The position numbers and the translations under genes were made by a program. Below the pieces are notes generated by a model. It did no database searches. It had not been told where the DNA came from and was given only the letters and a program-made list of their open reading frames with translations. From NCBI GenBank assembly GCA_030650275.1, contig JAUSEK010000015.1, positions 3,834 through 67,833 on the forward strand: a stretch of DNA of 64,000 bases. The letters run 5' to 3'. Shown one piece after another: positions 1-64,000 of the stretch. This stretch comes from Candidatus Omnitrophota bacterium (lineage in GTDB: Bacteria > Omnitrophota > Gorgyraeia > Zapsychrales > Fredricksoniimonadaceae). Position 1 is the stretch's first letter, and each line of letters begins with the position of its first letter.

Positions 1-3000
1 GGTCCATCGGCAGCCTCTACGCCAGCCGTGCCGGGAAGGGCGCGGGTGGGGTCTTTTTTATGTCCGTAGTAGCTATGTCTCTGGGCAAATCTATGCCAGT
101 TGCCCGGCAAGAACGACGCATCCAGTGTCTCCCGGTAATAGCTGGAAGACACATCCAGATCGATCCACGGATTCTGGATCAAATGCATATCGAGCTTCAC
201 CCGCTCATCCGCCGAGAGATCTCCTGCGCTAACCATCCGCCGCTGGATCTCACCGCGGATCGACAGGATCCCTTTAAGGACTGTCCTACTGCCTGCTCCA
301 TTCGCCACCAGCGGTATCTTGTTTATCTCCACAGCATCTCTGGCCTGAGCTGCGGCCGCTTCTTCATCTCCGCCCGCCTTCCTGGCATCTTTTCTCGCGC
401 TCTGCTCCGCTTTTGCCTTCTCACGCTCTATGTACTCATGCCGTCTCTGTAACTGCCCCGGGTCCAACTCCACATCCTGTAACCCCACAAACTCCCCATA
501 CAGCGCTCGCTGCATCCATCCATCTATGATCTGATGCATCCCATGGTTGATCGCATCTTTATACACATCCATTTTCCCTAAATGTTGCGCTGTATAATGC
601 CTTACTCTTTTTTCTTCTTCCGTACTTAACAAATACACTATTTCTACCCTGCGGCCGGTATTTAACTCCAGCAACCGGAGCATCTCTTCGAATCCTTCTA
701 TCTCACTATCCTCTTCACTGCCTAAATCTGTATACCTTAAGATCGGGAAGGTATCGCGGAACGTCTCTTGCGCCAATCTGTGTCTGTCCGCCGATGGGAC
801 CTGTGCGTCCGCGCTCACCTTCTTGTAGTCGATCTTCCCCTGGATCCTCATGACCACAAAATCCAGGCCCAACACATACGCTGACATCAATGCGATCAGC
901 GGATGGCCCCAGACCAGCGGATTCGCTGTGATCGGCAAATATCCTACCCGCAATGGCCTGCTTCTTAACTCATAGAGCCGCTCGTCTTGCACGTCTGTCC
1001 CATACTTCATCGTTCTAAACTTGACAAACGGCTCCGTCTTGCCTTCTCTGGCCTTTTGTGCCAAACCTTTTAGCGCCATTTCCATCGCTATATACAACCG
1101 TGGAACGAAGTGCTTGGATGTCCAATCTGTTCGCCCGGGGTTCTCTTCATAGAGACGCCTGATCTCTTTGACTTGTTCCCTTAGGCCATTCGTCCCTGAT
1201 TCAATCTCACCGCGGATATGTGCCCACACCGACTCCACCGCTCTCGCGGCCTCTTCCTGCCGATGTTCCAAATTCAAACTGATGTCCACACGCCCATTGC
1301 CAAACGGCAAGTCTGCCCATTCCCAAATACCATCAGTCACAAAGATAAACGTATATTGGAAGCCTTTGTTGACTTTAACTGTGGTCTCATAAATCAACTG
1401 TCCATTTCTCTCCCTTACAAACTTAAGCGGCCCACCCTCCTGCCTCCAATTCTGTTGATCCTGGTCTTTATTCGTATACAGCATCACTTCTCCCCGGAAG
1501 GTCTTCGCATACGTGACCGCCCTTAATACCACTTCATCCCCGGACAGGGCCTGTTTGTGCACTTCATCGATATATCCTCGCCTTAACCGACGGCCGATCT
1601 CCTGTTGCCGGGAAGTGTTTTCTCCCTCACTAAGGTTGAATTCAGGGTACGCGCCAATCTCATGACCGAGGCTCAAAACCTGTTCTTCGAGGGTGTTGTA
1701 ATCGGGATAGTTATTGCTGATGATGAGGTATTGCTGACCGTTGCGGGTGACAATGGTGGCTAAGAACCCTTTCACGGGACCGGCGCGGACCAGGCCGGCT
1801 ATGGCCATCTGTCTTAAACATTCGGCCATATGCGCGGCACCGATGGCTTCCAAAGCCCGGATCGCCAGTTTCACCGCAGCGCTGTTCTCATCCAAAACTG
1901 CGAAAGTATTGATGTCGTGCCGGCTCATTTCGAGGTCGACTTCCTCCTGGCTCAACAGCTCTGTGTCCGGTAAACGGCGGGTGGGGTCGCCGGTAGTATT
2001 GGCAGCATCAACGGCAACACTTTTTATGGTCCTGACGATATCTCTGTGACTAAACACCATCCTCATGGTGCTGTTGCCGCCCGCTGCATGGGCCAATTCG
2101 TCCACACTTGCCGCCTTGATCTCCGCCACCAAATTCCCGTCCACAACACCCATATCTGTCATCTTCCTGATGATACCGTCAGCATTCTCTTCCACCTGCA
2201 CGATGTAAACATCCACACTTTCACGCACAATACCCTGATGCTCATGCGAATACCGGTATATGTCATCTACAAATCCATCCATATGCCCTGGTATTCCTTC
2301 CTTAAGATGCGTCCCGGCCGAGATTGTGTTGTTTTCAAGCCACATATCGATCCCTAAGGACCTTGCCAGAATTCCGGGATCTGTCCCGCGCGCGCTGAAG
2401 AATGTGCGGCGCCCCTTGGCTGTTGCGGTGCCCTGGCCCCGAATATAATGGATCAGATGTCCTTCCTTGGACACGATCACGAAAACCACCCTCTGCTCCC
2501 AAGATCCTTGAGGAGCCAATGCTGCCGCGGATGGATCCGCGGATGCTGTGCTGGGCAAGGCAGGGGTGTGGGCGATGACCGATTGTGCAGCCGGCTTCTT
2601 GCTCCCCCACATCTCATGCTCAATCGCATATTTATACCAACGGGAAGGCAATAAGGCACTTGCTGCCGGGTGGCCCTCTTTTAACTTCTCCCGCAACAAG
2701 GTCGAGGAGATGTTTAAGTCCACATCCGGACCTTTGATCAAAAACATCGGGATGTCAGAGGTCGCATAAGCACTACCCATATCCTCCCGCGTAGCCTTGA
2801 CCGCGCTGTGGATCGTATCGATCCCTTTTAATGTCTTCGGTCTGCCGCTCCCATTGGTCAGCGGTATCCCTGCCTTAGCGTCATGCTCAGCTTTTTGAAC
2901 AGCTTCCTCTATTTGTACCGGTTCAAGACCAGATTTCTCTGCCTTTGCTTTGGCCTTTGCTTTTTCTGTAGCAATATACGCGCTTCTTTTTGCCAGCTGA

Positions 3001-6000
3001 TCAGCAGTCAACGTCACATCTGTTAATTCCACGAATTCCCCATACAAGCCTCTTTGGATCCAGCCCATGGAGATCCGATGCCGCTTGCTATCAAACCGAT
3101 GTAAATTCTTGCTCAACATCTCATAATGCAGGCGTATGTAATGCTCCACCCTTACTTCTGTCTCGGTGCTGAGCAAATACACAATATGCAGCCTGCGGTA
3201 TTTGTTCATCGCAAGAAGATTAAACATCTCTTCAAAGCCTTCCACCACTCTTTCTTTTTGCGTCCTAGGATCAATGGGCAGATCTTCACTGCCCAAACTC
3301 GTATAACTAAATACCGGCCGCAACCCTTCCCTGATATCCTCTTGCAACAGCCTATGCCGGTCTTTCTTGGGCGCCAAGTCCTCCGGGGCCATCGGCTTAT
3401 GAATCGCTCCCTGACCGCGTTTGACCAATCTATCCGCCATTACCTGATTACCGCTGGCCAACAACACCCACGGGTGACCATATACTTCAGGGTTAGCCGT
3501 AAGAGGAAAATACGCCACTGTCGCTTCTTTGAGCGGTACGAGCATAAAGAACATCTTAGTCAACCACTCAACCAGCCAGTTGCGCTTGATCAAACTCACC
3601 GGTGCAAACACGTTGATCTTCCCTTCCCTGGCCAAGCGCGCGCGTTGTTCTATGCCTTCCTGGAACACCCTAAAAAGATTCTCGGACACTATGCGCACTT
3701 CACTGCCTTCCGGCTCCTGCATGGCCGCCTCATAACCCGGCCTCATGTCTTCTTCTATGTACCGGGCTACGCGGTTGATCCTTTGCTCCTGCATGATCCG
3801 ATAGGATTCCCTCACAGCGCCGCGGATGCCTAACTCCGTCATCTGCTTGAATTTTAAAATGAATCGCACGCCGGCACCGACCCAGTCCGTGCGGGCTTCC
3901 AGCCGATGCTCGTATTGAGCAAACAGATGTTCTTCGTGCAGATTCTGATCGTGGGTGCCGTTGTTGCTTTCGTGAACAAGAGTGTAACTAAAGAAAGAAT
4001 TGTCGTTAATGGCGATCAGAATATACTCTAAACCATTGACCCGGACATGCGCCCCGTAGGCTGTTCCCATGGAACCCGCACGCACACGGCCGGCTTGCAT
4101 TAAGGCGCGCAACTTATCGGCTTTGTCTTTCTGTCCGGCAGCCTGATGATACAACAATACCTTTTGCGCGTCTTCCATCTGCTCATACACCGCCTTCCAA
4201 CCATGTCCGTGGATCGTGTTGCTTTCGATCAAGTGACGCGCTTCCGCTTCCACTTCACCAGCTGTATGGCCGGGACGGGGTTTGGCAGGATCGTTCGTTG
4301 TAGACGGCTGCCAGGTCCAATCGGATCTTTCACGCATTATTCTCTTAAAGTTTTCCGCAATGGTCTGTTCCTGCTCTGCTGTCAACGGCCTCTTTTCTCC
4401 AAAGGCAAACGGCAGGCCGCCCAGGGAATTTGCCCAACCCGCGGCCCCCATCAAGAGGTCCGACTCTTCCAAAAGGTGATAAACTCCACGACCAAACTGC
4501 GGGATGGTCGGCTGGATCGCCATCTCAAAGGTGCCGTCCTCGTGAATGCGCGCCACGATCAATGCCGTAAGACCGTGGCGATACATGTCCAAAATGTCCT
4601 GATGGGCCTTAAAGACGATCGCTTCCAGATCTTTTCCGAGATAAAAAAGCGCTCTGGCCGGCCAGCCGTTCAATTCGCCATAAACCATATCTTGACCGGC
4701 CGCTCCGGTCCGACGGAAGGTGACAAGGCCGGAATCAATGGCTCTCCAGAGCGGATTCCTCATCGGAGCTGAATGAGTATGCCAATGCCCTCCCTGGCTG
4801 GCCCCACCGCCCTGACCATTGGCCCAGGATTCGAACTCTTTACCGCGGGCGGCAGTAAACAACAAAAAGTCGCGCAGTCTATCAGCATCATCAAAAGTCA
4901 GGGCAACTCTGTCCTTGGCCAGCAGCATGATATGTCCCCGGGCCCACTCGCCGATCACCGTCGTTATGAAATATTCATGGCCTGTACCGCCCTTGGCAGG
5001 ACCGATGACCTGAAAATTTCTGCGCACATTAAAATCACACATGGGGCAATCTGTGTCCGGATGAGGAACATTGACCCTCACCCGCGACGCACCGGCATCT
5101 GCGGACTCCAGCGCTCTTATTTTCTGGGCTTCTGCATTTTTAGCCAGCGCTGCGGCTTCATGCGCCGGTGTGGCATAGCGGACCAGGATGCCGGTCGGTG
5201 TGCGGTGAGGATGGAAGACAAGGACCAGCGGAATGCCGTCTTCAGTCCTGATATCAACTTCATTGCTATGATCGAACCGATGGATCATTTCACCATCGGG
5301 GCCCATCTGCTCTGCGGCTGTTTCATAGCCCCTTTGGATCTCCGCGTCGGCAAAACCGACATTGTGTCTGGCGCGGGCCAGATCAATTGATGTCTGACGG
5401 CGATCACTTTCAACCGCGGGCGGCTGCCAATCCCAATCGGAAGCGTTGCGCATCATTTGTTCGAACCGGTCCGCCACGATCCGGCGTTGTGTTCCATCCA
5501 ATTCCTGGGCAGGACCAAAAGCATACGCCACACCACCCGGGATCCGGGAAGATCCGTTGCGGGTGGATATCAATTCCGGACCAAGCGGCTGCTCAAGCAG
5601 GTATGTTACACCGGACATGGCACCCAATTTTCTTGGACCGATCACCAGTTCATAAGTCCCATCATTCAATACACGGGCATTGATGGCGGGGGTGCTATTA
5701 TGATTATATAGATCTCGTAGATCTCTACTTGCAACCTGGACCAATTTTTGGACATTTTTACCTCTGTATATCCTCACTCTCGCCGGCCATCCCTCCATCT
5801 CACCGAACACCACATCGGATCCGAAAAATCCAGGATTCACAATAGTGACCTTACCGCTATCAATGGCCTTCCAAAGCGGAGAACGGAGCGCGGCGGAATG
5901 AAAATGCAGATGCTTGCCTTGTCTGGCGCCGCCCCCTGGGGCATTGGCCCAAGTTTCATGATCGCTGCCGCGTGCCGCGGTAAAGAGCAGCAAATCGCGC

Positions 6001-9000
6001 AATCTATCGGCATCAACGAACACCTGGGTGACTTTATTCTTGGCAACAGCCATGACCATCTCACGGCCATATTCACCGATAACTGTGGAAATAACGTACT
6101 CATACCCCACCGGGCCGACCGCGCGGTCCATGATCTGCCAAGGTTGTTTCGCATCAAAATTACACAACGAACAATCAGTGTCGGAATGGAGCATGTCAAC
6201 CGTTGTTGGTTCAGGCTGCCCATTACCTGCCAATGTCCGGCCCGGCAGGAAGGACAGCACGAACCGGACGCCATTTGTAGAAACAATTTCCACATCAGTG
6301 GAGGCATCATATGGATGGATGTTTGTTCCATCCGCGCCCTCTCTGGCCGCGGCGCGATCATAGCCATTGCGAATTCTCGCGGCAGCAAATCCTATATTAA
6401 CTTCAGCATCAGCCAAACTAATTGATGCCTGGTCTGCTTCCGCTTCCAGCCATCCCCTAGCTTTGTCTTCTCTGATAGTATTAGTTCCATCATCGTAGCC
6501 GAATGCGCTGCCGATCTCATGGGCGAGGCTCAAGACCTGTTCTTCGAGGGTGTTGTAGTTGGTATGGTTGTAGTCGGAATAATGGTCGCTGATGATGAGG
6601 TATTGCTGACCGTTGCGGGTCACAATAGTAGCTAAGAATCCTTTGACAGGGCCGGCACGGACCATGTGGTCTCTGGCCATCTGTCTTAAACGTTCGGCCA
6701 TATGCTGCGCGCCGATGGCTTCCAAGGCCCGGCTGGCTAATCTTACTGCGGCATTATTTTCATCCAGCACAGTGAAGGTATCGATGTTGTGCTGGGCCAT
6801 TTCAAGGTCAACTTCCTCTTGGGTCAACGGCGTTGTACCCGGCAAACCACGGGTCGGGTCATTGCGGGCCCCTCGACCATAAGAACCTTTCAATCCATAA
6901 GAAACATTTTTCAATAAACCAAAGGGTGTCAGAATAATACCTATAAGGACCAACGGCATTAAAGTCAGCAGCCCATGGATAAAGATCAGAAGCCGGTCAA
7001 TGCCTCCGGTCACCCGTTTCCCGTCCGTCACACGGACAGTCGTGCCGCTGACTAAAACCTTGCCCCAGTTTCTAAATTCATTAACCACGATCCCCAACCA
7101 CCCGAACAGGCCGACATCGTACGGCGTGGAACCGGGATTGTAGAATGTTGCCGAATAATACGTGGACAAGAAATACATAAACACCGGCCAGGACAACCAT
7201 TGCGAATCATTGTGATAAAGCCACAAGCCAAGGCCGCTAAATGCCATGCCCAGCAAAGCCGGTGACAGATGCGATCTCTCAAACGTTTCATACGTTGTCG
7301 GCTGCTGTTCATTAACAGCGTCATGAAGAACAAAATAGCGGTGTTCAAGGCCAAGCGTCCTGCCGGATCCCACGTATTTGGCATCGCCTCTCTGGGCCGT
7401 GTCCACGCCCTGCTTGTGGACGGAAACGAAGAACTGGAAGAATGGTGAGGTCATTAGAAGATATGTGACCCATTGATCAAATCCTGGGCTAAGCAGAATA
7501 ATGGCCAGCGGCGTGAAAGCCAGCAAAGAGATGGCCCCGTAATAGTATAGGCCTGATAACACAGCCAACTGGGCCAGGAACGGTACATAATTTCTCATTT
7601 GTATCCTGCCCAAATGAACGACCAGGATCGCAACAGCATAGGTTGCCAGAAGCGTCATCCACAGTGGAGCTGTCCCGAACATCATGACCGCCACCTTGCC
7701 AATAATAAACCACTGCACCGCCAGAGGGACCATTCTTCGTTTCTCGATCGTACCCAAAAGCCCGTGGTCAAAAATGAGCCGTACCAGCCCCGTCAACGTC
7801 GCGGCCTGGGAATAGATGATGCCGACAATGGCCAGCGATATTTCAAGAATGAACGCGGCAAAACCGCTTAAGCCCAGATAGACCAGGAATCCGGCATAAG
7901 AAAGGTTCGAGTTGTGCACGTGCGGCTCTTTGGTGTAGAAGCCGGTGCCGCCGAAGAAGTGCGTCAAATTGCGCAGGCGTCGGGTCACAAGATTGCCATA
8001 GACCGGTGCGTCCCTTAAATTTCTGGCCGGTTCAGAATGATATTGCTGCGCGCCGCCGCCGCCAAACTTGCTGTTCTTGGCCGCAACCCCCATAAGGCTG
8101 ACTTCACGGGCCTTGCCGGCCTTGGTATAGTAAATGAGCCTGACCTGCTTGCCTTTGGCCGTCCATTCATAGCCGGAGGGAATGTCTTCATTGACCACAT
8201 AGGCCTTGGTAATGCGGCCGATCATGTCCGTATAATTGGTGTCCCACCAATCCGGGTGACCATATTGATACCTCTGCTTACCAACCATGTCCTGGCTGGT
8301 TTGGACGACCAGGTTAAAGGTGCGGTCAGCATGCGCGTCAGCGGCGCCTTCGACAGAAATGTGCTCGGTAAAGATAAATTCAGGAAGCCCCACATTGATC
8401 ACATTGTTGTGTCTGAATTCCTGCGAGACATTAGGCGCCAGGAACGCGTCCTCGATGTAAACATCCTGGTTCTCATCCATGCCCTGCATATGCCGAACCC
8501 GGACAAACGGCTGCATGTTGATCTGGTTCGCCGGTTTGCCCTGGAAGGAAACCATCCTACCCGAATATTCCAAACGCATGATCACATGCGTCGGCTGACC
8601 CAAGGCATCGATGTCCCCTGCCCTGAAATAAACGCTGTTGCTGTTGGCGATCTTGTTGACCGTCTCCATATAAACGATTTCCAGATTGGAATAGATCTCA
8701 AACAGGCGAAGATAATGCGCCAGCAATTCCGGTCTGGCGGAAATGCCCTCACGCGGATTTCCAGCAATGCTTTCCCAGACCTGGAAGCCCAACAGCGGCT
8801 GGAATTGGTCTTGCACGCGCTGATGGACCATCGCCTGCCATGCCGCTTCGGAAGCATAGATGCTGCGGTCGTGGTAATTGATCTCAGCCAAAAACGTGAG
8901 GGCCTCTTCATAATGCATGATGCCGCGCACGGTGCGGCCGATGGTCTGGAACCGGGAAGCGGCCCACATCTGCACTTCAAATTTCACCCACGGATGTTGA

Positions 9001-12000
9001 ATGATCAACGGCTGTCCGCGTCTTAAATTCTCCATATTCTCCAAATCCCGCACGATCTGCGGATCCGTGACAAAACCATTGGCGTCCCTGCCGCCCGGAG
9101 CATCGTTATGGCCTCTCATGTTGATGCCTCTGGACAAACGCCGGATCACATTGCGCCACTGGTTCGGGGTCAGATCGATCATGTAAGTCAAATTCGTATG
9201 CCGGCCTTTGTCACGACGAATGTTGAGCTGGTCCAAAAGGAGATCTTCATTGGCATATTTGGGTATTCCCACACCGATGGAAATCTCATCAAAATCCGGC
9301 GCCTGTGGCATATCCATGGTGAGCTGTTCATAGATCGCATATATCCTGCGATAGACATCCGCATCCTTCGGGGCCTTGCTAAGATCGGGCCATTGAATGA
9401 TCACACCGTTGAGCCTGTCATTGCCAAGGCCTTCCCCTTTAATCTTGAATAAATAGGCTGCCAGCTGACCTTCGGACATTTCGTCTCTGATATTCATGCT
9501 TCTCATCTGGGCATTCCACCAGATGGCAAAGGCAATGTCTGTTTGCTGGGGCGTCAAGCGGCCGACGGATCCCGGCAAGACCTTGGTGACGAAATTCCTG
9601 CGCAAAGTGCCGCTGTGCATGGCCAGCCGCACCCTCCACCAAAATGGGAAGATGTGTTTACCGACATAGGCCAGTTTTCCGGCAGCGAGAATGGCCTGGG
9701 CCGCCTGGAACAAAGAATACAGAGACAGGACGTGATAGAAAATGAACGGCAGCCACAAGATCACCTTGGCCATGGTGCCGCCGACGAAATATCCGAGCAC
9801 GAACCAGCTGCCGAACACCAACGCCATCACCGGTAACGGGGCGATCAGGGACACAACGGCCCATGCCACGCCCTTCTTTTGGTCCCAACCAAAATTCTGG
9901 GCGATCTTAACTTTCAGCAGGATATAAACGAAAAAGAAAAGGATGCCATTCGAAGGCGACCGCAGATAACGCAGAAGTCCCGGGAAATCAATGTAGGCAA
10001 AATAGTCAACCGCATTGACCGCATCCAGGACGTAAGGAATGACATAATTGTTCCATTCATAATGAACAAAAGAAACAGCCGCCCAGACGAGGACCATGGT
10101 CAGGGTGTTCCAGAATTGTTTCGGGGCGGGGATGCCTTGGTAGGGCGGGACCGGTTTACCATAAAGTCCTGTACCGGCCGTTTTACTTCTGGGCGCTTGC
10201 CATATGTGTTCGATCACCTTGAAAAGAGCATAAAATCCGCCTAGGACCACGGCGATCTTGACAGCCGGACCCTGGCCGGCATTGTGCCAAATGGCGGCAA
10301 TGAACGTCAACGCCGCGTATTCATAAATCCCGATGTTGGCCAGGGTGGTCTGAATCCAGCCCTTCCAGCTCAAGGCCCCGCCCATCATTTCATTGTAGGT
10401 TTTATAAGGCGTCAGGTGGGCCGGAAAATTATTGCCTTGGGCTATGGTGGTGGCCGGGTCCCAATGAACGCCGCCGTTCCAATAATGAGCCAAATAAGCT
10501 TTGATATAATCAGGCGTCCTGAAAAGGCCTTCCATGTTGTCATGATTGACATATCCGGGCAGATAACCGCCTCTTTGCGGTTGGGACCGCATCCACACCG
10601 ACCATCTCCGGGCTTCGGCTTCGATCGCAGCGCGCACCTGGACCGACCGTCCTTCCGCAACCATGTGGCGAGCCAGGTGGAACAGGAACCATGTGACGTC
10701 GGAGGAAGCGCGCATTTCATCCGCGATCATCAGCACAGCGAAATAAATCCTGAGATCTTCACGGGTAAAGACCATGCCGCTCGCATCAATGCCCATGACC
10801 TCCCTGAGTAACCACAAATACCGTTCAAACAGATCCGGGGAAACCGTGTGGTTCGTCATCACGGCCGGAGCGCTCATCCGCTCACCAAGCGTCTTTCTGA
10901 CCTTCATTTCCATGCCGAAATGTTGGGACGGCGTCAAACCGAAGCTGGGCTCCAACGGCGCACCGGTTGAGATCTGCCGGAATGAAACCCTTCTGCCGGG
11001 ACGGGCCCCTCTGATGCGATTTATATGCTTGGCGAGCCAGCCGAGAAGGAAGGCGGCTGCGGCCGCTGCGACCAGCACTTTAACGAGCGTCAGCAGAACG
11101 GTGCCCTGCTCCTGTAATTCTTTTATCCAGCTGCTGCGCAGATCGGTGCGGACTTTGGGATTTTCTTTCGCCAATTCTCCGTTGATATACCTGTATTGCT
11201 GTTCATGCCAGACCCCCTGGATATTGACGCCCCCCGAAACAGGTTCTTTTTCATAGACCTGGACGGCGGTGGCCATGTCAAAATCGGTCCTGCCGAGATC
11301 GGCATAAGGAAGCGCCAGCGGATTGGGATCACCCTGGTCGGTATGGGCCGTAACCGCATATTCGGAGTGACGATAAATTTTGACCTTGTCCGTTTCTAAG
11401 ATCTGTCCAACATCGGCAGGCGCGGCCTGTTTGAGGACCAGGGCGGAAAAGACCGGGTTCTCAAATTCATTGATATATGTGATCTCATCCTTATAAGGAT
11501 CAATGAGGGCCCCCTGATTGAATACAGCCAGAGGCGTGATAATGTGCAAACCGGCTTCAAGAACTTTGCGCCCGGTGAAAAGATTATAGTAAACGGCCCG
11601 TTTGAACCGGTCGCCACGGACATCATAAGCCAGGAGTTTATTCCCACCGACCTCGGTAGTCCCCCGGAAGACCTCGCGCGTGGGGCCTTCCCCGCTACGG
11701 AACAGTTGAATGTTCTGCGGCATGATGTTGGACGAAGGCAGATCGGTCAAGGACACGATACTGCGCAGGTCCGCCGTAGCACGGTGCATCCACCAGGTAT
11801 TGATGGTCATGTTCCCGGCGGAGGTGATGACGGCCAATGAACGCCCGTTGCTGTCGAAACGACGCAGGACCTGAAACGAAGGCCTGGTCCACACCCCGGC
11901 CATGGTGCCGCCGAGGTTACGGGGCTGGTTCTGGTCACGGATCATGATCAGTGAGGTGTCCGGAGTTATGCCTTCCTGCTCAAGGTCCTTCCATAGGTCC

Positions 12001-15000
12001 CTGCCGGTCAAACCATTGATGGCATTGACCGCCGCCGGAGTGAATATGTCTTTGGCTGCCCGGCTCAAGCGGATGTCACGGCGTTCCACGCCGTTCAAGA
12101 AATCTTTCTTCTCCACGATCTCGTAATTCTTGTTTAAGGTGATGGACTGCGTGACCTCACCGGTGATCGCGTCAAAGTCAAGCGCCACCACGGTCTGGTC
12201 AATATTCCCCATGGCATCGTAATGCACGGTCACGAACCGGCGTTCCTGCACGTCGAATTTCTTCTTGAAATCCCTGAATTCTTTGCCTTCCACGCTGACG
12301 ACCGGGATGCGCTCCATGACCGTCAATGCATTGATCCCGAAACGGGCAAAGGCCCGAACGATCTCGGGGAATTTCATCAAACGCTCATACCCCATCCCGT
12401 CCCTGGCGGCCTCCACATCCACCTCGCCGAGGATCTTGCGGACAGGCATCCACGTCGTATCCCGGCGCTCGGAAACCCGGCGTTCTTGAAGCACATTGTT
12501 TTGGTCATACACACGGTCATCATTTTCAAACCAGTCTATCTGCACCGGGCCTGCCCAGACCTGATCGGCATTGTTCAGCGTCCCGGGCAAACGCATGATC
12601 CCCTTGGTCTCCTGCAGTTTCAAGCCGTCCGGCGTAAAGACCATTCTCACGACTAAGATGAATTCCCCAGGTCTTGCGCCATTAAGCCGAGCATCATCAA
12701 CAATGATCCGGCCGTTGTTTTCACCGATACGGACCACGGAGATCGCGTCCTTGAATTGGACATTACCGACGGTCAGATCCAGTCCTTGGTGGTCTTCATG
12801 CAAATTGTCTAAGTAAATGCGTCTGGGCGTCGTGGCCGCGCGCGCGAAATCACGAACAACCGGCCATTGGGCGGCCGGGACACGAACGCGGATCTCCACG
12901 CCTGGAATATTCAAATAAACGATCGACTGGGTCATGGGTTCGATGCGGCGTATGGGCTTGTCGGCGGTTGCGTCCGGATAAATGTCAATGGTCACCGTGT
13001 CCTGTTGGAAATTCTGGCTGGCAATGACACGATTGCCCTCTGTTACGGTCGGGTCCAAACGCCGCGCCTCCGCCAAGGTCAAGGGCCGATTGTGGCCAAT
13101 GTGAATGGAAAAATCAGCGTAAGGGTATTGACCATCCGCTCTCCTGGTCCCATATAGCGGATAAATGTCCGAGCTTCCGTCGGCATATACCACTTCCCGG
13201 CGGGACGCTTCCTTGTTGGCCGCAAAGTAATAACGCTGCCTGACTTTATAATCCGGGCCAAACACCGTGAAAGTCGTGTACTTGGTGCGCAGGACATCAT
13301 ACGCTGTACTGGCAATCCGGGTGGCCTGCGGCGGGGCAATGACCGGTGCCACGGGAGCGATCGACTGTGCCGTCGTGGGTGCAGAAGATTGTGCCGGCGC
13401 GGTCTGGACTGCCGTAATGCCTAAGTCCCTGATCGCCTGTTGTAAGGCCGCACCTGTAGGTTTGGCCGCACCGCTAAACAACTCACGCAAGGTCCAGAAC
13501 GCCTCCCTGGGCGTGCCGTTGGCATCAATGATCCCCCACCATTCTTCATTGGCAACACCATCGTCCGGTAATCCGGGTAAAGGCAGACCGGTCGTATCCT
13601 GAATATTTAAATTGGCATTCTCATTGGCCTTCCACAATTCATCCCGGCCGCCGCTCATATAGGTGACGCCTAAGAAAATGCTGGGATCAGCCCTGGCCAT
13701 CAGCGTCCGTTGGATGTCGCGCAAGGCACCGGCTTGCATGTTCTGGTCTTCACGCCGGGTCCGTGCGTTATACGAATCCGTCCCAGCTTCAGAGATGTAC
13801 ATCTTCAAATTCTTGTTGATACCCGGAGTATTCAGAATGCCGCGCCACTGATCAATGACGCCGGAATCATCCCTGCCGCGGTACATATTGACGCCCCAGA
13901 CATCCACCGACGGTACCTGACGGACAACGCCAATGGTCGGGATCTCGCCATGGGCCGTGGAAACCCGAATGGCCGGGGCGATCCCCTTGGACTCCCGTGC
14001 CGCCTGCTCCAACATCCTGTACCAGTTGTTGACACTGCCGTTAAACCATTCCGGATGATAGTTGTACTCATTGCCGAATTCAAACATGGCGATCGCCGGA
14101 TGATTCCTGTAGGTGCGGATATAGTCCTTGTAGCGTCCGCCGGAAATATCATATTTATCAGCCGCCGAGATAAAGCGATCATCGAACGACGGGAACCCGA
14201 TGATGGCCTTGATACCGTTCTGGGCCAGGGCATCCAGGAACGCTTTGGAGGTGATCGGATAATAGGTGCGGATGACGGTCATGCCCGCGTACTTCATCCA
14301 TTTGACGTCGTTGATATGACGGTCCCAATTGATGCCGGTCCTGCGGGTTTCCCCTTTGGGGATCGGGCTATAGGTGATACCGCGCAAAGGCATAGCCGCG
14401 TTCACCGTAGGAGCCGGCGGCGTCTGCGCATAAGCAGATAACGGACCAAATATGTCACCAAGAACGCGCCCGATCTGACTTAAAAGATTGAACGGTTGTG
14501 ACTTCGCAGGCGCGGTAATAGGCGCAGGAACAACGACATGCTCTGGATTCCCGACAGAAGCATTCGGGAATGACAAACTGGGCGACATGGCCGGTTGAAC
14601 GGCGGCAGCCGGTCGGGCGGCAGGAGCAGCCGGGGTAGCACCGGAGACCTTGTGCCCGCCCAATAACATGGGATCATATCCAGACACTGCAAAGCTATAA
14701 TAAGTGCCGCTGACTAAGGCCGCATAGGCCCTGGAGGTGATCGTGTCAAATCCGGTACTAACGACGGCAGTATTACCGGCGGCGTCCACCGCATAAGAAG
14801 CTGTCAGTGCACCGCCGTTGGTCTTAAAGAACCCGGCCAGCGACCGTACCAGGCCTTCATACTTGGCCTTATACTCCTGGGATTTGGCTGTGTTGCCGAC
14901 ACTGGAAAATTCCTGAGACACGGCAAGATAACGCAAGGCCAGTTGCGACGACCATTCGATGGAAATGACCTGTTTCCTGTTGCGGTAATCGATGCCAAGC

Positions 15001-18000
15001 AGGGTCGTGCCATTATAAACACCGGCGCGCTGTTCCACCACTTGCAGCATTTGCTCGATCTCAGTCAAACGCTGGGCACGGGTAGCGCCGAAGCGGGCGT
15101 CGTTAAGCATTCTCTCCAGCGGTGACCAGCTGCTGGTATCGCTGGCCCACAGTGATTCCGCGTCTTTCACCCAAGCGCTACCATTCCACACCGCACCTCT
15201 GGAGAAGGTGTGTGTCGCCGGATTATACATGCCCATCACCCAGCCATAGGCCCTATTGCCCGCCTGCAAATATTGATTGTCCCTGGTCGCCTGATACAAC
15301 ATATCGAAGAAGGCCACGGCGCTTTCATTGTTCTCGGTGGACTTGATGTTCCAGTAGAAGTTCCGGTCGCTATTGGGACTGAACTGTCCCCTGGGTCCCA
15401 TGCGGATACCGCCGTCGGTGTCCTGCATGCTGATCAGGAACGCCGCCCGTTCTCTGGCAAAACGCAGGGCCGCCGCGCTGCGTGTACTGTTATAGTTCTG
15501 CACACCGCCCATCCCGATCCACGCATTGGGGCCGGCATGCGCCGAGAAGTCCCAATTTGTATACCACTGACCAACAAAATTGCCGGTACGGATATTATTT
15601 AACACCGCCCCGTTGGGCTGATAATCTCCCGGACGCGGCATGGTCTGCGGATTGCTGGCCCCGTTGGCCGCTGTCAGGTTGCGGGCATAGGCATTGAGTA
15701 TCCTGTTTTGTCCGGCGATCAACAGCAAAGAGGCATCATAGGTATAAATGTTGTTGCTGGTATAAAGGGCCGGATCACCGTAGAAACTGTTGGGCATGCC
15801 TGTTGCCGCGTTGACCCTGCTGGTAAAGAACTGAAGGAATTGACGGCCTGACGCCGCATCAGGTAATGCCGCTGGCAGTTGTGCGGCGGCGACAGGGGTG
15901 GCTTGTCCGCCCGCAGGTGTCGGTGTGGTCACAACCGCAGCAGCAGCCGGTATGGCTGGAACGGCCATGGCACCTGGTATCGGCATGGGGGTCCGCCGCA
16001 CAGGAGCCACGGTACGTGGAGCCGTGGGAAGCATCGGGATCGGACCGACACCGCCAAGATCACGGAAATTAAAGAACTCGAAAGCTCCGGTAACATTGTT
16101 ATAGGCCATGGGATGTGTCTGCCAATACTGGTCCATTCTGTCCCAGATCGCCGGGCTGGATAATTCCTCCGCATCGATCATGGATGCATTCAGCGGACCG
16201 TCCACCAAAAGGACATTAGCTAACACCGGCTTGTATCCCCTGGCTGCCCAAGCCGCATTGTTACGGACCTCGGCGTATTCGATCTCTTCGCTAGGATCGG
16301 GCTGGCCGTTCCCATTGGCATCCCTGTAATACGGATAGCCCTTTGATCTTTCCCGCAAATGGACCTGGGCGAACGGACCGCGCTTGGCCGCCTCCGATAG
16401 ACGCAAGGCGCGCTCGAATTGGCCTTTGATGACAAAGCCGATCACCACTTTATCAGGATCATTCTGTTCACCGGGGTTGGCCATCAATGTGAACATGATC
16501 GGTGTATCATCAGAAGCGGCCCTATATGCGGCCGCGCTGAGATTGTTGACACGAAAATATGTCTCAATGAACGCGTTGAGATCGTTGAGGCCTTCGATCA
16601 GCCCCTGACGGGTCGAGTCAATAATAACGGGATATGGACTGGCCAGGGCAGGCCCGAACAGGGCCGGCGTGTCTTTGGACAAGGTGAGCATTGTATTATT
16701 GTCGCCCAGATCGATCTCCTGTGTCCCTTTAAGGAACTTATGGCGGCCGTCGGCGCCGACGTAAATGGCCGGGGTAGCGGTCTTCAGGTCCGCGGGTTCA
16801 ATGCGGCGGGTCTGGTTAATGATCGCCCCGGCTCCAACCGCAGCTTTCCGGAAAGTTTCTGTGCTGATGCCCGCCGGGACTTTCCCATCGAAGAAAATAC
16901 CCGCGGCCCGGAAATTGTTCTGCAGATACCGATATTTCTCAAATTCTACCACGTGTTTGGCGTATTCGCCGATGGCCCCTGACGGCGTCATCTCAATGAT
17001 GATAGGATAGTCGCTCTTGTAGGCCGGGGCCAATTTTTCCGTGTCTTCGCCCACCACGATCATGATCTTGCCCTCGCCCAACGGAATGCGCACCGAGCCG
17101 TCCGGAGGGTTGAACCAGAATCGGGTGCCGTCGAAGGTGATGTGGTTCCTTTGTACCTTCTGCGGGTCTTTTTTGTAGAGCGCTTCCAGCACCCAGATCA
17201 ACTGGTCGTCTTTGCGGACGCCGCGGCTAAAGACCACCTCATCAAGCCCCGCCGGCTCCCGTCCATCCGTATGTCTGCCCAAAGCATAGGAACGTTCTGT
17301 GAGGGCCAACATGTCGCGGATAAACTCGAAGGAGTAGATGACGATCTCGCCATCCAGGGTCACGTCCGCCAGCGGCCGCAACAGTGGGCCTTTGACGAAG
17401 ATGTGTATTGTGCCGTTGCCTTTGAGGATACTGTCAAAAGGCACGTTGGTGGATAAGAGAAAAGGCAGTAGACGGGCCACGCCCTGGCGCTGGAGAACAC
17501 TCTTGTTCGTGTCAGGGCCCTTGCCCAGCAGACGCATAATGTCCAGATCAACCGAAGCGCGCGGCTGGCCGCTGGTGCTGCTGCCGGCGGAGACGGTCAC
17601 ATCCTTAAATTGGGTGTTCACGTTCACGGTGGCGGCCAGCGGCCCCTGTCTGCCGCGGTCAAGGCCGATGGAAAGGCTCATCCAGTTACGGTCAATGATC
17701 TTGGTGCTGACGCTGTAAGCATAAAATCCTTCATCATATTCCCCGTGGAGATTCACGCGGTACACGGTGGCGTTCAATTCGGTCTTGTTCTTGTTCAGGG
17801 CCTTGTCAAAATTGAATGTCACCAGCCCGCCCTTGGCTTTAATTCCGGCACCGACGGAAGGATATATTTCGGAACGCTTGCCGAAGATCGTGTCATTCTC
17901 TGCCCGGCGGGTCACGCCGGCACGAACCATCAAATTCTTATTGATGTCATGCACAAAGCCCATGTTCTGGAAATTGTATCTGTCATTCACATCCAGAGTG

Positions 18001-21000
18001 ATCTTTTCGGCGGCCACCGGCTGCTGGGACAGGGTGTCGTAGAAGGTCAGCGTATCGTCCTTGCGGTCGCTGCCCTGGGCCATGCCGAGTTCCACAATGA
18101 ACCTGTTGCTACCCGACAGCTGATGTTCATAAATGCCGCTCAAGCCGTAGATCTGACCGTTGTTGCCGCTGTTGAACTTCATGACGCCGGCGACGGTCAA
18201 CTCCACCTTCTGTCCCTGGTAGCCCAGCACGTTCATGATCAGGCCGTATTTCTGGGTCACGGCCTGGACGCTTCCGTCGGGCTGAAGAAGATATTGATTG
18301 GCGTTCACGCCGCCGCCGATAAAGGTATTCAGCACCCGTTCGCCGATGGCGCTGTTGACCCCGCCCAGCCAATACTGGCTTTGCCATTCCTTGTTGACCG
18401 TGGTCAATTTGCCGAAATGGGCGCTCAAGGCATTGTTGACATCGCCGATGGAGAAAGCCGCGTTGCTGAAGTCCTTGCTGATCTCCAGAGTGGATGCCTC
18501 CAGGGCCGGCAGGGTTGTCTTGTGGCCATCCGTCGGTAACGAAGCGCCGGAAGGCAGGTAAACGGCGTCACCCATGACCATGACCCCGGCGCCCGGCGCG
18601 GGATGGTTGAGGAAAAATTCATCCATGGCCTGTCCGACGGCCCCGCGGTCCTGGGCGCTGATCCTGCCCTGGTCCGCCAACGCCGTGATCTTGGCTTTAA
18701 CAGCCCCGGCCTTCGCGGTAAATTCACCGGCCTTGCCCTGTAAGGTCTTGACCGTTTCCTGCGCCTGCGCCAGCAAACTGTTGTATGCCTTGCGCGCGTC
18801 GTTGAGCGCAATATTGTCCCTGATCCTGCTTTGCTGGGCGCGGCCCATGCGCAATGAGTTGTCTATCAAGCCCTGCAGCGGATCGCCCGCGCCCCTGCGG
18901 CGCAGGACATTGTCCAGGGCCTGGGTATAATTTTCTTTCTCAAATTGGGTGACTTGCGCCAAATTGGCCGTGACCTCCGCGGTGTATAATTCTCCCCTGG
19001 CCTTGAGATCGTTGATGCGATTGAGGATATTCAGGCGTTCGGTATAAATAGCCAGTTCCGTATTGATATTGCTCGTCATCAAAGCGGTGATCTCTTCAAA
19101 CGCCGCCCGCGGGGTTTTCTTGCCGAAACGAATGTCCACGCCCAGCGTGCCTTGCAGGTCTATCTCTCTGCGCCAGGGTCCGTTCAAATAATCACGATCG
19201 GTCATCAAGTTAGCGATCAAGCTGGTAACATCGCTTTGACCCTGCGCACTTAAAATACTGGAAGACAGCGCACGGTTAAGGGAATCAATGTCTGTTTTGA
19301 TCTGTTCCAGCCGTTGCGTCACATACCGGTCCGCTTCCTGCAGATTGTGCTCCTGCTCGGGGTTGGTTGAGAAAAATGGCAGTTTGTCGAAATTAGGATT
19401 GTCCAGTGAAGGGATGGACTGCTGCAAAATGGTCCAGATCGCATCGGCATCACCCTTTGCGCCTTTTGCACCATTTACAATTTCTTCTATTTCTGTTCTA
19501 TTTAAATCTCTACTTGGGTTTAAGCGAACCTCTGTTGAAGAAACTTCAATTAAAATACCTCTTTGTATTAATTCGTTTAAGATCTTGGCTCCATTTAAGC
19601 CAACCCCAGAAATCGTTAATTTTTTAATATTCATAGGCAGGGTTATGGCGTCGGCAATGGCTTCTTTAAGTTTCTGCTGGTTGGCTCGCGTCTGGGCGAC
19701 TGTTTTGGCCAGGGCGTCCACGTCCGTTTGCTGGAACAGCGCGCTGTTGGCCCCAAAATACCGGTTGATGTCATCCAAAAGAATATTGGGGTTCTGGGCC
19801 AGCCGGGCTTTGTACTGTTCAATGAGGGCAGGATACTCTTCCGGTTTGGTGCCCGGTTTGGCCTGGGCGCGCACGACATAATTGATCGCCTTCAGGGTCG
19901 GGAAGAAACCGTCTTCGATATTGAGGATCTCGTCCTGGACGGACTTCAAAATGCCGAGCAAGGCGGTATTGAGCTCGGCAAAGCCCTTGCGGCCGCTGGC
20001 TGCTTCGGCGCGGGCCAGGGCGTCGGCGGCTTTGCCAAGGTTCACCCGCACCGCGATCAATCTGTTCCTCACATCCTTGCCGGCGCTTTCCACATCTTTA
20101 AGTTCACCAAGGGCCTTTAAAACATCATTCTTAACTTCCTGCGGGGCCCTAACAAATACAGGGCCGTTGATGAAATCAATGAGGTCCTGCATGGTGGCGG
20201 CATGGACTATGGCCTCGATGGCCTGGGACACCGCCGGCGAAAGCGGAACGTCCACCTCCTGCTTGACCGTCACAGGGATCTTGTTGGTGTAGCTGGTGAT
20301 GCCGTCCCGGCCCAAAATGGCCACGCGCGCGTTGTTTCTCGTCAACTCATCTTCAATGCTCCCCAGGGCCGCGCCGTACTCAACAATGCCATTGGCGCCG
20401 TTTTGATATGTCACCACACTCACCAGACCGGGCTCCACTGCGACCTTGTGCGTGATCGTCTGCCGGTCGCCCGTCGTATAATCAAAGGTGATGTTCAGGT
20501 CTTTTTGGGCATCGCGGGTATATACGGAACGGGCGTTCACTTCGGCAAGTGCCTTGTCATAGATCATGCGCACGATGCCGCCTTCGGTGATGGTCCTCAT
20601 ATAAGGAATGCTGTCGCTCGCCGGGGCCGGGATGAAACGGCCGATCTGGTCTTTGCTGATGCGCACCACGGGGAATCCGGTGGACAGAACGCTGTCATTG
20701 TATTCCTTTTGGGTCAAACGGAATTTCTCGCTCACCGGCATGCGCAGGACGATGTTTTCATCGGCCTTGACCGGTGTTGTTGCCGGTTGTGTGGTGAAAT
20801 CAGCCGTATAACCGCTGAATTCATAAACCTGCTCTCCTGTTGTGTCATCTTTCTTCAAGGTATAAACCGCCATGGTGCCCAGGTCATTGCGCGGATGGTT
20901 CCTGAATTTCAACCAAAAATCCTGTTGGGCCGCGCGCGGAGTATAACTGACAACGCCCAGGGCGATCTGTTTGTCCCCGTCGCTGAAACGCAAAACATGT

Positions 21001-24000
21001 CCCGGATTGTTCGGGTCTTCCAGGGCATATTGGGCGTCGGTCGGCACGGGCTTGAGGGCGCCCAAGACCGGTTCCCAAACCGTATACGGAAACTTGTCGT
21101 CCTTGTAGACATGTAGGATGCGCCCGGTCAGAACATCCTTGGTAATGGCATTCACGCGCGGATCCAGCCAGTAGGCCACTTCCTGGTCCATATTTTCCAG
21201 CATGGCCTTGGTCACACGGCGGTTGAGCGTGCCGGGTTCGGTCCATAATTTCTGTTCGCGCAGGAATTTTTCGTAAGCACCCTGCATTTTATATGTGCCG
21301 TCCGCCTGCTTCTGTTCATAAAAGAGCTGGGAAGCGAACATCTGATACGTGCCCTTGTCACCGTGGCTGGCCAGGACTTCCCTCCAATTGATGCGATAGC
21401 CGAACATGAATTGCTGGGCAGGGATGGCCCCGGGATCATTGGCAGGGACGAATTCACTGCGGTTATTGACGAAATCCCCCACCCTGCCGCGCAGGATGAT
21501 ATACCAAACATACGGATCGGACTCGGCCATGGCCCTGGCATTAAAATTGCGTTCAATGTCACCAAAATTATAACCGGCCCTGCCATCCCAAACATTGACA
21601 CGGTTCTTGTCACCCAAATATTGGCCGATGCCCGGGATCTTTGAACCAAGGTTCAACCCGTCAACGATTGCTTTGACCCAGATGGAGTGGAATGATTTGG
21701 CGTTTCTGGCCGGGTCAAAACCGCTGTCATCATCTTTCGGAATAGGGTTGCCCCCATGATTAACGCGGCCTATGCCGAGCAGGGAATACCACCGGAAGGA
21801 CCTGTCATAACGGGCCCCGCCGATATCGGCCTTGATATAATGATCCACGATGGACGCATACGTCTCGTTGATGGCATTGATCAGACCGATGTAGCCAAAG
21901 GTCTTGCCGACCGTGCTCAACGGCTTGCCCGCCGCGTTCACGCCATTTAAGAGATTGCGCAAGCCGGCCGTCTGCTGGGCTATTTCAAAAGGCAAACTGG
22001 CGCTGTTGGGCACTTGCAGATACACGGACGTGATACCCCACTCCTTGGTATTGTAAATAGCATTCACCGGTTGCCAGTTAAAACCAACGCCCAATAGGAG
22101 CCCGACCTGTTTCTTCCGGGAGAATTTGGCCTCGTCCATGGCCTTGACCAGGGCCTTTAAGAGATTTTCGGGCGTACTGCCGTAGGCCGCCAGATCGCTT
22201 TGCAAAACGCCGTAGTTCGCATCGCGGACCAGCCCTTCGATCACCGGGGCCTTGACCGCATCTTCCCGGGCCTTTGCATCCGCGAAGCGCTTATCAATAT
22301 CAAATTGTTTCGCCACATTATCCGCGTCTATTTTTTCTATTTCCTGGGCCTTGAGGGCGACCGCTTCTTCCGCATTCTTGACATCCAAGGCCATCCTCAC
22401 AACATTTTCCTGTTGCTGCACGTCCTTGGGGTCCTGGTTCTGCGCGAATTGGGCCAACGCAGCGCGTCTGGCGTCCAGATCGTCCTGCATGGTCTTTAAT
22501 TCCTGCCGCTTCTGTTCCAGGTCTGCGTCGGCCTTGACGGCAACACCTCCTGCTCCCTGAACGGCTGTCGTTGCCGCGGCCTTCAAGGCCTGCGTCACAT
22601 GGGCTTGGACGTTATACCCACCGTTGGGCCGGACGAATTGCTGGGGATCTTCGGAAGCGACGGTGATGATGGCATTCTTGAACGGAACATTGCCGCCATA
22701 CACGGCCTTGCGCACATTGTTCATCATGCGCTCATGCAGGGCCTCGTAGTCGGCGCGCATGACATAGGTCTTGTCCACGAACAACACCGTCGGGTTGGGT
22801 ACGGCCAGTTCCAGGTTCTTTAAGTCATCGGCTTTGATGCCCTTGGGCAGGTCCTGGAGGCCTAACCCGGTCTTGAAGCCCTCGGGCGCGGCCACGAAAT
22901 ATTTATCTCCAGCGCGGCCAATGACCATCAAACGGCCTTCCTCATTATTGGCGCCTAAAGTAAAGTCGGGTGTTTCAAGAGGAACAATGGCTGTGACGCT
23001 GATGGCAGGCACGCCCGAGTACGGTAACAGGGAATCATTGATGCGCTGTTCAACTGTCTTCGCTTGGGCAACGGGTTGCTGGACGGTCTGGTCTTTGGGT
23101 TGGACCGAAGGTTCGATCTTGGGTGTCGGGGCCTGGACCGCAGGTTTGGTTTGCGTCGGAGCGGCGGGCTCGTCTTGTTTAGGTCCGATCCTTGGCTGGA
23201 TCTGGGCTTGGGCCGGGGGTTGAACAAAAGACGCTTCCCGCGCGCGCGTGAACGCATCAATAACATCCCCGCGCAACTCCTGCGGGATCAAATGCGGCGC
23301 TGTAAATAACAGCAAGGTTGCCTGATTAATATCGTTGGGGCTTAAAGCCGCGATGGCCTTGCGTTCATCCTGCAATGCCTGGGCATGCCAGACATCGTAG
23401 CTGACCCAGTTGGGGACTCTGGACGGATTGGCATGGGCCGGCGTCGCGGAAACAATGCCGGTCAGCAAAACAATGGCGGCCACAGCCCCGATACCGATGC
23501 GATGGGCTAATGGACTGCTCTTTCTGAAGCCGCTGTTGATCTTATGGAGGATATATGCCGCGGCGGCAACGGCCAAGAAAAGCCCCGCCATCCACACTAT
23601 CGCTTCCGGTGAGACATGGAAGACAGGACGCACGAATGGCGTCTCGGTTTTGGCCCTGTTTGTGGGATCTTCGGGGCCGACTGCCGGACGCTCGATATTT
23701 GCGGTACTATTTGAACTACTTTCACCTGCGGCATCCCGCTTCAGCGGGACCCTGTCAGAACTGGTGCTGCTGCTACCTTCTTTTTCGCTGGGCAGAGCTT
23801 GCGCTAAGCCAGATACTGGATTTTCACCAGAACTTCTAACGTTTACTGCAACTTCTCTAGTACCAACAACTTCGCTTACTTTGTCCTCATTTATCGCATT
23901 TTCATCTGTCCGAACCCCCGAGGAGGGGTCGACAGAGAACGTACGACCGCCGTCGCCGAATTTTGATTGAAGTTCTTCTATAGAAGGCCCTGTTAACCGG

Positions 24001-27000
24001 CCTCCAATAAAGCCAGAGCCGCTAGGGCCAGCCCTGCTCAAAAGCATTTGCACCGGCTGGGGCAGGGCCGCAGGGCCATGGCCGCCGACACCAAAACCGC
24101 CTGAGTCAGGCACAGGATTGGACTGCGGCATCGGCATGGCGGGCGCCGCAGGCAACGGCGCAACCGGCAATGTCTTGACCGGCCGGCCATTATCTTCAGG
24201 CCCGTCTTCCCTATTATTAGTGTTTGCCTGGGCCTTACCGCCAAGTACAGCCCCGAGAGCGAATAAAATGATCGCTGTCTTGCTTCCGCCAATAACCTTC
24301 TTCCAGAAAGATTTTCCGTTCGTCTGCGCAGGGGCCGCCGCCGACTCATCGGCCTTGCCATCCAATCTCTCATCCAACCGTGCAAACACAACAGGATCAA
24401 GCGCCACCCTATTGGCGGCTTCATCGATCATCTGCTCGATATCCGGCGTCAACTGTTCAACATCGGCCAACTCCCTGATGGCATCAATACCCTGCCTGTC
24501 TTCACCGTTGAGCTCGTTTTTCTCCTGGGCCTGCGTTAAAAGATTCAGGATTTTACCTCTAACATGTTCCGCGTTAGTCTCGTCGATCCTGATATACTCG
24601 CCCAACACATTTTGAATATACCCAAACAAGGGCTCGTCACCATAGGTGACAAACACCCCTGTCTGGAGATCGCCGGGCTTAAGCGCATCGATCTTTGCCT
24701 TAACAGCCAGCACATGAGGTAAAACCGGCCCTTCATCATCGGAGTTTAGTTCTTCTATCATCTCTTCCCTGAGATCTTCATGTCTGGCGTATTGCACCCA
24801 TTGGCTACGAATCAGCTGTTTCCCTATATCAGCTGCCTGCCGGTCCTGCGGACGGTACTTCGCATCGACATAATGCAAAGCCCTGGACCGGACCTGCCGC
24901 GGGAATTTGACGTCACCCTGGGCAGCAGCCTGCAATTGATTTGCCATTTTCCTGATTTCTGGGTCACCGCTGTCTCTAAATGCCTGCGGATCAGCGGCGA
25001 TCTCTTTGAGCAGATCTTCGGCCTCCCCAACAATGCTGTCGATCTTAAGGTCAGCGACCTCGGCTTTTATATTATTGCCCCAGCGTTCCAAACGAGCGCT
25101 TTGTATATCATTGCCCTTGCCGACTGCGTACTTGCCCTCCAGTAAAAAGTCATCGGCCAAATCATCCAGGCCCAAGGCCCTTAAAACATCAGCCCGGCCG
25201 ACATTCTTGCTTTGTATGATCGATCCCAGGTTGTCGGCGTCGAATTCATCCAAAACTGCAAAGAAATTGTTCACGGCCAAAGAGAGCGCGTCGGCCGCCT
25301 TCCCTGCTGACTTTTTGGCGGTATGACGCGCGCGCCATCCTTCATGGGTACTACCGTCCGTTCTACCAACTGCCCAGCGCACACCTGTCTCAGCCTCCCA
25401 CGCCACCAGCCATTCTGCGGCCGCATCAGCCAGAGGCTTCAATGCTTGCGTAATATGGTGATCCCTTTTCTTTTGCGCCATAACATACAGCTTTTCAACC
25501 CAAGGCAGGAACGAACCAGCGGAGCGCGTCTTCTTAATATCATGTCTAATGGTCCGTTCACTGGCCAGATCCAAGGCCAGCACAACCGCGACAAAGGCCA
25601 CTTCTTCCGGTCTGATGTCTTTGACGATGTTCTCGGCCCGGGCGATCACCCCGTTAGGGGTATCTAAATATCCGCCCATGGCCATTTTCAGGTTCTCGCT
25701 CAAGGACAACAAAGCGTTAATAGTATCCACTATTTCGGCACCCTCGGGCGTTAAATAAATCCCGTCATAGGTCACGTACTTCGGATCGCTCCTCAACGAT
25801 CTTTCAATCTCTTCTCCTTGCCGTGCAGTCGTTGCTTGAACACCCAACCGTTCACCGGGCTGAATGCTTCTGCCGCTGTTGCCGGCGACTTTCTTGAACG
25901 CTTCGCGCTTAGTCGCCACGGGCATGGGCACATTGGCCACGGCCACGGCCTTGAGCGTGCGCGCCACGGCACTGGCAGACTCGACATTATCCTTGTCCCT
26001 GAGATAATCCAAAAGCAGACGGACGGCTGTTTGCGTATCACCCGCGTCTGTCAAGGCCCGCAACTGACGGCGGATGACCGTATTCAAGTCAAAATCATCA
26101 ATGTCAATGACTAGGTTCCAAACAGGTCCCGCATGGTTCGTGTAACGTTTTGGAGATTCAGCGTCGGGAGCTTCCGCGCGTCCGAACAACTGCCGTATCA
26201 AAGAACCATAATGCGGGTCGCCGATATACACAGCGACATTCAGATCACCGTCGGCCACACCCTCGACATGTCCCAGCAGATCACTGCCGGTGATGTCGCC
26301 GGACATAAGCAAGATGGCCTTTGTATTTCTTCCTTCTTTCATCTTTTCCCGTATGGTATCAACTTCGGCCTTGAAACGGTCCCTGTTGTCCTGCCCGTCC
26401 CGGCCTAAAATGGGTTCGGGGATGTATACGTTTTTATCCAAACCAGCCTCATGCAAGAGTTGATGAATCCGTATCAGGATATTGTCGTTATAAACCACAC
26501 CGACCCCGACATTCAGCGAACCATTGATGCTATCACGCAGCCTCTCAAACAGTGCTCTGGCCTCTGCTTCCACGCCGCGGGCAAATCCGACGGACAATTT
26601 TCTTTCGACAACTTCCTGATATGTTGACGGCAGGCTTTCATTGACAACAGCCGTGTGTATGCCAAGAGCGCCGGCCGTTGGCTGTGCAATGCGCGCTGTC
26701 CCGCTCATGCCGTTGAGCCGGTCCGCCAGATTGACCATGGCCTCGACAGCACTGACCGGCTTGAGGTCTTTGCCTCTAGTGTTGTAGGCCTCCATCATTT
26801 TCCGGCGCAATTCGGCTTGACGCGCCTCTTGGTCTTTGTCGGCCTTGTCGTAATCCCGATACTGCAAAGCAACGAGCCCGTTGAGGACCGTCCCGATCAG
26901 GTAGTCCGATGAAACAAGTTTTTCGTCATTCATACCTTCGAGGCGCAAACTGTACGAGCTATGCTCATCATCAACGGCGTCAAAATGCTTCCCCTCGGCC

Positions 27001-30000
27001 ATTTGACTGCCCTTGGCCCAGGCATCCGCCAGCTCAAGAAAATCATCCGGGGTGACAAATGTTGAGATACCGGCAAATTGCTGCCTGGCCATCAGATGTC
27101 TTTGAACGGCATAAACGGCGTTCTTATGTTTCTCGTCCCGGGCAATATGGAAATTTTTTTCCTCGACCCTGCCGAGTTCATTCACATCCGTCACCAGAGA
27201 ATCCTTGAATTCATCCTGTTGATGGAGTTTGTTCAACTCCCGGATGACTTCCAGCACAAAAGCCATCAGAAGCTCTTTTTCCTCGTATTCCTGCTGACTA
27301 AGGTGGGCGGTGGAGCCGAATACCCCGCGGATCTGGTCCGGAGAAACCACATATCCATGAAATTCGTCAACAAGGACGTGGAAGATCTTGTTGTAGACGC
27401 TTTTGTTGTTGTTATCTTTGTAATCACGCTCGCGATTGAGGACAGCATCCTTGGCCAGGAAACGCAATTGCAAGCGCGCGCCCTCATCTCTGTCGACCCC
27501 CGGGATGGGTTTAGATCCAACTTTAAAAGCCTCCGGAGTTTCTGGATCATAAAGGAACTGGTATATGTCCACCCCTTCAGCTCTTAATTCCCTTAAAATA
27601 GACAATGAGAATTCATCGAACTTCTCAAACAGATCCGGTCGCAATGACCAATACTCTATGACATCGCCGGCCTTCAAATTGCCCATCTTGACCCCAGCCA
27701 GAATACCGGTCAAGGCCGCGGCAGTCTTGCCGCCGCCTGTCTTAAGACCGCGCAAATTCCTGTATTGTGGATCAAGTATGGGCAGAACCGTCAGTACGCC
27801 AACAGCGATCTGTTCAGGAATGAGTTCATAACGGTCCTTGTATGCGAGGCGGCCGTTACGTTGGTGTATATCGACAACCTGCCTGATAATGTCGTCACGA
27901 AGATCATTATCCACAGCTGGGAACCCGTCTTTCTGGATCGCTTTACTGAGCGCATCTCTGATCTCCTGCAATTGTTGATCAGATATTCCCGGAGACGCCA
28001 TCATGGCCCGGTCACCGAAGGATCTCTGCTTTGCTAAGTACGCCAGCGCTTCCGCCAAAGCCCCCCTTTGGCTATCCCTGTCCGGATATATGTCCGCCTT
28101 GGGGATCTCTTTTCCTTGGTGCTTGACGATTCCAGTTCTGAAAAATCTGTCTACATCGATGTCCCTGTAACCACTCTGATAATCCTTAATTTGCTCCTCA
28201 ACGCCTTCAATGAGCTCCGGATCGAGCCTGCTCATATTATTTCCTGCGCCAGCGGCATAATTGTTTTGCAACAACAACGACAAATCTGTGCCGACTTTTT
28301 TATCGATGATTTGCCGCTCTTGGGGAGACAATTGCACCGTCATCGCCTTGTCGCCGACATCGAGCTTGGCCAAGGCGTAATTCAGGACCTCGACCTGATG
28401 ATTCTCATCCTGTATTCCTCTATCTTTAAAGAACCGGGTGATCCCGGGATCAGAAGCGTCGGATGCGGGCTTTCCGCTATAAACGATATCGCGATAATCT
28501 TCAATGTCCCCCTTCACGTCTTCCCTGATCGCGCCGCGGGCGATAAGAGCATCCGCCAATTCAGCCCGCTTCTGTGCTGTCATCGCCGCATAGACCACGG
28601 GCGCATTGGCATCGGGGACGACCGAAGGGGTGATGTCGGCCTTGGCAGTACGGCCAGCAGTCATCACATCATCAATAGTCACCTCGGACAAAGGTCCGAC
28701 GGTAGATGGTATGACCGCCGGAACAGGCATGGCAGGCACGGGGACAGCGGGAGCGATGTTCTCGATCTTCGGAAGCGCGGCAGGCGCCTGGACCTTGGAC
28801 GTTGAAGACGCGGCCCCTGTGACTTCTTGCCAGATCTCATCAACCGTGGCTGTTGCACCGGTTTCCTCGATCCATAAAGCAATATGACTCTTAACGATCC
28901 CAATGCCTTCAGCGTCCTTGCGTTGAGACGCTGCCGCGCGCACAAAGCCTACCAATTGCTCTCTGCCAAACTGGACCAGCACGCTTCCGATGAGATCTCG
29001 CACCTGTGTCCAGGATTCCCTGGTGACAGCCATCGCGAAGTCCCCTTCCTTCGCCACGAATTCGTCCACGCGGCCGTCCAAAGACAGCATCATGTGTTCA
29101 ATGAACATGGCCGGGTCTTGTTTTTTGCTCCAATATTGCGCTATGGTAAAGTCGTCATAGGCGATCATTGATTGATCAGTGACAGCCACGGCACTAACAT
29201 GAGTAGAAGAACCAACATTCGACGGCTGTTGGGCGCGCAAGGTCTCGGCAATGGAGACAAATTGTGGACCGATAACACGGGCGCGGAAAGACGGCCCTAT
29301 CTTGGGCAAACTCATCAGCGCCCTGTCTGGATCAGGGCTATTCAAAGCATTGGTGACCTCGGCAGGTATGGTCGCAAGTTCAACGGGCAGCAATGTTTCT
29401 TCAGGAGAGATGTGGATCTCGCCGAACCGTCTGGCTTCCAAAGATCTCACATACATCTCAAGGCTGTCCCTTTGGGTCCGCAAATCAGTGGCGTCTTTAC
29501 CGTCAATCTCTGCGTCGGAAAGCTCAACGTTAAGCCTATCCAGCATGTGGCGTCTTTCAGCCAACTGCTGGTTTTCCTTTATAATGGCCTCCCGGTCAAA
29601 GTCCGCGGCACGGCGATTGATGATAGCCATCCGGTCTTCGGGATGAGGATGGGTGGCCGGCCCGATCTCTCCGGGAACATAGTGAGTCATCGCTTGCACG
29701 AGCATGCTCCTCATGATGGATGGGGCATTCCCGGGACCGTAGAGGCCCGCCAATATATCCGTCGCCACCTGATCGGCCTTAAATTCCTGTTTCAAGCTGA
29801 ATTCGCTGAATGCCCTTGATTCATCCCCATGCTCTTTCTTAAATCTCTGCCAGTCCTGAAGATAACCGGTGATGCCGTGGGCGAGTTCGTGGGCGATAAA
29901 CGCATGGACTACTTTCGGGTCCATACCGGTCAATATCGGATGAAGCAAAATGGTGTTGTGTTGATACCAGGCAAGGTCTCCAAAATTTATCCTGATGCGC

Positions 30001-33000
30001 CCGGCCAATCCGGTATAACCAAGGTCTTGCGCGGCGGTTTTGACGACAGCAACGCTGTTTTGCAAAAATTTGATGGTCTGTTGTGGCCCCTTTTTCAGAT
30101 CAGCGAGGGTAATGAAAGAGCCATGATCGCGGGATTCAGCAGCGGCCATAGCTTGTACAAAAACCAATTTGAAATTATGCGCTCTCTGCGCAGAAGCGCC
30201 TCCGAGCATGGCGTGGTCAGGACGCGGCGTTGACGTATTCGCCAAAACGGCAGCATCGGCAACCTGTTCTTGAACATTGGGCCTGCGGGTAAAGGGCAAT
30301 ACACCGACAACCCTCTCTTTTAATTCCCATTTCCTTTGAATGCTGACGTTTTGCTGGTGACTACGCGTCCTGTCCTGTAAACCGATCAGTTCGTGTTCAA
30401 TGGCTTTGGAGATTCTGGACTCTCTGGTTTGTTGATCAATAGGCGCCCCGATCTCCTGTAAAAATCCCTCATTAAGATCGGAAGCTCCCGTGACAACGAT
30501 TTGATTATTCTTTTCATCCGCATAGCCGGCGGGAACAGAACTTCCCATCTTGTGGCTAAAGCGGATGCTCTCCAGATAAGAAAGCCCCGTGTCCGGATTT
30601 TCAGTGAATAATTCTTCCTGCCGATCCAAATATTCTCTCATGGATGCCCTTGTGCCTTTCGCATCCAAATCGGGCAACGCGACAACCGAAACATCCCCCT
30701 CCTGCTTGACAGGGTTAAGCGCGGTCGCGATCAATCTTGCGTATTTACCCTCAGCATCATGTTTCCTGAAATAGGCAGCGGCCAAGTCCAAAGCACGACG
30801 ATAAGCCGCTACCTTTGCGTCATCCGGGCTGACGCTTCTTAAATCCACCAATGTGCCGCGCTCTTTGCTGACTTGAACGTTATAATCCTGCCAGCCGCCC
30901 ACATGCTCGTCGTTGTTGACGATCTGCGACGCAATGAATTTATCCCAGCGATTGGCCCCCATGCTGCGGACCTTTGAATTGGTACGCGTGATGGGCACAA
31001 CGATCTTTCCGTTCTCCTGTTTAAGGGCGCCCAGGACAATGCCGGCTTTGATCAATCTCTGCGGGGTCCAATACGCCAGGAATTGCAGCATTTTCTCGGG
31101 ACTATCAAATTCTTGCTTGGCCTTATGCGGCGCTTCAAAGAATTGTATTGCCTTGATGCTCGCCCCGTCTTTCTTGTGGGCAACATCCACGATCGTCAAA
31201 TTGTTCCTGAACGCATCATATTGATACGGCCTGAGCTGGACGAGCCCTCCTTCCGCCACAGGAGAGGCCTGCAACTTGACAAGCCCTTTCGTGATCTCTT
31301 CTTCATGTCCGGCATAATTAACGAATTGACCGTTGATGGTCAGAAGTTTTGACTTGAATTCCGCCTGCAGACCATGCTTTTTCTCATCGCCGGGCTGATA
31401 GACCATTGTCAAAAGTTTGAGATCGTTGGCTATGAGCTCCTGATGGCTGTGGCGGGTTTCGGAGACGGCTTTCACATTACCTTGTTCATCCTGCTGGAAG
31501 GTCAAATAACCGTCAAAGAAGCTCAGCGGCACATTCACGGCAGAAAGTTCATACCCACGGGCCTTGGCCAAATCAAAACGGCCTTGGACGTTGGCCTCTC
31601 TCACCTGCCTATCGGCTTCGGCGGCGCGTTCAAAGGCAGCCCTGCGGGTCCTCTCGGCGGATTCGGCATAAACAACACCGGTATTCATGGATCGCGCCTC
31701 TTTCTGCATGGCCTCCGCCACTTCCAACATGGCCTGGTCAAGATTGTCCTTGGCGTTCTGTTCGTTCGCAGTACCGACGGCCTGTTCATATTCTTTTTGT
31801 TTGCGGTCCAATTCAACTTTCTCGCCTTCAGTCAAACCCTGGTCATGGGCCGAAACCACCCATTCGGCTTGACCGAGAATACGGCGGCGGGCCAAGGCAT
31901 CCGTAATACCGACACGCTGGAGGGCCTGCAAAAGGTCCGCCTTGGCGGCCGCGTTGCCCAGAATGAACCGTGCTTCAATGGGAACGGCTTCCTTGCCGAA
32001 GACAGGATTGACATAACTGGCAATGTTCGAACCGTCGTAGATCTGGCCGATAATGATCTTCTTCTTGAATTCTTTTTCGCCACCGGAGGCCTGGTATGCC
32101 TCCTGCTCCTTGCGCAACTGCTCTTCCAGGGCCTTGGCCTCAAAAGAATTGCGGACATGAATGATCTCAAAACCATTGGCCTTGGCCCAATCAGCCAGCT
32201 GGTTGTGAATGGCATCGCGGACCTCAGTGACGTTATGCGAAAAGATGATGACCTTGGCTTTTGCGTCCGCCGCATTCCTCTTAATGGCGTTAATGCCGGA
32301 TTCAATGGAATTCTTGGAGTCATAAATAAACCGCACGGTCCCGCCCAACACATCTTTGATCTGGACTTCAGGCCGGAGTTCAATGATGTTCATGTTCAAA
32401 TCGTTAATGAACGTCGAGCGAAAATCACGCGCCGTGGCGGTCAATCCTATGAACGTTCCGGCCTGTCTGATGACATCCGCATAGGAAGTCCCGCCTTTTT
32501 TGTCAGACAATGTATTTTCATAATAAACGTCGTCGGGAGCGTCATGGAGCACCGCGAACATGCGTGCTCTGGCGTTCAGACCCTTACCTTCATCGCCAAA
32601 ATGAGTCCTGCGCAGGGCCACGCCTTCACGCATGTCCATGGTCTCATAACTCAACATACGGCCCTGGGCATCTCTTTCTGTGACACGCGCTTTGTTGCCC
32701 ACAATGGCGTTGACCGCCGCGTCAATGAGCTTACCCAGCTTTTCATCCGCCTCTTTAGCATCATAATATTGGCTGTCCCTGAATGTCTTGTCGGATCTCA
32801 ACTGATCTGTTATCTGCTTTTTGACGTCACTACTCACGGAATACTCATAGCGAGCGTCCAGTCCTTTATACTTATTGCCCCCCATGACTGGCTGGTCGTA
32901 GGTCTTTCTGGTCACAATGCGGTTGCCGTCTTTATCCACCATGCCGCCTTTACGGCCGATGAAATCCATAACCTTCTTTATGATCGCTGTGTCGTGGGTC

Positions 33001-36000
33001 CGGGCCTTGGCGACTTCCGCCTGTTCTGCGGCAGACAACTTAGTGAATGCTTCGCGGCCTTCTTCAGCCATACGCAAAACAGGGGACAATAAACCGGCCT
33101 GCGGTTCATCCCCAATCACAAAAGTGCCTTTGAACTTCCCTTGTCTTGCCAGCATCTTGGATTGTTCAATGGTAATGACGTTAATGCCGGGTTTGAAATC
33201 GTGTTCGCTGAGATCTCCGGATTCAATGGTATGATGCATGGCGTCTCGGGCAACCTGCTTTTCAGCTTGGGTCAAACGGTCACCGGTTGCCGTCACTAAC
33301 TGCTCCACTTCCTTGGCCTCAACAAGCTCGAGGTCTTTTTGTTCAGGAGTAGTGTCGCGCAAAACACGCTCGATCTTTTCTGCCGAATGATTGACCGTGT
33401 CAATGTCCGCTGTATCGAACGCCCCGCTTTTGTCCGCCGATATCCTGTCAAAAATGGCTTCCCCTATGGTCTTGGCGCCATGCAGGCCGACCTCAATGCC
33501 TTTTTGTTTGGCAAATTCCTTGATGTAATCTTCTATTTTGGCTTTATTGACGGCATAGTTCTTTTCAGAGGTGATGAACACAAACTTCTCGGCAGGCCTC
33601 TTGCTGGCTATCTCCGGCAACAGAGGAAGCATGATGGTCGTCTTACCGCCGCCGGCAGGATCATTGAAAATAACTTTGGCGCCTTGACCGATCTCAAATA
33701 TGTGCTGTGCCGACAAACCGAGTGTCGCCTGTGCAACGTCAAAATCAAAGATGTGTCCATTTGCGGCTTTACGGTACGCCTCGGACAAAAAGCTTGTAGC
33801 ATACGCCTTCTGGCGGAGATTCAATTCCGACGAAGTTTCGATCTTTGCTCTTAACTCAGTGAATTTGGCTTCGGATAAACGTGTCGGATCAGTTGGCCGT
33901 ATTCTTGTCCCCTTTTCTCCGGTCAATACATCGTTGAACACGCTTTCTACGGCCTGCGCTTCCCGTTCATGTCGGGCCTTAAATGTCGGCTCATTGATAC
34001 GGACGGTGTTCAGGAAACGATTGTACCCTTCACCTAATTTTGGAACGAACGCCATCCGACGGAATGAATTCCATCTGTCGGAAATACTGCGGACAAAATC
34101 ACCGTTCTTTAAAGTGCCTATAAATCCGGGTTCACGGGCGGGTACTTTGGAAACTGGCTGGGCTATGAATGCTTTGTCGGGTCTTGGTGCTTCAGCGGGT
34201 CTGGCAACGGTGGAGGGTTCGCGGGTTTCCTCACGGCGAGTATCAACCGAATTGTTGTCGGCAAACATCTGGACAGAATTGGAAAGGCGGGGGGCAGGCG
34301 GCGCGCGGGAAGGCGATTGTTCCAACGCCACTTCGCCGGGCCTGCGCACGGCATCCGCGGCGCCCGGGGCCTGTAAAACACGCTCAGCATAGTCATGCGT
34401 AGACATACGGTTTAACCCGTCCATAACTCTCTGGCCTTCGGCGCCCTTAAGATGTCCATTGCTTGCTGCCTCAACCAACCCGAATGTAAGAGCTTCCGCA
34501 AACTCGTGCGACCCGACCTCGCCCCATCCCAACCCTGTTTCAGGACGAATAATCTGTACAACCCTCTTACCACCTTCCCTACCGAATGACCCCGCACCCT
34601 GGCTACCCTCCAGCATTTTGGCAGCATCAGGAGCAATATAGGTTGCAAGGCGCACATTGCCCTTTTCCCAAATGCGGGCGATTGACTTACCGTCAGCATC
34701 ATAATGCTCGATGACCTTACCACCGCCATTGATATCTCTCACCTCTGTCCTAGCAATACGTCCGCGCACTGTTTCAACGGCGCTGTCCACCACATGCTGG
34801 GTGATTGGAGTATCCCTAAAAGCAAAGGTGTCCGATGTTTTACTGATGCGGTAGCGCTGGAGATTGGGAGCTTGTTGCGCCAAACTTTTACCATCGGCCC
34901 GCGCCGCTAACCGAGCGTCATTGAGATTAGTATTCATAGGAGAATAAGAGACCCCTGTTTCTCCTTCTGCCACAACAAATACTCTTGGCATCTTTCCAGG
35001 AATTATCCAGATGTCCCCTTCTCTTGGGCTTTCCGTCGCGTCCAGACTCTGAACTCCCTGCCCTTCCAAGACACGTCTGCCAATGGCCTCCGTCACCTGG
35101 GCATCCTGGCGCGCCATCTCTTCAGTGCGGCCAGAATCTCTTATTGCCGTCCTATCTTTTGACGTCCGTTTATCCCGTCTCCCGAGTTCGGCAACCATAT
35201 CAGGCAGTGTCATGTTGACCAGGCGGGTTGCAGTCTCCTCTGCTGGGATCAGCCATTCTCTGGTAAGACTATCCGCTATCCAATGCTCATCACGGGCATC
35301 CAACGGACGCGGCCCTCTTTGAACCGACTGTTCAGACCTGGCTTCCGGGGCCCTCTGCGATGGGGTCTGGGTTCTGGCTACGGCAGGCTCGACGGCAGGC
35401 CTTGGCGCTTCAACAGCAGTACGCCCAGCAGCCTCACTGGCGGCCCTGCGCCTCTCCACTCTTGCATTTCTGGCATCAGCTCGAGACTTTTCTTCGAATA
35501 ATCGCTGGGATCCTACGATTTCAATTTTACCATCTGGACGTCGAACACTGCTACCCAGATACCGCCTTGTTTTCCAATTATAGTCTACGGTTTGAATCTC
35601 CCCCTCAAATGCATCTCCTCCTCTGGATCTCACAAAAGCCCTATCTCCTATCTGCCAAGGGCTCACCTTTTGAAATAACCTGTCCAATTGCGCTTCTAGA
35701 GGAGCCATTACGTCGGACGAGGTTTCTACTCTATCTAAAGCCTGCAGCCTGCTATGCAGAGTTTCAAATTCTGTTCTTTCTTCCGGAGTAAGACGATTTA
35801 AATCCAGTTCTTCTGACCGGGAAACCAAATCATGCAACCGTGGATCAACAACCGGAGTAGATGGCCGGGCAGTTGAGGGGGCAGGCGGCGCTGTTTCAAC
35901 AGCTGGTGCACTGGCGCGTGATGGAGCGCGGGCTGGTTCGACGATCCTGGCTGCAGAGGCAGGCCTTGCCGCTTCAGCAGCGATGGAAGATCTCGCGGCA

Positions 36001-39000
36001 GTGGCCGCTACTTGTTCAGCTTCCAATCTTGCTAAATTCCCCCTTGCTTCTTCTAATCGACCCCTCGCTTCAGCAAGACCAGTATCAGCTGCGGCAGATC
36101 TGACTTGGGCTTGCCTTAGGCGCTGTACCTTTGGCCCTAAGACATCCAATTGCTCTTGAAGTCTGCCGGCCTCCTGTTCTGCCCGCTCTCCGGTAAGAGT
36201 CAGCGTGCCCCCTCCTACACCAAGCTCAATTTCTCCGCTCCGGCTATATTTTGCTAATGTTTCGCTTATCGCCCGGTGGCTTTGCAGATCCTGGTCAGAT
36301 ACACCCTCGCTTGCTTTGTATAATTCCGCACCTTCTTGCCCACTTTCCTCCTGTGCGGCACCTACCTCACTTTGTCTTCGTGTAACTCTTTCCCGCATAC
36401 TATCCGGCGTTGCCCGTTCGTGGAACCTTGAACCTGTTGAAGGTTGGGCCGGTTCGACGGTCCTGGCTGCGGCAGGCCTTACATCGACAGGCCTTGCTGC
36501 ATCAGATGGTGTACCTGATGCGCGTCGGGCTGATCCATCGACATTCCTGACAAATCGACCTGCGGTATCATAGACCTTGGCTGTGGTCCCATCGGAGTTC
36601 TCAATAATCTGGGTTCTCCTGATGCCATTGGCATCATAATGTTCAGTGTACGTATATCCGTCGTCGTCCAGAGCTCTCATAACCTTGATCCTTAGTGTGC
36701 CTTTCTTGTCATGATAAGAAATTGTTTCCTCATAATCGTCCCTACCAGGAACTGAACTAGCGATCTCATCCAAAGATGCTGTATAGACTCCGGCAGGTGG
36801 TATGGACGCCTGCGGTGGACGAGCCTCAGGAACAACGGGTCTTGCCGTGGCAGCAGGCCGTGGCGCTTCAGCAGCAGCAGGCGGCGGCGTCATTCGAGGT
36901 GCGGGTGTGAGTTCAAAGCCAGGAATATAATGTTCGGCCTGCTGTAATTCATCTCCTTTGAGATCGGATCTCTGGGCAATGTCCCTGGCCCTACCAATTA
37001 AAACATCTGCGGCGGCGTCATTACCTAATCTACTTTCGGCATAAGCGGCCAATAAAGGATGTCTCCATTCATTAGGATCCAAATCCATCGCTTTTTGCGC
37101 ATGGTCTCTGGCTGCCGCGTGATCACCTGATGCATTGTCAATTCCACTGACTCGTGCATGAAGATTAGCCAAGTCACCGTTTGTCGCCGGGTCCTTGGCA
37201 TTGCCAGCCTTTTCTATCGCCGCCTTCGCCTGGTCGATCAGTCCCGTGTCCGGTGCGGCACCATCTTGCCTTTGAGCATCATGCTGTCTGATCAATGCAT
37301 CTGCATGCGACGCATGATACGCGCCATTGTTGGGATCTAAAGCAACCGCTTCTCTGGATAAAGCCGCCGCTTTGGCCGCAGACTCGGCTGTCACAGGCGC
37401 TGGTTTGGCCCCTTTTTCTACAGATGGCCTCAATAATTCGTTACTCTGCCGATGCGAAACCTGGGCCAAACCTTTTTTAGCATTCTCATTATGCGGATCC
37501 AGTGCCAATGTGGTTCTGTAAGATTCCTCGGCCTTAGCAAGATCGCCTTTACGGAAATATTGTGCTCCTTCAGCGGCATGAAAATCCCCTGGCAATTGCC
37601 CCGACGGTTTAAGCGGTAAACTCCAAAACGCAATGCTGTGGCTGACTTCATTATTTTTGCTCTTCACGTAATTTCCGACAAATTCAGCGGTATTCTCGGG
37701 AGCGATGCCCTGGCTCTCTGCCTGTTTCATTCCTTCATTGATCCAACGCTGCTGCAGCCCTGGCTGTCTTTCCAACCATCTCTGGCTAATGACTTGAACG
37801 ACGTCCAGTTGTGCGATTGTCGGCAACATACCATGAGTGCCTTGAGCGACCCATCTTAAAGCCTTCCGTTCCAAGTTGCTGATTCCGGGACTAACCAAAG
37901 CGCTCACCGGCAGTTGGAACACGGCCAAGCCGGGTCCTACACGGGAACCCAGCGGCATACCCCCGGCGAAATCGCTGATAAACTTTCCTGCCAAAGAAAT
38001 CTCCTGGCCTTGTGCGCCTTTATGCATGGGCTCAAAGGCCTCGACCCAATTTGCCTGACCATCCAAGATCTTGGTAACAGCCGCATGCGTTGGCACGCTT
38101 ATCATGCTCCATGCCGGCATAATGACACCGAAATCCGCGGCCCCGACAAGGGCAAGCCGCGGAAATATCATCGGATGCTCGGCAATATGTCTGATCCCTA
38201 TGCGGCCTAACGGATTTTTCGCGTCAATGGCCGCCCACTTACCGGTCTGGGCCCAACTTTGCATATACGGCCGCGCTACGCCCAAAGCGCTCACCAACCC
38301 GCCAGCAGCAGCCCCGAATCCAATGTAACCCCAGCGGTTTGAAAAGTCAGACCACTTTTGATCCTTGAGTCTGGGATCATAAAGAGAAACAGCATATCCG
38401 CCGGCAGCGCCTATGCCCGCGCCTGACAAAGTTTTTACAGCAGCACGTGCCCAGAATTCGCCTCCCTTAACACCAACTTTGACCTGACCGAATGGGAGTC
38501 GTAAAATTCCAGAGCCCGCGATGCCGCCCAACGCGGCGCCGGTAGCAGTGTATTTCAGGACGCCGCCGAAACTGCGATTAGAATCCCTTAACCCAAGCGT
38601 GAGCCCGCCCGCCGCGCCCAAGCCGGCGCCAACCGCAGACCCCTTAAGAGACAACAAGCGAGACATTGTGCCGCCTGCGTTTTGTTCTCCATTATAAGCC
38701 ACGTTAGCCCATTTAGGGATCGCCTGTAGCAAGCGTCCGGAAACAAAACCGATCCCGAAATCAGAAAGCCCCATCCGTCCCGAATAATTCGACCACCCCT
38801 TATTCGTTATGCCGCCCAAAACTGAAATACCGCCGTACCCCGCGGCATTGGTCCATGGCCTTAAAGCATTGACAGTACTGATAACCTTAGGATTTTTCGC
38901 CCACTGACCCGCAACTCCCTTGACCGCTTGTCCGCCAAACGATTTCAATACGCCATAAGCTGCCCCATACCCAAGGCCAATGCCAAAATCTCTTCCCAAA

Positions 39001-42000
39001 TGTGACAACGTAAAATAACTGCCTGTCGAATTATTGCTGTAAAAATCTATACCTCCCCTGACGCTGTTGACCACGCCGCCACCCGCTACGCTGGACAAAA
39101 CAGGAAACAATTGTGAAGAAGAAATCTTGGCTACCATAGAGCTCCTGCCCAACACTCCGACCACAGGACTTAAAGCCACCGACCCTCCGGCAAAGGCTGC
39201 CGTGAATTTCGCGTTCGACTGCGCGCCGCCGATAGCAGCGGCGACGAGTTCATAACCATTGAATCTCGCGCTGGGATCCAGCATATATTGTGCGGCATAT
39301 CCTACCCCGCCTATGCCGGCACCGATCGGGACTGCCCACGCCACGGCTTTGCCCACGCCTGATATTGCTTTGGCGGTTGTGCCCATCTGTGCTATTTTCC
39401 CGCCGGTGGCTATTTCTCCGATACCGGTCACCATCAACGCCGTTGTCACAATACCAAAGGGGGTGGGATTTGTTACGTCGATAGCGTCCAATGTGTTATA
39501 GGACAGCCCCGTCCATTTGTGTCCATATACCTTAAGGGTGGTCATGGAACCGTTGCCCCAAATACCATTGGAAAAAAGAGCGCTGATGACACCGTTTCCT
39601 GTGTGGTCCTGCGTTATTCCGTGTGCGGTGGCTATCCACGATGTGCCATCGGCCGTTTTAAAAGGTTTGGTAGTTTCTCCCTCAACAACATCTTGCAATG
39701 TATTCAAATCCATGACATTGATGTTCTTCTGGACATGCTGTTCTGCCTTGGCAGATGCTTGCAACCAAGAAATCCCCGCCATATTCACTGCCATCATTGT
39801 CGGGAACACATTATTGAGCGCCAAATCTGTCGCGCTTCCCGTCTTTTCTGTGATCACATAGTGATCGTAATTGCCGGCGATCTCGCGTTCCTGACCTGTA
39901 ACAAAGTCCTTGATCTTCGCGTTAGTGATCGTTCCGTCATGTGCGACGTCCCTTATGACCGACCGCAGAAGCTGGCGGTTATCTCTATCTTGTGAGTCAT
40001 ACAGATTCCGTACTTCGTGGACATCCTGAACTGGATTGCCTAGTTTGTCATAACCGCGGCTTGTGACTGTGCTGATACGTTCAACAACGGTGCCGTTATT
40101 ATTCAGAACGGCATTTTCCGGGATCACCCGTGTGGAGGGGTGCGCATCATCCACAACACCGATAACTTGCGCATCTCCTTTACTGTTCAAAGCAAGACGC
40201 ACATCCCTTTGGGGGACATAATCGGAAGACGCATTCAGTTCGACGAATTGTATGCCTGCTCCGCCGGTATCAGCAGTTATGGAGTTGTTATAGTCCTTTT
40301 GCAACGCATCGACCTTGGCTTGTGCCAGTTTCAGTGCGGTCCCGTCACCCGTGTCGTCAACATATTCCTTGGATACGGTCCTTCCGTCGCCCGTCTTTAT
40401 CTCGATCGCGTATTTCTTGCGCGAAGAGGTTTCCGTCCCGATCAAAGCTCCGTCCCTGTCAAAACCCACGTTCTGGATACGGTTTTCACCATTGCCTATA
40501 AATAAATTGACCACCTGTCCATCCTGGACTTCTCCTCCGGTGTATCGGATTTTATGGACCTGATCGGGAGATGCTTCGATCTCATTGCCATTCCTGTCTT
40601 GATAAAAGACCTTGCCCTCGTCATTCTTTTTTTCATACCCTGGGTAGGAGTCTTGGTCCCCCAGCCGTACAATGGTCTCTACGAACGTCCCGACCTTTGA
40701 CCCGTTCGCATAAACCACATCCTGACCGTTCTCATTCTTAACAATGGCTGCTTGATGGCGGCCGTCGTACATCAGATCCGTGGTTTGCGCGACAGTTCTA
40801 CCGTTGAGGTGTTCAATATTCACGTGGGCAAAGATGGAAACGGGCTTTCCATTACTGTCGAGGGCTTCCCTGCTTTCCCAATAGCTGCCTCCAAGCGATA
40901 CCCTGTCATGACCCGAGATGTCCTTATAAAAATACGCGTCCACTTTTTGACCATTGACGATCGCCTTGGGGGCGCTCACGTCCGTGGTCCCGTCTTCTTT
41001 GATGGAAACAATGTATTCAACCGGAACGCTTTCATCCGGCGGCTGACTGCGCGGAACAATGACTAGCTGGCCTTCTGCGCCGCGGCGGGTCTCCGGCGGA
41101 GCCAAAACGCTGGAAGGCAGTGAATCAATTTTATGGATCGTGTTCCCCCTAAAGCTGTCCGTCGGCCCCAAGACCATCTGGCCTTTATCATTGATGCCGG
41201 AGGGAATAAGGGCATAGCTCAATTGATCGTTTGTTGTGCCCACATTGAACAAACGTGTATTCGGGCCGTATGGGGATGAATTGAATTCCTGCCCTTCTTT
41301 CCCTTTGTATTTATCCTTGATCGTATTTCTGGAGCTGCTTTCCCCTCCGGCATTGGCTTGCTCTTGCGTAGACCCGCTTAACTCGGGATGAAGCAGCGTG
41401 CCTTTAACCAAATTCAAGGCATATTTGTTTCGGCCCTCGACGCTCACCAGCCGGGTACCGGATATGGCCGCCGTATTCTTACCAGTAATGAACGTGCCTT
41501 CAGCCGCGGGGGCAGCGGCCCAATCCCATTGCCCGTCTTGAGTGGCAGCCCTTCCATGCATTTCCAAATCTTTAAGATATCCTAAGACCCTGGCAGTTCT
41601 CTTGGTCTTCTCGTCCGTCTTCTCTATAACACCGGGCATATCGGCTTTGATCTCACGGTCGTCCGCCTTCCATCCATTGCTCCACCGGATATCTCCACCG
41701 GAATGACGGACGAGGAACATCCCATCTTGAGCATACGCGGACAGGCTTTCCGTATGATAATATTTGTTAGTAAGAGGATTTTCATTCGGCGAGCCGTCTT
41801 TATTCAACGCGCCGGTCTTCTCATTCGTCACCGGCAGAGAATTATCACGCGTGATCCCGCGCGCGTACGCGACAAATTCGGGATTTTCTTCGAGGCCGTT
41901 GGGTGTCAGGGCAACTCGTTGTATGGCATTACCGCCGGGAACTTTGTCATCCACAACGCTGAACGCCTGTTCGTTGACAACTTTCACGCCAAAGATATCA

Positions 42001-45000
42001 TGATCGGCCTTCAGTTCGCCTATTCCGGCAGGGTCCTTGCTATTGAGCTTCTTATTTGACTCTCCGCCTCCGGCCAACGGAGCGATCGAAGAAAGGTTTA
42101 ACGGCGCCATGCTGCCCTGGGGGTTTGCCTGCGGGGTCACCAAAAGCCTGACCCGCCCATCTTCAGTCATCCCGACAGCCATTCCCTCTGCTGTCCTGTC
42201 TTTATCAAATCTCCGTCCCCATTCTGTGGGTTTCATCAAATCCTTATTATTGACTTCATACCCGGCTTGTATCCCCCTGACCCGTTCGATCTGATCCTCA
42301 TGCGCTATAAGCACCGCGCCTTTATCAAAACCCATGTCCCCTTTCAACGCGACATCTATCAGATCATTACCCTTATATTTCCATTGCTTTGTGTTTTTAT
42401 CGAATGCGAATCTATCCTCCGTGCCCATCATATGGGCCTCTCCAATGCCGCTGACAAAACCCGTTACCGGTTGGGCGATCTGGATCTCTGTTGCATTAAT
42501 ACTATTCACTACGTCCGTTTTTGTCGATCCCGCTCCGAAACTATATGCCCTTGCTCCTGTTTTTTCGTCCGCAATATTGAGGCCACCCGTGACAATATCC
42601 TGGTTGGGCTTCAACATGACCCCGCCCCTGCCCTCATGCCTGATGCCATTCTGGTCTGTGCTGGCCCATTGCCAAGGCACAATGACCGTCGGTTTGTCCT
42701 TCAATGTGATGCCGCGTTCGGCAATATTGCCGTAGAGCGACACAAAACTTTCCCCAATGAACACGGAATCGAATTTGCCGCTGACCTCATTAACGTAGCC
42801 GTCTAATATGGGAGAGATCGTGACCTGCGCGTTTTCACCGGCGGACAAGTAGTCCTGTTTAATATTATCGGGGTTTTGATCGGCATTTTGAACACTGTTG
42901 TTCTCATTCCCGCCGGAAGACAAATTATTATTGGGTTGCTGCGCCTTTGCCTCCAAGATCGTTTCAATGGTTCTGTTGCCGCCCACCTGGTCTATCCCCC
43001 CGAATTTCATACCGCCTTCCAGCATGTTCAACTGCCAGCCCGTATGGACCTGTCCTTCGGGATTGGCCTTGTCCATCATGTCGCGCGTTATACTTTGGAT
43101 CCAGATGGAATCCAGATGGGTGTTGCGCTCCCCTTCCGATGCCGTGGGGCTTGAATATAAAAGTCCTTTCGCGTCCGCGTAACCCTCGCCGGCATTGGCC
43201 AGAGCATATTTGGACGCGCCGAGTCCGGCGATCTCGGAAAATCCATTTTCCTTCAAAACCCTGTTGATCTCCCGAAGTTTATCACTGTTGAAAAGCAGAT
43301 CGTCGCTTGTCTTGGCGATCGTGGTGCGGTGCACGTCCAACACGCGGCGGTCTGTTGTGCTTTCAGGCAATTCCCATGAACCGTTTTTCCACTTAAAGGT
43401 CTCTCCATTCTGACCTTTGATGGCATAGGCATCCACAATTTCGACCATGTCCATCTGGCCCGCATAGTTCCCCTGCCGGTTCACAGAAACCTTTGTATCC
43501 AGCTTGTACCGGGTAATATCAGCCAGTGAAGACGCCGTCGGCGTTGCTCCATTGAGACCGGTACGATAGCGCACCAAATTTCCATCAGCGTTCTGAGTGG
43601 TGCTGATCACACTGTTGTGCTCCACCTGGTTGACATATTCGTTCCCATTCCATACCGGCGCATGGTTCGGATTAATGCCCCCGTTCTGGTTAGAATACAC
43701 GACGCTGCCATTGCCGAATTCAACCTGAAAGTCCTTGACGGCGATTTGGGCGGTTGGGGTTTCTGGGTCCAAATGCAAAACAGCCAGTGTCGGGTTGATC
43801 TTTAACAACAGATCTTTGCTCAACAGTCCGTACCGGGCCACGGTCATGGCCGCGTCTCTTCCGCCCCCGCCTGTTTCATCCCCGAAAGACCGATTGAACA
43901 TAAAACTGTTGGTTATCCCGCCAACGTCCCTGTTAGCATCATTGCGGACCAAATACCCGGAAAAATTCATTCCTTGAATTCTATCGTTCTGGGTGGTCAC
44001 TTCCATTTGCGTTTGTTTTTGAGCGAACAAAACGAAACTTGGAGCTTTGACCGTTGGTGTCTTGTCATCGCCGGAGAAATTTAATTTAATATTGCTGAAA
44101 CCAGGACCTGCTGGTGTTGCCTGTCCGGTCGGTGCAAAAAGATTGCCATATAAATTTTTTTGCGGCTGTTGTGGGTTATACACTGCCCCGCTGCCCAGGA
44201 AAGCCCCGCTACTTTCTATATGTCCACCATCCTGAACAAACGTACGCACAACAGAATCATTGTCCGATAAGTCGATTTTATATGTCCTGGTTGCCGTGCC
44301 GTCTTTTTCGCTTACGTGACTGGGAGACCCCAAGGTCACAGCCTTTAATGTATTAAATTGAAATGTGGTCGTACCAGTCCTGCTGACAAACGCCTGTGTC
44401 TGATCAAAAAACTTCTTCCCGTCTTGTCCAGTTAAGGCGGCCAGAGTTTGTACCGTAGAATACGGCCTGTCCTTCAACAGAACCGGCTGAGCAACCGTCG
44501 CAATGTCTCCCAAAAGAGATCTAACGATCCAGTCCTTATAATCACTCGTTCTGGCCAAAGGATTGTACGTTCTTTGTGTTTCATAAACCACGCCGCCCGT
44601 ACTTCCGGAAGAGACGAAATCAATTTGCGATGCAACAGAGCCCTTGGGGACAATCTGCTCCTTGCCATCTTCGGTTTTAATAGTTTCATTATTTAGGGTG
44701 TTGGAACGCTGTTGAAAAAGATTTGCTCTGGCATTCATCCCAAGCCATGCGCCTGTAGTTTCTTCATCACCAAGCGATGCGGCTCTAACCATTTCATCAA
44801 AATCGCTTTGACTACCCTTCTTCTGCTCCGTGTTTCTAATGGCTTGAACATCTTTGAAAATGTCCTCCGCATTGCCACCGGTAAATTTGAGAGAACCATT
44901 ATGATTTTTTATAACACCATTCTGATATGTAACTCCTTCATCGCCCGTCAAGGCACGTCCCTGCCCGCCAAAACCATAAAACTGAAGCAATATTTGCTTG

Positions 45001-48000
45001 CTGTCGCCCGCGCCCACGTATCTACTTAAAAGGTCCACGTTCCTATTGCCCTGGTTTAAGTGCGCGGTCGGGCCTTGGGAAGGCGTCCATGCGTAAGCAA
45101 CGTTTATGCCATGGTCGTCATTGCCACGAACGCTGATGTTTGTCCCCTGGCGCTGATAATATCCGAGTTCATCCAGGCCCAGAGGGCTTCCGCCGGTCAA
45201 AAGGACATCGGGTCCGCTTGTTAGGACAATGCTCCTGCCCTCTTTGTCTGTCACACCGTTTAAAATTTGACTGGATTCCACATTATTAAATTGCCAGATT
45301 CCTTTATAACTTGGCACATCCATCATGAAGTCCAATGTCTTTAACCCTTCGGTATCCGCAATATCAATCTTGGTCAAAGAATCATTGTTTTCGCCCCTGC
45401 CGTTGAATTTGCCGATGCCCCTTCCGACATACTGACCATTCTCTAAAGATTTGGCATAAACCAATTTAGTGTCGTGGCCCAAACTATTCACAGAGTGCCG
45501 AATTGTCCTGTAGATAAATCTCAAATCCATAAACTTCTTGGCACCGGCGCTTCTTTCATCCAGTTTTGCCGACACCGGAATTTCTATTGCCAGCGCCTTA
45601 ATGTTATCAATGACCGGATTGCCCAGAGAACTGATGACATGTTCCGTGTTGATGAGCCCGGGCGTCAGCAAATGGTTCTGGATGAGGGCGTATTGATACT
45701 GAAGTTCGAGGTCTTTCGGGGCAAGAGGGCCGCCGCCCTGATCATAGGTGGGAACGATGAGTCCGCCGGCCACGCGCGTATACGCGTTGACGTCGCCACC
45801 GGAGGCATGGTCGGCTTTAATGCTGTCACGCAGTTTATCCATCGCCAGCGCGTTCTGGGTGGTAAAGCCGGTGGCACTGCCGATCGTATCGCTGTAAGAA
45901 ACAAAACTTTTGACCGACCCCCAACTGCCGGTGCCGATGAATTGCTCCAGATACGGCGTGCCATACAAAGCATCCGTCCCCGGCTTCATATAGGTAAGGC
46001 CGGCCAGCCCCGCGGTTTGCCAAGGGCCCATTTTGGCACCACCCTGCGGTAGCGGCCCCACATTGCCCTCCGCATACCATTTTTCCTGTGCCTCTTGACG
46101 TTTCGCTTTCTCGTCCTTTACCGATTGGGGCTCTCTGTCCAAAGCAGTCACCAGCCCGCCCGCGGCCAAAGCCGTGGTGAAAAATAAAAGCGTGCGGATC
46201 TCCGCCTTTTTCTGGCGGTATGCGTATGATTTGTCATCCTTGCCGATTATAATCTGTTCCAACTGGTCAAGCCCCATGTACATCCCTGTGCGAACGGCAC
46301 CCTCAAGGAGCGCTCCTTCCAAGGACATCCGCCTGTCTTTGGACATCGCCGATTGCATCTCCAAACTCATGACCTGACTTAAACTCCTGGAGGCCGTGCT
46401 ATCGACCTTAAGGCCGGCCTTCAGCGCGAGCAACCTCACGCCCATGCCCGAAAATTGCCCGACCATGCCGGGCAATTCATTCCTCAAACCCGCGCCCATG
46501 GCAGCGCTGAAACTGTGGGGCACCCACTCACGCGGCGTATTTTTCAACGCACTGTTGTATGCTTCATTCGCGCCCGCATTCCACTCTTGCCGCTGATTGT
46601 TATCAATGGCTGGTCCGGTATGGTCGGCCTCATACTTGGCTTTGGCGTCCGCGGCCGCTTTCTCATCTTTCCAATGCCCCAAATCCTCAAAATCTTTAGT
46701 GCCGTGCATCATTTTATCCGTGACCTCGGCAAACGCCGTCAACGCCATGCTGGAGGCCAACGAGGAAGCCACCTGCGTGACCGCTTCCTTGATGATCGCG
46801 CAGGCCCCGTTGGAATCCTTGCAATCCATGGCCTTGTCAATGGCCCTGACCACCAGATATTCCGCCGTGCCTTTGACCGTCCCATACATCATCCCCTTGG
46901 CAAAGCCCTTGGAAAATACAACAATGGCCTGCGACGTAGTCATTGACGGCACTACCGGCACCGGCGGGACCTGCGGCACGGAAACCGGCGCTGATCCGGG
47001 AACCGCCTTGGAACCAAAACCAAAAACACGTTTAATGCCGCTTGAAATTTTATTAAAAAAAGTATTGATCTTCTGGCCCAAACTGGCAATGAAGCCCAAA
47101 AATCCCGTAGGCGCCGGAGGCGGAGGCGGCGGGGTCACCCCGGTCGCCGGACCCGTGACGGCCCCCATCCCGTAAGTGATGCCTGCCGAAAGGGCCGTGC
47201 TTAAAATAAACGCCCCCACCCCGTTGCACACGCCCGCCTGCACACACATCGTCGCGATGGCTTGGGAGATCTGCGAAGCCGTCATGGAAATAGCAAAAGC
47301 CATGGCCACATCAGTGCCGGCTTTGGCGGCGGTGCCGATACCGGCGGTGACCAGGGCAAGCCCCACATTCATGCCGATCTGCCCAAGGGCCGCTTTCCAG
47401 GTCAGGCCCGGCAGATCTTTGGAATTGTCGCGCCACCTGTCCCCCCAGACAAACGCCCTCAACGGCTCCGGCACTTCTTCAAACGCGATGCCCGCGGCTT
47501 GCCCTGAGCCTGGTCGAAGGGCCTTCACATCCTTGATATAAACGAACCCGTCAAATTTTTGAATGAACTCCTGTGCCGGCAAAGAACCCGCGATGCCGAT
47601 ATCATTAAAATACACCGTATCGTTCTTGACCGCGGTCACGGTCACAAAATGCTCATCCTGTAAATGGGCCAGAAATGGCGTTGGCAATTTGACCACATCC
47701 GCGGGTGTTATCTTCACGCTCTGATAAGAAACGCCCAGCGCCTGCGCTACTTTATCCAGAGCATACAGCGAAGTTTTTAATTTCAGATCACCAACCTTGA
47801 TGACATCGCTGACCAAGTCCACCGAAACAGTCAGCACAGCCAATTCTTCCACCGAACGCACAACGCCTTCGTGGTCCAAAATATCTTTCAGGCCGTAAAC
47901 AGCGCAATTAAAAGGATGGATCCCGGGCTTGCCCAGCCATTCGGTAATGGCGCGGATGCGTTCGCGGGTGAACGTGCCATTGGCCTCCAAAAGCAGCGCT

Positions 48001-48368: not shown

Positions 48369-48612
48369 GTTGATTCTGTCGTTTTGGCTCATTAGTTTTT
48401 GCTATTTTTTGGATAAAGGATTGTCAATAACTGAAGTATAACACATTATATATAAGCGGCAAATTTTTGCAAAATTTTTTACGCATTTATTTGCTTATAT
48501 TGCAATAGGTTACGTCTTTTCTCCAAAATTTTTTAAATATATTCCAAAACTTTGTTCTTATAAGTAATAAAAATATTAAGAAAGCGTTTTCTTTGTGAGC
48601 ACATGACTTACG

Positions 48613-48684
48613 GGAATTATGGGGACACAATACTTAATTCAGCGATCAAAGCCTAGGAATTAAGCATTATGCCCCCATAATTCC
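48613..48684. promoter_or_regulatory. 12-bp perfect inverted repeat GGAATTATGGGG / CCCCATAATTCC (48613-48624 and 48673-48684, 48-nt spacer) in the divergent control region. It is a candidate operator, for example for AbiEi autoregulation.
   Basis: Seen directly in the sequence. AbiEi antitoxins are known to autorepress via inverted repeats in their promoter, which is established knowledge. Confidence 0.4.
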
Positions 48685-48770
48685 AGAATGGAAATTATCA
48701 GAATGGAAACTTATGTGTGGAATTCAGATTGGAAATTACAAGAATGGAAGAAATATTGCTTGAATGGGGC
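48684..48770. repeat. Iteron-like direct repeats of (C)AGAATGGAA(A) at 48684-48694, 48699-48709 and 48741-48750, with variants GATTGGAAATTA at 48727 and TGAATGGGG at 48761.
   Basis: Seen directly in the sequence, upstream of abiEi. Confidence 0.45.
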
Positions 48771-48816
48771 TGTTCTGAATGAAGTGGCTATCATCGGATC
48801 ATATCTTAAATTATTG

Positions 48817-48845
48817 TTGCAATAATTTAACATTTATGTTATTAT
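48817..48845 (+). promoter_or_regulatory. Candidate sigma70-type promoter for abiEi: TTGCAA (48817-48822), a 17-nt spacer, then TATTAT (48840-48845). This would give a near-leaderless transcript.
   Basis: Hexamer match by eye only; no other support. Confidence 0.3.
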
Positions 48846-48851
48846 TTTGAT

Positions 48852-49490
48852 ATGGAATTCAATGAGTTTCTCAAAAAATACCAAAACCTGCCGCTTTTAA
48901 ATACTGATCTCCTTTTGACCGGAGAAACGGATCCCCGCTTATTACGGGTCCAGCTGTCGCGTTGGGTCAAAGCAGGGCATCTCTTTCGATTGAAACGGGG
49001 AGTCTATGCTTTTGCGCCGCACTTTCAAAAAATTCTCCCTTCGCCCTATCTGATCGCTTCAGTCCTGACCCGGCCATCCTATGTGAGCCTGGAAAAAGCC
49101 CTAGAATTCCATGGGCTCATTCCGGAGGCGGTTTTTACGGTCACATGTGTGACCACCAAAAGGCCGGGCCGGTTTGAAACACCGCTGGGGAGGTTCAGCT
49201 ACAATCACGTCCGGCCGCAATTGTTCTGGGGGTATGCTTCAGTCCTGCTTGAGGACCAGTCCGGATCCATGGCCCATCCGGAAAAAGCGCTTCTGGACCT
49301 TATTTATTTAAAGGCGCCGCGACTGACCAAAAATTATCTGGAGGGGCTGCGGCTGCAAAATTTTGAAAAGATCAACGCCGGTAGGCTGCTGGAATACGGC
49401 CGCAGGTTCAAGAAACCGCGCATGCTTCACGCGGCCGGGATGATCATCGCATATATGAAAAAAACGGCATCCACGGAGAAAAAACTATGA
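48852..49490 (+). CDS. abiEi: AbiEi-family antitoxin/transcriptional regulator (type IV toxin-antitoxin), with an N-terminal AbiEi_4-type winged HTH.
   Basis: The 212-aa product MEFNEFLKKYQNLPLLNTDLLLTGETDPRLLRVQLSRWVKAGHLFRLKRGVYAF… matches the AbiEi N-terminal domain pattern. Its stop overlaps the next gene's start by 4 bp (ATGA at 49487-49490), as is usual for AbiE operons. Confidence 0.75.
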   Translation: MEFNEFLKKYQNLPLLNTDLLLTGETDPRLLRVQLSRWVKAGHLFRLKRGVYAFAPHFQKILPSPYLIASVLTRPSYVSLEKALEFHGLIPEAVFTVTCVTTKRPGRFETPLGRFSYNHVRPQLFWGYASVLLEDQSGSMAHPEKALLDLIYLKAPRLTKNYLEGLRLQNFEKINAGRLLEYGRRFKKPRMLHAAGMIIAYMKKTASTEKKL

Positions 49491-50290
49491 AAGACCATTG
49501 TCTGGAGCTCGCCCGGCAACAGTCCGGTCCTTCCGAAAAATATAATGTCCTGCGGGAATACACGCAGGCCTATGTTCTCAACATCATGCAGGAGGCGGGG
49601 GCGCTGCGGTCTTGCGTGTTCGTCGGCGGAACGGCACTGCGCTTTCTGTATGATCTTCCGCGCTTTTCAGAAGACCTGGACTTCTGTGCGGTCGGCCCAT
49701 ACGATCTTGTGTTCGCTGACCTCCTGGGCAAGATCAAACAGGAGCTGGTCCTGGCCGGCTATGAGGTCAGCGTCACCTACAGCGACGATAAAACCGTTCA
49801 TTCGGCGTTTATCAAATTTGAAGGGCTGTTGTTCGAGGCCGGGCTTTCACGCTTAAAGAGCGAAAAATTCTCCATCAAGATCGAGATCGATACCAGGCCG
49901 CCCGGCGGCGCGGTCGTTGTGACAAGGGTCATCAATAAATTCTTCCCCATGGCGTTTTTAACGTATGACCTGCCGTCGTTGTTCGCCGGAAAGATGCACG
50001 CCGTCCTGAGCCGCAAATACGTCAAAGGACGGGATTATTACGATATCGCGTGGTATCTGTCTAAGCGCAAAGACCTGCTACCCAATCTTGCCCTGCTTTC
50101 CGCCGCGCTGGAACAAACGGGCTGGAAAGGACCGGCCGTGACCGGGGAAAACTGGCGGTCCGTTCTTGCGGCGCGGGTTGAACAAACGGATTGGAAGATC
50201 GTGGACCAGGACGTCAACAATTTCCTCGAGCGGCCAGAAGACCTGAAGGTGTTGACGAAAGAGAATGTTCTTCGATTGCTCGCAGAATAG
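49487..50290 (+). CDS. abiEii: AbiEii/AbiGii-family nucleotidyltransferase toxin (DUF1814).
   Basis: The 267-aa product has the characteristic motif block …VFVGGTALRFLYDLPRFSEDLDFC… of AbiEii toxins. It is translationally coupled to the preceding antitoxin gene. Confidence 0.8.
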   Translation: MKDHCLELARQQSGPSEKYNVLREYTQAYVLNIMQEAGALRSCVFVGGTALRFLYDLPRFSEDLDFCAVGPYDLVFADLLGKIKQELVLAGYEVSVTYSDDKTVHSAFIKFEGLLFEAGLSRLKSEKFSIKIEIDTRPPGGAVVVTRVINKFFPMAFLTYDLPSLFAGKMHAVLSRKYVKGRDYYDIAWYLSKRKDLLPNLALLSAALEQTGWKGPAVTGENWRSVLAARVEQTDWKIVDQDVNNFLERPEDLKVLTKENVLRLLAE

Positions 50291-50307
50291 GACGCTGTCT
50301 CTGTTTA

Positions 50308-51228
50308 TTATTTCCCGGCGCCCAAGGCCTGCAGGGGGTTATTTTGGATGAAATCAAGGAAAATAGGGCCAGCCACTAAAATAGCCACCACCGGGAAGAT
50401 AAAGAACAGGAGGGGAATAAGCATTTTCAAAGGGGCTTTTAAGGCCACGGTCTCCCCGCGCCTGAAACGGGCCTCGCGCATATCTTCGGAAAGGATGTTG
50501 AGGGCCTCGCTCACCGAGGTCCCCATGCGGTCGGCCTGAATGAGGGTGCGGGAAAAGGTGGAGAGATCCGGCATCTCATATTTGCGGGCCATGTCGCGCA
50601 AGGCGTCGCGCCGCGGCTTGCCCACGTTGATCTCCTGCATCATGCTTTTCAATTCCTCAATGATCACCGAACCGTGGGACTTTTCCACCACGTATTTGAG
50701 CGCCATCATGAAATCCAGTCCCGCGTTGACGCAAAGCCCCAGCAAGTCCACCGTATCCGGCAATTCGCGCAAAATCGTGTCCCTGACTTTCTTGATGCGC
50801 GCCTTCAGCCACAACTCGGGAAGCATATATCCGGCCGCGATGCTCATCAGAACAGAAAACAGCAGGATCTCCTTGCCGACGTAGGACACGCTGGTCCACA
50901 AAAAAATGAGGACCAGGATCTCCTTGATCAAAAAGAATTCCTCGACGGAAATAGCGGTCCTGCTCATTCCTAAGTCCGTGGCCATGCGCCTGCCCAAAGG
51001 CAAAACAGCCAACGGCTTATTAAAAAAAGCCAATTTGCTGATCATGCTAAAAATGAGCTGCAGCGGCTTTTTTTTCTTCGGCTTGACCGTAACAGGCGGC
51101 TCCATGCCTTCAACGGTGAAACTGCCAACGGGGTTTAATTTCAATGTCGGGCGGCCCTTGACAGGCATCAAAGCCAGGGCCAGGGCAAAGACGGCAAAAA
51201 AGGCGAACATCAGTGACAAGACGAGCAT
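50308..51228 (-). CDS. tadC: Tad/Flp pilus assembly inner-membrane protein, TadC-like (T2SS F-domain family).
   Basis: The 306-aa product has an N-terminal TM helix, a cytoplasmic T2SSF-type domain (…ELPDTVDLLGLCVNAGLDFMMALKYV…) and C-terminal TM helices. Confidence 0.7.
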   Translation of the reverse strand: MLVLSLMFAFFAVFALALALMPVKGRPTLKLNPVGSFTVEGMEPPVTVKPKKKKPLQLIFSMISKLAFFNKPLAVLPLGRRMATDLGMSRTAISVEEFFLIKEILVLIFLWTSVSYVGKEILLFSVLMSIAAGYMLPELWLKARIKKVRDTILRELPDTVDLLGLCVNAGLDFMMALKYVVEKSHGSVIIEELKSMMQEINVGKPRRDALRDMARKYEMPDLSTFSRTLIQADRMGTSVSEALNILSEDMREARFRRGETVALKAPLKMLIPLLFFIFPVVAILVAGPIFLDFIQNNPLQALGAGK

Positions 51229-51250
51229 GGCTATCTCCCGGTAATTGTCA

Positions 51251-51317
51251 TTCCCGAATGCTTCTGTCGGGAATCCAGTGCATTAGTGTCTGGACCCCCG
51301 ACAAATACATTCGGGGG
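51251..51317. repeat. Two related 23-nt hairpin elements in opposite orientation between tadB and tadC: TTCCCGAATGCTTCTGTCGGGAA (51251-51273) and CCCCCGACAAATACATTCGGGGG (51295-51317).
   Basis: Seen directly in the sequence. Each element has 7-bp G/C-rich stems. Together they form a larger imperfect inverted repeat. Confidence 0.45.
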
Positions 51318-51331
51318 TGACAGCGCTAATA

Positions 51332-52186
51332 TTAAATGTCCTTGAACGTTGATATCTTCAAAATACTCAACGCCCCCACCACCCACAAAACCAGACAGAG
51401 GGCCACCAATTTCTGTCCGTCGGGGGTGTGGAGCATGGGGTCAAAAAATTTGGGATTGGTCGCCGAAACGCCGAAGACGAAAACCACCGGCAACCCGGTC
51501 ATGACCGCGGCCTGGATCTTGCCCTGCACGGTCAGGGTCTGGAGATTCTGCTCGATCTTCCTGCGTTCGCGTATGGTGGTGACGATGCGCGAAAAAATGA
51601 GCGGCAAATTTCCGCCGGTCTCGCGCGCTAATAAAATGGCGGTGATCATCTGCTGAAGGCCGGGGGAGGGCATGCGCTGGTAGAGCCGGTTGAGCGACTC
51701 GTCGAGCGCAACGCCCATTTTATTCTCGCCGAGCACGATGCCGAATTCCTGCCTGATGGGCTCCGGCATTTCCTCCGTGACCGCCTCAACCGCCTGGATC
51801 AAGCTCAAGCCCCCGCGAAAAGAACTGGACATGATCATCAGCGCGTCCATCAATTGATCGTTGAATTTCGCTTTGCGGTCCCTGATGATCTTCGCGACAT
51901 ACAGCCGCGGGATAATGGCCCCCAGCGCGATCCCGACAAAGATCCCGAATACCCGCGCGTCATGAAAAAAAACAAACCCCGCCAGACCAAGGGCGGCCGG
52001 CGCGATGATCTGCAGGCGGTAGGCCTTTTGAAAATCCCGGCCCTGCAAATGAACGTCAACCTTTAAAGCAAGGTCCTTGGCGTTCTTTTCATTCATTTCC
52101 CTGGTCTTGGCAATGACCACGGGAACAAGGGTATAAGACAGCACGCCGGCACAAATGAAAAACAAAAACAAGGTCATTTCAAACAT
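51332..52186 (-). CDS. tadB: Tad/Flp pilus assembly inner-membrane protein, TadB-like (T2SS F-domain family).
   Basis: The 284-aa product has an N-terminal TM helix, a T2SSF domain (…LIQAVEAVTEEMPEPIRQEFGIVLGENKMGVALDESLNRLYQRMPSPGLQQMI…) and C-terminal TM helices. Confidence 0.7.
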   Translation of the reverse strand: MFEMTLFLFFICAGVLSYTLVPVVIAKTREMNEKNAKDLALKVDVHLQGRDFQKAYRLQIIAPAALGLAGFVFFHDARVFGIFVGIALGAIIPRLYVAKIIRDRKAKFNDQLMDALMIMSSSFRGGLSLIQAVEAVTEEMPEPIRQEFGIVLGENKMGVALDESLNRLYQRMPSPGLQQMITAILLARETGGNLPLIFSRIVTTIRERRKIEQNLQTLTVQGKIQAAVMTGLPVVFVFGVSATNPKFFDPMLHTPDGQKLVALCLVLWVVGALSILKISTFKDI

Positions 52187-52215
52187 GATACCGCGCTCCT
52201 AAACATGTGTTTTCA

Positions 52216-52569
52216 TCAGTAATACGGGTCGCTGTTGGGTTCGCGACAATTGCCGGAACATCCCTGGATAATGCCCGCTTCACACGCGGCAACATCAACA
52301 GCCGTGACGCAGGCGCGACGGCCGTTGTCGAAACAACGCTCATCATACCATGTCCTTGTGGCCGTATCGTGGGCGCACTCAACGGTGCGTTTGGGATCGT
52401 ATTGCCGGCCGAACGCAAAAGAATCGCCGGCGGTTTTCCATCGTCCGTAAAAGGCGCGCACAATAGGGCCTTTCATCCAAAACAGCGCCGCTAAAATGAT
52501 CGCGATCAAAAGCGCGTATTCAATGACGGCGCGACCGCGATTTCTAGCGACCCAGTGTGTTCTCATCAA
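52216..52569 (-). CDS. TadE-like pseudopilin with a class III (Tad-type) prepilin signal (…RGRAVIEYALLIAIILAALF…).
   Basis: 117 aa with an N-terminal G/xxxEY-type leader and a hydrophobic helix. Confidence 0.55.
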   Translation of the reverse strand: MMRTHWVARNRGRAVIEYALLIAIILAALFWMKGPIVRAFYGRWKTAGDSFAFGRQYDPKRTVECAHDTATRTWYDERCFDNGRRACVTAVDVAACEAGIIQGCSGNCREPNSDPYY

Positions 52570-55500
52570 AGGCTCCGGCAGGGCAGGGGACGAATTTGAC
52601 TTCCATGTGATTCGTCGACCGGTTGCCTGTATACACGGCGCATACCGTGGTCTTGGTCCCCTGGCTCAATAATGAATCCACCGTGGCCCAGCAACTCGCG
52701 GGGATCGTATTGAAGGGATCGCTGCCAACAGTATTGAGCATGAACGCCTGCCCGACCGATTGTTGGTCCGCCGCGGTCCCGCTGTTGATAACATAATTTC
52801 CCGCAATACCCAAACCCTGTCTCTGGCAGGCGGACAGCCCGGCGGCCGATCCCGGCACTGTGCCGGGTTTGCCAAAATGAAAATTCCACACCGGAACCGT
52901 ATTATTGAACGTCGTTGTCGCCGGGCGTTCTTCATCCCAGCGGGTGACGCGCGTCAGGACCCGGCCGTCGTAATCTTTTAACTCGGAGTGTTGTCTCGTC
53001 CACAAAAACCCGTCGGTGTCTACTTCAATATGCGGCAGATTGTCACGGTTGCCCGTGCCATACTCGCACATGCCCGCCACCGGGCATTTGCCAGGCCCCA
53101 TGCCTTCGGCCCGGACCATATGCCAATGCTGTGCCCTTGACGGATTTTTGGGATCAACGGGGCTTTGCCAGCCATACACAAGAAAATTAGGCATCTTGTC
53201 AAGATACAGCTGATAGTCCTGAAGGACAAGGAACAAAGACGGCACCGGCCGCTGGTCCGGATCGATCGTTCCGTCGGCAAGCATGGTCCCATACAGAAAA
53301 TTATCCAGCATCATCTTGCCGTGAGCGACCGTTCCCAGCGCCGCTTTGGTATTGCCCTTGATCGTTCTTAAATGTTCCTTCCTGGCCGTGAATTGCGCCG
53401 ACTGCGGCCCGGACAGATCATAGCTGTCATCCACCCATTTCTTATACAGCGATGGGGTCGCGCATGGGTCAAAGGCGGGCACGGGGCAATTTTGTGGCTG
53501 TTCAGGAGGAGCGGGTTCGCACACCAAAGACCGCGGCAATTCTTGGCAGACCGCCGGCAATGACGGGCACAGAACGCCCGACACGCTGCTTGCGCATGCC
53601 TGAAGATCGGCAAGACTATTCTGCTTGGCCGTTTCGCACGCAGAGATCTGTGCCTGGGTGCCGGTGCATATCTGGGCGGACACATCGGCAATTTGTTGTG
53701 CGATCCCGTTAAGTACCGCGGCCTTGGCGCTTGCGTCGCATGGATCAAACGAGGCGGCACAGCTGGGCGTCGCACAAGACAGGGCATCCAAAGCATCCTT
53801 GCATGTCTTGAAACGAACATCATTGGTTGAATTCCAGTCCAGGCATGCGATGACGCTGTTCAGCGATCCCCACGGGTTGCCTTTGAATTGGCCGGGGTTG
53901 GAATAGCAGCCGGGACAGGTGTCAAAGGTTTTGGTATAATCAATCTCATCGGGGGTCATTTGCGCATATTGAGGGTCGCTCTCACGCGGCATGCACCAGG
54001 CATTGAACTGCGGAAAAACATACGGTGTTATACCAAGGAACAGTCCCCTGTCGTGATAATCCTTCAAAAGATCATCCGTGGTCACGTCATCCTCGTCGCT
54101 GTTGAGCCAGGCCGTCAATGTCAGCCGCCAGGCCGTCAACCTGTTCTCAAATCGATACAAAACCCCGCCGCCCTCCTGGCAGATCAGGGCATTGCTGCCG
54201 TCGCATTCGGGGCCGATCCACACCGCGGCTTCCGGATACCATTCCTTCAAATTGGCCCTCAAAGTGTCATCATCCTGCGCTAAAAGCAGTTTGGCCCAGG
54301 CGTAGAACCCTTTCAGGGAATAAACGATGTCGTCCATCGGGTCTTCCGGCCAGTCCGCGGCTGTGGCCGGCGTGCACTTGGGGCAGGAAGTTCTGGTGCA
54401 GGCGTTTCTGGGACATTCATTATACGGCCATGTGGTGGAACAATACTGGTCTGCCCCTTCTCTCCACCAGAACCCGTTCGGGTCAAGACCGGGCTTATCC
54501 GCACAAAAGGGGGCCCGTGAGCAGAGCGGACTATCCGGGTTCACGCAATCTGGGTCATTTGGGTCCGGGCCCACCGCATGAAAAATTTGAGAGATCTTAA
54601 CCTTATCCGGCCTGCGATAGTCCCTGACACCGCCGGGGCCCGGGATCCTTAGGCCATCGCCGGTATTGCGCATGTCACCCATGTCCCAGAACAGGGAAAA
54701 TATGCCTTTGGCCTCAGCTTGGCGATCCTTGAACACTTTCTTTTCTACGTCAACCCCGAACGTGGCCAGAAAACTTGTGCCGCCGGAATATTTCGGATAG
54801 GTGGGGTCATAAATAAACGGAAAGGATGGGTCCGCTGCCGCGCATTGGGCCGGCACGGTAAGCAGACAACTGGCGGGCCGCAGGCGCTTGCCGTTGAAGG
54901 TCAGGGGCACACAGCACTTGTTGCAATGCGGATCACTGTTGGGCGTGCCATCCGGATTTTTCGGGCAGGCCTCTGTTATTTCTCCCAGCAAGGTGCCTAA
55001 CCCATCCAGGAAAACGGTAAGGTCCATGCCTGACATCGCTCTTTTAAGGGCTTTCAGGCGTTCGGTATAAAAAAATCCATACCGGCCGATCTTATCGTCG
55101 GAAGCGGGCCCGAATTTCCCGTTGGTATTGATGTCAAAATAATCAATGATCTTGCCCTGGTCCGAGACCAAACTTTGCGCGCCGGCGGACAAGCCCTGTT
55201 CCAAAAACCGGTCCTTGAGGGGCAATTTGGTATGCATTTGGTTGAAGGCCTTCACGGTCTTCACATCATTATAGACCGTGATCAGTGTGGCGGCCGCTCC
55301 CCCTATGGCTAAAGTGATCATGACGGCCGCAAGATGGGTGCCGGCCCCGGCTGTAAAATATATAATAAGGGCGGCGGCAATGAAGCTAAGAGCAACGACA
55401 ACCCAGCGCGCGAAACCGGACTTTTCAAAGCCCCCGCCCAGCGAGCTTTGGATCAGGGACTCGCCATAACTGGCAATGCCCGAAACAGTGTTGGCGGCCG

Positions 55501-55642
55501 CATTGGTGGCTGCCGTGGTCGTCATGTTCTTGATCTGCGACACGCGTCCCCAGTTGAGCGTGACGGCAAAAAAGATGAGCGCGATGGCGGCCAGTAAAAT
55601 AAGAACGAGGGCGGCTTGCCCTTTATAATTTTTCATAGTCAC
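52544..55642 (-). CDS. Large (about 1030 aa) Cys-rich TadE/TadG-like pilus-associated protein. The likely start is ATG at 55636 (MKNYKGQAALVLILLAAIALIFF…); the track start at 55642 is a GTG.
   Basis: The N-terminus has a Tad-type prepilin-like leader plus a hydrophobic helix. The remainder is an extracellular Cys/Pro/Asp/Trp-rich domain (…CNKCCVPLTF…, …CPRNACTRTSCPKCTP…). Confidence 0.6.
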   Translation of the reverse strand: MTMKNYKGQAALVLILLAAIALIFFAVTLNWGRVSQIKNMTTTAATNAAANTVSGIASYGESLIQSSLGGGFEKSGFARWVVVALSFIAAALIIYFTAGAGTHLAAVMITLAIGGAAATLITVYNDVKTVKAFNQMHTKLPLKDRFLEQGLSAGAQSLVSDQGKIIDYFDINTNGKFGPASDDKIGRYGFFYTERLKALKRAMSGMDLTVFLDGLGTLLGEITEACPKNPDGTPNSDPHCNKCCVPLTFNGKRLRPASCLLTVPAQCAAADPSFPFIYDPTYPKYSGGTSFLATFGVDVEKKVFKDRQAEAKGIFSLFWDMGDMRNTGDGLRIPGPGGVRDYRRPDKVKISQIFHAVGPDPNDPDCVNPDSPLCSRAPFCADKPGLDPNGFWWREGADQYCSTTWPYNECPRNACTRTSCPKCTPATAADWPEDPMDDIVYSLKGFYAWAKLLLAQDDDTLRANLKEWYPEAAVWIGPECDGSNALICQEGGGVLYRFENRLTAWRLTLTAWLNSDEDDVTTDDLLKDYHDRGLFLGITPYVFPQFNAWCMPRESDPQYAQMTPDEIDYTKTFDTCPGCYSNPGQFKGNPWGSLNSVIACLDWNSTNDVRFKTCKDALDALSCATPSCAASFDPCDASAKAAVLNGIAQQIADVSAQICTGTQAQISACETAKQNSLADLQACASSVSGVLCPSLPAVCQELPRSLVCEPAPPEQPQNCPVPAFDPCATPSLYKKWVDDSYDLSGPQSAQFTARKEHLRTIKGNTKAALGTVAHGKMMLDNFLYGTMLADGTIDPDQRPVPSLFLVLQDYQLYLDKMPNFLVYGWQSPVDPKNPSRAQHWHMVRAEGMGPGKCPVAGMCEYGTGNRDNLPHIEVDTDGFLWTRQHSELKDYDGRVLTRVTRWDEERPATTTFNNTVPVWNFHFGKPGTVPGSAAGLSACQRQGLGIAGNYVINSGTAADQQSVGQAFMLNTVGSDPFNTIPASCWATVDSLLSQGTKTTVCAVYTGNRSTNHMEVKFVPCPAGAFDENTLGR

Positions 55643-55890
55643 TGCCCCAGATCCACCCCGGGAGAAGCGTTGATCCTCGAGGGGTGATAAGCGTTCGATT
55701 GCAACCGTTCCAGGTTCCCCGTGGTGATCGCTGTGTTAAAAGAAGCATCGTATGCGTACTGACGCTTGGCCACGTCCATACCGACCCAGCGGAACACCTG
55801 GACCATGCCGTAAAGCAAAAACATGGCCGCGATCATGGCGAACACGAATTCAATAGTAGACTGCCCGTTGAATTTCCTCCCCCTTGTCAT
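55639..55890 (-). CDS. TadE-like pseudopilin, 83 aa if started at ATG 55890 (MTRGRKFNGQSTIEFVFAMIAAMFLLYG…). The longer track ORF to 56040 overlaps the upstream gene.
   Basis: It carries the GQSTIEF class III signal. It has ATGA-type overlaps with both neighbours at 55887-55890 and 55639-55642. Confidence 0.55.
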   Translation of the reverse strand: MTRGRKFNGQSTIEFVFAMIAAMFLLYGMVQVFRWVGMDVAKRQYAYDASFNTAITTGNLERLQSNAYHPSRINASPGVDLGQ

Positions 55891-57344
55891 GGCGCTCCCC
55901 CCAAACGCAATTGCCCCGACGCGTCCGTTTTCCAAAAATGCCCCTGCTGGTCCAGCATCCGCGAACGCACGTACAAAATCTTGCTGGCGCTGTCGAAACA
56001 GGTCCTGGCGATATTGTTGACGGAAAAACAGCCACCGCACACCTCGACAGCGGGCACTTCACTGGGCACGCCGATACCCCCACACATGCGCCCCGTGTCA
56101 TTGGACAATTGTATTTTCCGCTCGACTAAGTCCACCTGGTCCTTGCGGTTGACCGAGCGGATGAATTTTCCATCGAGATCATACGCCTTGCCCTGATTTA
56201 TCAAAAGATGATTGCCTTTGGCTGAACCAAAAGCCGGCTTGGTATAGATCGCCATATCATTCAAAAGCCCTACTTTGCCGACAGCGGCATCCGGACTGGT
56301 CATATCAAGGTCGCCTTCCTGGGAATCGAACACCACGGCCCCGGTGGCAATGCCATCGTCGTTATAATCCACCTGATAGATCGTTTCCTCCTGGCCGTCT
56401 CCGTCCACGTCAAAGGAAGGGTAGGAGCCATGGTCGGCATCAATGTGCAAGGGCTTACCGTCATCCTCATTATCGTCCATGGCCTGCACACCCCTCCACT
56501 GCCAGGTCATGTTCGCGTACAAAGACGAGGGGGGATCATTGGAAAGGTTGTCATCATGGTTGAGGTCAAAGCGTTCCGGCCCTGTCAAAAGCCCCGGACA
56601 CTGGCCGGAGGAAACACAAAACCTTTTTTCCAGGGCCTCCTGCCTGATCTCATCGCTGGCATCCTCACTGATCTCATTGCCGTCCTCCATGTTGACGACG
56701 GTTTGATAAAAGATCGGGCATCCGCGGCCACTTTTGCATGAAGAATCCCAACCGCCGCGCTGCGGCGGATCATGGACGATCGGCACAGGAGGGGCCGGGC
56801 CCTCGCAACCAGGGTCCTCCTCCGGACAGGAAAAGGAAACAGGGGCCACATAGGTTGTGGTCTCAACAAGTCCAGCTTTCGCGGAATGCACCGGACCGCC
56901 GCTGGAGCCCAAAAATCTTTTATACACAAGCCGCGCCATCGAGAAGGTGAAATGTTTACCGTTGATGAACATGTCCATAACGGGGACATGTCTGGGGTCC
57001 TGCAATTCCGACATGTCCATCGGATACATGAGCAGGTTGGTCATGCTGCCCGATCCCTGGGCCGTGAACGGCGCGCGCTCGGTGGATCCGTATTTGCCGA
57101 AATCCGGGCTCAACCGGTCTTCCAGATAAAGCATGGAAGGGCTGATGCGGCTGGTGTCGCCGGGAGTGCTTTTGGAGGACTGCACAAGGGCGTTGCGCAT
57201 GGCCTTTAAGGAGGCGTCCTGGCCCTGGCCCGAAGAAACCGCGGAACGGATGATGGCGCCCAGCACAAAAATGATGATGGCGCCGAAGATCGCCAGTTCT
57301 ATGACGGCCTGCCCTGAGCAATGTCGAAGGGCCTGTCCTTTCAA
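55887..57344 (-). CDS. 485-aa TadE-domain protein (TTG start; leader MKGQALRHCSGQAVIELAIFGAIIIFVLG) with a large Asp/Gly-rich C-terminal domain. Probably a minor pilin, adhesin or tip component.
   Basis: The N-terminus has the class III signal peptide motif GQAVIEL plus a TM helix. The C-terminal part is acidic, with DxDxDG-like stretches (…FDVDGDGQEETIYQVDYNDDGIATG…). Confidence 0.55.
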   Translation of the reverse strand: MKGQALRHCSGQAVIELAIFGAIIIFVLGAIIRSAVSSGQGQDASLKAMRNALVQSSKSTPGDTSRISPSMLYLEDRLSPDFGKYGSTERAPFTAQGSGSMTNLLMYPMDMSELQDPRHVPVMDMFINGKHFTFSMARLVYKRFLGSSGGPVHSAKAGLVETTTYVAPVSFSCPEEDPGCEGPAPPVPIVHDPPQRGGWDSSCKSGRGCPIFYQTVVNMEDGNEISEDASDEIRQEALEKRFCVSSGQCPGLLTGPERFDLNHDDNLSNDPPSSLYANMTWQWRGVQAMDDNEDDGKPLHIDADHGSYPSFDVDGDGQEETIYQVDYNDDGIATGAVVFDSQEGDLDMTSPDAAVGKVGLLNDMAIYTKPAFGSAKGNHLLINQGKAYDLDGKFIRSVNRKDQVDLVERKIQLSNDTGRMCGGIGVPSEVPAVEVCGGCFSVNNIARTCFDSASKILYVRSRMLDQQGHFWKTDASGQLRLGGAP

Positions 57345-57673
57345 AATGCACCGTCCTGACCGACTTGCATGTAACTGTTACGTTGTTCCGACGAGCGAGT
57401 GTTATCATTACGAAAGGTGGTATTGCTCAACGTCGTGATCGTTGTGTCGGATTCGGTGGCGGCTGTATATTGGGTGGTGGAATTGGTCTGCTGGGGATCA
57501 TACTGGTCGGCAAAATCGTCAACGGCGCTCTTCCATCTGCCTTGCATGCCGCGCTTGACATAACTGCTCATGCTCAAAAAGACCGCGATGATGATAATGG
57601 TCAGGACCGTGAACTCAAGTATGCTTTGCGCCCGGTGATCTCTGCGATGTCTTTGAAAATATTTGAACACCAT
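57341..57673 (-). CDS. TadE-like pseudopilin (…RAQSILEFTVLTIIIIAVFL…).
   Basis: 110 aa with a class III signal motif. It is stop-start coupled to the downstream gene. Confidence 0.5.
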   Translation of the reverse strand: MVFKYFQRHRRDHRAQSILEFTVLTIIIIAVFLSMSSYVKRGMQGRWKSAVDDFADQYDPQQTNSTTQYTAATESDTTITTLSNTTFRNDNTRSSEQRNSYMQVGQDGAF

Positions 57674-57711
57674 GCTTTCTCCGACTGTACGGGCGACCCG
57701 GCGGGTCGCCC

Positions 57712-58122
57712 CTACTGGTTCAATTTCCCGAGATTCGTCTGCGAATCGGACGTCGTATTCGTGGTCTCATTCACGGTAATATCGGCAACGCCGCCCCAGC
57801 CGGGCGTTACAACATTTTTGCTGACATGGCCCGTGACCTGTGTATTTGCCCCCACCAGATATCCCCCGGTCGCGCCCGGGTCATCGGCGTCCAGGAAATC
57901 CTGGTCGGCATTCTGTTGAGCGCCGATCTGGTCGGAGGTCACCTTCACCAAACTCTGCACGCCCCGCTTGAACAAAGGCCCCATATAAAAAAGCGCGACC
58001 GTGATGATCCCGATCAGAACAATATACTCAACGACGGTCTGGCCTTTATTTCCCATACCGGTCCCCGGCCGCGGCCCCGGGCGGAAGTTGTTCGCTATTG
58101 CTGGTCGTTTCAATGGTTTCAT
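57712..58122 (-). CDS. TadE-like pseudopilin. The probable start is ATG 58056 (MGNKGQTVVEYIVLIGIITVALF…).
   Basis: It has the GQTVVEY class III signal. The track ORF extends further 5' to 58122. Confidence 0.5.
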   Translation of the reverse strand: MKPLKRPAIANNFRPGPRPGTGMGNKGQTVVEYIVLIGIITVALFYMGPLFKRGVQSLVKVTSDQIGAQQNADQDFLDADDPGATGGYLVGANTQVTGHVSKNVVTPGWGGVADITVNETTNTTSDSQTNLGKLNQ

Positions 58123-58453
58123 TGGTTATTTTGCGAAATTGCCTGTCCGCGCCGCCGGCCAAGCCGGTCCTGACATCGCTGTTACGGCTGGTCCGGGAAT
58201 CGACTTTGCCGTAATACGGTTCATACTCGCGGGGAATGCCGCTTCCGCTGATCCCGGCCGCGGCCCTGCAATCAGGGCCGCATTCATTGGCGGCAACGTT
58301 GACCATATAATCTCTGCTGTCTTTGATCTTGGCCTGAATGGAGCGCTGGATATAGACCGTCATGGCCACGGCCGTGGCAACGACTAAAAAAAACGTCACC
58401 ACGTATTCGGGAAGGGAACTCTGGCCATTTTGGCCGTTTATGCCGCGCGCCAT
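58046..58453 (-). CDS. TadE-like pseudopilin (…GQSSLPEYVVTFFLVVATAVAMTV…).
   Basis: 135 aa with a class III signal-like N-terminus. Confidence 0.45.
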   Translation of the reverse strand: MARGINGQNGQSSLPEYVVTFFLVVATAVAMTVYIQRSIQAKIKDSRDYMVNVAANECGPDCRAAAGISGSGIPREYEPYYGKVDSRTSRNSDVRTGLAGGADRQFRKITNETIETTSNSEQLPPGAAAGDRYGK

Positions 58454-58466
58454 GAAGTTCTCCCAG

Positions 58467-58655
58467 CTATTGAGGGTTGGTCGCCCTCATCAGACGGTTG
58501 GCCATGTCCTCCATGCCATCGGTGGTTTTATTGATGGTATCGGAAAGTTTGTTCCGAAACGCCCCGCCGGGCCCGGTGAACAGGATGATCACCGCGATCA
58601 CCGCGGTGACCAACAAAATATACTCCACCGTGCTCTGGCCTTTTGTCTTCATCAT
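58467..58655 (-). CDS. flp: Flp-family type IVb pilin (MMKTKGQSTVEYILLVTAVIAVIILF…), 62 aa.
   Basis: A short product with the Flp motif G/QSTVEY and a hydrophobic helix. A GGGAG Shine-Dalgarno lies 8 nt upstream. Confidence 0.7.
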   Translation of the reverse strand: MMKTKGQSTVEYILLVTAVIAVIILFTGPGGAFRNKLSDTINKTTDGMEDMANRLMRATNPQ

Positions 58656-58702
58656 ACGCGCTCCCTACGATTTAGAAACCACTAAGGGACCCCCACCGGG
58701 GG

Positions 58703-59035
58703 TCATCTGCCCATATATTCCTGCTCGGTGTTGACGATCACCGATCTTTCCGACGTATTGGTGGTTTCGGGACCGATCAATCCGGTCGCGGAAACGCCCT
58801 GTCCGTCCACACCGAACGTCTCACGGCTCGTGCTGGACGTGTTGGTGGTCTTGATGACGTTGGTATTGCCCACCGAATACTGGTCGCCGATATCGTCGGC
58901 AGCGCTCTTTAAACGGCCCTGCACGCCGCGCTTGATGTAAAACTGGATGGACAACAGCGCGCCGATGATGATGACGGTCAGCACCGCGTATTCAAGGGTG
59001 CTTTGCCCTCTTTTTTGGCTAAAATAAGTCAACAT
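58703..59035 (-). CDS. TadE-like pseudopilin (…KRGQSTLEYAVLTVIIIGALL…).
   Basis: 110 aa with a class III signal motif. Confidence 0.5.
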   Translation of the reverse strand: MLTYFSQKRGQSTLEYAVLTVIIIGALLSIQFYIKRGVQGRLKSAADDIGDQYSVGNTNVIKTTNTSSTSRETFGVDGQGVSATGLIGPETTNTSERSVIVNTEQEYMGR

Positions 59036-59065
59036 AGAACATCCTCCTTAAGATACGATTTTATT

Positions 59066-59452
59066 TTAGTCGCCGCCGCCTGTCCCGTCGGTGCTGTACG
59101 TTGACTGCTGGGTACCGGTCCTGCTGCGGTTGGTCGTTGAGTCCGCGGCGACCAGACCCACGCCCTGACGCTTGTTCTCTTGGGCGTTACGGGTGCTGGT
59201 ATAATCGCTTTCCAGGTAATACGGTTCATACTGCGTTTGGTTGCCGATGGCGTTGGTCTGGCTGGCCAGATACTGGCTGGCATCGTGCATCCTTGCCTGC
59301 AAAGAACGCTGGGCATAGGTCTGCATCGCGATGACGCCCGCGACGACCAGGGCGATCAACAGCGCGTATTCCGCGGTGTTCTGCCCCGAGCGAAGTCGAG
59401 GGGTTTGTCCTCTGGTATTTTTAAATAAATTTCTAAACATATGTTCCTCCAT
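59066..59452 (-). CDS. TadE-like pseudopilin (…RSGQNTAEYALLIALVVAGVIAM…). An alternative start is ATG 59440.
   Basis: 128 aa with a class III signal motif. Confidence 0.5.
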   Translation of the reverse strand: MEEHMFRNLFKNTRGQTPRLRSGQNTAEYALLIALVVAGVIAMQTYAQRSLQARMHDASQYLASQTNAIGNQTQYEPYYLESDYTSTRNAQENKRQGVGLVAADSTTNRSRTGTQQSTYSTDGTGGGD

Positions 59453-59469
59453 TTATGGATGTTGTTTCT

Positions 59470-59724
59470 TTAAAATCCGGCCGTCGGGTCCACCGTGACG
59501 CCCGGCGCGGGAGTTACTCCGTTAGCGGTTGCCCCCTGGCTGTTCACCAAACGGTTGCTTATGCTCCCGATGCTGTCGGCGGTTGAGTTAAGGGTATTGC
59601 CCAAACGGCCCGTCAGTGCCGAATTCGGGCCGGTGGTAAAAAAGATCATCGCGCCGATGACCGCGGTCGCAAGCAAGATATACTCCACCGTGCTCTGACC
59701 TTTTGTCTTCATTTTCCTGAACAT
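59470..59724 (-). CDS. flp: Flp-family pilin (MFRKMKTKGQSTVEYILLATAVIGAMIFF…), 84 aa.
   Basis: It has the Flp motif and a perfect AGGAGG 7 nt upstream of the ATG at 59724. Its 5' end is near-identical to the flp gene at 58467-58655. Confidence 0.7.
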   Translation of the reverse strand: MFRKMKTKGQSTVEYILLATAVIGAMIFFTTGPNSALTGRLGNTLNSTADSIGSISNRLVNSQGATANGVTPAPGVTVDPTAGF

Positions 59725-59757
59725 ATAAATGCCTCCTGATGTATTTAAGATGCTTTG

Positions 59758-60015
59758 TTATTCGTTGGCGATCTCCTGCGTCACCGCCTTCTGGGTGGCC
59801 TGCACGGAACGGAACACGTAGGTGCTCATGGCCGCCATAGCAGCGGACACCAAGGCCACGACGATCGCGTATTCGATGAGATTTTGTCCTTTGATGTTCC
59901 TAAGGATCATCGCGGCTGCTCCTACATGAAAGATAAAGGAAGTATGCCATATAAAATAAGGGATGTCAACCCTTCGACCTAAAAATTCGCGTTGTTTTCC
60001 GACGCTATCTGACAC
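59758..60015 (-). CDS. flp: Flp-family pilin. The likely start is ATG 59910 (MILRNIKGQNLIEYAIVVALVSAAMAAM…).
   Basis: It has the GQNLIEY class III signal. The track ORF extends to 60015 and overlaps the upstream gene. Confidence 0.55.
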   Translation of the reverse strand: MSDSVGKQREFLGRRVDIPYFIWHTSFIFHVGAAAMILRNIKGQNLIEYAIVVALVSAAMAAMSTYVFRSVQATQKAVTQEIANE

Positions 60016-61295
60016 AGGACCCGGCGCCCGTTCTCATCGCGGATATTCAGGGCATTGACATTATCCGCGGCCTGCCGCAGAAAAGCAATGTGCGCATAAG
60101 AGGCAGGGGCCAGAAGGGTTATGTGTCTGCCCTGCTCAATAACCCCTTTAAGGGCCAAAACCGACTCAAAGGCATCCTGCCCAAAATCGGACGGGAAAAA
60201 GGCGCGCGCACGGGCTTGAAGCCGGGCCAAAACCCATGCCGGCTGGTCCGCAATATCCCCCCGCAAACTATCCGCCAGGGGGGACATGTTGATTTGAACC
60301 GGAGGATGGCGGTCTTTGAAGATACGCGCAATTTCATCATTTGATATATGTGGGCTAAAATTTGATAAAACTGACATATTCTTATCATATCCATCCATTT
60401 CTAGCCTTATATATCGTAATTTATGGTTATTCTGCTCCACTTCTAGATTTCTTGGCATTCCAAGAATGACATTCTTTTTTTGACGGGGGGAACAGGAAAA
60501 TTGAGCCAGGACAATTCCTCCTGCGCCCAACAAGGATGCCCGTGTCATGCCTTTACCAGCCACGCCCTCACAGGCCTGAAAAAAACTAAGGATCAAGGCG
60601 TCCGTAGCATTCTCCCCCAAGGAGCGTATGCATAAAGGATTGATATTATTAAGGATACAATCTGCGGTGTCCTGGATACAGCGCTCAATGCCTGCGGGAA
60701 AAATAGCCCTGCTAGGACCAAGGGCCTGAAAACGGCTGTCCATCTCAACACAAGAACCGTCTTCCAGATCGATCTTTAAACGTTCAACCACGGTGGATAT
60801 ATACTCCCATTCTTCTCGTAAGTTATTCAGATTTAATGACTTAATGTCTTCCAGTTTCTTGATCCCCCATACAGGACGGGGGAAAATATCCCAAAAAGTG
60901 GCTTTAATGAAAATCTCGCCCATGCGTTCCTGGACTTCGCCCCTGACCAACGGGCTGGGGGCTTGTTCCACAACACGCGGGGCCTGCTCTATGAGTTTTG
61001 GGGCAGGCGGTGGGGGTTGGAAGATCACGCCAGGCACGACATTGGCGAACAATTGCTGTTTCTTCTCCGGGGGGATCTGGAATTTGATCTTGGGTTTTCG
61101 GCCGCGAGGGATGACCACGCCATGTTCTTTTAAGACATCATGGACCGATGACTTAGAAACGACCTTTTGATGCCGTTCATGGACCAAGCCGGCGATCTCC
61201 CGGCAGGACAGACGGGGAGTTTCCTGTTTGCGTTCAATAATAAAGGAAACAACGTCTTCGGTGAGTTTATAAACAACGCCCATAGAAACCCCCAA
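59979..61295 (-). CDS. HTH-domain protein of unknown function. The N-terminal roughly 60 aa form a helix-turn-helix (…LSCREIAGLVHERHQKVVSKSSVHDVLKEHG…). The track start is TTG at 61295; ATG at 61283 is more likely.
   Basis: 438 aa with an N-terminal HTH. A 19-bp perfect palindrome sits immediately upstream (61297-61315). Confidence 0.45.
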   Translation of the reverse strand: MGVSMGVVYKLTEDVVSFIIERKQETPRLSCREIAGLVHERHQKVVSKSSVHDVLKEHGVVIPRGRKPKIKFQIPPEKKQQLFANVVPGVIFQPPPPAPKLIEQAPRVVEQAPSPLVRGEVQERMGEIFIKATFWDIFPRPVWGIKKLEDIKSLNLNNLREEWEYISTVVERLKIDLEDGSCVEMDSRFQALGPSRAIFPAGIERCIQDTADCILNNINPLCIRSLGENATDALILSFFQACEGVAGKGMTRASLLGAGGIVLAQFSCSPRQKKNVILGMPRNLEVEQNNHKLRYIRLEMDGYDKNMSVLSNFSPHISNDEIARIFKDRHPPVQINMSPLADSLRGDIADQPAWVLARLQARARAFFPSDFGQDAFESVLALKGVIEQGRHITLLAPASYAHIAFLRQAADNVNALNIRDENGRRVLCQIASENNANF

Positions 61296-61296
61296 T

Positions 61297-61315
61297 AATG
61301 TCCAGACTGGACATT
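61297..61315. promoter_or_regulatory. 19-bp perfect palindrome AATGTCCAGACTGGACATT immediately upstream of the HTH-protein gene. It is a candidate operator.
   Basis: Seen directly in the sequence. Confidence 0.4.
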
Positions 61316-61483
61316 TTCGTGGTGCGGGGCGCTGGTCCGGCGAATAAGCCGGACCGCTTAGCGCGCCTGCGAGCCAGTGAGCAGGCCGGGTTCCTTAATG
61401 TCCGCGCAGGAACGAGCACGGTGGGGGAAACCGAAGACAGGACCCGCCCTTAATAATTATTAGACATCATTTAAGATATTATT

Positions 61484-61825
61484 TCAACCGATTTGAATAT
61501 TATCGCCCATGTGTGTTTGGGAGGCGGCAATGGTGCCGGCAGAGGTCTCAATGGCGCTGTGGGCTTGCAGGAAGAATGGAGAAAATTGAAAAGGCCGGAT
61601 GTCGGGGCACAGGCCCACCGCCGTGTTCGCGCGGTCAATAAAAATGACGTCCAGCGGGAATTTCATGAACAGCATGTGGATGCTGCGGCAGGGGGTGATG
61701 ACCAGCGCTTCGCCGGAATTGAGCGCCCCGCGGCCCAGCAGTCCGGTCATGCGTTTGAGGGGAGTTTTCGCCAGCGAACCGGTCTCGGCGATCAGCGTGC
61801 CGCGGGTCAAATTACGGATGGTCAT
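61484..61825 (-). CDS. DUF192 (COG1430) family protein.
   Basis: The 113-aa product has the pattern …GLLGRGALNSGEALVITPCRSIHMLFMKFPLDVIFIDRANTAV…, which matches the DUF192 signature. It has an ATGA overlap with the upstream ATPase gene. Confidence 0.45.
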   Translation of the reverse strand: MTIRNLTRGTLIAETGSLAKTPLKRMTGLLGRGALNSGEALVITPCRSIHMLFMKFPLDVIFIDRANTAVGLCPDIRPFQFSPFFLQAHSAIETSAGTIAASQTHMGDNIQIG

Positions 61826-63978
61826 ACGTTAAAGACGGCCTTGGACAGCGGAATGCCTCTGGTCTGGAAGTCCTCGAAACATTTGGGCACAAAGCCGGTG
61901 GCGCTGTATTCGCCCAGCACCACGCCGTCGGCATTGATGCCTTTTTGTTTAAAAATGAATACGTCCTTGAGCTCCGGAAGGCCCTCGACTATTTTTCCGG
62001 TCAGCTCGGAGATCGCCGTGATCTTGCGCGACCCGTCGGAAAAACGGGAAATTTGGATAATGATGTTGATGGCGGAGGCCGCCATTTCATAAATGGCGCG
62101 GATGGGCAGTTCAATGCCGGAAAGAAGCACCATGGAGCTCATGCGCGAGAGCACATCGCGCGGGGAATTGGCGTGCAGGGTCGTCAAAGACCCGTCGTGG
62201 CCGGTGTTCATGGCCTGGAGCATGTCCAGGACTTCCGGGCCGCGGCATTCGCCGATGATGATGCGGTCGGGCCGCATGCGCAAGGTGTTGATGAACAGGT
62301 CCCGGATGGTCACGCGTCCGCGGCCTTCAATGTTGGGCGGCTTGGACTCCAGGCGCGCCCAATGACTTTTCACCAAACGCAGTTCCGCCGCGTCTTCAAT
62401 GGTGATGATGCGCTCATTGTCCGGAATGAATTGCGAAACGATATTGAGCAGTGTTGTCTTGCCCGCGCCGGTGCCGCCGGAAACGATCACGTTCTTGCGG
62501 CCGATGACGCAGGCGTTCAGAAAATCCACCATGGGCTGGGACAGGGAATGGAATTTATTTAAAAGGTCGTCAACGGTGTAGCGCTCCTGGGCAAACTTGC
62601 GGATGGTGATCATGGGCCCGCCCAGCGACAGCGGGGGGATGATGGCGTTGATGCGCGAGCCGTCGGGCAATCGGGCGTCCACCATCGGGGCGCTCTCGTC
62701 CACGCGCCGGCCCAGGGGAGCGATGATGCGGTCAATGGTGGCGCGCACCTGGTCGTTGGAAATGAAGCGCTTGTTGGTCAAAATGATCTTGCCGCGTTTC
62801 TCGACGAAGATCTCATCCTTGTTGTTGACCATGATGTCGTTGATCTCCGGGTCGGCCAGAAAATCCTCCAGCGGCCCCAGGCCGAGGGCTTCATTGACGA
62901 TCTCACGCACCAAACGCGAGCGCTCCTCATGCGAAGCGATGAAAGCGCCGGCGGCCTCGGCCAGCAATTCGGAAACGATCTTGGCCGCGGCCTTGCGGAT
63001 ATTGGCGGCCTGTGCCGGGTCGGAAAGCGCCTCGGGCGAGATCTTCTGCACGTTCATGCGCTCAACCAGACGCTGATGGATGGCTTTTTTAAGTTTGATG
63101 ACCTCGTCCTCTTCCTGCCTATAGATCGTGACGGGCGATGAGGATCCGGGGGCAATGCCGAATTTTTCCCAGAACTCATTGCCCTTCTGGGCCTGCGTGT
63201 CCGCCGCGCGCACCTTGATGACGTCCGAGGCCTGCACATACATGTCTTCAACTTCGAGTTTGCCGGCAATCTCAAAAAATGACTCGGACACGCGGGCTTT
63301 GGGGCTGTCCATGACGCAGGGGACCCCGCGGTTGAGCGCCAGGCCGACGGTCTTCCCGTCGGAGGGAACGAGGGCGAAAATGTCGCAGGCCAGCGCCGAC
63401 TTGACCTCCTGCCAGGCCACCCCGCCGCGGCTTTCAGCGCGGTTGAGAATGAGTTTGACCATCTTTAAAGGATAGTGCAGGCTCTGAAGGATGTCGAGCG
63501 TCGCCTTGACCTGATAAACAGCCAAAATGTCCGGCGTCGCGACGAGAAGAATTAAATTGGAAGAATCCAGAACGCTGATGAGCATTTCGCTGAAGGCGCT
63601 GCCGGCATCCACGACAATGTAATCATAGATCAACGCCGCCTTCTTTAAAAAAGGACGGATATTGTCGGCCGTGATGTGTCCGGTCTGGCGGATATGCGTG
63701 ACGCCGGGCAGGAACTCCAGGCCGCTGGCATGGCGCAGGACATAACCGCGGATGATGTCGGGTTTCTCGTCCTTTTCAACGGCCGCCAGAAGATCAACGA
63801 GGGATTGCGTGGGGACAAGATTGAGCATGCGGGCCATGTCCTGACCGGCCTGCACGTCCAGGTCCACGATCAGGGTTTTCTTGGCCTTAAGGGCCAGGGC
63901 GGTCGCGATGTTGACGCCGACAAAGGTCTTGCCGACGCCGCCTTTATTGCTGAAAACCGTTATGACTCTGCAGGACAT
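61822..63978 (-). CDS. tadZA: Fusion of a TadZ/CpaE-like ParA/MinD-type ATPase domain (N-terminal) and a TadA/CpaF secretion ATPase (C-terminal).
   Basis: A deviant Walker A motif ([13 protein letters not shown]) lies at residues 8-20. CpaF-type Walker A ([16 protein letters not shown]) and the helical/His-box region (…[32 protein letters not shown]…) are in the C-terminal half. An in-frame stop upstream at 63988-63990 fixes the ATG at 63978 as the first start. Confidence 0.8.
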
Positions 63979-64000
63979 AGGCTGTGATTACGAGGAGGAG

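Follow-up and report, generated by a model that had tools for sequence, protein, structure and literature searches.

The sequence analysed here (the window) is a 64,000-nt stretch of a 175,125-bp NCBI contig, and most of it is occupied by one giant ORF read on the minus strand, as are all features below unless otherwise stated. This ORF extends from 48,392 to position 1 (75.6% of the window), comprises 16,130 codons from its first ATG and leaves the window at the left edge without a stop. A first-pass annotation had claimed a single uninterrupted ORF, 16,100 codons or longer, protein-like throughout and truncated on the left. In agreement with this claim, a six-frame stop scan found the frame free of stops from 48,401 to 1 (16,133 sense codons), as opposed to 460-1,103 stops in the remaining five frames, and the frame was still open at position 1, i.e., the gene extends beyond the window. 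The accompanying suggestion that the ORF track hid the gene was mistaken, since the lister by convention leaves out ORFs that exit the source end. A TAG at 48,402-48,404 lies immediately 5' of the open frame, and the first two ATGs are at 48,392 and 48,368. Because the first Met was an invariant column in an alignment with three homologs, 48,392 is the likely start. A candidate sigma-70-like promoter, a match to consensus found by a consensus scan (TTTGCA-17-TATAAT, 10 of 12 positions), is present at 48,445-48,473, about 50 nt 5' of this start. That the stretch is coding and not just open was evident when the flanking genes were used to train a codon model, under which each of 16 blocks of 1,000 codons scored best in the frame of the giant ORF. 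In addition, GC1/GC2/GC3 values (approximately 0.57/0.42/0.60) matched those of the flanks (0.56/0.42/0.68). Only four antisense ORFs of at least 300 aa were listed, none with a Pfam match.

The genes 5' of the giant ORF include a Tad/Flp-pilus-like cassette on the same strand. Region 61,484-63,978 encodes a DUF192 protein (Pfam E 9e-16) and a 718-aa fusion of a ParA/TadZ-like domain (AAA_31/ParA/CbiA, E ~1e-14) with a T2SSE/CpaF-like secretion ATPase (T2SSE, E 8.6e-59). Small ORFs are present at 57,712-59,724, two of them with weak, sub-threshold matches to Pfam Class_IIIsignal (prepilin-like); small ORFs with weak class III signal peptides were also seen in one relative, L001. Two conserved genes at 52,544-57,344 encode proteins of 1,032 aa (Cys-rich, 38 Cys) and 485 aa, neither with a Pfam match, and homologs of these were present upstream in 50 and 42, respectively, of the 56 relatives for which 5 kb or more of upstream sequence was available. 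Two T2SSF/TadB-TadC-type platform genes are also present (50,308-51,228 and 51,332-52,186; Pfam T2SSF, E ~2e-17 each), and in 51 of the same 56 relatives both precede the giant ORF. Between this cassette and the giant gene lies an AbiEi/AbiEii toxin-antitoxin pair on the opposite (plus) strand (48,852-50,290; Pfam AbiEii E 6.8e-27, AbiEi_4 23.8 bits), and the gap from T2SSF to the giant gene is 1,916 nt here, whereas the median in relatives is 857 nt. A homologous head, i.e., a TM helix followed by C39, opened the ORF in 79 species-representative genomes. The head-bearing ORF was open to the end of the available sequence in 75 of these 79 loci and unbroken in 44 of the 46 with at least 10 kb downstream. 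Judged from these comparisons, the locus type, a Tad/Flp-pilus-like (type II-secretion-like) cassette followed by a same-strand giant gene, is conserved and widespread. The link to Omnitrophota made in the first-pass annotation was borne out, as the proteins encoded on the flanks are identical to NCBI entries of a Candidatus Omnitrophota MAG, and Omnitrophota is the label of most of the 79 related loci.

The conserved head corresponds to aa 1-420 (47,133-48,392); in tblastn searches, 77-79 of the 79 related loci aligned over aa 1-400. Its layout is an N-terminal region, a hydrophobic helix (aa 46-64), a Peptidase C39 domain (approximately aa 150-290; 47,523-47,945; Pfam PF03412, 32.1 bits against a cut-off of 22, E 1.2e-7) and a conserved segment with the motif AFVWGDRW...LPGLL, with two further hydrophobic helices indicated by hydropathy peaks at aa 334-352 and 379-397. 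Invariant columns of the head were identified in a four-sequence alignment, and the C39 triad (Cys163, His248, Asp264) was invariant across the four sequences. An intact Cys/His/Asp triad and a PF03412 match above cut-off are shared with the C39 domains of ComA, LagD and NHLM-type bacteriocin-exporting ABC transporters, and a weak NCBIfam match was noted to the NHLP bacteriocin exporter peptidase region. In contrast with exporter C39, however, the head copy has no fused ABC permease/ATPase, follows a single hydrophobic helix and opens a giant protein. One might speculate that the giant protein is self-processed by this domain; no cleavage-site motif for such processing was identified.

The domain search of the product that the first-pass annotation had proposed identified C39 and GT48 above Pfam cut-offs and left approximately 95% of the protein without annotation (Pfam, NCBIfam and PDB). 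Only 10 cysteines are present per 16,130 residues, an approximately 30-fold depletion that affects Cys alone and is common to 52 relatives, which argues for selection on the protein. Very low Cys content and very large size are also seen in type 5 secretion passengers, TpsA and RTX adhesins, and T5SS proteins generally "have a low cysteine content" (PMC8151025). Unlike these proteins, the giant protein contains no beta-barrel translocator, TPS or RTX domain that could be found, and even its GT domain, which is necessarily cytoplasmic, is without Cys. Since cytoplasmic segments are also affected, an explanation of low Cys content by secretion competence may not apply. Features recognised in the body of the protein were a Gly/Ala-rich, glycine-zipper-like segment (aa 3,001-3,500; 37,893-39,392; 17.6% Gly, 14.2% Ala; weak Gly-zipper_YMGG match), a single TPR unit (approximately aa 3,604-3,649; 37,446-37,583; Pfam TPR_2 26.6 bits, just below the cut-off of 27, and PDB matches to designed TPRs) and, from the crude hydropathy scan used for topology, a cluster of 3-4 hydrophobic helices (aa 8,033-8,317; 23,442-24,296; Kyte-Doolittle peaks of 1.6-2.2). 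A P-loop NTPase region at approximately aa 4,898-5,330 (32,403-33,701) was apparent from motifs read in the sequence, i.e., Walker A PAGGGKTT (4,912), Walker-B-like FVIGDEPQ (~5,091), an insertion of approximately 210 aa and GLTATA (5,316). We take this motif order to resemble that of SecA NBD1 with its preprotein-binding insertion, and the region is possibly a divergent SF2/SecA-like motor. Pfam matches to the region were to ResIII/DEAD only and sub-threshold, with none to SecA_DEAD even at E up to 10, so that the SecA-like motor expected in such giant proteins received no confirmation from the profile search; an AF2 model from the single sequence had a pLDDT of 43, too low for use.

Located at approximately aa 12,430-13,820 (6,933-11,099) is a GT48 (FKS/callose-synthase-like) synthase module, supported by hydropathy, AF2 and Foldseek and arranged as about five hydrophobic helices, a cytosolic GT domain and about five more helices. 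The catalytic domain (aa 13,008-13,495; 7,908-9,371) matched Pfam PF02364 with 157.8 bits against a cut-off of 37.2 (E 4.7e-46) and, in a sequence comparison, FKS1 of PDB 7xe4 (E 2.9e-20). An AF2 model of the module from a 15-sequence alignment had a pTM of 0.66 and pLDDT of 80-95 in the GT core, and the best 13 Foldseek matches to this model were all FKS1/FKS2 (E 8e-24 to 1e-16, 1,000-1,170 aligned columns), with BcsA, HAS, Chs and CesA in a second tier. As judged from sequence and predicted model, the module is a complete TM-GT-TM GT48 unit of the FKS/callose-synthase type, with a fold, flanking helix bundles included, in common with fungal FKS1/FKS2 and plant/stramenopile callose synthases (CAZy GT48; PDB 7xe4, 8jzn, 9wzs). 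Residues at which mutation is known to abolish FKS1 function (PMC10499315) were invariant among 49 bacterial-type and 48 eukaryote-clade sequences, and active-site residues identical between FKS1 and the module were the E851 equivalent, K1082, D1102, N1104, E1155, H1195, E1221, D1222, K1246 and R1248, whereas D1080 is replaced by Q or E and K1172 by A in the bacterial clade. The module also differs from FKS and callose synthases in being bacterial and some 13,000 residues deep in a giant polypeptide, in the absence of an FKS1_dom1/accessory-domain match (a Rho1 partner would not be expected) and in being cysteine-free, as opposed to Fks1, which requires two extracellular disulfides (PMC10499315). 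The general mechanism, i.e., a cytosolic GT-A domain coupled with a transmembrane glycan channel, would be like that of the GT2 enzymes BcsA cellulose synthase, curdlan synthase and hyaluronan synthase, but its sequence places the module in GT48 rather than GT2, and no PilZ/c-di-GMP domain was identified anywhere in the window. Its closest relatives were pieces of very large proteins, the named ones mostly from Omnitrophota along with two records labelled Endomicrobiaceae.

Past GT48, the protein is modular, with repeated units designated D, U and V. The D domain is a recurring, uncharacterised unit of approximately 140 aa (consensus DPxRPLPG...RAGPxxGFLA...HEIGA). Copy 1 (aa 13,843-13,977; 6,462-6,866) was found with phmmer and jackhmmer, copy 2 (aa 15,467-15,598; 1,599-1,994) is approximately 75% identical to it, and repeat searches of the protein yielded a divergent copy 3 (aa 14,697-14,826; 3,915-4,304); at the DNA level, 6,567-6,860 and 1,695-1,988 are 80% identical. 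Chunked self-blastp revealed a tandem duplication of approximately 375 aa (aa 13,982-14,351 and 14,327-14,717; 4,242-6,449; 32-48% identity, E down to 8e-52), each copy with one CxxC (14,074/14,077 and 14,449/14,452), and a duplicated unit of approximately 350 aa (aa 14,906-15,266 and 15,766-16,113; 54-3,677; 34% identity, E 4e-19 and 7e-8), the copies of which flank D copy 2. Modular repeats run up to the window edge.

Giant genes of this class have already been described in Omnitrophota. Of 116 Velamenicoccia genomes, 77 carry ORFs longer than 20 kb (Seymour et al., 2023, PMC10066038). A clustering by Nielsen and Lui (2026, 10.64898/2026.06.07.730766) covered 5,761 Omnitrophota proteins of at least 10,000 aa, the largest 147,155 aa long, and a giant protein of 85,804 aa was reported by West-Roberts et al. 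(2023, 10.1101/2023.11.21.568195). With thousands of such ORFs published, the initial description of the gene as rare and among the largest was not upheld; a 16-kAA fragment is ordinary within this phylum. The published Omnitrophota giants, especially the cluster with C39-only architecture, resemble the window gene in phylum, ORF length (more than 20 kb), few annotated domains, poor conservation, C39 beside a hydrophobic N-terminal helix, multiple TM helices and a same-strand Tad/T2SS-like cassette upstream. The GT48/FKS module, the near-absence of Cys and the D domain are details not mentioned in the searchable text of these three reports, and the most interesting content is the embedded enzyme module, the type of which is otherwise familiar from the cell-wall glucan synthases of fungi and plants.

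We conclude, with a probability of roughly 0.8, that the window contains the 5' 48.4 kb of one genuine Omnitrophota giant protein-coding gene of the conserved Tad-cassette locus type. At the N-terminus of the product are a hydrophobic anchor helix and a C39 domain with an intact triad, followed by a fast-diverging, near-Cys-free chain with hydrophobic-helix clusters and GT48. An assembly artefact, i.e., a 48-kb chimera or repeat-collapsed join of unrelated pieces in frame by chance, is very improbable. The window does derive from a metagenome-assembled genome, diverged repeats are present in the C-terminal part and an independent Logan assembly (run SRR13727527) reproduced only 45,554-50,859, which includes, within the gene, just the first 2.8 kb, identical in both. 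However, an accidental stop-free stretch of 16,130 codons has a probability of approximately 1e-312 from base composition alone, tetranucleotide composition was homogeneous over bins (r = 0.73-0.93 with the window mean), codon usage was that of the flanks all along, no tandem repeats were found and the best DNA repeats were one of 294 nt with 80% identity and one of 60 nt with 87%. Moreover, the island at the TPR unit (aa 3,335-3,635) was collinear by tblastn in 7 other genomes, and aa 9,682-10,294, aa 11,785-12,200, GT48 and the D domain were matched island by island, in the same order, in an independent genome, that of Ca. Zapsychrus exili. Still more improbable is a non-functional, decaying ORF, a pseudogene-like filler open by chance or composition. 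This would fit the large fraction without detectable homolog or domain and the fact that aa 4,701-5,700 and the last 1,000 aa had no relatives among 5.8 billion proteins, but decay yields stops, of which there are none, and the codon-position signal throughout, the invariance of C39 and GT48 catalytic residues across relatives and the shared Cys-only depletion all argue against it.

Possible, though unlikely in its own right, is a fused operon in which the real units are several large proteins, encoded elsewhere by separate adjacent genes, joined here and split post-translationally or by internal initiation. Consistent with this, the homologous region of Ca. Zapsychrus exili consists of three tightly packed ORFs of 3,545, 2,761 (GT48) and 7,882 aa, the C39 head of L001 is a separate 1,251-aa gene, the ORF is interrupted in 4 of 79 relatives and the universally conserved C39 protease head would suit polyprotein processing. 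The breaks nevertheless resemble single lesions and not gene boundaries, being a G9 homopolymer in L001, a single TAG in L007 and, in Zapsychrus, a frame change with approximately 70 nt open in both frames plus a lone in-frame TAA, and the ORF is unbroken both in nearly all of the longer relatives and in the window. Such fusion is a refinement of the single-gene explanation more than an alternative to it. A more doubtful proposal is that the product is an "Archaeovorin" in the strict sense, i.e., an extracellular multi-enzyme protein that binds and degrades prey cell walls and exports itself by a built-in SecA-like motor. The P-loop motif order, presumably SecA NBD1-like, would agree with this. 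So would the N-terminal C39, the TM helices and the upstream T2SS-like locus, all of which are in the description of Omnitrophota giant proteins (10.1101/2023.11.21.568195). Against it are the missing SecA_DEAD match, the failure of Pfam and NCBIfam searches to find the defining GT5, GT1, methyltransferase, NUDIX, HEAT or glycoside hydrolase domains (apart from a single sub-threshold GH31 match) and the identity of the sole strong enzyme match, which is a polysaccharide synthase and not a hydrolase.

For the single giant gene that we favor, a function can be proposed at somewhat less than even odds. The product may be a megaprotein that spans the inner membrane multiple times and assembles or organises a coat or attachment structure outside the cell for contact with host or prey; a giant protein of V. 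archaeovorus was 3-fold up in prey-attached cells (PMC10066038). As a similarly tentative step, the GT48 module would use a UDP-sugar, most likely UDP-glucose, for polymerisation on the cytoplasmic side and pass a beta-glucan outwards through its own helix bundle. Extracytoplasmic stretches would, on this view, act as scaffold or adhesin. Because the GT domain and P-loop region must be cytoplasmic, however, a large part of the protein may go unexported, and the coat or adhesin reading is the weaker for it. Finally, and again provisionally, the C39 head could release functional pieces by cleaving the precursor or partner proteins. Relatives that encode the collinear architecture as several adjacent ORFs lend support to the idea of sub-fragments as the functional units.

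The first-pass annotation had described a giant, protein-like minus-strand ORF of at least 16,100 codons, and its presence was confirmed by a six-frame stop scan and by a codon model with the flanking genes as its training set. The frame was open from window position 48,401 to position 1 (16,133 codons without a stop), the number of stops in each of the remaining five frames over the same span ranged from 460 to 1,103, and the giant frame scored best in 16 of 16 blocks of 1,000 codons. Computed from base composition, the probability of a frame staying open for this length was approximately 1e-312, and GC content by codon position in the giant ORF agreed with that of the flanking genes. A TAG was noted directly 5' of the open frame (48,402-48,404) and the first ATG at 48,392. 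Because this first Met was an invariant column in an alignment of the window protein with three homologs, the start of the gene is taken, on the strength of that alignment, as 48,392, which would give 16,130 codons and 75.6% of the window; a promoter-like consensus site was found about 50 nt 5' of this start. No stop appeared before position 1, which bore out the claim that the ORF is truncated at the window edge. The empty ORF track, read earlier as hiding the gene, reflects a convention by which an ORF extending past the end of the source is simply left unlisted. An alternative genetic code was unneeded: the frame contains none of the three stop codons, and the genes on either side terminate normally. 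An exact 40-mer from the left window edge was absent from genome and metagenome contig collections, and a protein search with the last 1,000 aa of the giant protein returned neither homologs nor self fragments.

The link to Omnitrophota made in the first-pass annotation was substantiated by both the flanks and the relatives of the gene. Seven complete flanking proteins were present verbatim in a public collection, six of them as NCBI entries in the range MDO8675276-293 (locus tags Q7K71_*) titled 'MAG: Candidatus Omnitrophota bacterium', all from a single contig of 175,125 bp, and the other, of 1,032 aa, as a Logan record with an NCBI entry as its cluster representative; phylogenetic marker genes were absent from the window. 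Most of 79 loci with a homologous head (aa 1-420 of the product) were likewise titled Omnitrophota or Omnitrophica, the rest including 20 auto-labelled 'uncultured Planctomycetales' and single Elusimicrobia, Caldithrix and plain 'bacterium' records. Giant ORFs of more than 20 kb, with few annotated domains and poor conservation, have been reported in 77 of 116 Velamenicoccia genomes (PMC10066038), and the window gene, of which 48,392 nt are visible as a single ORF, shares their size, host phylum, paucity of domains and poor conservation. An N-terminal C39 peptidase, many transmembrane helices and a T2SS-like locus adjoining the gene have been described for Archaeovorin-type giant proteins (10.1101/2023.11.21.568195), and the window protein has a similar N-terminal C39 domain near a hydrophobic anchor, many predicted transmembrane helices and a T2SS-like neighbour. 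A further compilation contains 5,761 clustered proteins of at least 10,000 aa, the longest of 147,155 aa, and includes a cluster of C39-only architecture (10.64898/2026.06.07.730766). The window gene is therefore a further example of the Omnitrophota giant ORFs already described, and its identity as a real giant gene of this family is assigned a probability of roughly 0.9. It follows from the same reports that the gene is not near the size record, contrary to its earlier placement among the largest, and that such genes are not rare within Omnitrophota as had been supposed. The existence of the gene is in itself not news, this being one more among thousands catalogued.

Assembly of the 48-kb span from unrelated or collapsed sequence was considered and is judged highly improbable. 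Tetranucleotide composition was homogeneous over 4-kb bins, and window positions 45,554-50,859 were recovered at 100% identity in an independent Logan assembly of run SRR13727527. Tandem repeats were not detected by TRF. Direct DNA repeats reached at best 80% identity over 294 nt and 87% over 60 nt, at a spacing of about 4.9 kb, and the repeat units are insufficiently alike at the DNA level for collapse. The order of conserved islands along the gene was also identical in an independent genome, that of Ca. Zapsychrus exili, which argues likewise for a single contiguous giant gene.

A word-indexed protein search with the first 1,200 aa identified only three homologs, all with C39 domains; the 79 loci with a homologous head were found when a single genome from each GTDB species was scanned with a pattern from the head alignment. 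Behind the head, the ORF was open to the end of available sequence in 75 of the 79 (up to 4,657 aa) and likewise in 44 of 46 loci having at least 10 kb downstream. Similarity to the window protein by tblastn extended over aa 1-400 in 77-79 loci but over aa 600-1,000 in about 12, and further collinear islands were few (aa 1,459-1,938; aa 3,335-3,635 in 7 loci; aa 5,069-5,311 in one). The region common to nearly all relatives was confined to aa 1-420; the family thus combines a conserved head with a body that diverges very fast.

Breaks in the giant ORF were noted in several relatives. In locus L001 (JGI Ga0105164_10000021, near 13,740) the break was at a G9 homopolymer, the next frame being open, in locus L007 at a single TAG, and in locus L045 at a frameshift in a T-run. 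In locus L082 (Ca. Zapsychrus exili JAVCCJ010000121.1) one junction between ORFs, at about 10,000, was a frame change where both frames stay open for approximately 70 nt, and the other was a single in-frame TAA at 18,284-18,286. Each break is a single lesion, which could be a sequencing error or a real site of slippage, phase variation or readthrough. A module resembling FKS and callose synthases (GT48), which is at aa ~12,432-13,820 of the window protein, was carried in Ca. Zapsychrus exili by an ORF of 2,761 aa between same-strand ORFs of 3,545 and 7,882 aa, and window islands aa 9,682-10,294, 11,785-12,200 and 12,932-13,558, together with a repeated C-terminal module termed the D domain, appeared there in the same order. 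The contig of this train of ORFs agrees in length and organism with that of the C39-headed locus L057. If the train has the orientation of the record, the C39 start and the GT48 domain would be separated there by about 13,800 codons, as opposed to 13,008 in the window, and the train would span about 24,000 codons. On this basis, a total of roughly 20,000-25,000 codons would be predicted for the window gene.

Upstream of the giant gene, and on the same strand, was a cassette resembling Tad and type II secretion loci. It contained two T2SSF genes (TadB/TadC-type platform proteins) and a DUF192 gene, each recognized by Pfam, a conserved gene for a protein of 1,032 aa (52544-55642) and another for a protein of 485 aa, both lacking a family match, and small pilin-like ORFs with weak class III prepilin-type signal matches. 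The secretion ATPase gene (61822-63978, minus strand) encodes a single protein of 718 aa in which a T2SSE/CpaF ATPase (aa 365-642; Pfam E 8.6e-59) is fused to a ParA/MinD/TadZ-like P-loop domain (aa 4-184). In classical Tad loci, the ParA/TadZ-like protein and the T2SSE/CpaF ATPase are encoded by separate genes. Apart from this fusion, the cassette shares with the Tad/Flp system its core set of CpaF/TadA ATPase, TadZ-like ParA and TadB/TadC platform proteins. No secretin (RcpA/CpaC) or prepilin peptidase matched in the window, which ends (64,000) just past the ATPase gene, and evidence for a Flp pilin within these same bounds was limited to the weak class III signal matches. Both T2SSF genes preceded the giant ORF in 51 of 56 relatives with at least 5 kb upstream, and homologs of the 1,032-aa and 485-aa proteins were present in 50 and 42 of these loci, respectively. 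An AbiEi/AbiEii toxin-antitoxin pair (48852-50290, plus strand) separates the cassette from the giant gene. Since the length of this gap varied among relatives from 225 to 5,721 nt (median 857), the site looks like a variable insertion spot. Two other features of the cassette were noted. The 1,032-aa protein is strikingly rich in Cys (38 residues, 3.7%), the opposite of its giant neighbour, and a 438-aa ORF within the cassette (59979-61295, minus strand), absent with this start as an exact sequence from the protein collection, had HTH_32 as its sole family match, which suggests a transposase-like or regulatory insertion.

Approximately 95% of the giant protein was dark to searches of Pfam (with 5,000-aa and 1,000-aa pieces), NCBIfam and PDB sequences, and whole-protein sweeps of the latter two collections returned nothing besides TPR, C39 and FKS1. 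Confident domains were limited to the C39 peptidase and GT48. The C39 domain (aa ~150-290; 32.1 bits against a Pfam cut-off of 22) was preceded by a hydrophobic helix at aa 46-64 and shares with the C39 family both Pfam membership and the catalytic Cys/His/Asp set (C163, H248 and D264, all invariant), but is without the fusion to an ABC exporter, no ABC transporter domain being detected by Pfam in the giant protein or elsewhere in the window. A single TPR unit (aa ~3,604-3,649) scored slightly below the Pfam cut-off, and GH31 was represented by a sub-threshold match at aa 11,349-11,462. A P-loop region was marked by a Walker A motif (PAGGGKTT) at 4,912, FVIGDEPQ at about 5,091, an insertion of approximately 210 aa and GLTATA at 5,316, an order of motifs that we take to recall SecA. 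In motif order this region resembles SecA, a divergent DEAD helicase form of which, with a preprotein-binding domain, characterizes Archaeovorin-type giant proteins; SecA_DEAD (PF07517) was not matched at E values up to 10, the matches there being sub-threshold ones to ResIII/DEAD, a protein search with aa 4,701-5,700 returned no homologs and a single-sequence AF2 model of the region was unusable (pLDDT 43). The GT5/GT1, methyltransferase, glycoside hydrolase, NUDIX and HEAT domains that recur in Archaeovorin-type giant proteins were not found in the visible 16,130 codons of the truncated gene (1,000-aa chunks, Pfam and NCBIfam), the nearest signals being the sub-threshold GH31 match and GT48 itself, nor were Pfam matches corresponding to those of the dockerin-type giant protein. 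Kyte-Doolittle hydropathy indicated about 20 peaks of at least 1.5 in five clusters, with sites at aa 46-64, 334-397, 8,033-8,317, 12,432-12,891, 13,508-13,820 and 15,832.

The GT48 domain matched '1,3-beta-glucan synthase' (PF02364) over aa 13,008-13,495 with 157.8 bits against a gathering score of 37.2, and a PDB sequence search aligned it to residues 684-1,272 of yeast Fks1 (E 2.9e-20). When compared with the Fks1 active-site residues whose mutation abolishes function (PMC10499315), the window domain was identical at K1082, D1102, N1104, E1155, H1195, N1220, E1221, D1222, K1246 and R1248, and E851 was conserved after local realignment; substitutions were D for E1173, Q for D1080 and A for K1172. 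Among 1.84 billion representatives searched exhaustively with HMMER, 613 relatives were identified, 50 of them at E < 1e-30. The closest were partial sequences of very large proteins (up to 7,886 aa), often spanning whole contigs, and those with names were from Omnitrophota except for two records labelled Endomicrobiaceae; eukaryotic callose/FKS synthases entered the match list from about E 1e-28. In a comparison of 49 bacterial-type with 48 eukaryote-clade sequences, the equivalent of E851 and residues K1082, D1102, N1104, E1155, H1195, E1221, D1222, K1246 and R1248 were invariant, gaps aside. Because the catalytic residues are invariant, GT48 is, by the measure of these alignments, under strong purifying selection inside proteins otherwise diverged past recognition.

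The GT domain was flanked by about five hydrophobic helices on either side, as judged by hydropathy. An AF2 model of the module from a 15-sequence alignment had a pTM of 0.66, with pLDDT values of 80-95 in the GT core and weaker values in the membrane parts. The best 13 PDB matches of this model by Foldseek were all FKS1 or FKS2 (E 8e-24 to 1e-16 over 1,000-1,170 aligned columns), followed by BcsA and hyaluronan, chitin and cellulose synthases. From these results, the module has the appearance of a complete processive glycan synthase embedded in the membrane. It shares with FKS/callose synthases PF02364, the active site and placement of the GT domain between transmembrane bundles, the membrane part of the model being of low confidence, but the N-terminal accessory domain and Rho1 regulation of these enzymes have no counterpart in the window module. 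Rho1 is a eukaryotic protein, and neither FKS1_dom1 nor any other accessory domain was detected by Pfam upstream of the module.

When 97 GT48 domains were placed in a rough NJ tree, rooted at the midpoint and without an outgroup, the 48 eukaryote-clade sequences formed one cluster, nested among several long-branched bacterial clusters from giant proteins. Origin was checked for four members of the eukaryote clade, of which three were eukaryotic and one was a cluster labelled 'archaeon' in NCBI. GT48, FKS or glucan synthase was not mentioned in the main text or searchable supplement of the Omnitrophota giant-gene papers, a literature search found no paper that brings GT48 and Omnitrophota together, and the accessible part of a published GT48 phylogeny discusses only eukaryotic groups. 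One reading, rated as unlikely, is that Omnitrophota giant proteins harbour a deep, diverse bacterial clade of processive glucan synthases of GT48 in which the eukaryote-type active site is complete. If true, GT48, which eukaryote-focused phylogenies treat, in their accessible parts, as eukaryotic, would gain a bacterial sister or source lineage, and the giant protein would by itself be a machine for envelope building, extruding a beta-glucan coat or tether while in contact with the host. The bacterial GT48 clade, if unreported, would also bear on the origin of the fungal and plant glucan synthases, the targets of echinocandin antifungals.

The window gene gives concrete handles on the function of Omnitrophota megaproteins. 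A tentative scheme, held at somewhat less than even odds in each of its parts, is that the product would be a multi-pass inner-membrane megaprotein, the cytoplasmic parts of which might include the P-loop region and GT domain, with extracytoplasmic parts possibly forming a scaffold or coat. The GT48 module, as predicted from its sequence, may polymerise a UDP-sugar and extrude beta-glucan, and the C39 head may cut the precursor or partner proteins. Since relatives have split versions of the gene, sub-fragments are suggested as the working units. By analogy, the megaprotein and the Tad-like apparatus might serve attachment to host or prey cells; in V. archaeovorus, a giant protein was up 3-fold in attached cells and a role in attachment was proposed (PMC10066038). 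The GT48 module of approximately 1,400 aa, with its intact active site, could be expressed separately and would then provide the first biochemical activity for an Omnitrophota giant protein, which would show whether these ultra-small episymbionts make beta-glucan, and the universally conserved C39 head offers a direct test of polyprotein processing.

A marked depletion of cysteine was noted in the giant protein, which has 10 Cys in 16,130 residues (0.06%) as opposed to 1.87% in the flanking proteins and none between residues 532 and 14,073. Those in the head were the catalytic C163 and the pairs 383/389 and 524/531, and those after the Cys-free stretch were CxxC motifs at 14,074/14,077 and 14,449/14,452, one per tandem unit, and C15,525. 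Among 52 relatives, the Cys content of C39-headed ORFs past residue 1,000 was 0.029%. All other amino acids were at 0.74-1.33 times their flank values. Avoidance of nonsense mutations was rejected as the cause of the depletion, since stop-adjacent codons made up an equal fraction in the flanks, and Trp and Tyr were normal. With the other amino acids near flank values and stop-adjacent codons undepleted, the composition so argues for selection against cysteine itself. Substrates of type 5 secretion also have a low Cys content, disulfides hindering their export (PMC8151025), whereas in the present case the GT domain, which necessarily faces the cytoplasm, is without Cys as well. This 30-fold, family-wide avoidance suggests that the making or export of megadalton polypeptides is physically constrained and, if it holds across the phylum, a Cys-free composition would be an additional unexplained design rule. 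Cysteine is not mentioned in either Omnitrophota giant-gene preprint and, together with the D domain and the bacterial GT48 clade, this cysteine desert is absent from the literature searched.

A chunked self-search indicated that the first ~10,000 aa of the protein are non-repetitive and that diverged repeats are confined to a modular part comprising the last ~2,300 aa. Copies of the D domain of ~135-140 aa and about 75% identity began at aa 13,843 and 15,467 (6462-6866 and 1599-1994, minus strand), with a divergent copy at aa 14,697 (3915-4304, minus strand). On the same strand, a tandem unit of ~375 aa occupied aa 13,982-14,351 and 14,327-14,717 and a duplicated unit of ~350 aa occupied aa 14,906-15,266 and 15,766-16,113. 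The D domain, with the consensus DPxRPLPG...AGLIRAGPxxGFLAT...YIxLS..YPxYNT...SLxHEIGA...FNxSHxEN, was present in 2-3 copies per giant protein and was also found in eight other proteins (P0064, P0070, P0082, P0106, P0107, P0129, P0046 and P0011). Its occurrences included proteins of 321-877 aa, one of which carries it beside a phosphomannomutase/HAD domain. No relatives were found in Pfam or PDB, matches of a D-domain profile to PDB being at chance level. A metal site may be marked by the signature HEIGA...SHxEN.

Local differences in composition were noted elsewhere in the protein. A Gly/Ala-rich, glycine-zipper-like stretch (17.6% Gly) was present at aa 3,001-3,500 (37893-39392, minus strand), and a stretch rich in Arg, Glu and Ala (12.8% Arg, 10.8% Glu) at aa 4,001-4,500 (34893-36392, minus strand) resembles a coiled coil or a disordered region; in both, GC2 was locally up and GC3 locally down. 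Antisense to the giant gene, four ORFs of at least 300 aa were listed. These were rejected as genes, having no family matches and being placed in a shadow frame that is stop-poor along the whole gene (7-28 stops per 1,000 codons). The largest, of 572 aa (31374-33092, plus strand), is opposite the P-loop region, is likewise without a family match and is most likely a shadow ORF.

Follow-up and report, generated by a model that had tools for sequence, protein, structure and literature searches.

Divergent HIT and NadD-like modules in a giant open reading frame of an Omnitrophota bacterium

Introduction

Most of the sequence of giant Omnitrophota genes is "dark", and the locus studied here raises the question of which protein families are hidden in such a stretch. 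We analysed a window of 64,000 nucleotides from a Candidatus Omnitrophota bacterium (GCA_030650275.1 JAUSEK010000015.1:3834-67833). A sequence-only reading of it had proposed tandem GalT-like HIT units, two NadD-like nucleotidyltransferase domains and a CBM48-like module which, together with GT48 and GH-A domains, would form a polysaccharide theme spread across one polypeptide.

Giant proteins of this phylum have been described as having C39 N-termini, Tad/T2SS flanks and commonly GT5 domains, and a "multi-enzyme metabolic cluster" class that includes HIT and sugar-metabolism domains was defined (West-Roberts et al. 2023, bioRxiv 10.1101/2023.11.21.568195; 2026 preprint 10.64898/2026.06.07.730766). 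The terms glucan synthase/GT48 and nucleotidyltransferase are absent from the texts of both preprints.

Results and Discussion

A giant open reading frame and its modules

All motifs quoted in the sequence-only reading lie in the same minus-strand frame of a single uninterrupted ORF. Because this frame runs without a stop for 16,130 codons, from the ATG at 48392 to nt 3 at the window edge, "one polypeptide" is a correct description. With its length of more than 10,000 codons, a C39-like peptidase at the N-terminus, numerous membrane helices and flanking Tad/T2SS genes within the window, the ORF shares the features of the published giant Omnitrophota proteins, from which it differs in carrying module families that have no Pfam model. 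The only Pfam families recognized over the complete giant ORF are Glucan_synthase, TPR and, close to the N-terminus, Peptidase_C39. The proposed GT48 domain was thus recovered just upstream of the modules considered here (E 3e-44; aa 13008-13494, the final membrane helix at aa 13802-13820 according to hydropathy), but the GH-A domain was not, as Pfam finds no glycoside-hydrolase family anywhere in the ORF.

Behind the membrane helices of the GT48-like module follow, in this order, X1, HIT unit 1, HIT unit 2, X2, NadD-like 1, a segment of about 180 residues, X3, a small beta module, NadD-like 2 and X4 (Table 1). Scanning these modules (nt 3-6857) with Pfam and NCBIfam gave no model above threshold, and this includes the families named for the earlier domain calls (GalP_UDP_transf, HIT, CTP_transf_like, AMPK1_CBM/CBM_48). 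The segment of about 180 residues has no match in Pfam, in NCBIfam, among PDB sequences (phmmer) or in the homolog searches.

Table 1. Features of the giant ORF and coordinates in the window.
Feature	Coordinates	Strand	Remarks
Giant ORF	3..48392	-	at least 16,130 codons, ATG at 48392, open at the left window edge
GT48-like glucan synthase module and C-terminal membrane helices	6933..9371	-	Pfam PF02364, E 3.2e-44; hydropathy scans
Module X1, predicted zincin-like spacer	6468..6857	-	DPTRGLPG start, HEIGS; 70% identical to X3
HIT unit 1 (aa 13975-14345)	5358..6470	-	H-x4-CSLC and HLHFH; 40% identical to HIT unit 2
HIT unit 2 (aa 14346-14699)	4296..5357	-	same family as HIT unit 1; H-x4-CPMC and HWHTH
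Module X2, divergent spacer copy	3888..4295	-	NDPAKPRPG ... LVHESNNGTH; about 25 cluster representatives match
NadD-like nucleotidyltransferase 1 (aa 14895-15290)	2523..3710	-	ANPEVYGH ... ISSTLLR; paralog of NadD-like 2
Soluble segment, about 180 residues	1986..2522	-	no family or homolog match
Module X3, predicted zincin-like spacer	1593..1985	-	DPTRRLPD ... HEIGA
Small predicted all-beta module (aa 15606-15712)	1257..1577	-	"CBM48-like" module of the sequence-only reading
NadD-like nucleotidyltransferase 2 (aa 15755-16113)	54..1130	-	ANPLVWGH ... VSSSYYR; PDB profile match NadD 8aih
Fourth spacer module X4, start only	3..53	-	cut by the window edge; KDPTRALPGT..., fits the DPxRPLPG start of the X family

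Relatives in other genomes

Relatives were found only by an exhaustive representative search, which yielded 98 independent database sequences, while a word-indexed homolog search returned nothing for a HIT unit, for the segment of about 180 residues together with X3 and the beta module, or for a two-sequence beta-module alignment. Conservation was counted over 23 HIT and 26 NadD-like sequences. The relatives are mainly found in giant ORFs of Omnitrophota genomes, which also carry Glyco_transf_5, DUF4922, PRK, HD and NTP_transf_2 domains. Using a six-sequence subset alignment as query, 23 loci with the NadD-like module were located, mostly in Omnitrophota MAGs and some in sequences labelled Planctomycetales or other taxa. 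One related giant ORF (L004) combines a bona fide DUF4922 domain and a glycogen synthase with the NadD-like module; its DUF4922 segment shows no similarity to the HIT units of the window detectable by tblastn.

The HIT units

The two HIT units are tandem paralogs (E 1e-86). Their motifs DTDCSLCNF (6156-6182, placed near 6,178 before), DTDCPMCDF (5031-5057) and GGHWHTHS (4770-4793) are present on the minus strand, and so is HLHFHS (5895-5912), which had been left unverified. Also the spacing of about 90 residues between CxxC and HxHxH holds, the first Cys (C130 in unit-2 numbering) preceding the first His (H217) by 87 residues. In the alignment of 23 sequences H125, C130 and H217 are invariant, C133 and H219 are conserved in 22, and unit 1 has all of the conserved family residues. 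Position 221 is Gln in ten sequences, His in eight and another residue in five, so that HxHxQ, known from the GalT branch, is the commonest form among the relatives; both window copies read HxHxH.

When the profile of the 23 relatives was compared with the PDB, only HIT proteins were matched (best 6d6j, E 1.2e-4), with the CxxC pair and the His triad aligned. Structure prediction gave a high-confidence fold, a single chain with two HIT-like lobes which matches solved members of the GalT branch. Sequence profiles and the structure model thus support the view that the HIT units, each a complete two-lobed enzyme with an Apa2 fold, belong to the GalT branch within the HIT superfamily. The "GalT-like HIT" assignment therefore stands as far as the HIT family is concerned. 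GalT proper was rejected: neither GalP_UDP_transf nor GalP_UDP_tr_C matches the window or any of the 23 relatives, and according to the PDB profile matches the closest solved structure is an Ap4A phosphorylase and not GalT. GalT itself (1gup, 6k5z) and the GalT-like ADP-glucose phosphorylase At5g18200 (1z84) are clearly further away than Apa2.

Yeast Apa2 (PDB 4i5t; Pfam ATP_transf/Ap4A_phos_N) is nevertheless a distant comparison, with only about 11% identity and no Pfam match on the window copies. The window units differ from it by HxHxH in place of HxHxQ, by the conserved H-x(4-10)-CxxC knuckle, by a beta/alpha segment that adds about 80 residues at the N-terminus, and by being tandem duplicated modules within a giant ORF.

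Pfam matches among the relatives are weak: DUF4922 is found in 8 of 23 (best E 6e-5), Ap4A_phos_N in three and HIT in two, the latter below the cut-off with E values of about 0.01-0.03. On the window copies themselves no HIT or DcpS_C-type model scores above gathering and DUF4922 is not reached either. Stand-alone HIT relatives adjoin NUDIX genes.

The HIT units could be Ap4A-type phosphorylases or ATP adenylyltransferases that serve nucleotide housekeeping and have no tie to sugar nucleotides or to the glucan synthase. The best structural match, being an Ap4A phosphorylase and not a sugar-nucleotide enzyme, speaks for this. However, to our knowledge no GDPGP1/VTC2-type structure exists in the PDB, which would bias a fold comparison in favour of Apa2. 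Among the Pfam families, that of GDPGP1/VTC2 (GDP-D-glucose/GDP-L-galactose phosphorylase) has matches in the largest number of relatives, the HIT units share their polypeptide with a glucan synthase, and related giants pair DUF4922 with glycogen synthase domains. We therefore regard a housekeeping role as a possibility to be taken seriously but not as the likely one. DUF4922 is a domain of the GDP-D-glucose phosphorylase GDPGP1 (PMC7041677).

The NadD-like units

The two NadD-like units are also paralogs of each other (37% identity, E 1e-56), and the motifs by which they had been noticed, YGHPW (3468-3482) and VWGHP (900-914), are present on the minus strand. Their proposed relationship to NadD is supported: the six top PDB matches of the family profile are all NadD (best 8aih, E 1e-5), and an hhalign comparison gave a colinear alignment of 179 columns that spans a whole NadD sequence (residues 3-188, E 2.4e-5). 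The CTP_transf_like model matches 5 of the 26 relatives weakly (best E 2e-4) and neither window copy above its gathering score.

The residues G75, H76, S329 and R333, which form the GH and SxxxxR motifs, are invariant in all 26 sequences. SxxxxR appears in the window as ISSTLLR and VSSSYYR, of which the second Ser and the Arg are the invariant positions, and it aligns with the corresponding motif of NadD and NMNAT (ISSTxxR). GH and a C-terminal "VP..V..y...gYYG" align with NadD as well. These similarities support the assignment to a divergent NadD-like family of Rossmann-type nucleotidyltransferases, at the level of sequence. The "HxGH" label fits only in part, since GH is there but the first His is Val in both copies. 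At this position of (H/T)xGH the 26 sequences have Asn (16), Val (4, including both window copies), Thr (3), Trp (2) and His (1). Further differences from NadD are PxxANP in place of GGxFDP, so that the GGxFxP glycine loop is replaced in the window copies, and a helical extension that lengthens the N-terminus by about 60 residues. The window copies have an insertion of about 100 residues which is absent or shorter in the relatives and is coiled-coil-like in NadD-like 1. Given the Val and the altered glycine loop, the activity of the two copies may be altered or lost.

Spacer modules and the beta module

Between the enzymes lie modules of about 130 residues which had been overlooked before. X1 and X3 are close copies, one X2-type sequence aligns with the family, and the X family comprises about 25 cluster representatives. 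A structure model of X3 suggests a zincin-like fold, while the X-family profile gave no meaningful match to PDB sequences and the modules do not have the second His of HExxH. We regard them as putative zincin-like spacers which may be processing sites.

For the small beta module the quoted peptides were found, YTFIFVTDGIWEW at 1317-1355 and GNGRVDISLN at 1272-1301, about 80 nt away from the position of about 1,400 given before. Whether it is a true CBM48 or AMPK-beta-type glycogen-binding module is doubtful. There is a short "YxF..(D)GxW" resemblance, DSSP describes the AF2 model as all-beta, and the only homolog (L008, 34% identity, E 7e-13) adjoins a Glyco_transf_5 starch-synthase domain (E 9e-54) on its N-terminal side, which is the typical place of starch-binding modules. 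Against this, neither AMPK1_CBM nor CBM_48 of Pfam matched, the PDB gave no sequence match to the single sequence or to the two-sequence profile, and hhalign with the AMPK beta-1 glycogen-binding domain reached a probability of 0.7% over only 17 columns. The model, folded effectively without an alignment, has pLDDT values of 30-75, which makes a fold comparison meaningless. The CBM48 call is thus the exception among earlier domain calls that were largely right.

Proposed function and alternative readings

The explanation we favour, with some confidence, is a giant multi-enzyme protein of the Omnitrophota type that is anchored in the membrane. Its soluble part, with the HIT and NadD-like enzymes, would be encoded by nt 3-6857, behind the final membrane helix of the GT48-like glucan synthase module. 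The soluble tail would be cytoplasmic; hydropathy counts are ambiguous as to its membrane side. The HIT units would work via a covalent nucleotidyl-histidine formed at H219, the central His of HxHxH. The conserved CxxC pair, probably together with H125 and H217, provides candidate ligands which could hold a structural zinc, as found in GalT. The units might split or transfer nucleoside-diphosphate-X using phosphate or a sugar-1-phosphate. As a committed guess X would be hexose-1-phosphate, which would make them NDP-glucose phosphorylases of the GDPGP1 or ADP-glucose-phosphorylase kind, with Ap4A as the main alternative. The NadD-like units would move NMP from an NTP onto a phosphorylated acceptor, and the X modules may serve as processing sites. 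From its context the proposed polysaccharide theme is plausible, and the modules may have a functional tie to glucan synthesis.

One might object that the modules are degenerate pseudo-enzymes, which catalyse nothing and, within a giant surface or scaffold protein, would bind ligands or act as structural spacers. The VxGH in place of HxGH and the altered glycine-rich loop in both NadD-like copies fit this, as do the incomplete HExxH of the X modules and the position of the window sequences under every curated family threshold. However, in either family conservation is highest at the residues required for catalysis (H217 and H219 of the HIT units, GH and SxxxxR of the NadD-like units), and both HIT copies retain the full triad despite their divergence to 40% identity. 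We consider a loss of catalysis throughout unlikely.

A more far-reaching variant appears still less probable to us: in a self-processing polyprotein, the zincin-like X modules with their DPxRPLPG start would serve to cut or organise a "metabolon" tethered to the membrane, which couples a eukaryote-type GT48 beta-1,3-glucan synthase to the HIT pair and to NadD-like adenylyltransferases, enzymes of undescribed families specific to Omnitrophota giants. If this were true, the Apa2/GDPGP1-like HIT pair would be nucleotide-sugar proofreading or recycling enzymes.

That the ORF or its motifs arose by chance or assembly error is practically negligible and was rejected: nothing was found to favour it beyond the fact that no protein or contig collection searched contains the exact sequence, and against it stand a frame that stays open for 16,130 codons, internal paralogs with E values of 1e-56 to 1e-86, the 98 database relatives and the high-confidence fold.

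Returning to the proposed multi-enzyme protein, its HIT and NadD-like modules belong to known superfamilies, in which they form new divergent families, and they occur in a known class of giant ORF; no new kind of biological system is revealed. What is gained is a partial assignment of about 2,300 residues unrecognised by curated models, which resolve to a HIT family (Apa2/GalT branch, with a CxxC knuckle), a divergent NadD-like family and a recurrent putative zincin-like spacer; seed alignments for new family models are provided. Because the HIT and NadD-like units are of expressible size (350-400 residues) and have predicted catalytic residues, the idea that such giants are chains of nucleotide and sugar-nucleotide enzymes on a polysaccharide synthase becomes testable at the bench.

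The giant ORF and its genomic setting

The minus-strand frame of the giant ORF is free of stop codons from nt 3, at the window edge, to nt 48401, with its first ATG at 48392 preceded by an AT-rich, promoter-like stretch. It has a length of at least 16,130 codons and extends past the window edge. On the whole product Pfam recognises only a Peptidase_C39-like segment near the N-terminus, TPR and Glucan_synthase (GT48). A single membrane helix (aa 46-64) precedes the C39-like segment, an arrangement also reported in Omnitrophota giant proteins. The GT48 domain in this bacterial ORF is of eukaryote type and, as in Fks1, a block of membrane helices comes after it. According to hydropathy the last strongly hydrophobic helix lies at aa 13802-13820 (nt ~6989), and everything downstream of it is soluble.

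Upstream of the giant gene lie genes for two T2SSF (TadB/C-like) proteins and for an ATPase of the ParA/CpaE-CpaF type. Two large ORFs of this cluster (1,032 and 485 aa) are without a family match, and a further one is possibly a transposase. An AbiEi/AbiEii toxin-antitoxin pair separates the pilus genes from the giant gene, and a similar pair is found beside a stand-alone HIT relative at another locus (L026). Together with the N-terminal C39 domain, the pilus genes match published descriptions of giant Omnitrophota genes. In these, GT5 glycogen-synthase domains are frequent, and one class, the "multi-enzyme metabolic cluster", contains HIT and NUDIX domains (West-Roberts et al. 2023, bioRxiv 10.1101/2023.11.21.568195; 2026 preprint 10.64898/2026.06.07.730766).

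All eight peptides quoted in the sequence-only reading were found, each on the minus strand and in one shared frame. Translation and self-comparison give the module order X1, HIT1, HIT2, X2, NadD-like 1, a segment of ~180 aa, X3, the small beta module, NadD-like 2 and X4. HIT1 and HIT2 share 40% identity (E 1e-86), the two NadD-like units 37% (E 1e-56), and X1 and X3 70%. The ~180-residue segment matched nothing in Pfam or NCBIfam, and no relatives of it were found among PDB sequences or among the 98 database matches described below.

Features of the giant ORF and its upstream region (window coordinates)
Feature	Position (nt)	Strand	Basis or remark
X4, start	3-53	minus	cut by window edge
NadD-like 2	54-1130	minus	self-comparison, translation
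Insertion in NadD-like 2	200-480	minus	coiled-coil-like
Small beta module	1257-1577	minus	translation
X3	1593-1985	minus	self-comparison, translation
Soluble segment, ~180 aa	1986-2522	minus	between NadD-like 1 and X3
NadD-like 1	2523-3710	minus	self-comparison, translation
Insertion in NadD-like 1	2700-3000	minus	coiled-coil-like
X2	3888-4295	minus	self-comparison, translation
HIT2	4296-5357	minus	self-comparison, translation
HIT1	5358-6470	minus	self-comparison, translation
X1	6468-6857	minus	self-comparison, translation
GT48 1,3-beta-glucan synthase domain	7911-9371	minus	giant aa 13008-13494; PF02364, E 3e-44
Peptidase_C39-like segment	within 48392 to ~47500	minus	giant aa ~210-287; Pfam
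AbiEi/AbiEii pair	48852-50287	plus	toxin-antitoxin pair
Tad-like pilus/secretion cluster	50308-63978	minus	two T2SSF, ParA/CpaE-like domain fused to T2SSE ATPase
HTH_32-containing ORF	59982-61295		within the Tad-like cluster

Relatives in the databases

A word-indexed protein search returned no relatives, and comparing nt 1746-5345 exhaustively with 1.84 billion cluster representatives gave 98 matches. They fall cleanly into three families, HIT-like (~21 proteins), X (~25) and NadD-like (~37), and many are pieces of very large proteins of up to 7,852 aa. A genome scan with some members of the NadD-like family led to 23 loci, mostly in Omnitrophota MAGs, some MAGs being labelled as Planctomycetales or other taxa. 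One related giant ORF (L004, 3-6002) combines a NadD-like module with a bona fide DUF4922, Methyltransf_28, shikimate dehydrogenase and Glyco_transf_5 plus Glycos_transf_1, and another giant fragment carries two HIT units with PRK, HD_3, NTP_transf_2 and ARMT1-like domains. Stand-alone relatives of the HIT units (309-355 residues) are encoded by ordinary genes adjoining NUDIX hydrolase genes (L026, 6001-8761; L029, 3390-5696). The one in L026 also adjoins a Sugar-bind regulator and a luciferase-like oxidoreductase.

HIT units

In an alignment of 23 HIT-family sequences (numbered after unit 2), H125, C130 and H217 are conserved in all, and C133 and H219 in 22. The zinc-knuckle and histidine motifs of the sequence-only reading are exactly these conserved columns. 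At the third position of the triad Q is found in 10 and H in 8 of the 23 sequences, so that the HxHxQ of the GalT branch is the commonest form of the family; both window copies have HxHxH. The catalytic residues are conserved. A sequence profile search of the PDB returned almost only HIT proteins (best 6d6j, E 1.2e-4), with the CxxC of the family aligned on the HIT "CxFC" and triad on triad.

In the comparison with solved structures, yeast Ap4A phosphorylase Apa2 (4i5t) scored 20.7 over 259 aligned residues, followed by DUF4931 (4qvu, 10.7), GalT-like At5g18200 (1z84, 10.1), GalT (6k5z, 9.9), CDP-diacylglycerol pyrophosphatase (2pof, 9.8), GalT (1gup, 8.1) and single-lobe HINT-type proteins (about 7 or less). 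Foldseek ranked them alike (Apa2, E 4.7e-8; GalT, E 2e-4). Each unit is therefore a complete two-lobed HIT enzyme of the GalT branch, its nearest solved relative being Apa2 in place of the GalT of the sequence-only reading. In this branch the second His of the motif becomes covalently nucleotidylated during catalysis, and the structural zinc of E. coli GalT is bound by the first His of the motif, the CxxC and another His. H125, C130, C133 and H217 are candidate zinc ligands that fit this pattern.

Searched singly against Pfam, members of the alignment touched DUF4922 (8 of 23), Ap4A_phos_N (3) and HIT (2), all below threshold, and the window copies gave no match. DUF4922 is the domain of the GDP-D-glucose phosphorylase GDPGP1/mcp-1, which in animals corresponds to plant VTC2 (PMC7041677). 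We tentatively regard the units as NDP-hexose phosphorylases or transferases, in line with the DUF4922 matches. The main alternative, somewhat less probable, is that they are Ap4A-type enzymes, as the similarity to Apa2 might suggest, and what probability remains falls to some other function or to inactivity.

NadD-like units

The two NadD-like domains of the sequence-only reading were borne out at the superfamily level. With the NadD-like profile the six best PDB matches are all nicotinate-nucleotide adenylyltransferases (top 8aih, E 1e-5), the alignment covering the N-terminal nucleotide-binding motif and then the ISSTxxR region; with a two-sequence profile human NMNAT1 was already on top (E 0.03). 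Using hhalign, 179 columns align colinearly with residues 3-188 of B. subtilis NadD (E 2.4e-5). Pfam CTP_transf_like is touched by five of 26 members (best E 2e-4). Sequence profiles thus assign the units to this family, and their catalytic residues are conserved. P71, G75, H76, D90, G98, R116, P129, E171, R175, R208, D324, S329 and R333 are invariant in all 26 aligned sequences. In comparison with NadD, the first His of HxGH is replaced by Asn in most relatives and by Val in both window copies, the glycine-rich GGxFxP has become P-x-x-A-N-P, and an N-terminal helical extension is added.

Both window copies contain, between the core and ISSTxxR, a charged Lys/Glu/Ala-rich, coiled-coil-like insertion of ~100 residues, which is shared by two relatives (P0052, P0068) and lacking in most others. 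Part of it weakly matches an N-terminal stretch of human NMNAT1.

Small beta module and X modules

At the superfamily level four of the five proposed modules were right. The exception is the small beta module, whose assignment as CBM48-like found no support in Pfam or in the PDB (phmmer and profile search); hhalign against the glycogen-binding domain of AMPK beta-1 gave 0.7% probability and a 17-column "YKF..DGxW" patch only. The AF2 model of X3 and this module predicts beta strands in the latter, though at a low pLDDT of 30-75. Its sole homolog, besides which further scans found none, is located in L008 (2-2100; 34% identity, E 7e-13), where it occupies aa 111-215 and is directly followed by Glyco_transf_5 (aa 217-447, E 9e-54) and Glycos_transf_1, a glycogen/starch synthase. 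Since starch-binding modules are typically found just before such a synthase domain, a glucan-binding role seems reasonable.

The zincin-like X modules start with DPxR(P)LPG and have a near-invariant HEIGA, and X3 is modelled by AF2 with a pLDDT of 92-98. They may be proteases that actively process the product, relics that have lost activity, or no more than spacers. Proteolytic processing of giant products by other peptidase domains has been proposed (West-Roberts et al.).

Implications

Because all three enzyme types require nucleotides, the HIT and NadD-like units would act on the cytoplasmic side, and they might process nucleoside-diphosphate-X compounds close to the glucan synthase. The HIT and NadD-like modules represent new divergent families of known superfamilies, within a known class of giant genes.

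Follow-up and report, generated by a model that had tools for sequence, protein, structure and literature searches.

An FKS-type glucan synthase module in a giant gene of Omnitrophota type adjoining a Tad-like pilus cluster

Giant genes of the Omnitrophota have been reported to carry a conserved secretion or pilus locus upstream and an N-terminal C39 domain (West-Roberts et al. 2023, bioRxiv 10.1101/2023.11.21.568195), and in a 2026 preprint 13 of 14 giants were flanked by pilus or secretion genes; the pairing of giant and pilus is thus not new. Published opinion favours a degradative, predatory role for such proteins over synthesis. An FKS-type GT48 is mentioned in giants in neither report, and no mention of a GT48/glycosidase module or of a near-total lack of cysteine was found in the literature searched.

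The window analysed here, a stretch of 64,000 nucleotides, had been proposed in an earlier note to encode a giant surface protein beside a Tad-like pilus. The giant ORF, the Tad-like cluster and three of the five modules named for the protein (peptidase, glucan synthase and glycosidase) were recovered, while a CBM and a nucleotidyltransferase module were not. The reading that we favour, with a probability of roughly 0.6, is that the window covers the distal end of a Tad/Flp (type IVc) pilus cluster and, after it, 48 kb from the 5' end of a giant gene of Omnitrophota type, that the two are inherited as a conserved pair, and that a glucan made by the GT48 module would be cut, branched or cross-linked by the glycosidase-like domains while the pilus would serve attachment.

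The giant reading frame

A minus-strand frame at 3-48401 is free of stops over 16,133 codons. Its ATG lies at 48392, in accord with the starts of homologues, and from there the frame stays open past the window start; the protein therefore lacks its C-terminus here and is no shorter than 16,130 aa. Outside the carbohydrate modules described below, the following features were located:

3-48392, minus strand: giant ORF, stop-free frame with a start matching homologues
47013-48392, minus: conserved N-terminal head (aa 1-460), a short N-terminus with one anchor and C39
48201-48257, minus: hydrophobic anchor in the head (aa 46-64)
47523-47945, minus: C39 peptidase domain (aa ~150-290; PF03412, E 1.2e-7)
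37443-37583, minus: TPR repeat (aa 3604-3650; Pfam TPR_2, E 5e-6; PDB CTPR matches)
33507-33737, minus: weak P-loop NTPase/helicase-like segment (aa 4886-4962; sub-threshold Pfam ResIII/DEAD)
23442-24296, minus: first internal hydrophobic helix cluster (aa 8033-8317; Kyte-Doolittle scan)
3-6881, minus: C-terminal duplicated-module region (aa 13838-16130; self-BLAST duplicates 39-64% identical)

Metagenomic giant ORFs can be chimeric, and in one relative (L001) the gene is split into pieces of 1251 and more than 4628 aa. However, the view that this frame arose by mis-assembly, or is a pseudogene in decay taken for one ORF, is already effectively refuted and can be given hardly any weight: 16,133 codons without a stop would occur by chance at about 1e-320, as computed from base composition; catalytic motifs are intact in several giant domains; G + C content is uniform along the window (about 53-54%, a little below the 55% first stated); and an independently assembled Logan contig matches the junction of giant gene, AbiE pair and tadC at 100% identity (5,306 bp). 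No DNA tandem repeats were found in the giant ORF.

The head is the sole part of the giant conserved across all 83 related loci. The invariance of C163, H248 and D264 (alignment A1) gives its C39 domain an intact Cys-His-Asp triad, which bears out the peptidase proposed earlier. The protein as a whole is almost without cysteine; in the nearly cysteine-free ~7,500 residues after the head, the recognisable domains are confined to the TPR repeat and the weak P-loop segment, the latter with a Walker A motif (PAGGGKTT at aa 4912), ResIII/DEAD matches under the cut-off (E 0.0025-0.07) and an RFC-like P-loop alignment. Three hydrophobic helix clusters are predicted to span the membrane by the Kyte-Doolittle scan, and topology and surface location are predicted from hydropathy only, so that the "giant surface protein" stands as a giant protein and is putative as a surface one. 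The C-terminal region holds two CxxC pairs, and the same duplicated modules come after GT48 in two relatives (P0029 and P0106).

The pilus cluster and its junction with the giant gene

The Tad/Flp cluster occupies 50308-63978, upstream of the giant gene and on the same strand:

50308-51228, minus: TadC (PF00482 T2SSF, E ~2e-17)
51332-52186, minus: TadB (PF00482 T2SSF, E ~2e-17)
52216-52569, minus: 117-aa pilin-like protein (GxxxxE[YL]-type motif and hydrophobic helix)
52544-55642, minus: Cys-rich 1032-aa pilin-like protein (degenerate GxxxxE[YL]-type motif and hydrophobic helix)
55887-57344, minus: 485-aa pilin-like protein (GxxxxE[YL]-type motif and hydrophobic helix)
57341-57673, 57712-58122, 58046-58453 and 58467-58655, minus: Flp-type prepilin-like ORFs 1-4 (motifs)
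58703-59035, 59066-59452, 59470-59724 and 59758-60015, minus: Flp-type prepilin-like ORFs 5-8 (motifs)
59979-61295, minus: 438-aa protein with N-terminal transposase-type HTH (HTH_32, E 1.6e-6) and proline-rich linker
61484-61825, minus: DUF192 protein (PF02643, E 9e-16)
61822-63978, minus: TadZ-TadA fusion (ParA/MinD-like aa 4-250; TadA ATPase aa 326-661)

The fusion matches T2SSE (E 8.6e-59), ParA/AAA_31 and the TadA family TIGR03819 (E 1.2e-93), and TadB and TadC share 45-73% identity with their counterparts ahead of the giant genes in relatives. About 8-9 small Flp-type ORFs carry an N-terminal G/xxxxE[YL] motif (including the G/QSTVEY type) with weak Class_IIIsignal and Flp_Fap Pfam matches; some of their longest-ORF starts are probably too far upstream. 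The 117-, 1032- and 485-aa proteins gave no match in Pfam, NCBIfam or PDB and have syntenic homologues in relatives. The large pilin-like proteins correspond to what had been called adhesin-like giant pilins; their size, N-terminal motif and cysteine richness (38 Cys in the 1032-aa protein) would be consistent with an adhesin-like character. The 438-aa protein shows weak IS481/IS630 matches confined to its HTH, and no terminal inverted repeats were found at its gene. At least 7 tad genes have a GGAG-type Shine-Dalgarno motif ahead of them, in agreement with the earlier note. Neither a secretin nor a prepilin peptidase was found in the window's cluster; both may sit past position 64000.

Giant and tad genes are adjacent, as had been claimed, but not directly so: a 1.9-kb segment with two opposite-strand genes separates tadC from the giant gene.

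48445-48473, minus: sigma-70-like promoter TTTGCA-17-TATAAT (consensus scan, 10/12 matches)
48852-49490, plus: AbiEi (PF13338, E 5e-5, just under the cut-off)
49487-50290, plus: AbiEii, nucleotidyltransferase toxin gene (PF08843, E 6.8e-27)

The two abi genes overlap by 4 bp and form a type IV toxin-antitoxin pair, for which no homologue was found at the 83 related loci; AbiEii, a separate gene, is the only nucleotidyltransferase found, the one that had been assigned to the giant protein. The promoter-like site lies ~50 nt upstream of the giant ATG, in an AT-rich intergenic region of 459 bp (48393-48851). Since the AbiE pair intervenes and a promoter-like site precedes the giant gene itself, the tad and giant genes are probably on separate transcripts in this genome. 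In relatives, other insertions at the junction include AAA_14/DUF4143 ATPases, transposases and nucleases; the junction thus tolerates many unrelated insertions.

Queried with the giant head, GTDB species genomes yielded 80 loci, most titled Candidatus Omnitrophota/Omnitrophica and the remainder mostly "uncultured Planctomycetales"; relatives of the head occur almost exclusively in Omnitrophota MAGs. Counting only loci with at least 2.5 kb of upstream sequence, TadB-TadC lie upstream on the same strand, 0.3-5.8 kb from the giant gene, in 56 of 64, and the adjacency is therefore conserved. The conserved order in relatives is 485-aa, 1032-aa and 117-aa protein, TadB, TadC, giant. As judged from these comparisons, giant and Tad-like pilus are a conserved genomic pair of an Omnitrophota-type lineage, as the earlier note had suspected. 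That note had set against the pairing a combination of separate transcripts and non-conserved adjacency; the former is likely here (promoter-like site at 48473-48445), whereas the adjacency is retained.

Adjacency of tad and giant genes does not prove functional coupling, and two other views of the locus deserve consideration. The pilus cluster and the giant might be independent surface systems that are neighbours for historical reasons, in line with the probable separate promoter, the insertions at the junction (AbiE, ATPases, transposases, nucleases) and a spacing of 0.3 kb or more between the genes in all relatives; yet the gene order has persisted even though the heads have diverged to 32-50% identity and the bodies past recognition. 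Such persistence among the species-level genomes of a phylum would scarcely be expected in the absence of selection, which renders this view improbable. Slightly less improbable, though still doubtful, is that the Tad-like machine acts as a dedicated T2SS-like piston rather than as an adhesive pilus, and exports or inserts the giant, or fragments released by its C39 head. The strict order with the giant immediately after tadB-tadC in 56/64 loci, the many pseudopilin-like genes in place of one major pilin, the designation of the locus as T2SS-like with GspD/E/F homologues by West-Roberts et al., and the near absence of cysteine, as expected for export in unfolded form, would all agree with a piston. 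However, T2SS substrates are much smaller proteins that reach their fold in the periplasm, the window shows no secretin, the many TM helices of the giant argue for membrane insertion rather than release, and a junction that tolerates insertions and opposite-strand genes implies that the genes need no close coupling in transcription or translation.

Carbohydrate-active modules and their possible role

The carbohydrate modules follow the order GH76-like domain, clan GH-A barrel, GT48:

14658-15845, minus: GH76-like (alpha/alpha)6 glycosidase-like domain (aa 10850-11245; profile A5, homologues)
13470-14405, minus: clan GH-A TIM-barrel glycosidase/transglycosylase-like domain (aa 11330-11641; homologues, fold)
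9708-11099, minus: TM helices before the GT48 catalytic domain (aa 12432-12895; hydropathy, AF2 helical bundle)
7908-9752, minus: FKS-type GT48 catalytic domain (aa 12881-13495; PF02364, E 4.7e-46)
6930-7904, minus: TM helices after GT48, the putative translocation half (aa 13497-13821; hydropathy)

The glucan synthase of the earlier note is thus well matched. The PF02364 match covers only positions 3-497 of the 819-position profile. Residues 684-1272 of yeast FKS1 align to the giant GT48 (E 2.9e-20) with K1082, N1085, D1102/N1104 and E1221-D1222 conserved. With the GT48 model, the top 13 Foldseek matches are all Fks1/Fks2 (E 3e-24 to 9e-18), whereas BcsA, HAS and CesA reach no better than 3e-7, and the post-GT48 helices of the AF2 model align with the membrane part of Fks1. 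From alignment and model, the giant carries an FKS-type GT48 with all catalytic motifs and its own flanking TM bundles. The FKS accessory domain (FKS1_dom1) was not detected in the giant protein; to our knowledge, bacteria would not be expected to have a Rho1-type regulator. GT48 also lies inside frames open over the whole 15-23 kb locus (at least 5,000 aa) in 9 JGI loci, and a further 6 representative proteins, as well as 3 metagenome loci, combine GH-A and GT48 in one polypeptide.

Recognition of the glycosidases needed homologue and fold evidence. The GH76-like domain is 44-46% identical to P0161-P0163; profile A5 matches GH76 alpha-1,6-mannanases in PDB (E 6e-5) and Pfam recognises GH76 in three of the four aligned sequences (best E 1.3e-6), whereas the window's own copy has no Pfam match, and the evidence for GH76 is weak. 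The GH-A domain is 37-50% identical to P0158-P0167, whose Pfam matches are GH2_C TIM and, weakly, GH72 and GH17; GNEYNY (E11442) and ISEAG (E11535) are invariant among the homologues. Its AF2 model (pLDDT 71) finds GH158 with laminaritetraose (E 1.8e-13), GH2 and the GH157 laminarinase as top PDB matches in Foldseek. The barrel appears closest to the beta-1,3-glucanase families GH158/GH157, with an ambiguous family assignment because GH2 barrels score similarly. A CBM was found in the giant protein neither by Pfam nor by PDB sequence search.

Together, GT48 and the two glycosidase-like domains suggest what the giant protein does. In fungi, Gas (GH72), Bgl2 (GH17) and Dfg5 (GH76) cut, branch or cross-link the product of Fks1. 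By the reading favoured here, the GT48 module would take UDP-glucose on the cytoplasmic side and extrude beta-1,3-glucan through the helix bundle; the two glycosidase-like domains, putatively on the outer side, could cut, branch or cross-link this glucan; and a glucan-containing coat or adhesive matrix may result on the enormous extracytoplasmic part of the giant, with the Tad pilus, encoded upstream and probably transcribed separately in this genome, providing attachment to a host or prey cell.

The chief alternative, possible although clearly less probable, is the "archaeovorin" model of West-Roberts et al. for Omnitrophota giants with glycosyltransferase, glycoside hydrolase, peptidase and an upstream secretion locus: the pilus would draw the prey close, the glycosidase-like and peptidase domains of the surface giant would digest the wall of the attached prey, and the glycosyltransferase would handle breakdown products or glycosylate the giant. 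In V. archaeovorus, peptides of the giant protein were enriched about 3-fold in attached cells, the present protein has two glycosidase-like domains, and homologues of the GH-A domain are also part of secreted proteins with CBM, PKD and Por-tail, a kind typical of organisms that degrade polysaccharides. Nevertheless, the enzyme conserved best of all is a synthase, processive and membrane-bound, whose active site is intact and whose fold resembles a channel, and it fits a purely degradative role poorly; no murein or pseudomurein hydrolase, lytic transglycosylase, dockerin, HEAT, GT5 or GT1 domain was detected in the giant protein; and beta-1,3-glucan and alpha-mannan are atypical of bacterial or archaeal prey walls.

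Comparison with known systems

With the archaeovorin-type giants (type, the 39,678-aa protein of Velamenicoccus archaeovorus; West-Roberts et al. 2023), this giant shares an N-terminal C39 beside a signal or anchor, many TM helices, mostly unannotated and fast-diverging sequence, a content of glycosyltransferase, glycoside hydrolase and peptidase, preceding GspE/GspF-type genes with many small class-III-signal genes, and Omnitrophota relatives. It differs in that HEAT, GT5, GT1, methyltransferase, NUDIX and SecA_DEAD Pfam domains were not detected in the 16,130 aa available, its glycosyltransferase is an FKS-type GT48, and an AbiE pair lies between pilus genes and giant gene. Compared to the C39 of bacteriocin/RTX ABC exporters (ComA, HlyB-type), the papain-like fold signature and the catalytic Cys, His and Asp are alike, whereas the putative peptidase here follows the single N-terminal anchor of the giant and is not fused to an ABC transporter.

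The Tad/Flp type IVc pili of Aggregatibacter (tad) and Caulobacter (cpa) share with the window the TadA ATPase, a TadZ/CpaE-like ParA domain, the TadB/TadC pair, Flp-type prepilins of ~50-130 aa with a G/xxxxEY processing motif, and further pseudopilin-like genes. In the window, in contrast, TadZ and TadA are fused, ~9 pilin-like genes are accompanied by the 485-aa and Cys-rich 1032-aa proteins with pilin-like N-termini, DUF192 and HTH genes are interposed, and secretin (RcpA/CpaC), TadD and prepilin peptidase (TadV/CpaA) lack counterparts.

The GH-A domain resembles the beta-1,3-glucanases GH158, GH157 and GH17 and the GH72 glucanosyltransferases in its (beta/alpha)8 barrel and in an NE acid/base-type motif and second conserved glutamate on the expected strands, and laminari-oligosaccharide-bound GH158 and GH157 structures are among its top fold matches; its identity to solved structures is 13-18%, it matches GH2 barrels about equally, and the tools used did not assign it to a CAZy family. 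Finally, the GT48 module has, like fungal Fks1/Fks2 and plant callose synthases (CAZy GT48), a cellulose-synthase-like GT-A domain between two TM bundles and keeps the GKxxNQ, DxNQD, YGHPD, NED and GKxR motifs at ~25-29% sequence identity. Fks1/Fks2 are its best structural match; it differs from them in its embedding at aa ~12,400-13,850 of a bacterial giant protein, in DEN in place of DAN, in the unmatched C-terminal portion of the Pfam profile, and in an extra helical insertion of ~95 residues after aa 13545.

The giant gene and its glucan synthase module

A six-frame scan of the window revealed a stop-free frame of 16,133 codons on the minus strand (3-48401), with a chance of occurrence of ~1e-320 from the base composition of that strand. 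The first ATG is found at 48392, and no stop is reached before the window edge at position 3; thus, 16,130 aa is a lower limit for the product, whose C-terminal end is cut off. The G + C content varies between 0.48 and 0.59 per 2-kb window and is 0.534 in the giant gene, and no DNA tandem repeats, tRNA genes or Rfam families were found in the window. Pfam searches on 4500-aa pieces of the giant recovered only Peptidase_C39, one TPR and Glucan_synthase, missing nearly everything else; overlapping 1000-aa pieces gave sharper domain limits, and the extra matches were weak only. For the unannotated regions, PDB sequence searches gave no useful match. Self-comparison confined the duplicated modules to the last 2,300 of the residues encoded in the window.

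Features of the giant protein (minus strand; amino acid positions from the ATG at 48392; hydrophobic helices, single or clustered, from hydropathy)
46-64, hydrophobic helix (anchor)
207-284, C39 peptidase domain near the anchor (PF03412, E 1e-7)
3604-3650, TPR (Pfam)
4912, Walker A motif PAGGGKTT of a weak ResIII/DEAD-type P-loop, below the Pfam cut-offs
8033-8317, hydrophobic helices
10850-11245, GH76-like domain
11330-11641, GH-A barrel
12432-12895, hydrophobic helices
13008-13495, Glucan_synthase (PF02364)
13497-13821, hydrophobic helices

The Glucan_synthase match is strong (E 4.7e-46; 157.8 bits against a cut-off of 37.2), and spans positions 3-497 only of the 819 in the profile. Against solved structures, residues 684-1272 of yeast FKS1 align with the GT48 region at E 2.9e-20. 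The residues essential in Fks have been compiled in a structure review (PMC12715860), and the following could be traced in the giant: GKPANQ at aa 13285 holds K1082 and N1085 of FKS1, DENQD at aa 13306 holds D1102 and N1104, and VNEDI at aa 13400 holds the catalytic E1221-D1222, with Y849 and E851 also kept if a one-residue shift is allowed. The YGHPD and GKAR[ED] motifs are conserved as well, and these two, together with the K/N, DxN and ED motifs, are common to the giant, its Omnitrophota homologues and a plant callose synthase.

An AlphaFold2 model of aa 12651-13850, built from a 13-sequence alignment (pLDDT 70, pTM 0.74), points to a cellulose-synthase-like fold with the catalytic domain placed between two transmembrane bundles. 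Fks1 or Fks2 structures accounted for each of its 13 best fold matches in the PDB (E 3e-24 to 9e-18, TMq 0.40-0.49), with alignments covering about 1,200-1,400 columns; bacterial cellulose synthase and hyaluronan, cellulose and chitin synthases matched at E 3e-7 or weaker. Taken by sequence, motifs and predicted fold together, the GT48 module of the giant is an FKS-type membrane-integrated processive synthase. Relative to the closest GT48 homologues, a ~95-residue insertion was observed at aa ~13545-13640 (nucleotide region 6930-7904, minus strand), just after the catalytic domain; extra hydrophobic helices are predicted for it, in a low-confidence part of the model.

Both glycosidase-like domains were identified through homologue searches. 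The segment at aa 11330-11641 shows 37-50% identity to domains of free-standing secreted proteins with a match to GH2_C TIM and weak ones to GH72 and GH17; one of these proteins carries the source name 'exo-beta-1,3-glucanase'. GNEYNY (E11442) and ISEAG (E11535) are invariant in this domain, and its AlphaFold model (pLDDT 71, pTM 0.73) is a (beta/alpha)8 barrel of alternating strands and helices. Laminaritetraose-bound GH158 (E 1.8e-13), GH2 barrels and a GH157 laminarinase were its best fold matches in the PDB, and these three families score alike (E 1e-13 to 1e-10). A weak GH31 match at aa 11349-11462 was rejected, the segment being part of the clan GH-A barrel. The second domain, aa 10850-11245, is 44-46% identical to three other proteins; a profile of the four sequences matches GH76 alpha-1,6-mannanases in the PDB (E 6e-5) over about 120 residues, and Pfam GH76 matches the three homologues, not the window copy.

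The earlier note had described the giant as combining peptidase, glucan synthase, glycosidase, CBM and nucleotidyltransferase modules. The peptidase stands, since C163, H248 and D264 of the C39 domain are invariant in the head alignment (head, aa 1-460, anchor plus C39), and so does the glucan synthase. The glycosidase claim is borne out for the GH-A barrel with its two invariant glutamates, and the GH76-like domain, seen by profile and homologues, may add a second glycosidase. No CBM was found in the giant at E<=0.1 with Pfam in the overlapping 1000-aa pieces or in PDB sequence searches, and the claim of such a module was not supported by these searches; CBMs occur only in the free-standing homologues of the GH-A domain.

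Cysteine is nearly absent from the giant: it accounts for 10 of the 16,130 residues, and the stretch between aa 532 and aa 14,073 has none. Besides the catalytic C163, the head has four, the duplicated C-terminal modules have two CxxC pairs, and there is one more. Across 55 related giant genes (among loci L004-L083), the median cysteine content is 0.16% overall and 0.03% beyond aa 600. The neighbouring pilin-like proteins are cysteine-rich, unlike the giant (38/1032, 11/485 and 6/117 residues).

Distribution of the GT48 module and of the giant-tad pairing

With GT48 as the query, 1.84 billion representative proteins were searched exhaustively with HMMER; there were 556 matches, of which 48 had E<=1e-30. 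The best were fragments of 1-8 kaa, those with names being from Candidatus Omnitrophota MAGs plus one Endomicrobiaceae, and eukaryotic enzymes ranked next at 22-29% identity (plant, chytrid fungi, Cyanophora, Chromosphaera and Vitrella among those named). A word-indexed homologue search with the same region had returned one plant callose synthase only, which reflects a limit of sensitivity rather than rarity, as the exhaustive search gave hundreds of matches. The GH-A barrel and GT48 occur in one polypeptide in six other representatives, and in JGI metagenomes GT48 was found in nine loci within frames open over the whole 15-23 kb fetched, three of which also carry the GH-A domain. FKS-type GT48 is widespread and deeply divergent in very long bacterial proteins (homologues P0006-P0155; related loci L085-L092 and L097).

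In a rough neighbor-joining tree of the GT48 core, midpoint-rooted, without support values and with names for about 30 proteins only, the sampled eukaryotic GT48 sequences grouped into a single cluster, with those embedded in giants spread over several deep branches beyond it. This apparent placement outside the eukaryotic cluster is only a lead.

The first 1000 aa of the giant had four homologues (32-39% identity), all with C39. Their contigs carry the upstream genes of the window again, on the same strand: class-III-signal ORFs and proteins of ~450-550 aa and ~900-1300 aa, followed by a ~120-aa protein, two T2SSF genes and the C39 gene. A scan with the head alignment, taking one genome per GTDB species, extended the set to 80 loci, most of them titled Candidatus Omnitrophota or Omnitrophica and the rest mostly 'uncultured Planctomycetales', plus single records of Elusimicrobia, Caldithrix and an unclassified 'bacterium'. 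The best head identity to these relatives was only 46-50%, and no marker gene was found in the window. Upstream sequence of 2.5 kb or more was available for 64 loci, and 56 of these have TadB-TadC on the same strand, 0.3-5.8 kb upstream; in most related loci the C39 frame remains open to the end of the fetched DNA (>3,700 aa). The head (aa 1 to about 460) is the sole part conserved in all related loci, and the body diverges fast. In L001, the closest JGI relative (10001-23756), the giant gene was called as two ORFs of 1251 aa and >4628 aa; they are ~285 bp apart, which may represent a true split, a frameshift or a sequencing error.

The tad cluster and its junction with the giant gene

Features between the giant gene and the end of the window
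Between the giant gene and abiEi, AT-rich spacer of 459 bp
48852-49490, plus, AbiEi (AbiEi_4, marginal: 23.8 bits against a cut-off of 25)
49487-50290, plus, AbiEii nucleotidyltransferase toxin (PF08843, 95 bits against a cut-off of 22.5)
50308-51228, minus, TadC (T2SSF)
51332-52186, minus, TadB (T2SSF)
Minus, three pilin-like proteins of 117, 1032 and 485 aa
57341-60015, minus, eight small Flp-type prepilin-like ORFs
59979-61295, minus, 438-aa protein with a transposase-type HTH
Minus, between the HTH gene and TadZ-TadA, DUF192 protein
61822-63978, minus, ParA/TadZ-like and TadA ATPase fusion (T2SSE E 8.6e-59, TIGR03819 E 1.2e-93, ParA domain)

The core of a Tad/Flp type IVc system is present, with a TadA-family ATPase, a TadZ/CpaE ParA-like protein, TadB and TadC; TadZ (ParA/MinD-like) and TadA (secretion ATPase) are joined in one 718-aa ORF. 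No prepilin peptidase (TadV/CpaA) or secretin (RcpA/CpaC) was found among the ORFs of 48-64 kb, and these genes may lie past position 64000. The Flp-prepilin signature G/xxxxE[YL] (KGQSTVEYILL, RGQSTLEYAVL, GQNLIEYAIV, GQAVIELAIF) opens the small ORFs as well as the proteins of 117 and 485 aa; the Flp_Fap and Class_IIIsignal matches in Pfam are weak. The 1032-aa protein carries a degenerate motif, KGQAALVLILL, and a hydrophobic helix, and gave no useful match in a PDB sequence search. GGAG-type ribosome-binding sites precede at least seven tad genes. The earlier note is borne out on the tad locus near the giant and on its SD-type sites.

The 438-aa protein within the cluster has an HTH of the IS481/IS630 type, followed by a proline-rich linker and a C-terminal part with no annotation, and the GC3 of its gene (0.53) is below that of the neighbours. 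A complete IS element was rejected, as the HTH alone matches transposases and terminal inverted repeats are absent; the protein could be a regulator, or else a transposase that has been domesticated or has decayed.

The two plus-strand genes overlap by 4 bp (49487-49490) and, from their sequences, constitute an AbiE type IV toxin-antitoxin pair. The nucleotidyltransferase formerly assigned to the giant is the AbiEii of this pair, a separate gene, and not a giant module. Neither AbiE nor the HTH protein was present in the fetched flanks of any relative. Larger tadC-giant gaps in relatives hold other cargo, namely AAA_14/DUF4143 ATPases in five loci, a DUF772/DDE transposase, a DUF1016 nuclease, a radical-SAM protein and a YdjC protein (cargo-bearing loci L009, L017, L035, L038, L051, L053, L056, L063 and L074). 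The tadC-giant junction (48393-50307 in the window) is an insertion hot spot.

The junction is not an assembly error, because it is identical in an independently assembled Logan contig, SRR13727527_128561 (100% identity over 5,306 bp, window 45554-50859). The strain of the window is evidently also present in this public run; the contig, found via AbiEii and lying inside the window, was the only exact trace of it in the sequence collections, and exact-protein look-ups of TadZ-TadA and TadC returned zero contigs.

A promoter-like site, TTTGCA-17-TATAAT, is located at 48473-48445 on the minus strand, ~50 nt upstream of the ATG of the giant. Owing to this site and the opposite-strand insertion, the tad cluster and the giant gene are likely transcribed separately in the window. 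The spacer before abiEi also contains a 28-nt inverted repeat (48613-48640/48657-48684, 89% complementary) and two 25-nt direct repeats, CAGAATGGAAATTATCAGAATGGAA, at 48684-48708 and 48725-48749; these repeats may serve as operators for AbiEi or in the regulation of the giant gene. For the proposal that the giant and the pilus form a functional unit, the adjacency is conserved and a shared transcript is unlikely in the window; overall, the earlier observation was partly confirmed and its interpretation partly supported.

Possible function and relation to known systems

West-Roberts et al. (bioRxiv 10.1101/2023.11.21.568195) described full-length Omnitrophota giants with an N-terminal C39 near signal peptides and many transmembrane helices. 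The traits of their class include a C39 (or S8) peptidase, a SecA_DEAD/SecA preprotein-binding domain, a gene of >90 kb followed by PilZ genes, and a multi-gene T2SS/T4P-like locus upstream with many small class-III-signal genes, and their 'archaeovorin' class carries GT5, GT1, glycoside hydrolases, peptidases, methyltransferases and NUDIX domains. The giant of the window shares the N-terminal C39 by an anchor and the upstream T2SS/T4P-like locus; a search for SecA_DEAD in the 16,130 aa within the window gave the sub-cut-off P-loop at aa ~4900. In a second giant-gene survey (2026 preprint), 13 of 14 giants were flanked by genes for a pilus or for secretion, and a C39 architecture cluster of 24 proteins was reported; Seymour et al. 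(2023) showed that giant ORFs occur across the classes of Omnitrophota. That a giant gene pairs with a pilus locus has been published before; therefore, the functional-unit idea is not new and this locus is a further example.

Glucan synthase, GT48 and callose are unmentioned in these three studies, a literature search (full text included) for GT48 or glucan synthase with Omnitrophota/Omnitroph* returned nothing relevant, and the published GT48 literature that we found treats eukaryotic members alone. Cysteine depletion is likewise not mentioned in either giant-gene preprint. At this locus, it is the beta-glucan module and the depletion of cysteine that merit further study.

To the established domain identities, catalytic motifs, Fks-like fold and conserved synteny, a tentative mechanism may be added. 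The GT48 domain would face the cytoplasm, use UDP-glucose as substrate and pass beta-1,3-glucan out through its bundle of helices. The GH76-like and GH-A domains, which sit ~1,250-2,000 residues before GT48 with roughly five predicted helices between, would lie across the membrane from it and act on the polymer by trimming or transglycosylation; the long N-terminal part, free of cysteine, would be extracytoplasmic, and the Tad pilus would mediate attachment.

We put roughly one chance in four on the reading that some Omnitrophota giants are builders and not degraders alone, with a fungal-style toolkit in one polypeptide (FKS-type GT48, a GH17/72/158-like remodelling barrel and a GH76-like domain) that spins and remodels a beta-1,3-glucan coat or tether on the surface together with the adjacent Tad pilus, and that their GT48, lying outside the single plant/fungal/glaucophyte/ichthyosporean/alveolate cluster, could be the prokaryotic source lineage of the eukaryotic beta-1,3-glucan synthases. 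In the published alternative, the giant may degrade prey walls; this leaves an intact processive synthase unexplained.

Published proposals for the function of Omnitrophota giants rest on scattered domain hits, and this locus provides a concrete, testable handle: an FKS-type synthase with intact catalytic motifs, its own predicted membrane channel and two adjoining glycosidase-like domains. Provided that the module is active, enrichment cultures could be treated directly with beta-1,3-glucan stains, laminarinase or FKS inhibitors, and such tests could tell coat building from prey attack. The deep diversity of bacterial GT48 also bears on the origin of the eukaryotic enzyme. In fungal wall biology, Fks1, Gas/Bgl2 (GH72/GH17) and Dfg5/Dcw1 (GH76) form a set which the GT48, GH-A and GH76-like trio of the giant resembles.

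What the first reader, a model, noticed from the sequence alone, without database searches (positions are those of the whole stretch)
6950..10900. Eukaryote-type GT48 (FKS/callose-synthase-like) beta-1,3-glucan synthase core embedded in the giant protein
Direct translation gives the blocks DENQDVYIEDAF, QYGHPDWWD and YVVNEDIPSG. These are arranged like the conserved Fks1/CalS blocks (QDNYLEE, HYGHPDF, LHLNEDIYAG). They are flanked on both sides by TM-helix clusters, as in FKS. GT48 is essentially a eukaryotic family. A bacterial copy fused into a giant protein is highly unusual.
Basis: partly seen in the sequence, partly recalled or inferred. Interest (0 to 1): 0.85.

Follow-up and report, generated by a model that had tools for sequence, protein, structure and literature searches.

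The report
Bacterial FKS-type glucan synthase in giant protein

Summary
One stop-free frame runs from 48401 to 1 (at least 16,133 aa, open at the low end). All three quoted motifs are in it, at 8477-8442, 8267-8241 and 8201-8172.

- Pfam Glucan_synthase (PF02364) matches at E=2.7e-44, 152 bits against a cut-off of 37.
- The only solved relatives are yeast FKS1/FKS2 (sequence E=6e-20; Foldseek E=2e-25, TM 0.55 on a pLDDT 79 model). GT2 synthases trail at E of about 1e-6.
- The mutationally validated FKS1 residues K1082, D1102/N1104, E1155, H1195, E1221/D1222 and K1246/R1248 are all present. They are essentially invariant in 51 bacterial homologues.
- Profile-profile comparison shows that both flanking TM bundles are homologous to the FKS/CalS ones.

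The module (aa 12,234-13,838) is a shuffled cassette found in large or giant proteins of Omnitrophota and Elusimicrobiota MAGs. Roughly 75 clusters at 50% identity carry it, and nearly all named members are annotated "hypothetical". They separate from all eukaryotes in a distance tree and are equidistant from plants, fungi and algae.

The most likely function is a UDP-sugar-dependent processive glucan synthase and exporter. The product and its role are untested. I found no paper describing bacterial GT48.

The parts
1..48392 (-). Giant ORF. The stop-free frame runs 48401->1. The first ATG is at 48392, with an alternative at 48368. It is at least 16,130 aa and its C-terminus lies beyond the window.
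   Evidence: no stop in 16,133 codons. Composition is uniform along the gene.
47541..47774 (-). N-terminal Peptidase_C39-like domain (aa 210-287), following an N-terminal TM helix (aa 49-67).
   Evidence: Pfam PF03412 E=4.8e-7, 30.1 bits against a cut-off of 22. TM helix. This is the N-terminal hallmark reported for Omnitrophota giant proteins.
6888..11702 (-). The whole conserved GT48 cassette (aa 12,234-13,838). This is the block shared with other bacterial giant proteins.
   Evidence: blastp of the giant protein against 20 other GT48-bearing large proteins. The block is collinear with L002, L003 and P0025, and similarity outside it is only scattered.
11043..11099 (-). Single TM helix that opens the cassette (aa 12,435-12,453).
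   Evidence: KD hydropathy 2.56. A TM helix sits at the same place in P0001.
10416..10772 (-). Soluble region before the TM bundle (aa 12,544-12,662). It carries FTREDLRIYF and HDNMEGLFRTPDYIKAY and aligns weakly with the eukaryotic FKS1_dom1 region (YDDxNExFW).
   Evidence: hhalign N-flank alignment. There is no Pfam hit even at E<=10, so this homology is tentative.
9666..10334 (-). N-terminal bundle of six TM helices (aa 12,690-12,912). It includes HYEWNNYV (10064-10041) and ILWLPFIFYHVLSLYSLF (9761-9708), which correspond to FKS1 TM6.
   Evidence: AF2 helices plus hydropathy. hhalign bacterial against eukaryotic N flanks gives Prob 99.3, E=2.5e-20, with controls at Prob <=0.3. phmmer alignment to FKS1 starting at residue 684.
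7932..9665 (-). GT-A catalytic domain (aa 12,913-13,490). The Pfam PF02364 match covers nt 9371-7911.
   Evidence: Pfam E=2.7e-44. FKS1 7xe4_F E=5.9e-20. AF2 pLDDT is mostly above 90 here. Foldseek FKS1 E=2e-25.
8523..8546 (-). FQGKPANQ: K13289 and N13292, equivalent to FKS1 K1082 and N1085 (UDP-Glc binding).
   Evidence: K is present in 51/51 bacterial and 89/89 eukaryotic cores.
8442..8480 (-). MDENQDVYIEDAF: D13309-E-N13311, equivalent to the FKS1 D1102-A-N1104 'DAN' motif.
   Evidence: D and N are each present in 51/51 and 89/89 cores.
8364..8387 (-). LPEFIFTE: E13341, equivalent to FKS1 E1155.
   Evidence: present in 51/51 and 89/89 cores.
8241..8270 (-). YQYGHPDWWD: H13382, equivalent to FKS1 H1195.
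   Evidence: H is present in 51/51 and 89/89 cores.
8172..8198 (-). VVNEDIPSG: N13404-E13405-D13406, equivalent to FKS1 N1220-E1221-D1222 (the catalytic ED motif on the finger helix).
   Evidence: E is present in 50/51 and D in 51/51 bacterial cores.
8097..8120 (-). AGKAREVS: K13430 and R13432, equivalent to FKS1 K1246 and R1248.
   Evidence: both are present in 51/51 bacterial cores.
6879..7928 (-). C-terminal TM bundle, about 8-9 helices (aa 13,492-13,841). It contains GDAKYVGSGRTLGLEH (7388-7341) and FYNPGSTPYDVG (7145-7110), which match the eukaryotic GGAKYxATGRGF and FNP motifs. It is the presumed glucan channel.
   Evidence: hhalign C flanks give Prob 99.8, E=6.6e-29 over 238 columns, with controls at Prob <=0.3. 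AF2 helices and hydropathy. The Foldseek alignment to FKS1 spans 1272 columns.

Best explanation
Window nt about 11702-6888 (minus strand) encode a self-contained FKS/callose-synthase-type (CAZy GT48) processive glycan synthase cassette. It sits at residues about 12,234-13,838 of a membrane-anchored protein of at least 16,133 aa, in an Omnitrophota-like bacterium.

The cassette has five parts in order:
- an anchoring TM helix;
- a soluble region;
- a six-helix TM bundle;
- a cytoplasmic GT-A catalytic domain carrying nine of the residues shown by mutagenesis to be needed in yeast Fks1 (four other tested positions differ);
- a second TM bundle of about 8-9 helices.

By homology with Fks1, the catalytic domain would bind a UDP-sugar (most likely UDP-glucose) at the cytoplasmic face. 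It would add it to the growing chain through the DxN and ED motifs, and thread the polymer (most likely a beta-1,3-glucan) through a channel formed by its own TM helices. In a diderm bacterium the polymer would emerge into the periplasm or at the cell surface.

Shown here: homology, fold, motif conservation, architecture and taxonomic spread. Inferred: donor sugar, linkage, direction of export and biological role. The role could be an envelope or matrix glucan, or a polymer used when this presumed episymbiont or predator attaches to host cells.

The confidence of 0.75 is for the statement as a whole, that is, an active processive glycan synthase of GT48 type. GT48 homology alone is about 0.97, and beta-1,3-glucan as the product is about 0.5.
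For: - Pfam PF02364 E=2.7e-44, 152 bits. It is the only strong enzymatic domain in the protein.
- PDB sequence search returns only FKS1/FKS2, E=5.9e-20, aligned over FKS1 residues 684-1272.
- AF2 model with pLDDT 78.8 and pTM 0.82. Foldseek gives FKS1/FKS2 as the top 13 hits, best E=2e-25 with TM 0.55 over 1272 columns. GT2 synthases (BcsA, HAS, CesA, Chs) follow only at E of 3e-6 or weaker.
- Fks1 residues whose mutation abolishes function (PMC10499315; PMC12715860) are present in the window and conserved in 50-51 of 51 bacterial cores: K1082, D1102, N1104, E1155, H1195, E1221, D1222, K1246, R1248.
- Both TM flanks are homologous to the eukaryotic ones: hhalign Prob 99.8 with E=6.6e-29 and Prob 99.3 with E=2.5e-20. 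Swapped-flank controls give Prob <=0.3.
- The context is bacterial. Tad-type pilus genes and an AbiE toxin-antitoxin pair lie next to the gene. The closest relatives are Omnitrophota MAG proteins at 38-44% identity. There is no compositional break across the cassette.
Against: - No biochemical evidence exists for any bacterial GT48.
- Three Fks1 active-site positions differ, in the window and in most bacterial homologues: D1080 is Q or E, K1172 is A or G, and E1173 is D. Fks1 E851 aligns with N, with an E one position later. Substrate or product could therefore differ.
- The profile-profile match to the eukaryotic C-terminal region covers only its first half, template positions 17-289 of 515. 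The channel may be built differently.
- The window copy has a two-helix insertion of low model confidence at aa about 13,550-13,600.
- Nothing shows that the 16,000-aa ORF is translated as one chain, or on which side of the membrane its other parts lie.
Confidence: 0.75

Rival explanations
1. It is an active GT48-fold processive synthase that makes something other than a linear beta-1,3-glucan. It may use a different UDP-sugar or form a different linkage, or it may glycosylate a lipid or protein acceptor.
For: - Lineage-specific substitutions occur at product- or donor-contacting positions: D1080 to Q/E, K1172 to A/G, E1173 to D, and E851 to N in the window.
- The bacterial clade is only 29-33% identical to any eukaryotic core.
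- In the related GT2 superfold, small changes switch between cellulose, curdlan, chitin and hyaluronan (PMC6821405; the fold neighbours).
Against: All characterised GT48 enzymes are beta-1,3-glucan synthases (PMC3797821; PMC12715860). The core DxN, ED, H and K/R residues are identical.
Confidence: 0.25
2. It is a degenerate or non-catalytic relic. The GT48 fold would be kept only as a membrane anchor or scaffold inside the giant protein.
For: Most of the giant protein has no recognisable domains. The window copy is among the more divergent members: DEN instead of DMN or DIN, and an extra two-TM insertion.
Against: Nine catalytic residues are conserved in 50-51 of 51 bacterial cores, although mean pairwise identity is only 35%. 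That pattern indicates purifying selection on catalysis. The window has all nine.
Confidence: 0.05
3. It is an artefact: a eukaryotic FKS/CalS fragment assembled chimerically into a bacterial contig, or a very recent transfer from a eukaryote.
For: GT48 is otherwise known from eukaryotes only.
Against: - The frame is uninterrupted for 16,133 codons.
- GC, GC3 and codon usage of the cassette lie within the range of the rest of the gene.
- The same cassette sits inside long ORFs on independent contigs from several studies (L002, L003, L004, L005, P0034, P0066, P0100 and others).
- Bacterial cores split from all eukaryotes in 136-163 of 200 bootstraps and are equidistant from plants, fungi, algae and holozoans.
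Confidence: 0.01
4. It is really a GT2 family synthase (BcsA- or CrdS-like, the usual bacterial route to beta-glucans) that merely resembles GT48.
For: GT48 and GT2 processive synthases share the cellulose-synthase-like fold. GT2 enzymes appear among the fold hits.
Against: No GT2 Pfam family is matched. The PDB sequence search finds only FKS1/FKS2. Foldseek E-values are 2e-25 for FKS1 against 3e-6 for BcsA. The motif set (DxN instead of DxD, YGHPD, NED) is the GT48 one.
Confidence: 0.01

Closest known systems
Fungal Fks1/Fks2 beta-1,3-glucan synthase (CAZy GT48; PDB 7XE4, 8JZN, 9WZU)
   Same: - GT-A catalytic domain inserted between two TM bundles.
- Identical K, DxN, E, H, ED and K/R catalytic residues.
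- Six TM helices before the GT domain.
- Conserved AKYxxxGRG and NP motifs after it.
- Best sequence and fold match.
   Different: - About 26% core identity.
- Bacterial host.
- A cassette of about 1,600 aa embedded in a protein of more than 16,000 aa, not a free-standing enzyme of about 1,900 aa.
- No Pfam-detectable FKS1_dom1.
- Only the first half of the eukaryotic C-terminal TM region is matched.
- Rho1 is a eukaryotic GTPase, so regulation must differ.
- D1080, K1172 and E1173 are substituted.
Plant and algal callose synthases (CalS/GSL, GT48)
   Same: Same family and architecture. The bacterial consensus motifs GKPENQNH and D(M/I)NQD match the plant versions more literally than the yeast ones do. 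The profile of the bacterial modules scores a diatom and plants at E=1e-81 to 1e-60.
   Different: Plant enzymes carry Vta1 and FKS1_dom1 N-terminal domains and a longer C-terminal TM region. Bacterial cores lie outside the eukaryotic group.
Omnitrophota giant proteins ('Archaeovorins'; West-Roberts et al. 2023 bioRxiv; 2026 bioRxiv complete-genome survey)
   Same: - Multi-kiloresidue single ORF.
- N-terminal TM helix plus a C39 peptidase-like domain.
- Scattered TM helices, and pilus or secretion genes next door.
- Closest homologues are from Omnitrophota MAGs.
   Different: Those papers report GT1, GT5 and starch-synthase domains, methyltransferases, HEAT, SecA-like and dockerin domains. Their main texts do not mention GT48, glucan synthase or PF02364. 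This protein lacks most of those Pfam domains.
Bacterial GT2 processive beta-glucan synthases (BcsA cellulose synthase, CrdS curdlan synthase)
   Same: Same superfold and the same general mechanism: a cytoplasmic GT-A domain coupled to a TM channel. CrdS makes the same class of polymer in bacteria.
   Different: They belong to a different CAZy family. They use DxD and QxxRW motifs with metal dependence, where GT48 uses DxN and is metal-independent. They are far weaker fold matches (E of about 1e-6) and give no sequence match.

Membership tests
CAZy GT48 / Pfam PF02364 Glucan_synthase | Significant match to the family profile, above the curated threshold | tested here: met
   152 bits against a gathering score of 37.2, E=2.7e-44, profile positions 3-496 of 819. 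The relative P0025 matches positions 12-681.
CAZy GT48 / Pfam PF02364 Glucan_synthase | Closest solved structures by sequence and by fold are FKS1/FKS2, not GT2 enzymes | tested here: met
   phmmer finds only FKS1/GSC2, E=5.9e-20. Foldseek on the pLDDT 78.8 model gives FKS1/FKS2 at E=2e-25 to 4e-19, with the best GT2 hit at 3e-6.
CAZy GT48 / Pfam PF02364 Glucan_synthase | Catalytic and substrate-binding residues validated in yeast Fks1: K1082, N1085, D1102-x-N1104, E1155, H1195, E1221-D1222, K1246, R1248 | tested here: met
   All are present in the window: K13289, N13292, D13309/N13311, E13341, H13382, E13405/D13406, K13430, R13432. Apart from N1085 (N in 37 of 51), they are conserved in 50-51 of 51 bacterial cores.
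CAZy GT48 / Pfam PF02364 Glucan_synthase | Remaining Fks1 active-site residues: E851, D1080, K1172, E1173 | tested here: not met
   E851 is N (with E at the next position), D1080 is Q, K1172 is A and E1173 is D. D1080 and K1172 also vary among eukaryotes, where they are mostly E and Q. These residues are therefore not family-defining, but they matter for specificity.
CAZy GT48 / Pfam PF02364 Glucan_synthase | GT domain inserted between an N-terminal TM bundle and a C-terminal multi-TM channel region, both homologous to those of FKS/CalS | tested here: met
   hhalign gives Prob 99.3 (N flank) and 99.8 (C flank), with swapped controls at <=0.3. There are six helices before the GT domain and about 8-9 after it.
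CAZy GT48 / Pfam PF02364 Glucan_synthase | Complete eukaryote-type C-terminal region (TM13-17) and N-terminal FKS1_dom1 / accessory domain | tested here: inconclusive
   The C-flank match ends at template position 289 of 515. FKS1_dom1 is not detected by Pfam even at E<=10. Only a weak profile-profile alignment runs over the YDDxNExF region.
CAZy GT48 / Pfam PF02364 Glucan_synthase | UDP-glucose:1,3-beta-D-glucan glucosyltransferase activity (EC 2.4.1.34) | not testable with these tools
   This needs biochemistry. No bacterial GT48 has been characterised in the literature searched.
Omnitrophota giant proteins (Archaeovorin type) | Single ORF of more than 10,000 aa with an N-terminal TM or signal segment and a C39 peptidase-like domain | tested here: met
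   At least 16,133 aa. TM helix at aa 49-67. PF03412 at aa 210-287, 30.1 bits against a cut-off of 22. The family is described.
Omnitrophota giant proteins (Archaeovorin type) | SecA-DEAD-like domains, HEAT repeats, GT1/GT5, methyltransferase and NUDIX content | tested here: not met
   Only sub-threshold DEAD/ResIII (E=0.004-0.008) and TPR hits, and none of the other domains. The relative P0185 does carry methyltransferase and nucleotidyltransferase domains.
Omnitrophota giant proteins (Archaeovorin type) | Encoded in a genome of the phylum Omnitrophota | tested here: inconclusive
   The window holds no marker genes. The closest homologues of the cassette are from Omnitrophota MAGs at 38-44% identity. 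However, the cassette also occurs in Elusimicrobiota.
GT2 processive synthases (BcsA/CrdS/Chs/HAS) | GT2 profile match, plus DxD and QxxRW motifs | tested here: not met
   No GT2 Pfam hit. The motif is DxN rather than DxD. These enzymes give only distant fold similarity, at E of 3e-6 or weaker.

The most novel reading that the evidence does not exclude
The bacterial cassettes are not strays from eukaryotes. They would be an old and more diverse prokaryotic branch of GT48, carried in giant proteins of Omnitrophota and Elusimicrobiota. In that case the eukaryotic FKS/callose synthases, whose origin has no known prokaryotic root, descend from such a bacterial module or share an ancestor with it that predates the eukaryotic radiation. 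These bacteria would also make a callose- or laminarin-like glucan with a eukaryote-type machine rather than with the GT2 CrdS route.

The evidence that leaves this open:
- The 51 bacterial and 89 eukaryotic cores split cleanly, with 68-82% bootstrap support.
- Divergence is larger within bacteria (Kimura distance 1.42 against 0.90; 35% against 49% identity).
- Bacteria are equidistant, at 29-33% identity, from plants, fungi, glaucophyte, green alga, diatom and ichthyosporean.

The tree is unrooted and distance-based. An ancient transfer from a stem eukaryote, followed by fast evolution in bacteria, is equally compatible.
Probability: 0.3. Interest if true: 0.9.

Novelty: new variant of a known kind. 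Interest (0 to 1): 0.78.

Why it matters
Beta-1,3-glucan synthase of the FKS/CalS type builds fungal walls and plant callose, and it is the target of the echinocandin and ibrexafungerp antifungals. The literature treats it as a eukaryotic invention, with bacteria using the unrelated GT2 enzyme CrdS.

A conserved bacterial clade with intact catalytic residues would have three consequences.
- It makes the origin of GT48 directly testable, through rooted phylogenies and structures.
- It offers simpler prokaryotic modules for mechanistic and structural work. These have no Rho1 dependence and could be expressed as a cassette of about 1,400 aa.
- It gives the first strong, specific enzymatic assignment inside otherwise opaque giant proteins of Omnitrophota and Elusimicrobiota. 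That points to polysaccharide synthesis and export, not only degradation, as one of their activities.

Tried and rejected
- **The ORF listing** on the plus strand and short minus-strand ORFs. The giant frame is not listed because it runs off the window, and I found it by a stop-codon map. The 329-aa plus-strand ORF at 8037-9026 is an antisense shadow.
- **First AF2 run**, with 23 sequences. It gave pLDDT 52, with the TM regions and the second half of the GT domain unreliable, and was used only as a weak check. It was replaced by a 47-sequence run. A 65-sequence alignment was too large to send.
- **The search for homologous proteins** is limited by its word index. It returned only 3, 20 and 11 hits, so it greatly under-reports the bacterial family. 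The exhaustive HMMER search was needed.
- **Metagenome scan**. It was dominated by eukaryotic GT48. Only L004 (nearly the same as L003) and L005 are bacterial. L006 proved eukaryotic, with FKS1_dom1 and RRM neighbours.
- **Supplement searches** of the two giant-gene preprints found nothing held, or no mention.
- **Exact look-up** of the pilus ATPase fusion protein found no record. The AbiEii toxin matched one 5.3-kb Logan contig from SRR13727527, which gives no taxonomy.
- **PDB sequence searches** of the 2,300 aa on either side of the cassette found nothing.
- **Pfam on the pre-TM region** at E<=10 found nothing.
- **Chimeric assembly, eukaryotic contamination and a GT2 identity** were considered and rejected (see the rival explanations).

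Full report
**1. What is in the sequence**

Table-11 ORF listing of the region shows only short ORFs. A stop-codon map shows why. One frame of the minus strand is open from 48401 down to base 1, which is 16,133 codons, and it continues beyond the window. The first ATG is at 48392.

- DENQDVYIEDAF at 8477-8442
- QYGHPDWWD at 8267-8241
- YVVNEDIPSG at 8201-8172

The one correction is that it lies on the reverse strand. The plus-strand ORF at 8037-9026 is an antisense shadow.

**2. Is it GT48?**

Scanning all 16,133 residues against Pfam gives one strong enzymatic hit. PF02364 Glucan_synthase matches at E=2.7e-44, 152 bits against a gathering score of 37.2. The match covers giant residues 13,011-13,497 and profile positions 3-496 of 819.

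The only other above-threshold family is Peptidase_C39 at residues 210-287.

A sequence search of all PDB chains with residues 12,468-13,934 returns only yeast FKS1 and FKS2/GSC2. The best E-value is 5.9e-20, aligned over FKS1 residues 684-1272.

**3. Active site**

The Fks1 cryo-EM papers list the residues that line the active site and whose mutation kills function: E851, D1080, K1082, D1102/N1104, E1155, K1172/E1173, H1195, N1220/E1221, D1222 and K1246/R1248. They also describe the metal-independent DAN motif and the ED motif (PMC10499315; PMC12715860).

The window carries these equivalents:

| Fks1 residue | Window residue |
|---|---|
| K1082 | K13289 |
| N1085 | N13292 |
| D1102-A-N1104 | D13309-E-N13311 |
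| E1155 | E13341 |
| H1195 | H13382 |
| N1220-E1221-D1222 | N13404-E13405-D13406 |
| K1246 | K13430 |
| R1248 | R13432 |

In an alignment of 51 bacterial and 89 eukaryotic catalytic cores, K1082, D1102, N1104, E1155, H1195, D1222, K1246 and R1248 are present in 51 of 51 bacterial cores. E1221 is present in 50 of 51. Mean pairwise identity among the bacterial cores is only 35%.

The differences are these:
- D1080 is Q or E.
- K1172 is A or G.
- E1173 is D.
- In the window, E851 aligns with N, with an E one residue later.

D1080 and K1172 also vary among eukaryotes. This pattern argues for an active enzyme. It leaves open some difference in how substrate or product is handled.

**4. Architecture and fold**

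Hydropathy finds few TM candidates in the whole protein. They cluster around the catalytic domain.

A first AlphaFold2 model built from 23 sequences was poor, with pLDDT 52. Even so, it hit only FKS1/FKS2.

A second model covers residues 12,651-13,850 and used 47 sequences, both bacterial and eukaryotic. It reached mean pLDDT 78.8 and pTM 0.82. It shows:
- six hydrophobic helices before the GT-A domain (aa 12,690-12,912);
- about eight or nine after it (aa 13,492-13,841).

Foldseek against the PDB gives the 13 FKS1/FKS2 entries first. The best is E=2e-25, with TM-score 0.55 normalised to the query and 1,272 alignment columns. The GT2 processive synthases BcsA, hyaluronan synthase, CesA and chitin synthase follow at E=3e-6 or weaker.

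Homology of the membrane parts was tested separately with profile-profile comparison of bacterial and eukaryotic flanks:
- C-terminal flanks: Prob 99.8%, E=6.6e-29 over 238 columns. The matched motifs are AKYxxTGRG and NPG/FNP.
- N-terminal flanks: Prob 99.3%, E=2.5e-20. The matched motifs are FW...K..WN and LWxPFxxFFxLD.
- Swapped-flank controls: Prob 0.3% or less.

Two limits apply. The C-flank match covers only about the first half of the eukaryotic C-terminal region. The FKS1_dom1 region is aligned only weakly and is not detected by Pfam even at E<=10.

**5. Surroundings and host**

Upstream of the giant gene, on the same strand, are Tad/Flp-type pilus genes. These are a ParA/TadZ-like plus CpaF-like ATPase fusion at 61822-63978 and two T2SSF proteins at 50308-52186. 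An AbiEi/AbiEii toxin-antitoxin pair lies on the other strand at 48852-50290. This is a bacterial context.

It also fits the report that pilus and secretion genes recur next to Omnitrophota giant genes.

GC, GC3 and codon usage of the cassette lie within the spread of the rest of the gene. The N-terminal TM helix plus C39-like domain is the hallmark described for Omnitrophota giant proteins.

The closest homologues of the cassette are partial proteins from Candidatus Omnitrophota MAGs, at 38-44% identity. The window holds no marker gene, so the phylum assignment is an inference.

**6. Relatives elsewhere**

The word-indexed protein search finds very few relatives. An exhaustive HMMER search of 1.84 billion cluster representatives finds 555 proteins at E<=1e-3 and 48 at E<=1e-30.

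The best-scoring hits are long proteins, up to 7,886 aa, with the GT48 region deep inside. The named ones fall into these groups:
- Candidatus Omnitrophota, for example MBI4846161.1, a complete protein of 6,932 aa.
- Elusimicrobiota/Endomicrobiia, for example MDR2427236.1 (7,499 aa) and MCL2798981.1 (5,737 aa).
- One short contig binned as Patescibacteria.

Nearly all are annotated 'hypothetical protein'.

Scans of GTDB species genomes and JGI metagenomes add L001-L005. L002 is open across its whole 21 kb. L003, L004 and L005 show the gene ending 1,000-2,000 aa after the cassette. L005 has ordinary bacterial neighbours: homoserine dehydrogenase and a PLP-dependent enzyme (PALP), probably threonine synthase.

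Counting cores and fragments that score better with the bacterial profile than with the eukaryotic one gives roughly 75 bacterial-type clusters among the top 150 hits.

Comparing the whole giant protein with 20 of these proteins shows that the shared block is aa 12,234-13,838. Outside it, similarity is only scattered. For example, aa 11,325-11,658 recurs in several proteins, but in a different order relative to the GT48 block. The cassette is therefore a shuffled module rather than part of one conserved giant orthologue.

**7. Relation to eukaryotic GT48**

I built a neighbour-joining tree of 140 catalytic cores (310 columns, Kimura distances). It separates 89 sequences from 51.
- The 89 include every sequence with a known eukaryotic source: plants, diatom, yeast, chytrid, ichthyosporean, glaucophyte and green alga.
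- The 51 include every sequence with a known bacterial source.

The exact split is recovered in 136 of 200 bootstraps. A split with all known eukaryotes and no known bacterium is recovered in 163 of 200.

| Comparison | Kimura distance | Identity |
|---|---|---|
| Within bacteria | 1.42 | 35% |
| Within eukaryotes | 0.90 | 49% |
| Plants against yeast FKS1 | not computed | 41% |
| Bacteria against each eukaryotic group | not computed per group | 29-33% |

They exclude a recent transfer from a particular eukaryotic lineage.

They do not give a direction. The tree is unrooted and distance-based, and the eukaryotes were sampled as the best hits to a bacterial query.

**8. Mechanism proposed**

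By homology with Fks1, the cassette would work as follows:
- It binds a UDP-sugar at the cytoplasmic face through the Y/E region, K13289, N13292 and D13309/N13311.
- It transfers the sugar to the non-reducing end of the chain, using E13405/D13406 on the finger helix together with H13382, K13430 and R13432.
- It passes the polymer through the channel formed by the two TM bundles.

The most likely donor is UDP-glucose and the most likely product a beta-1,3-glucan, because all characterised GT48 enzymes make that. In a diderm cell the product would emerge in the periplasm or at the surface.

The biological role is speculative. It could be an envelope or matrix glucan, or a polymer used in the contact between these presumed episymbionts and their hosts.

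Regulation cannot be by Rho1. Whether the cassette acts within the intact 16,000-aa chain, or after cleavage (for instance by the C39-like domain, as suggested for this protein class), is unknown.

**9. Comparison with what is known, and novelty**

The literature available here treats GT48 as a fungal and plant family, and treats bacterial beta-1,3-glucan synthesis as a GT2 (CrdS) function (PMC6821405).

The searches turned up no link to bacteria:
- All 20 papers that mention PF02364 concern eukaryotes.
- No paper combines Omnitrophota, Omnitrophica or Velamenicoccus with glucan synthase or GT48.
- The two preprints on Omnitrophota giant genes list GT1, GT5 and starch-synthase domains, but do not mention GT48 in their main text.

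The sequences themselves are public and carry precomputed Pfam labels. The novelty therefore lies in recognising a coherent bacterial GT48 clade and its cassette-in-giant-protein architecture, not in a new fold. I rate it a new variant of a known kind.

**10. Verdict**

| Claim | Confidence |
|---|---|
| The region is a true GT48 homologue with FKS-like architecture | about 0.97 |
| It is catalytically active as a processive glycan synthase | about 0.75 |
| The product is a beta-1,3-glucan | about 0.5 |

Interest is high. A conserved prokaryotic branch of a supposedly eukaryote-only, drug-target enzyme family bears on the origin of that family. It also gives a concrete, testable function inside giant bacterial proteins. 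The score is tempered because this window is one of dozens of such copies, and because function and evolutionary direction remain untested.

Noticed in passing
window 50308-63978 (minus strand): A Tad/Flp-type pilus gene set lies directly upstream of the giant gene. It comprises a ParA/TadZ-like plus CpaF-like (T2SSE) fusion ATPase at 61822-63978 and two T2SSF proteins at 50308-51228 and 51332-52186. Two large ORFs without any Pfam hit lie between them: 52544-55642 (1032 aa) and 55887-57344 (485 aa). Pilus and secretion genes next to giant genes are reported for Omnitrophota.
   Followed up: partly
window 48852-50290 (plus strand): An AbiEi/AbiEii type IV toxin-antitoxin pair is wedged between the start of the giant gene and the pilus genes. 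The AbiEii protein has an exact match on a 5.3-kb Logan contig from run SRR13727527. That contig also holds the start of the giant gene.
   Followed up: partly
window 47541-47774 and 48201-48257 (minus strand): The N-terminus of the giant protein has a TM helix (aa 49-67) and a Peptidase_C39-like domain (aa 210-287). This is the arrangement described for Omnitrophota giant proteins and proposed there to process the polyprotein.
   Followed up: partly
window ~13428-14428 (minus strand; giant aa 11,325-11,658): A second module of unknown function is shared with several other GT48-bearing large proteins (L003, P0056, P0071, P0141). It sits in a different position relative to the GT48 cassette, which indicates module shuffling. 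It has no Pfam or PDB sequence hit.
   Followed up: no
window ~7602-7754 (minus strand; giant aa ~13,550-13,600): The window copy has an insertion of two extra hydrophobic helices in the C-terminal TM bundle. The insertion is absent from L001 and L002 and has low confidence in the model.
   Followed up: no
window 33513-33701 and 37488-37583 (minus strand): There are sub-threshold DEAD/ResIII helicase-like hits (E=0.004-0.008; giant aa ~4,901-4,963) and TPR hits (aa ~3,607-3,638). The first might correspond to the SecA-DEAD-like domains reported in Omnitrophota giant proteins.
   Followed up: no
window 8037-9026 (plus strand): The 329-aa ORF listed by the mechanical ORF finder lies antisense to the GT48 catalytic domain. 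It is a shadow of the giant frame, not a gene.
   Followed up: yes
P0066, P0065/P0174, P0081; L003 (CAIRNS010000007.1): The GT48 cassette is not confined to Omnitrophota. Complete proteins of 5,737 and 7,499 aa from Endomicrobium/Endomicrobiia MAGs carry it, as does an Elusimicrobiota protein.
   Followed up: partly
P0061 (2,723 aa, ENA metagenome): This protein falls on the eukaryotic side of the tree and has two separate GT48 core matches, at residues 9-200 and 1911-2213. It may be a tandem or fused gene model.
   Followed up: no
P0185 (Candidatus Omnitrophica, 3,566 aa partial): This is the closest named relative of the window cassette, at 41-44% identity. About 700-1,100 aa after its GT48 region it carries a class I methyltransferase domain and a Pol-beta-type nucleotidyltransferase domain. 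No such domains are detectable after the cassette in the window.
   Followed up: partly
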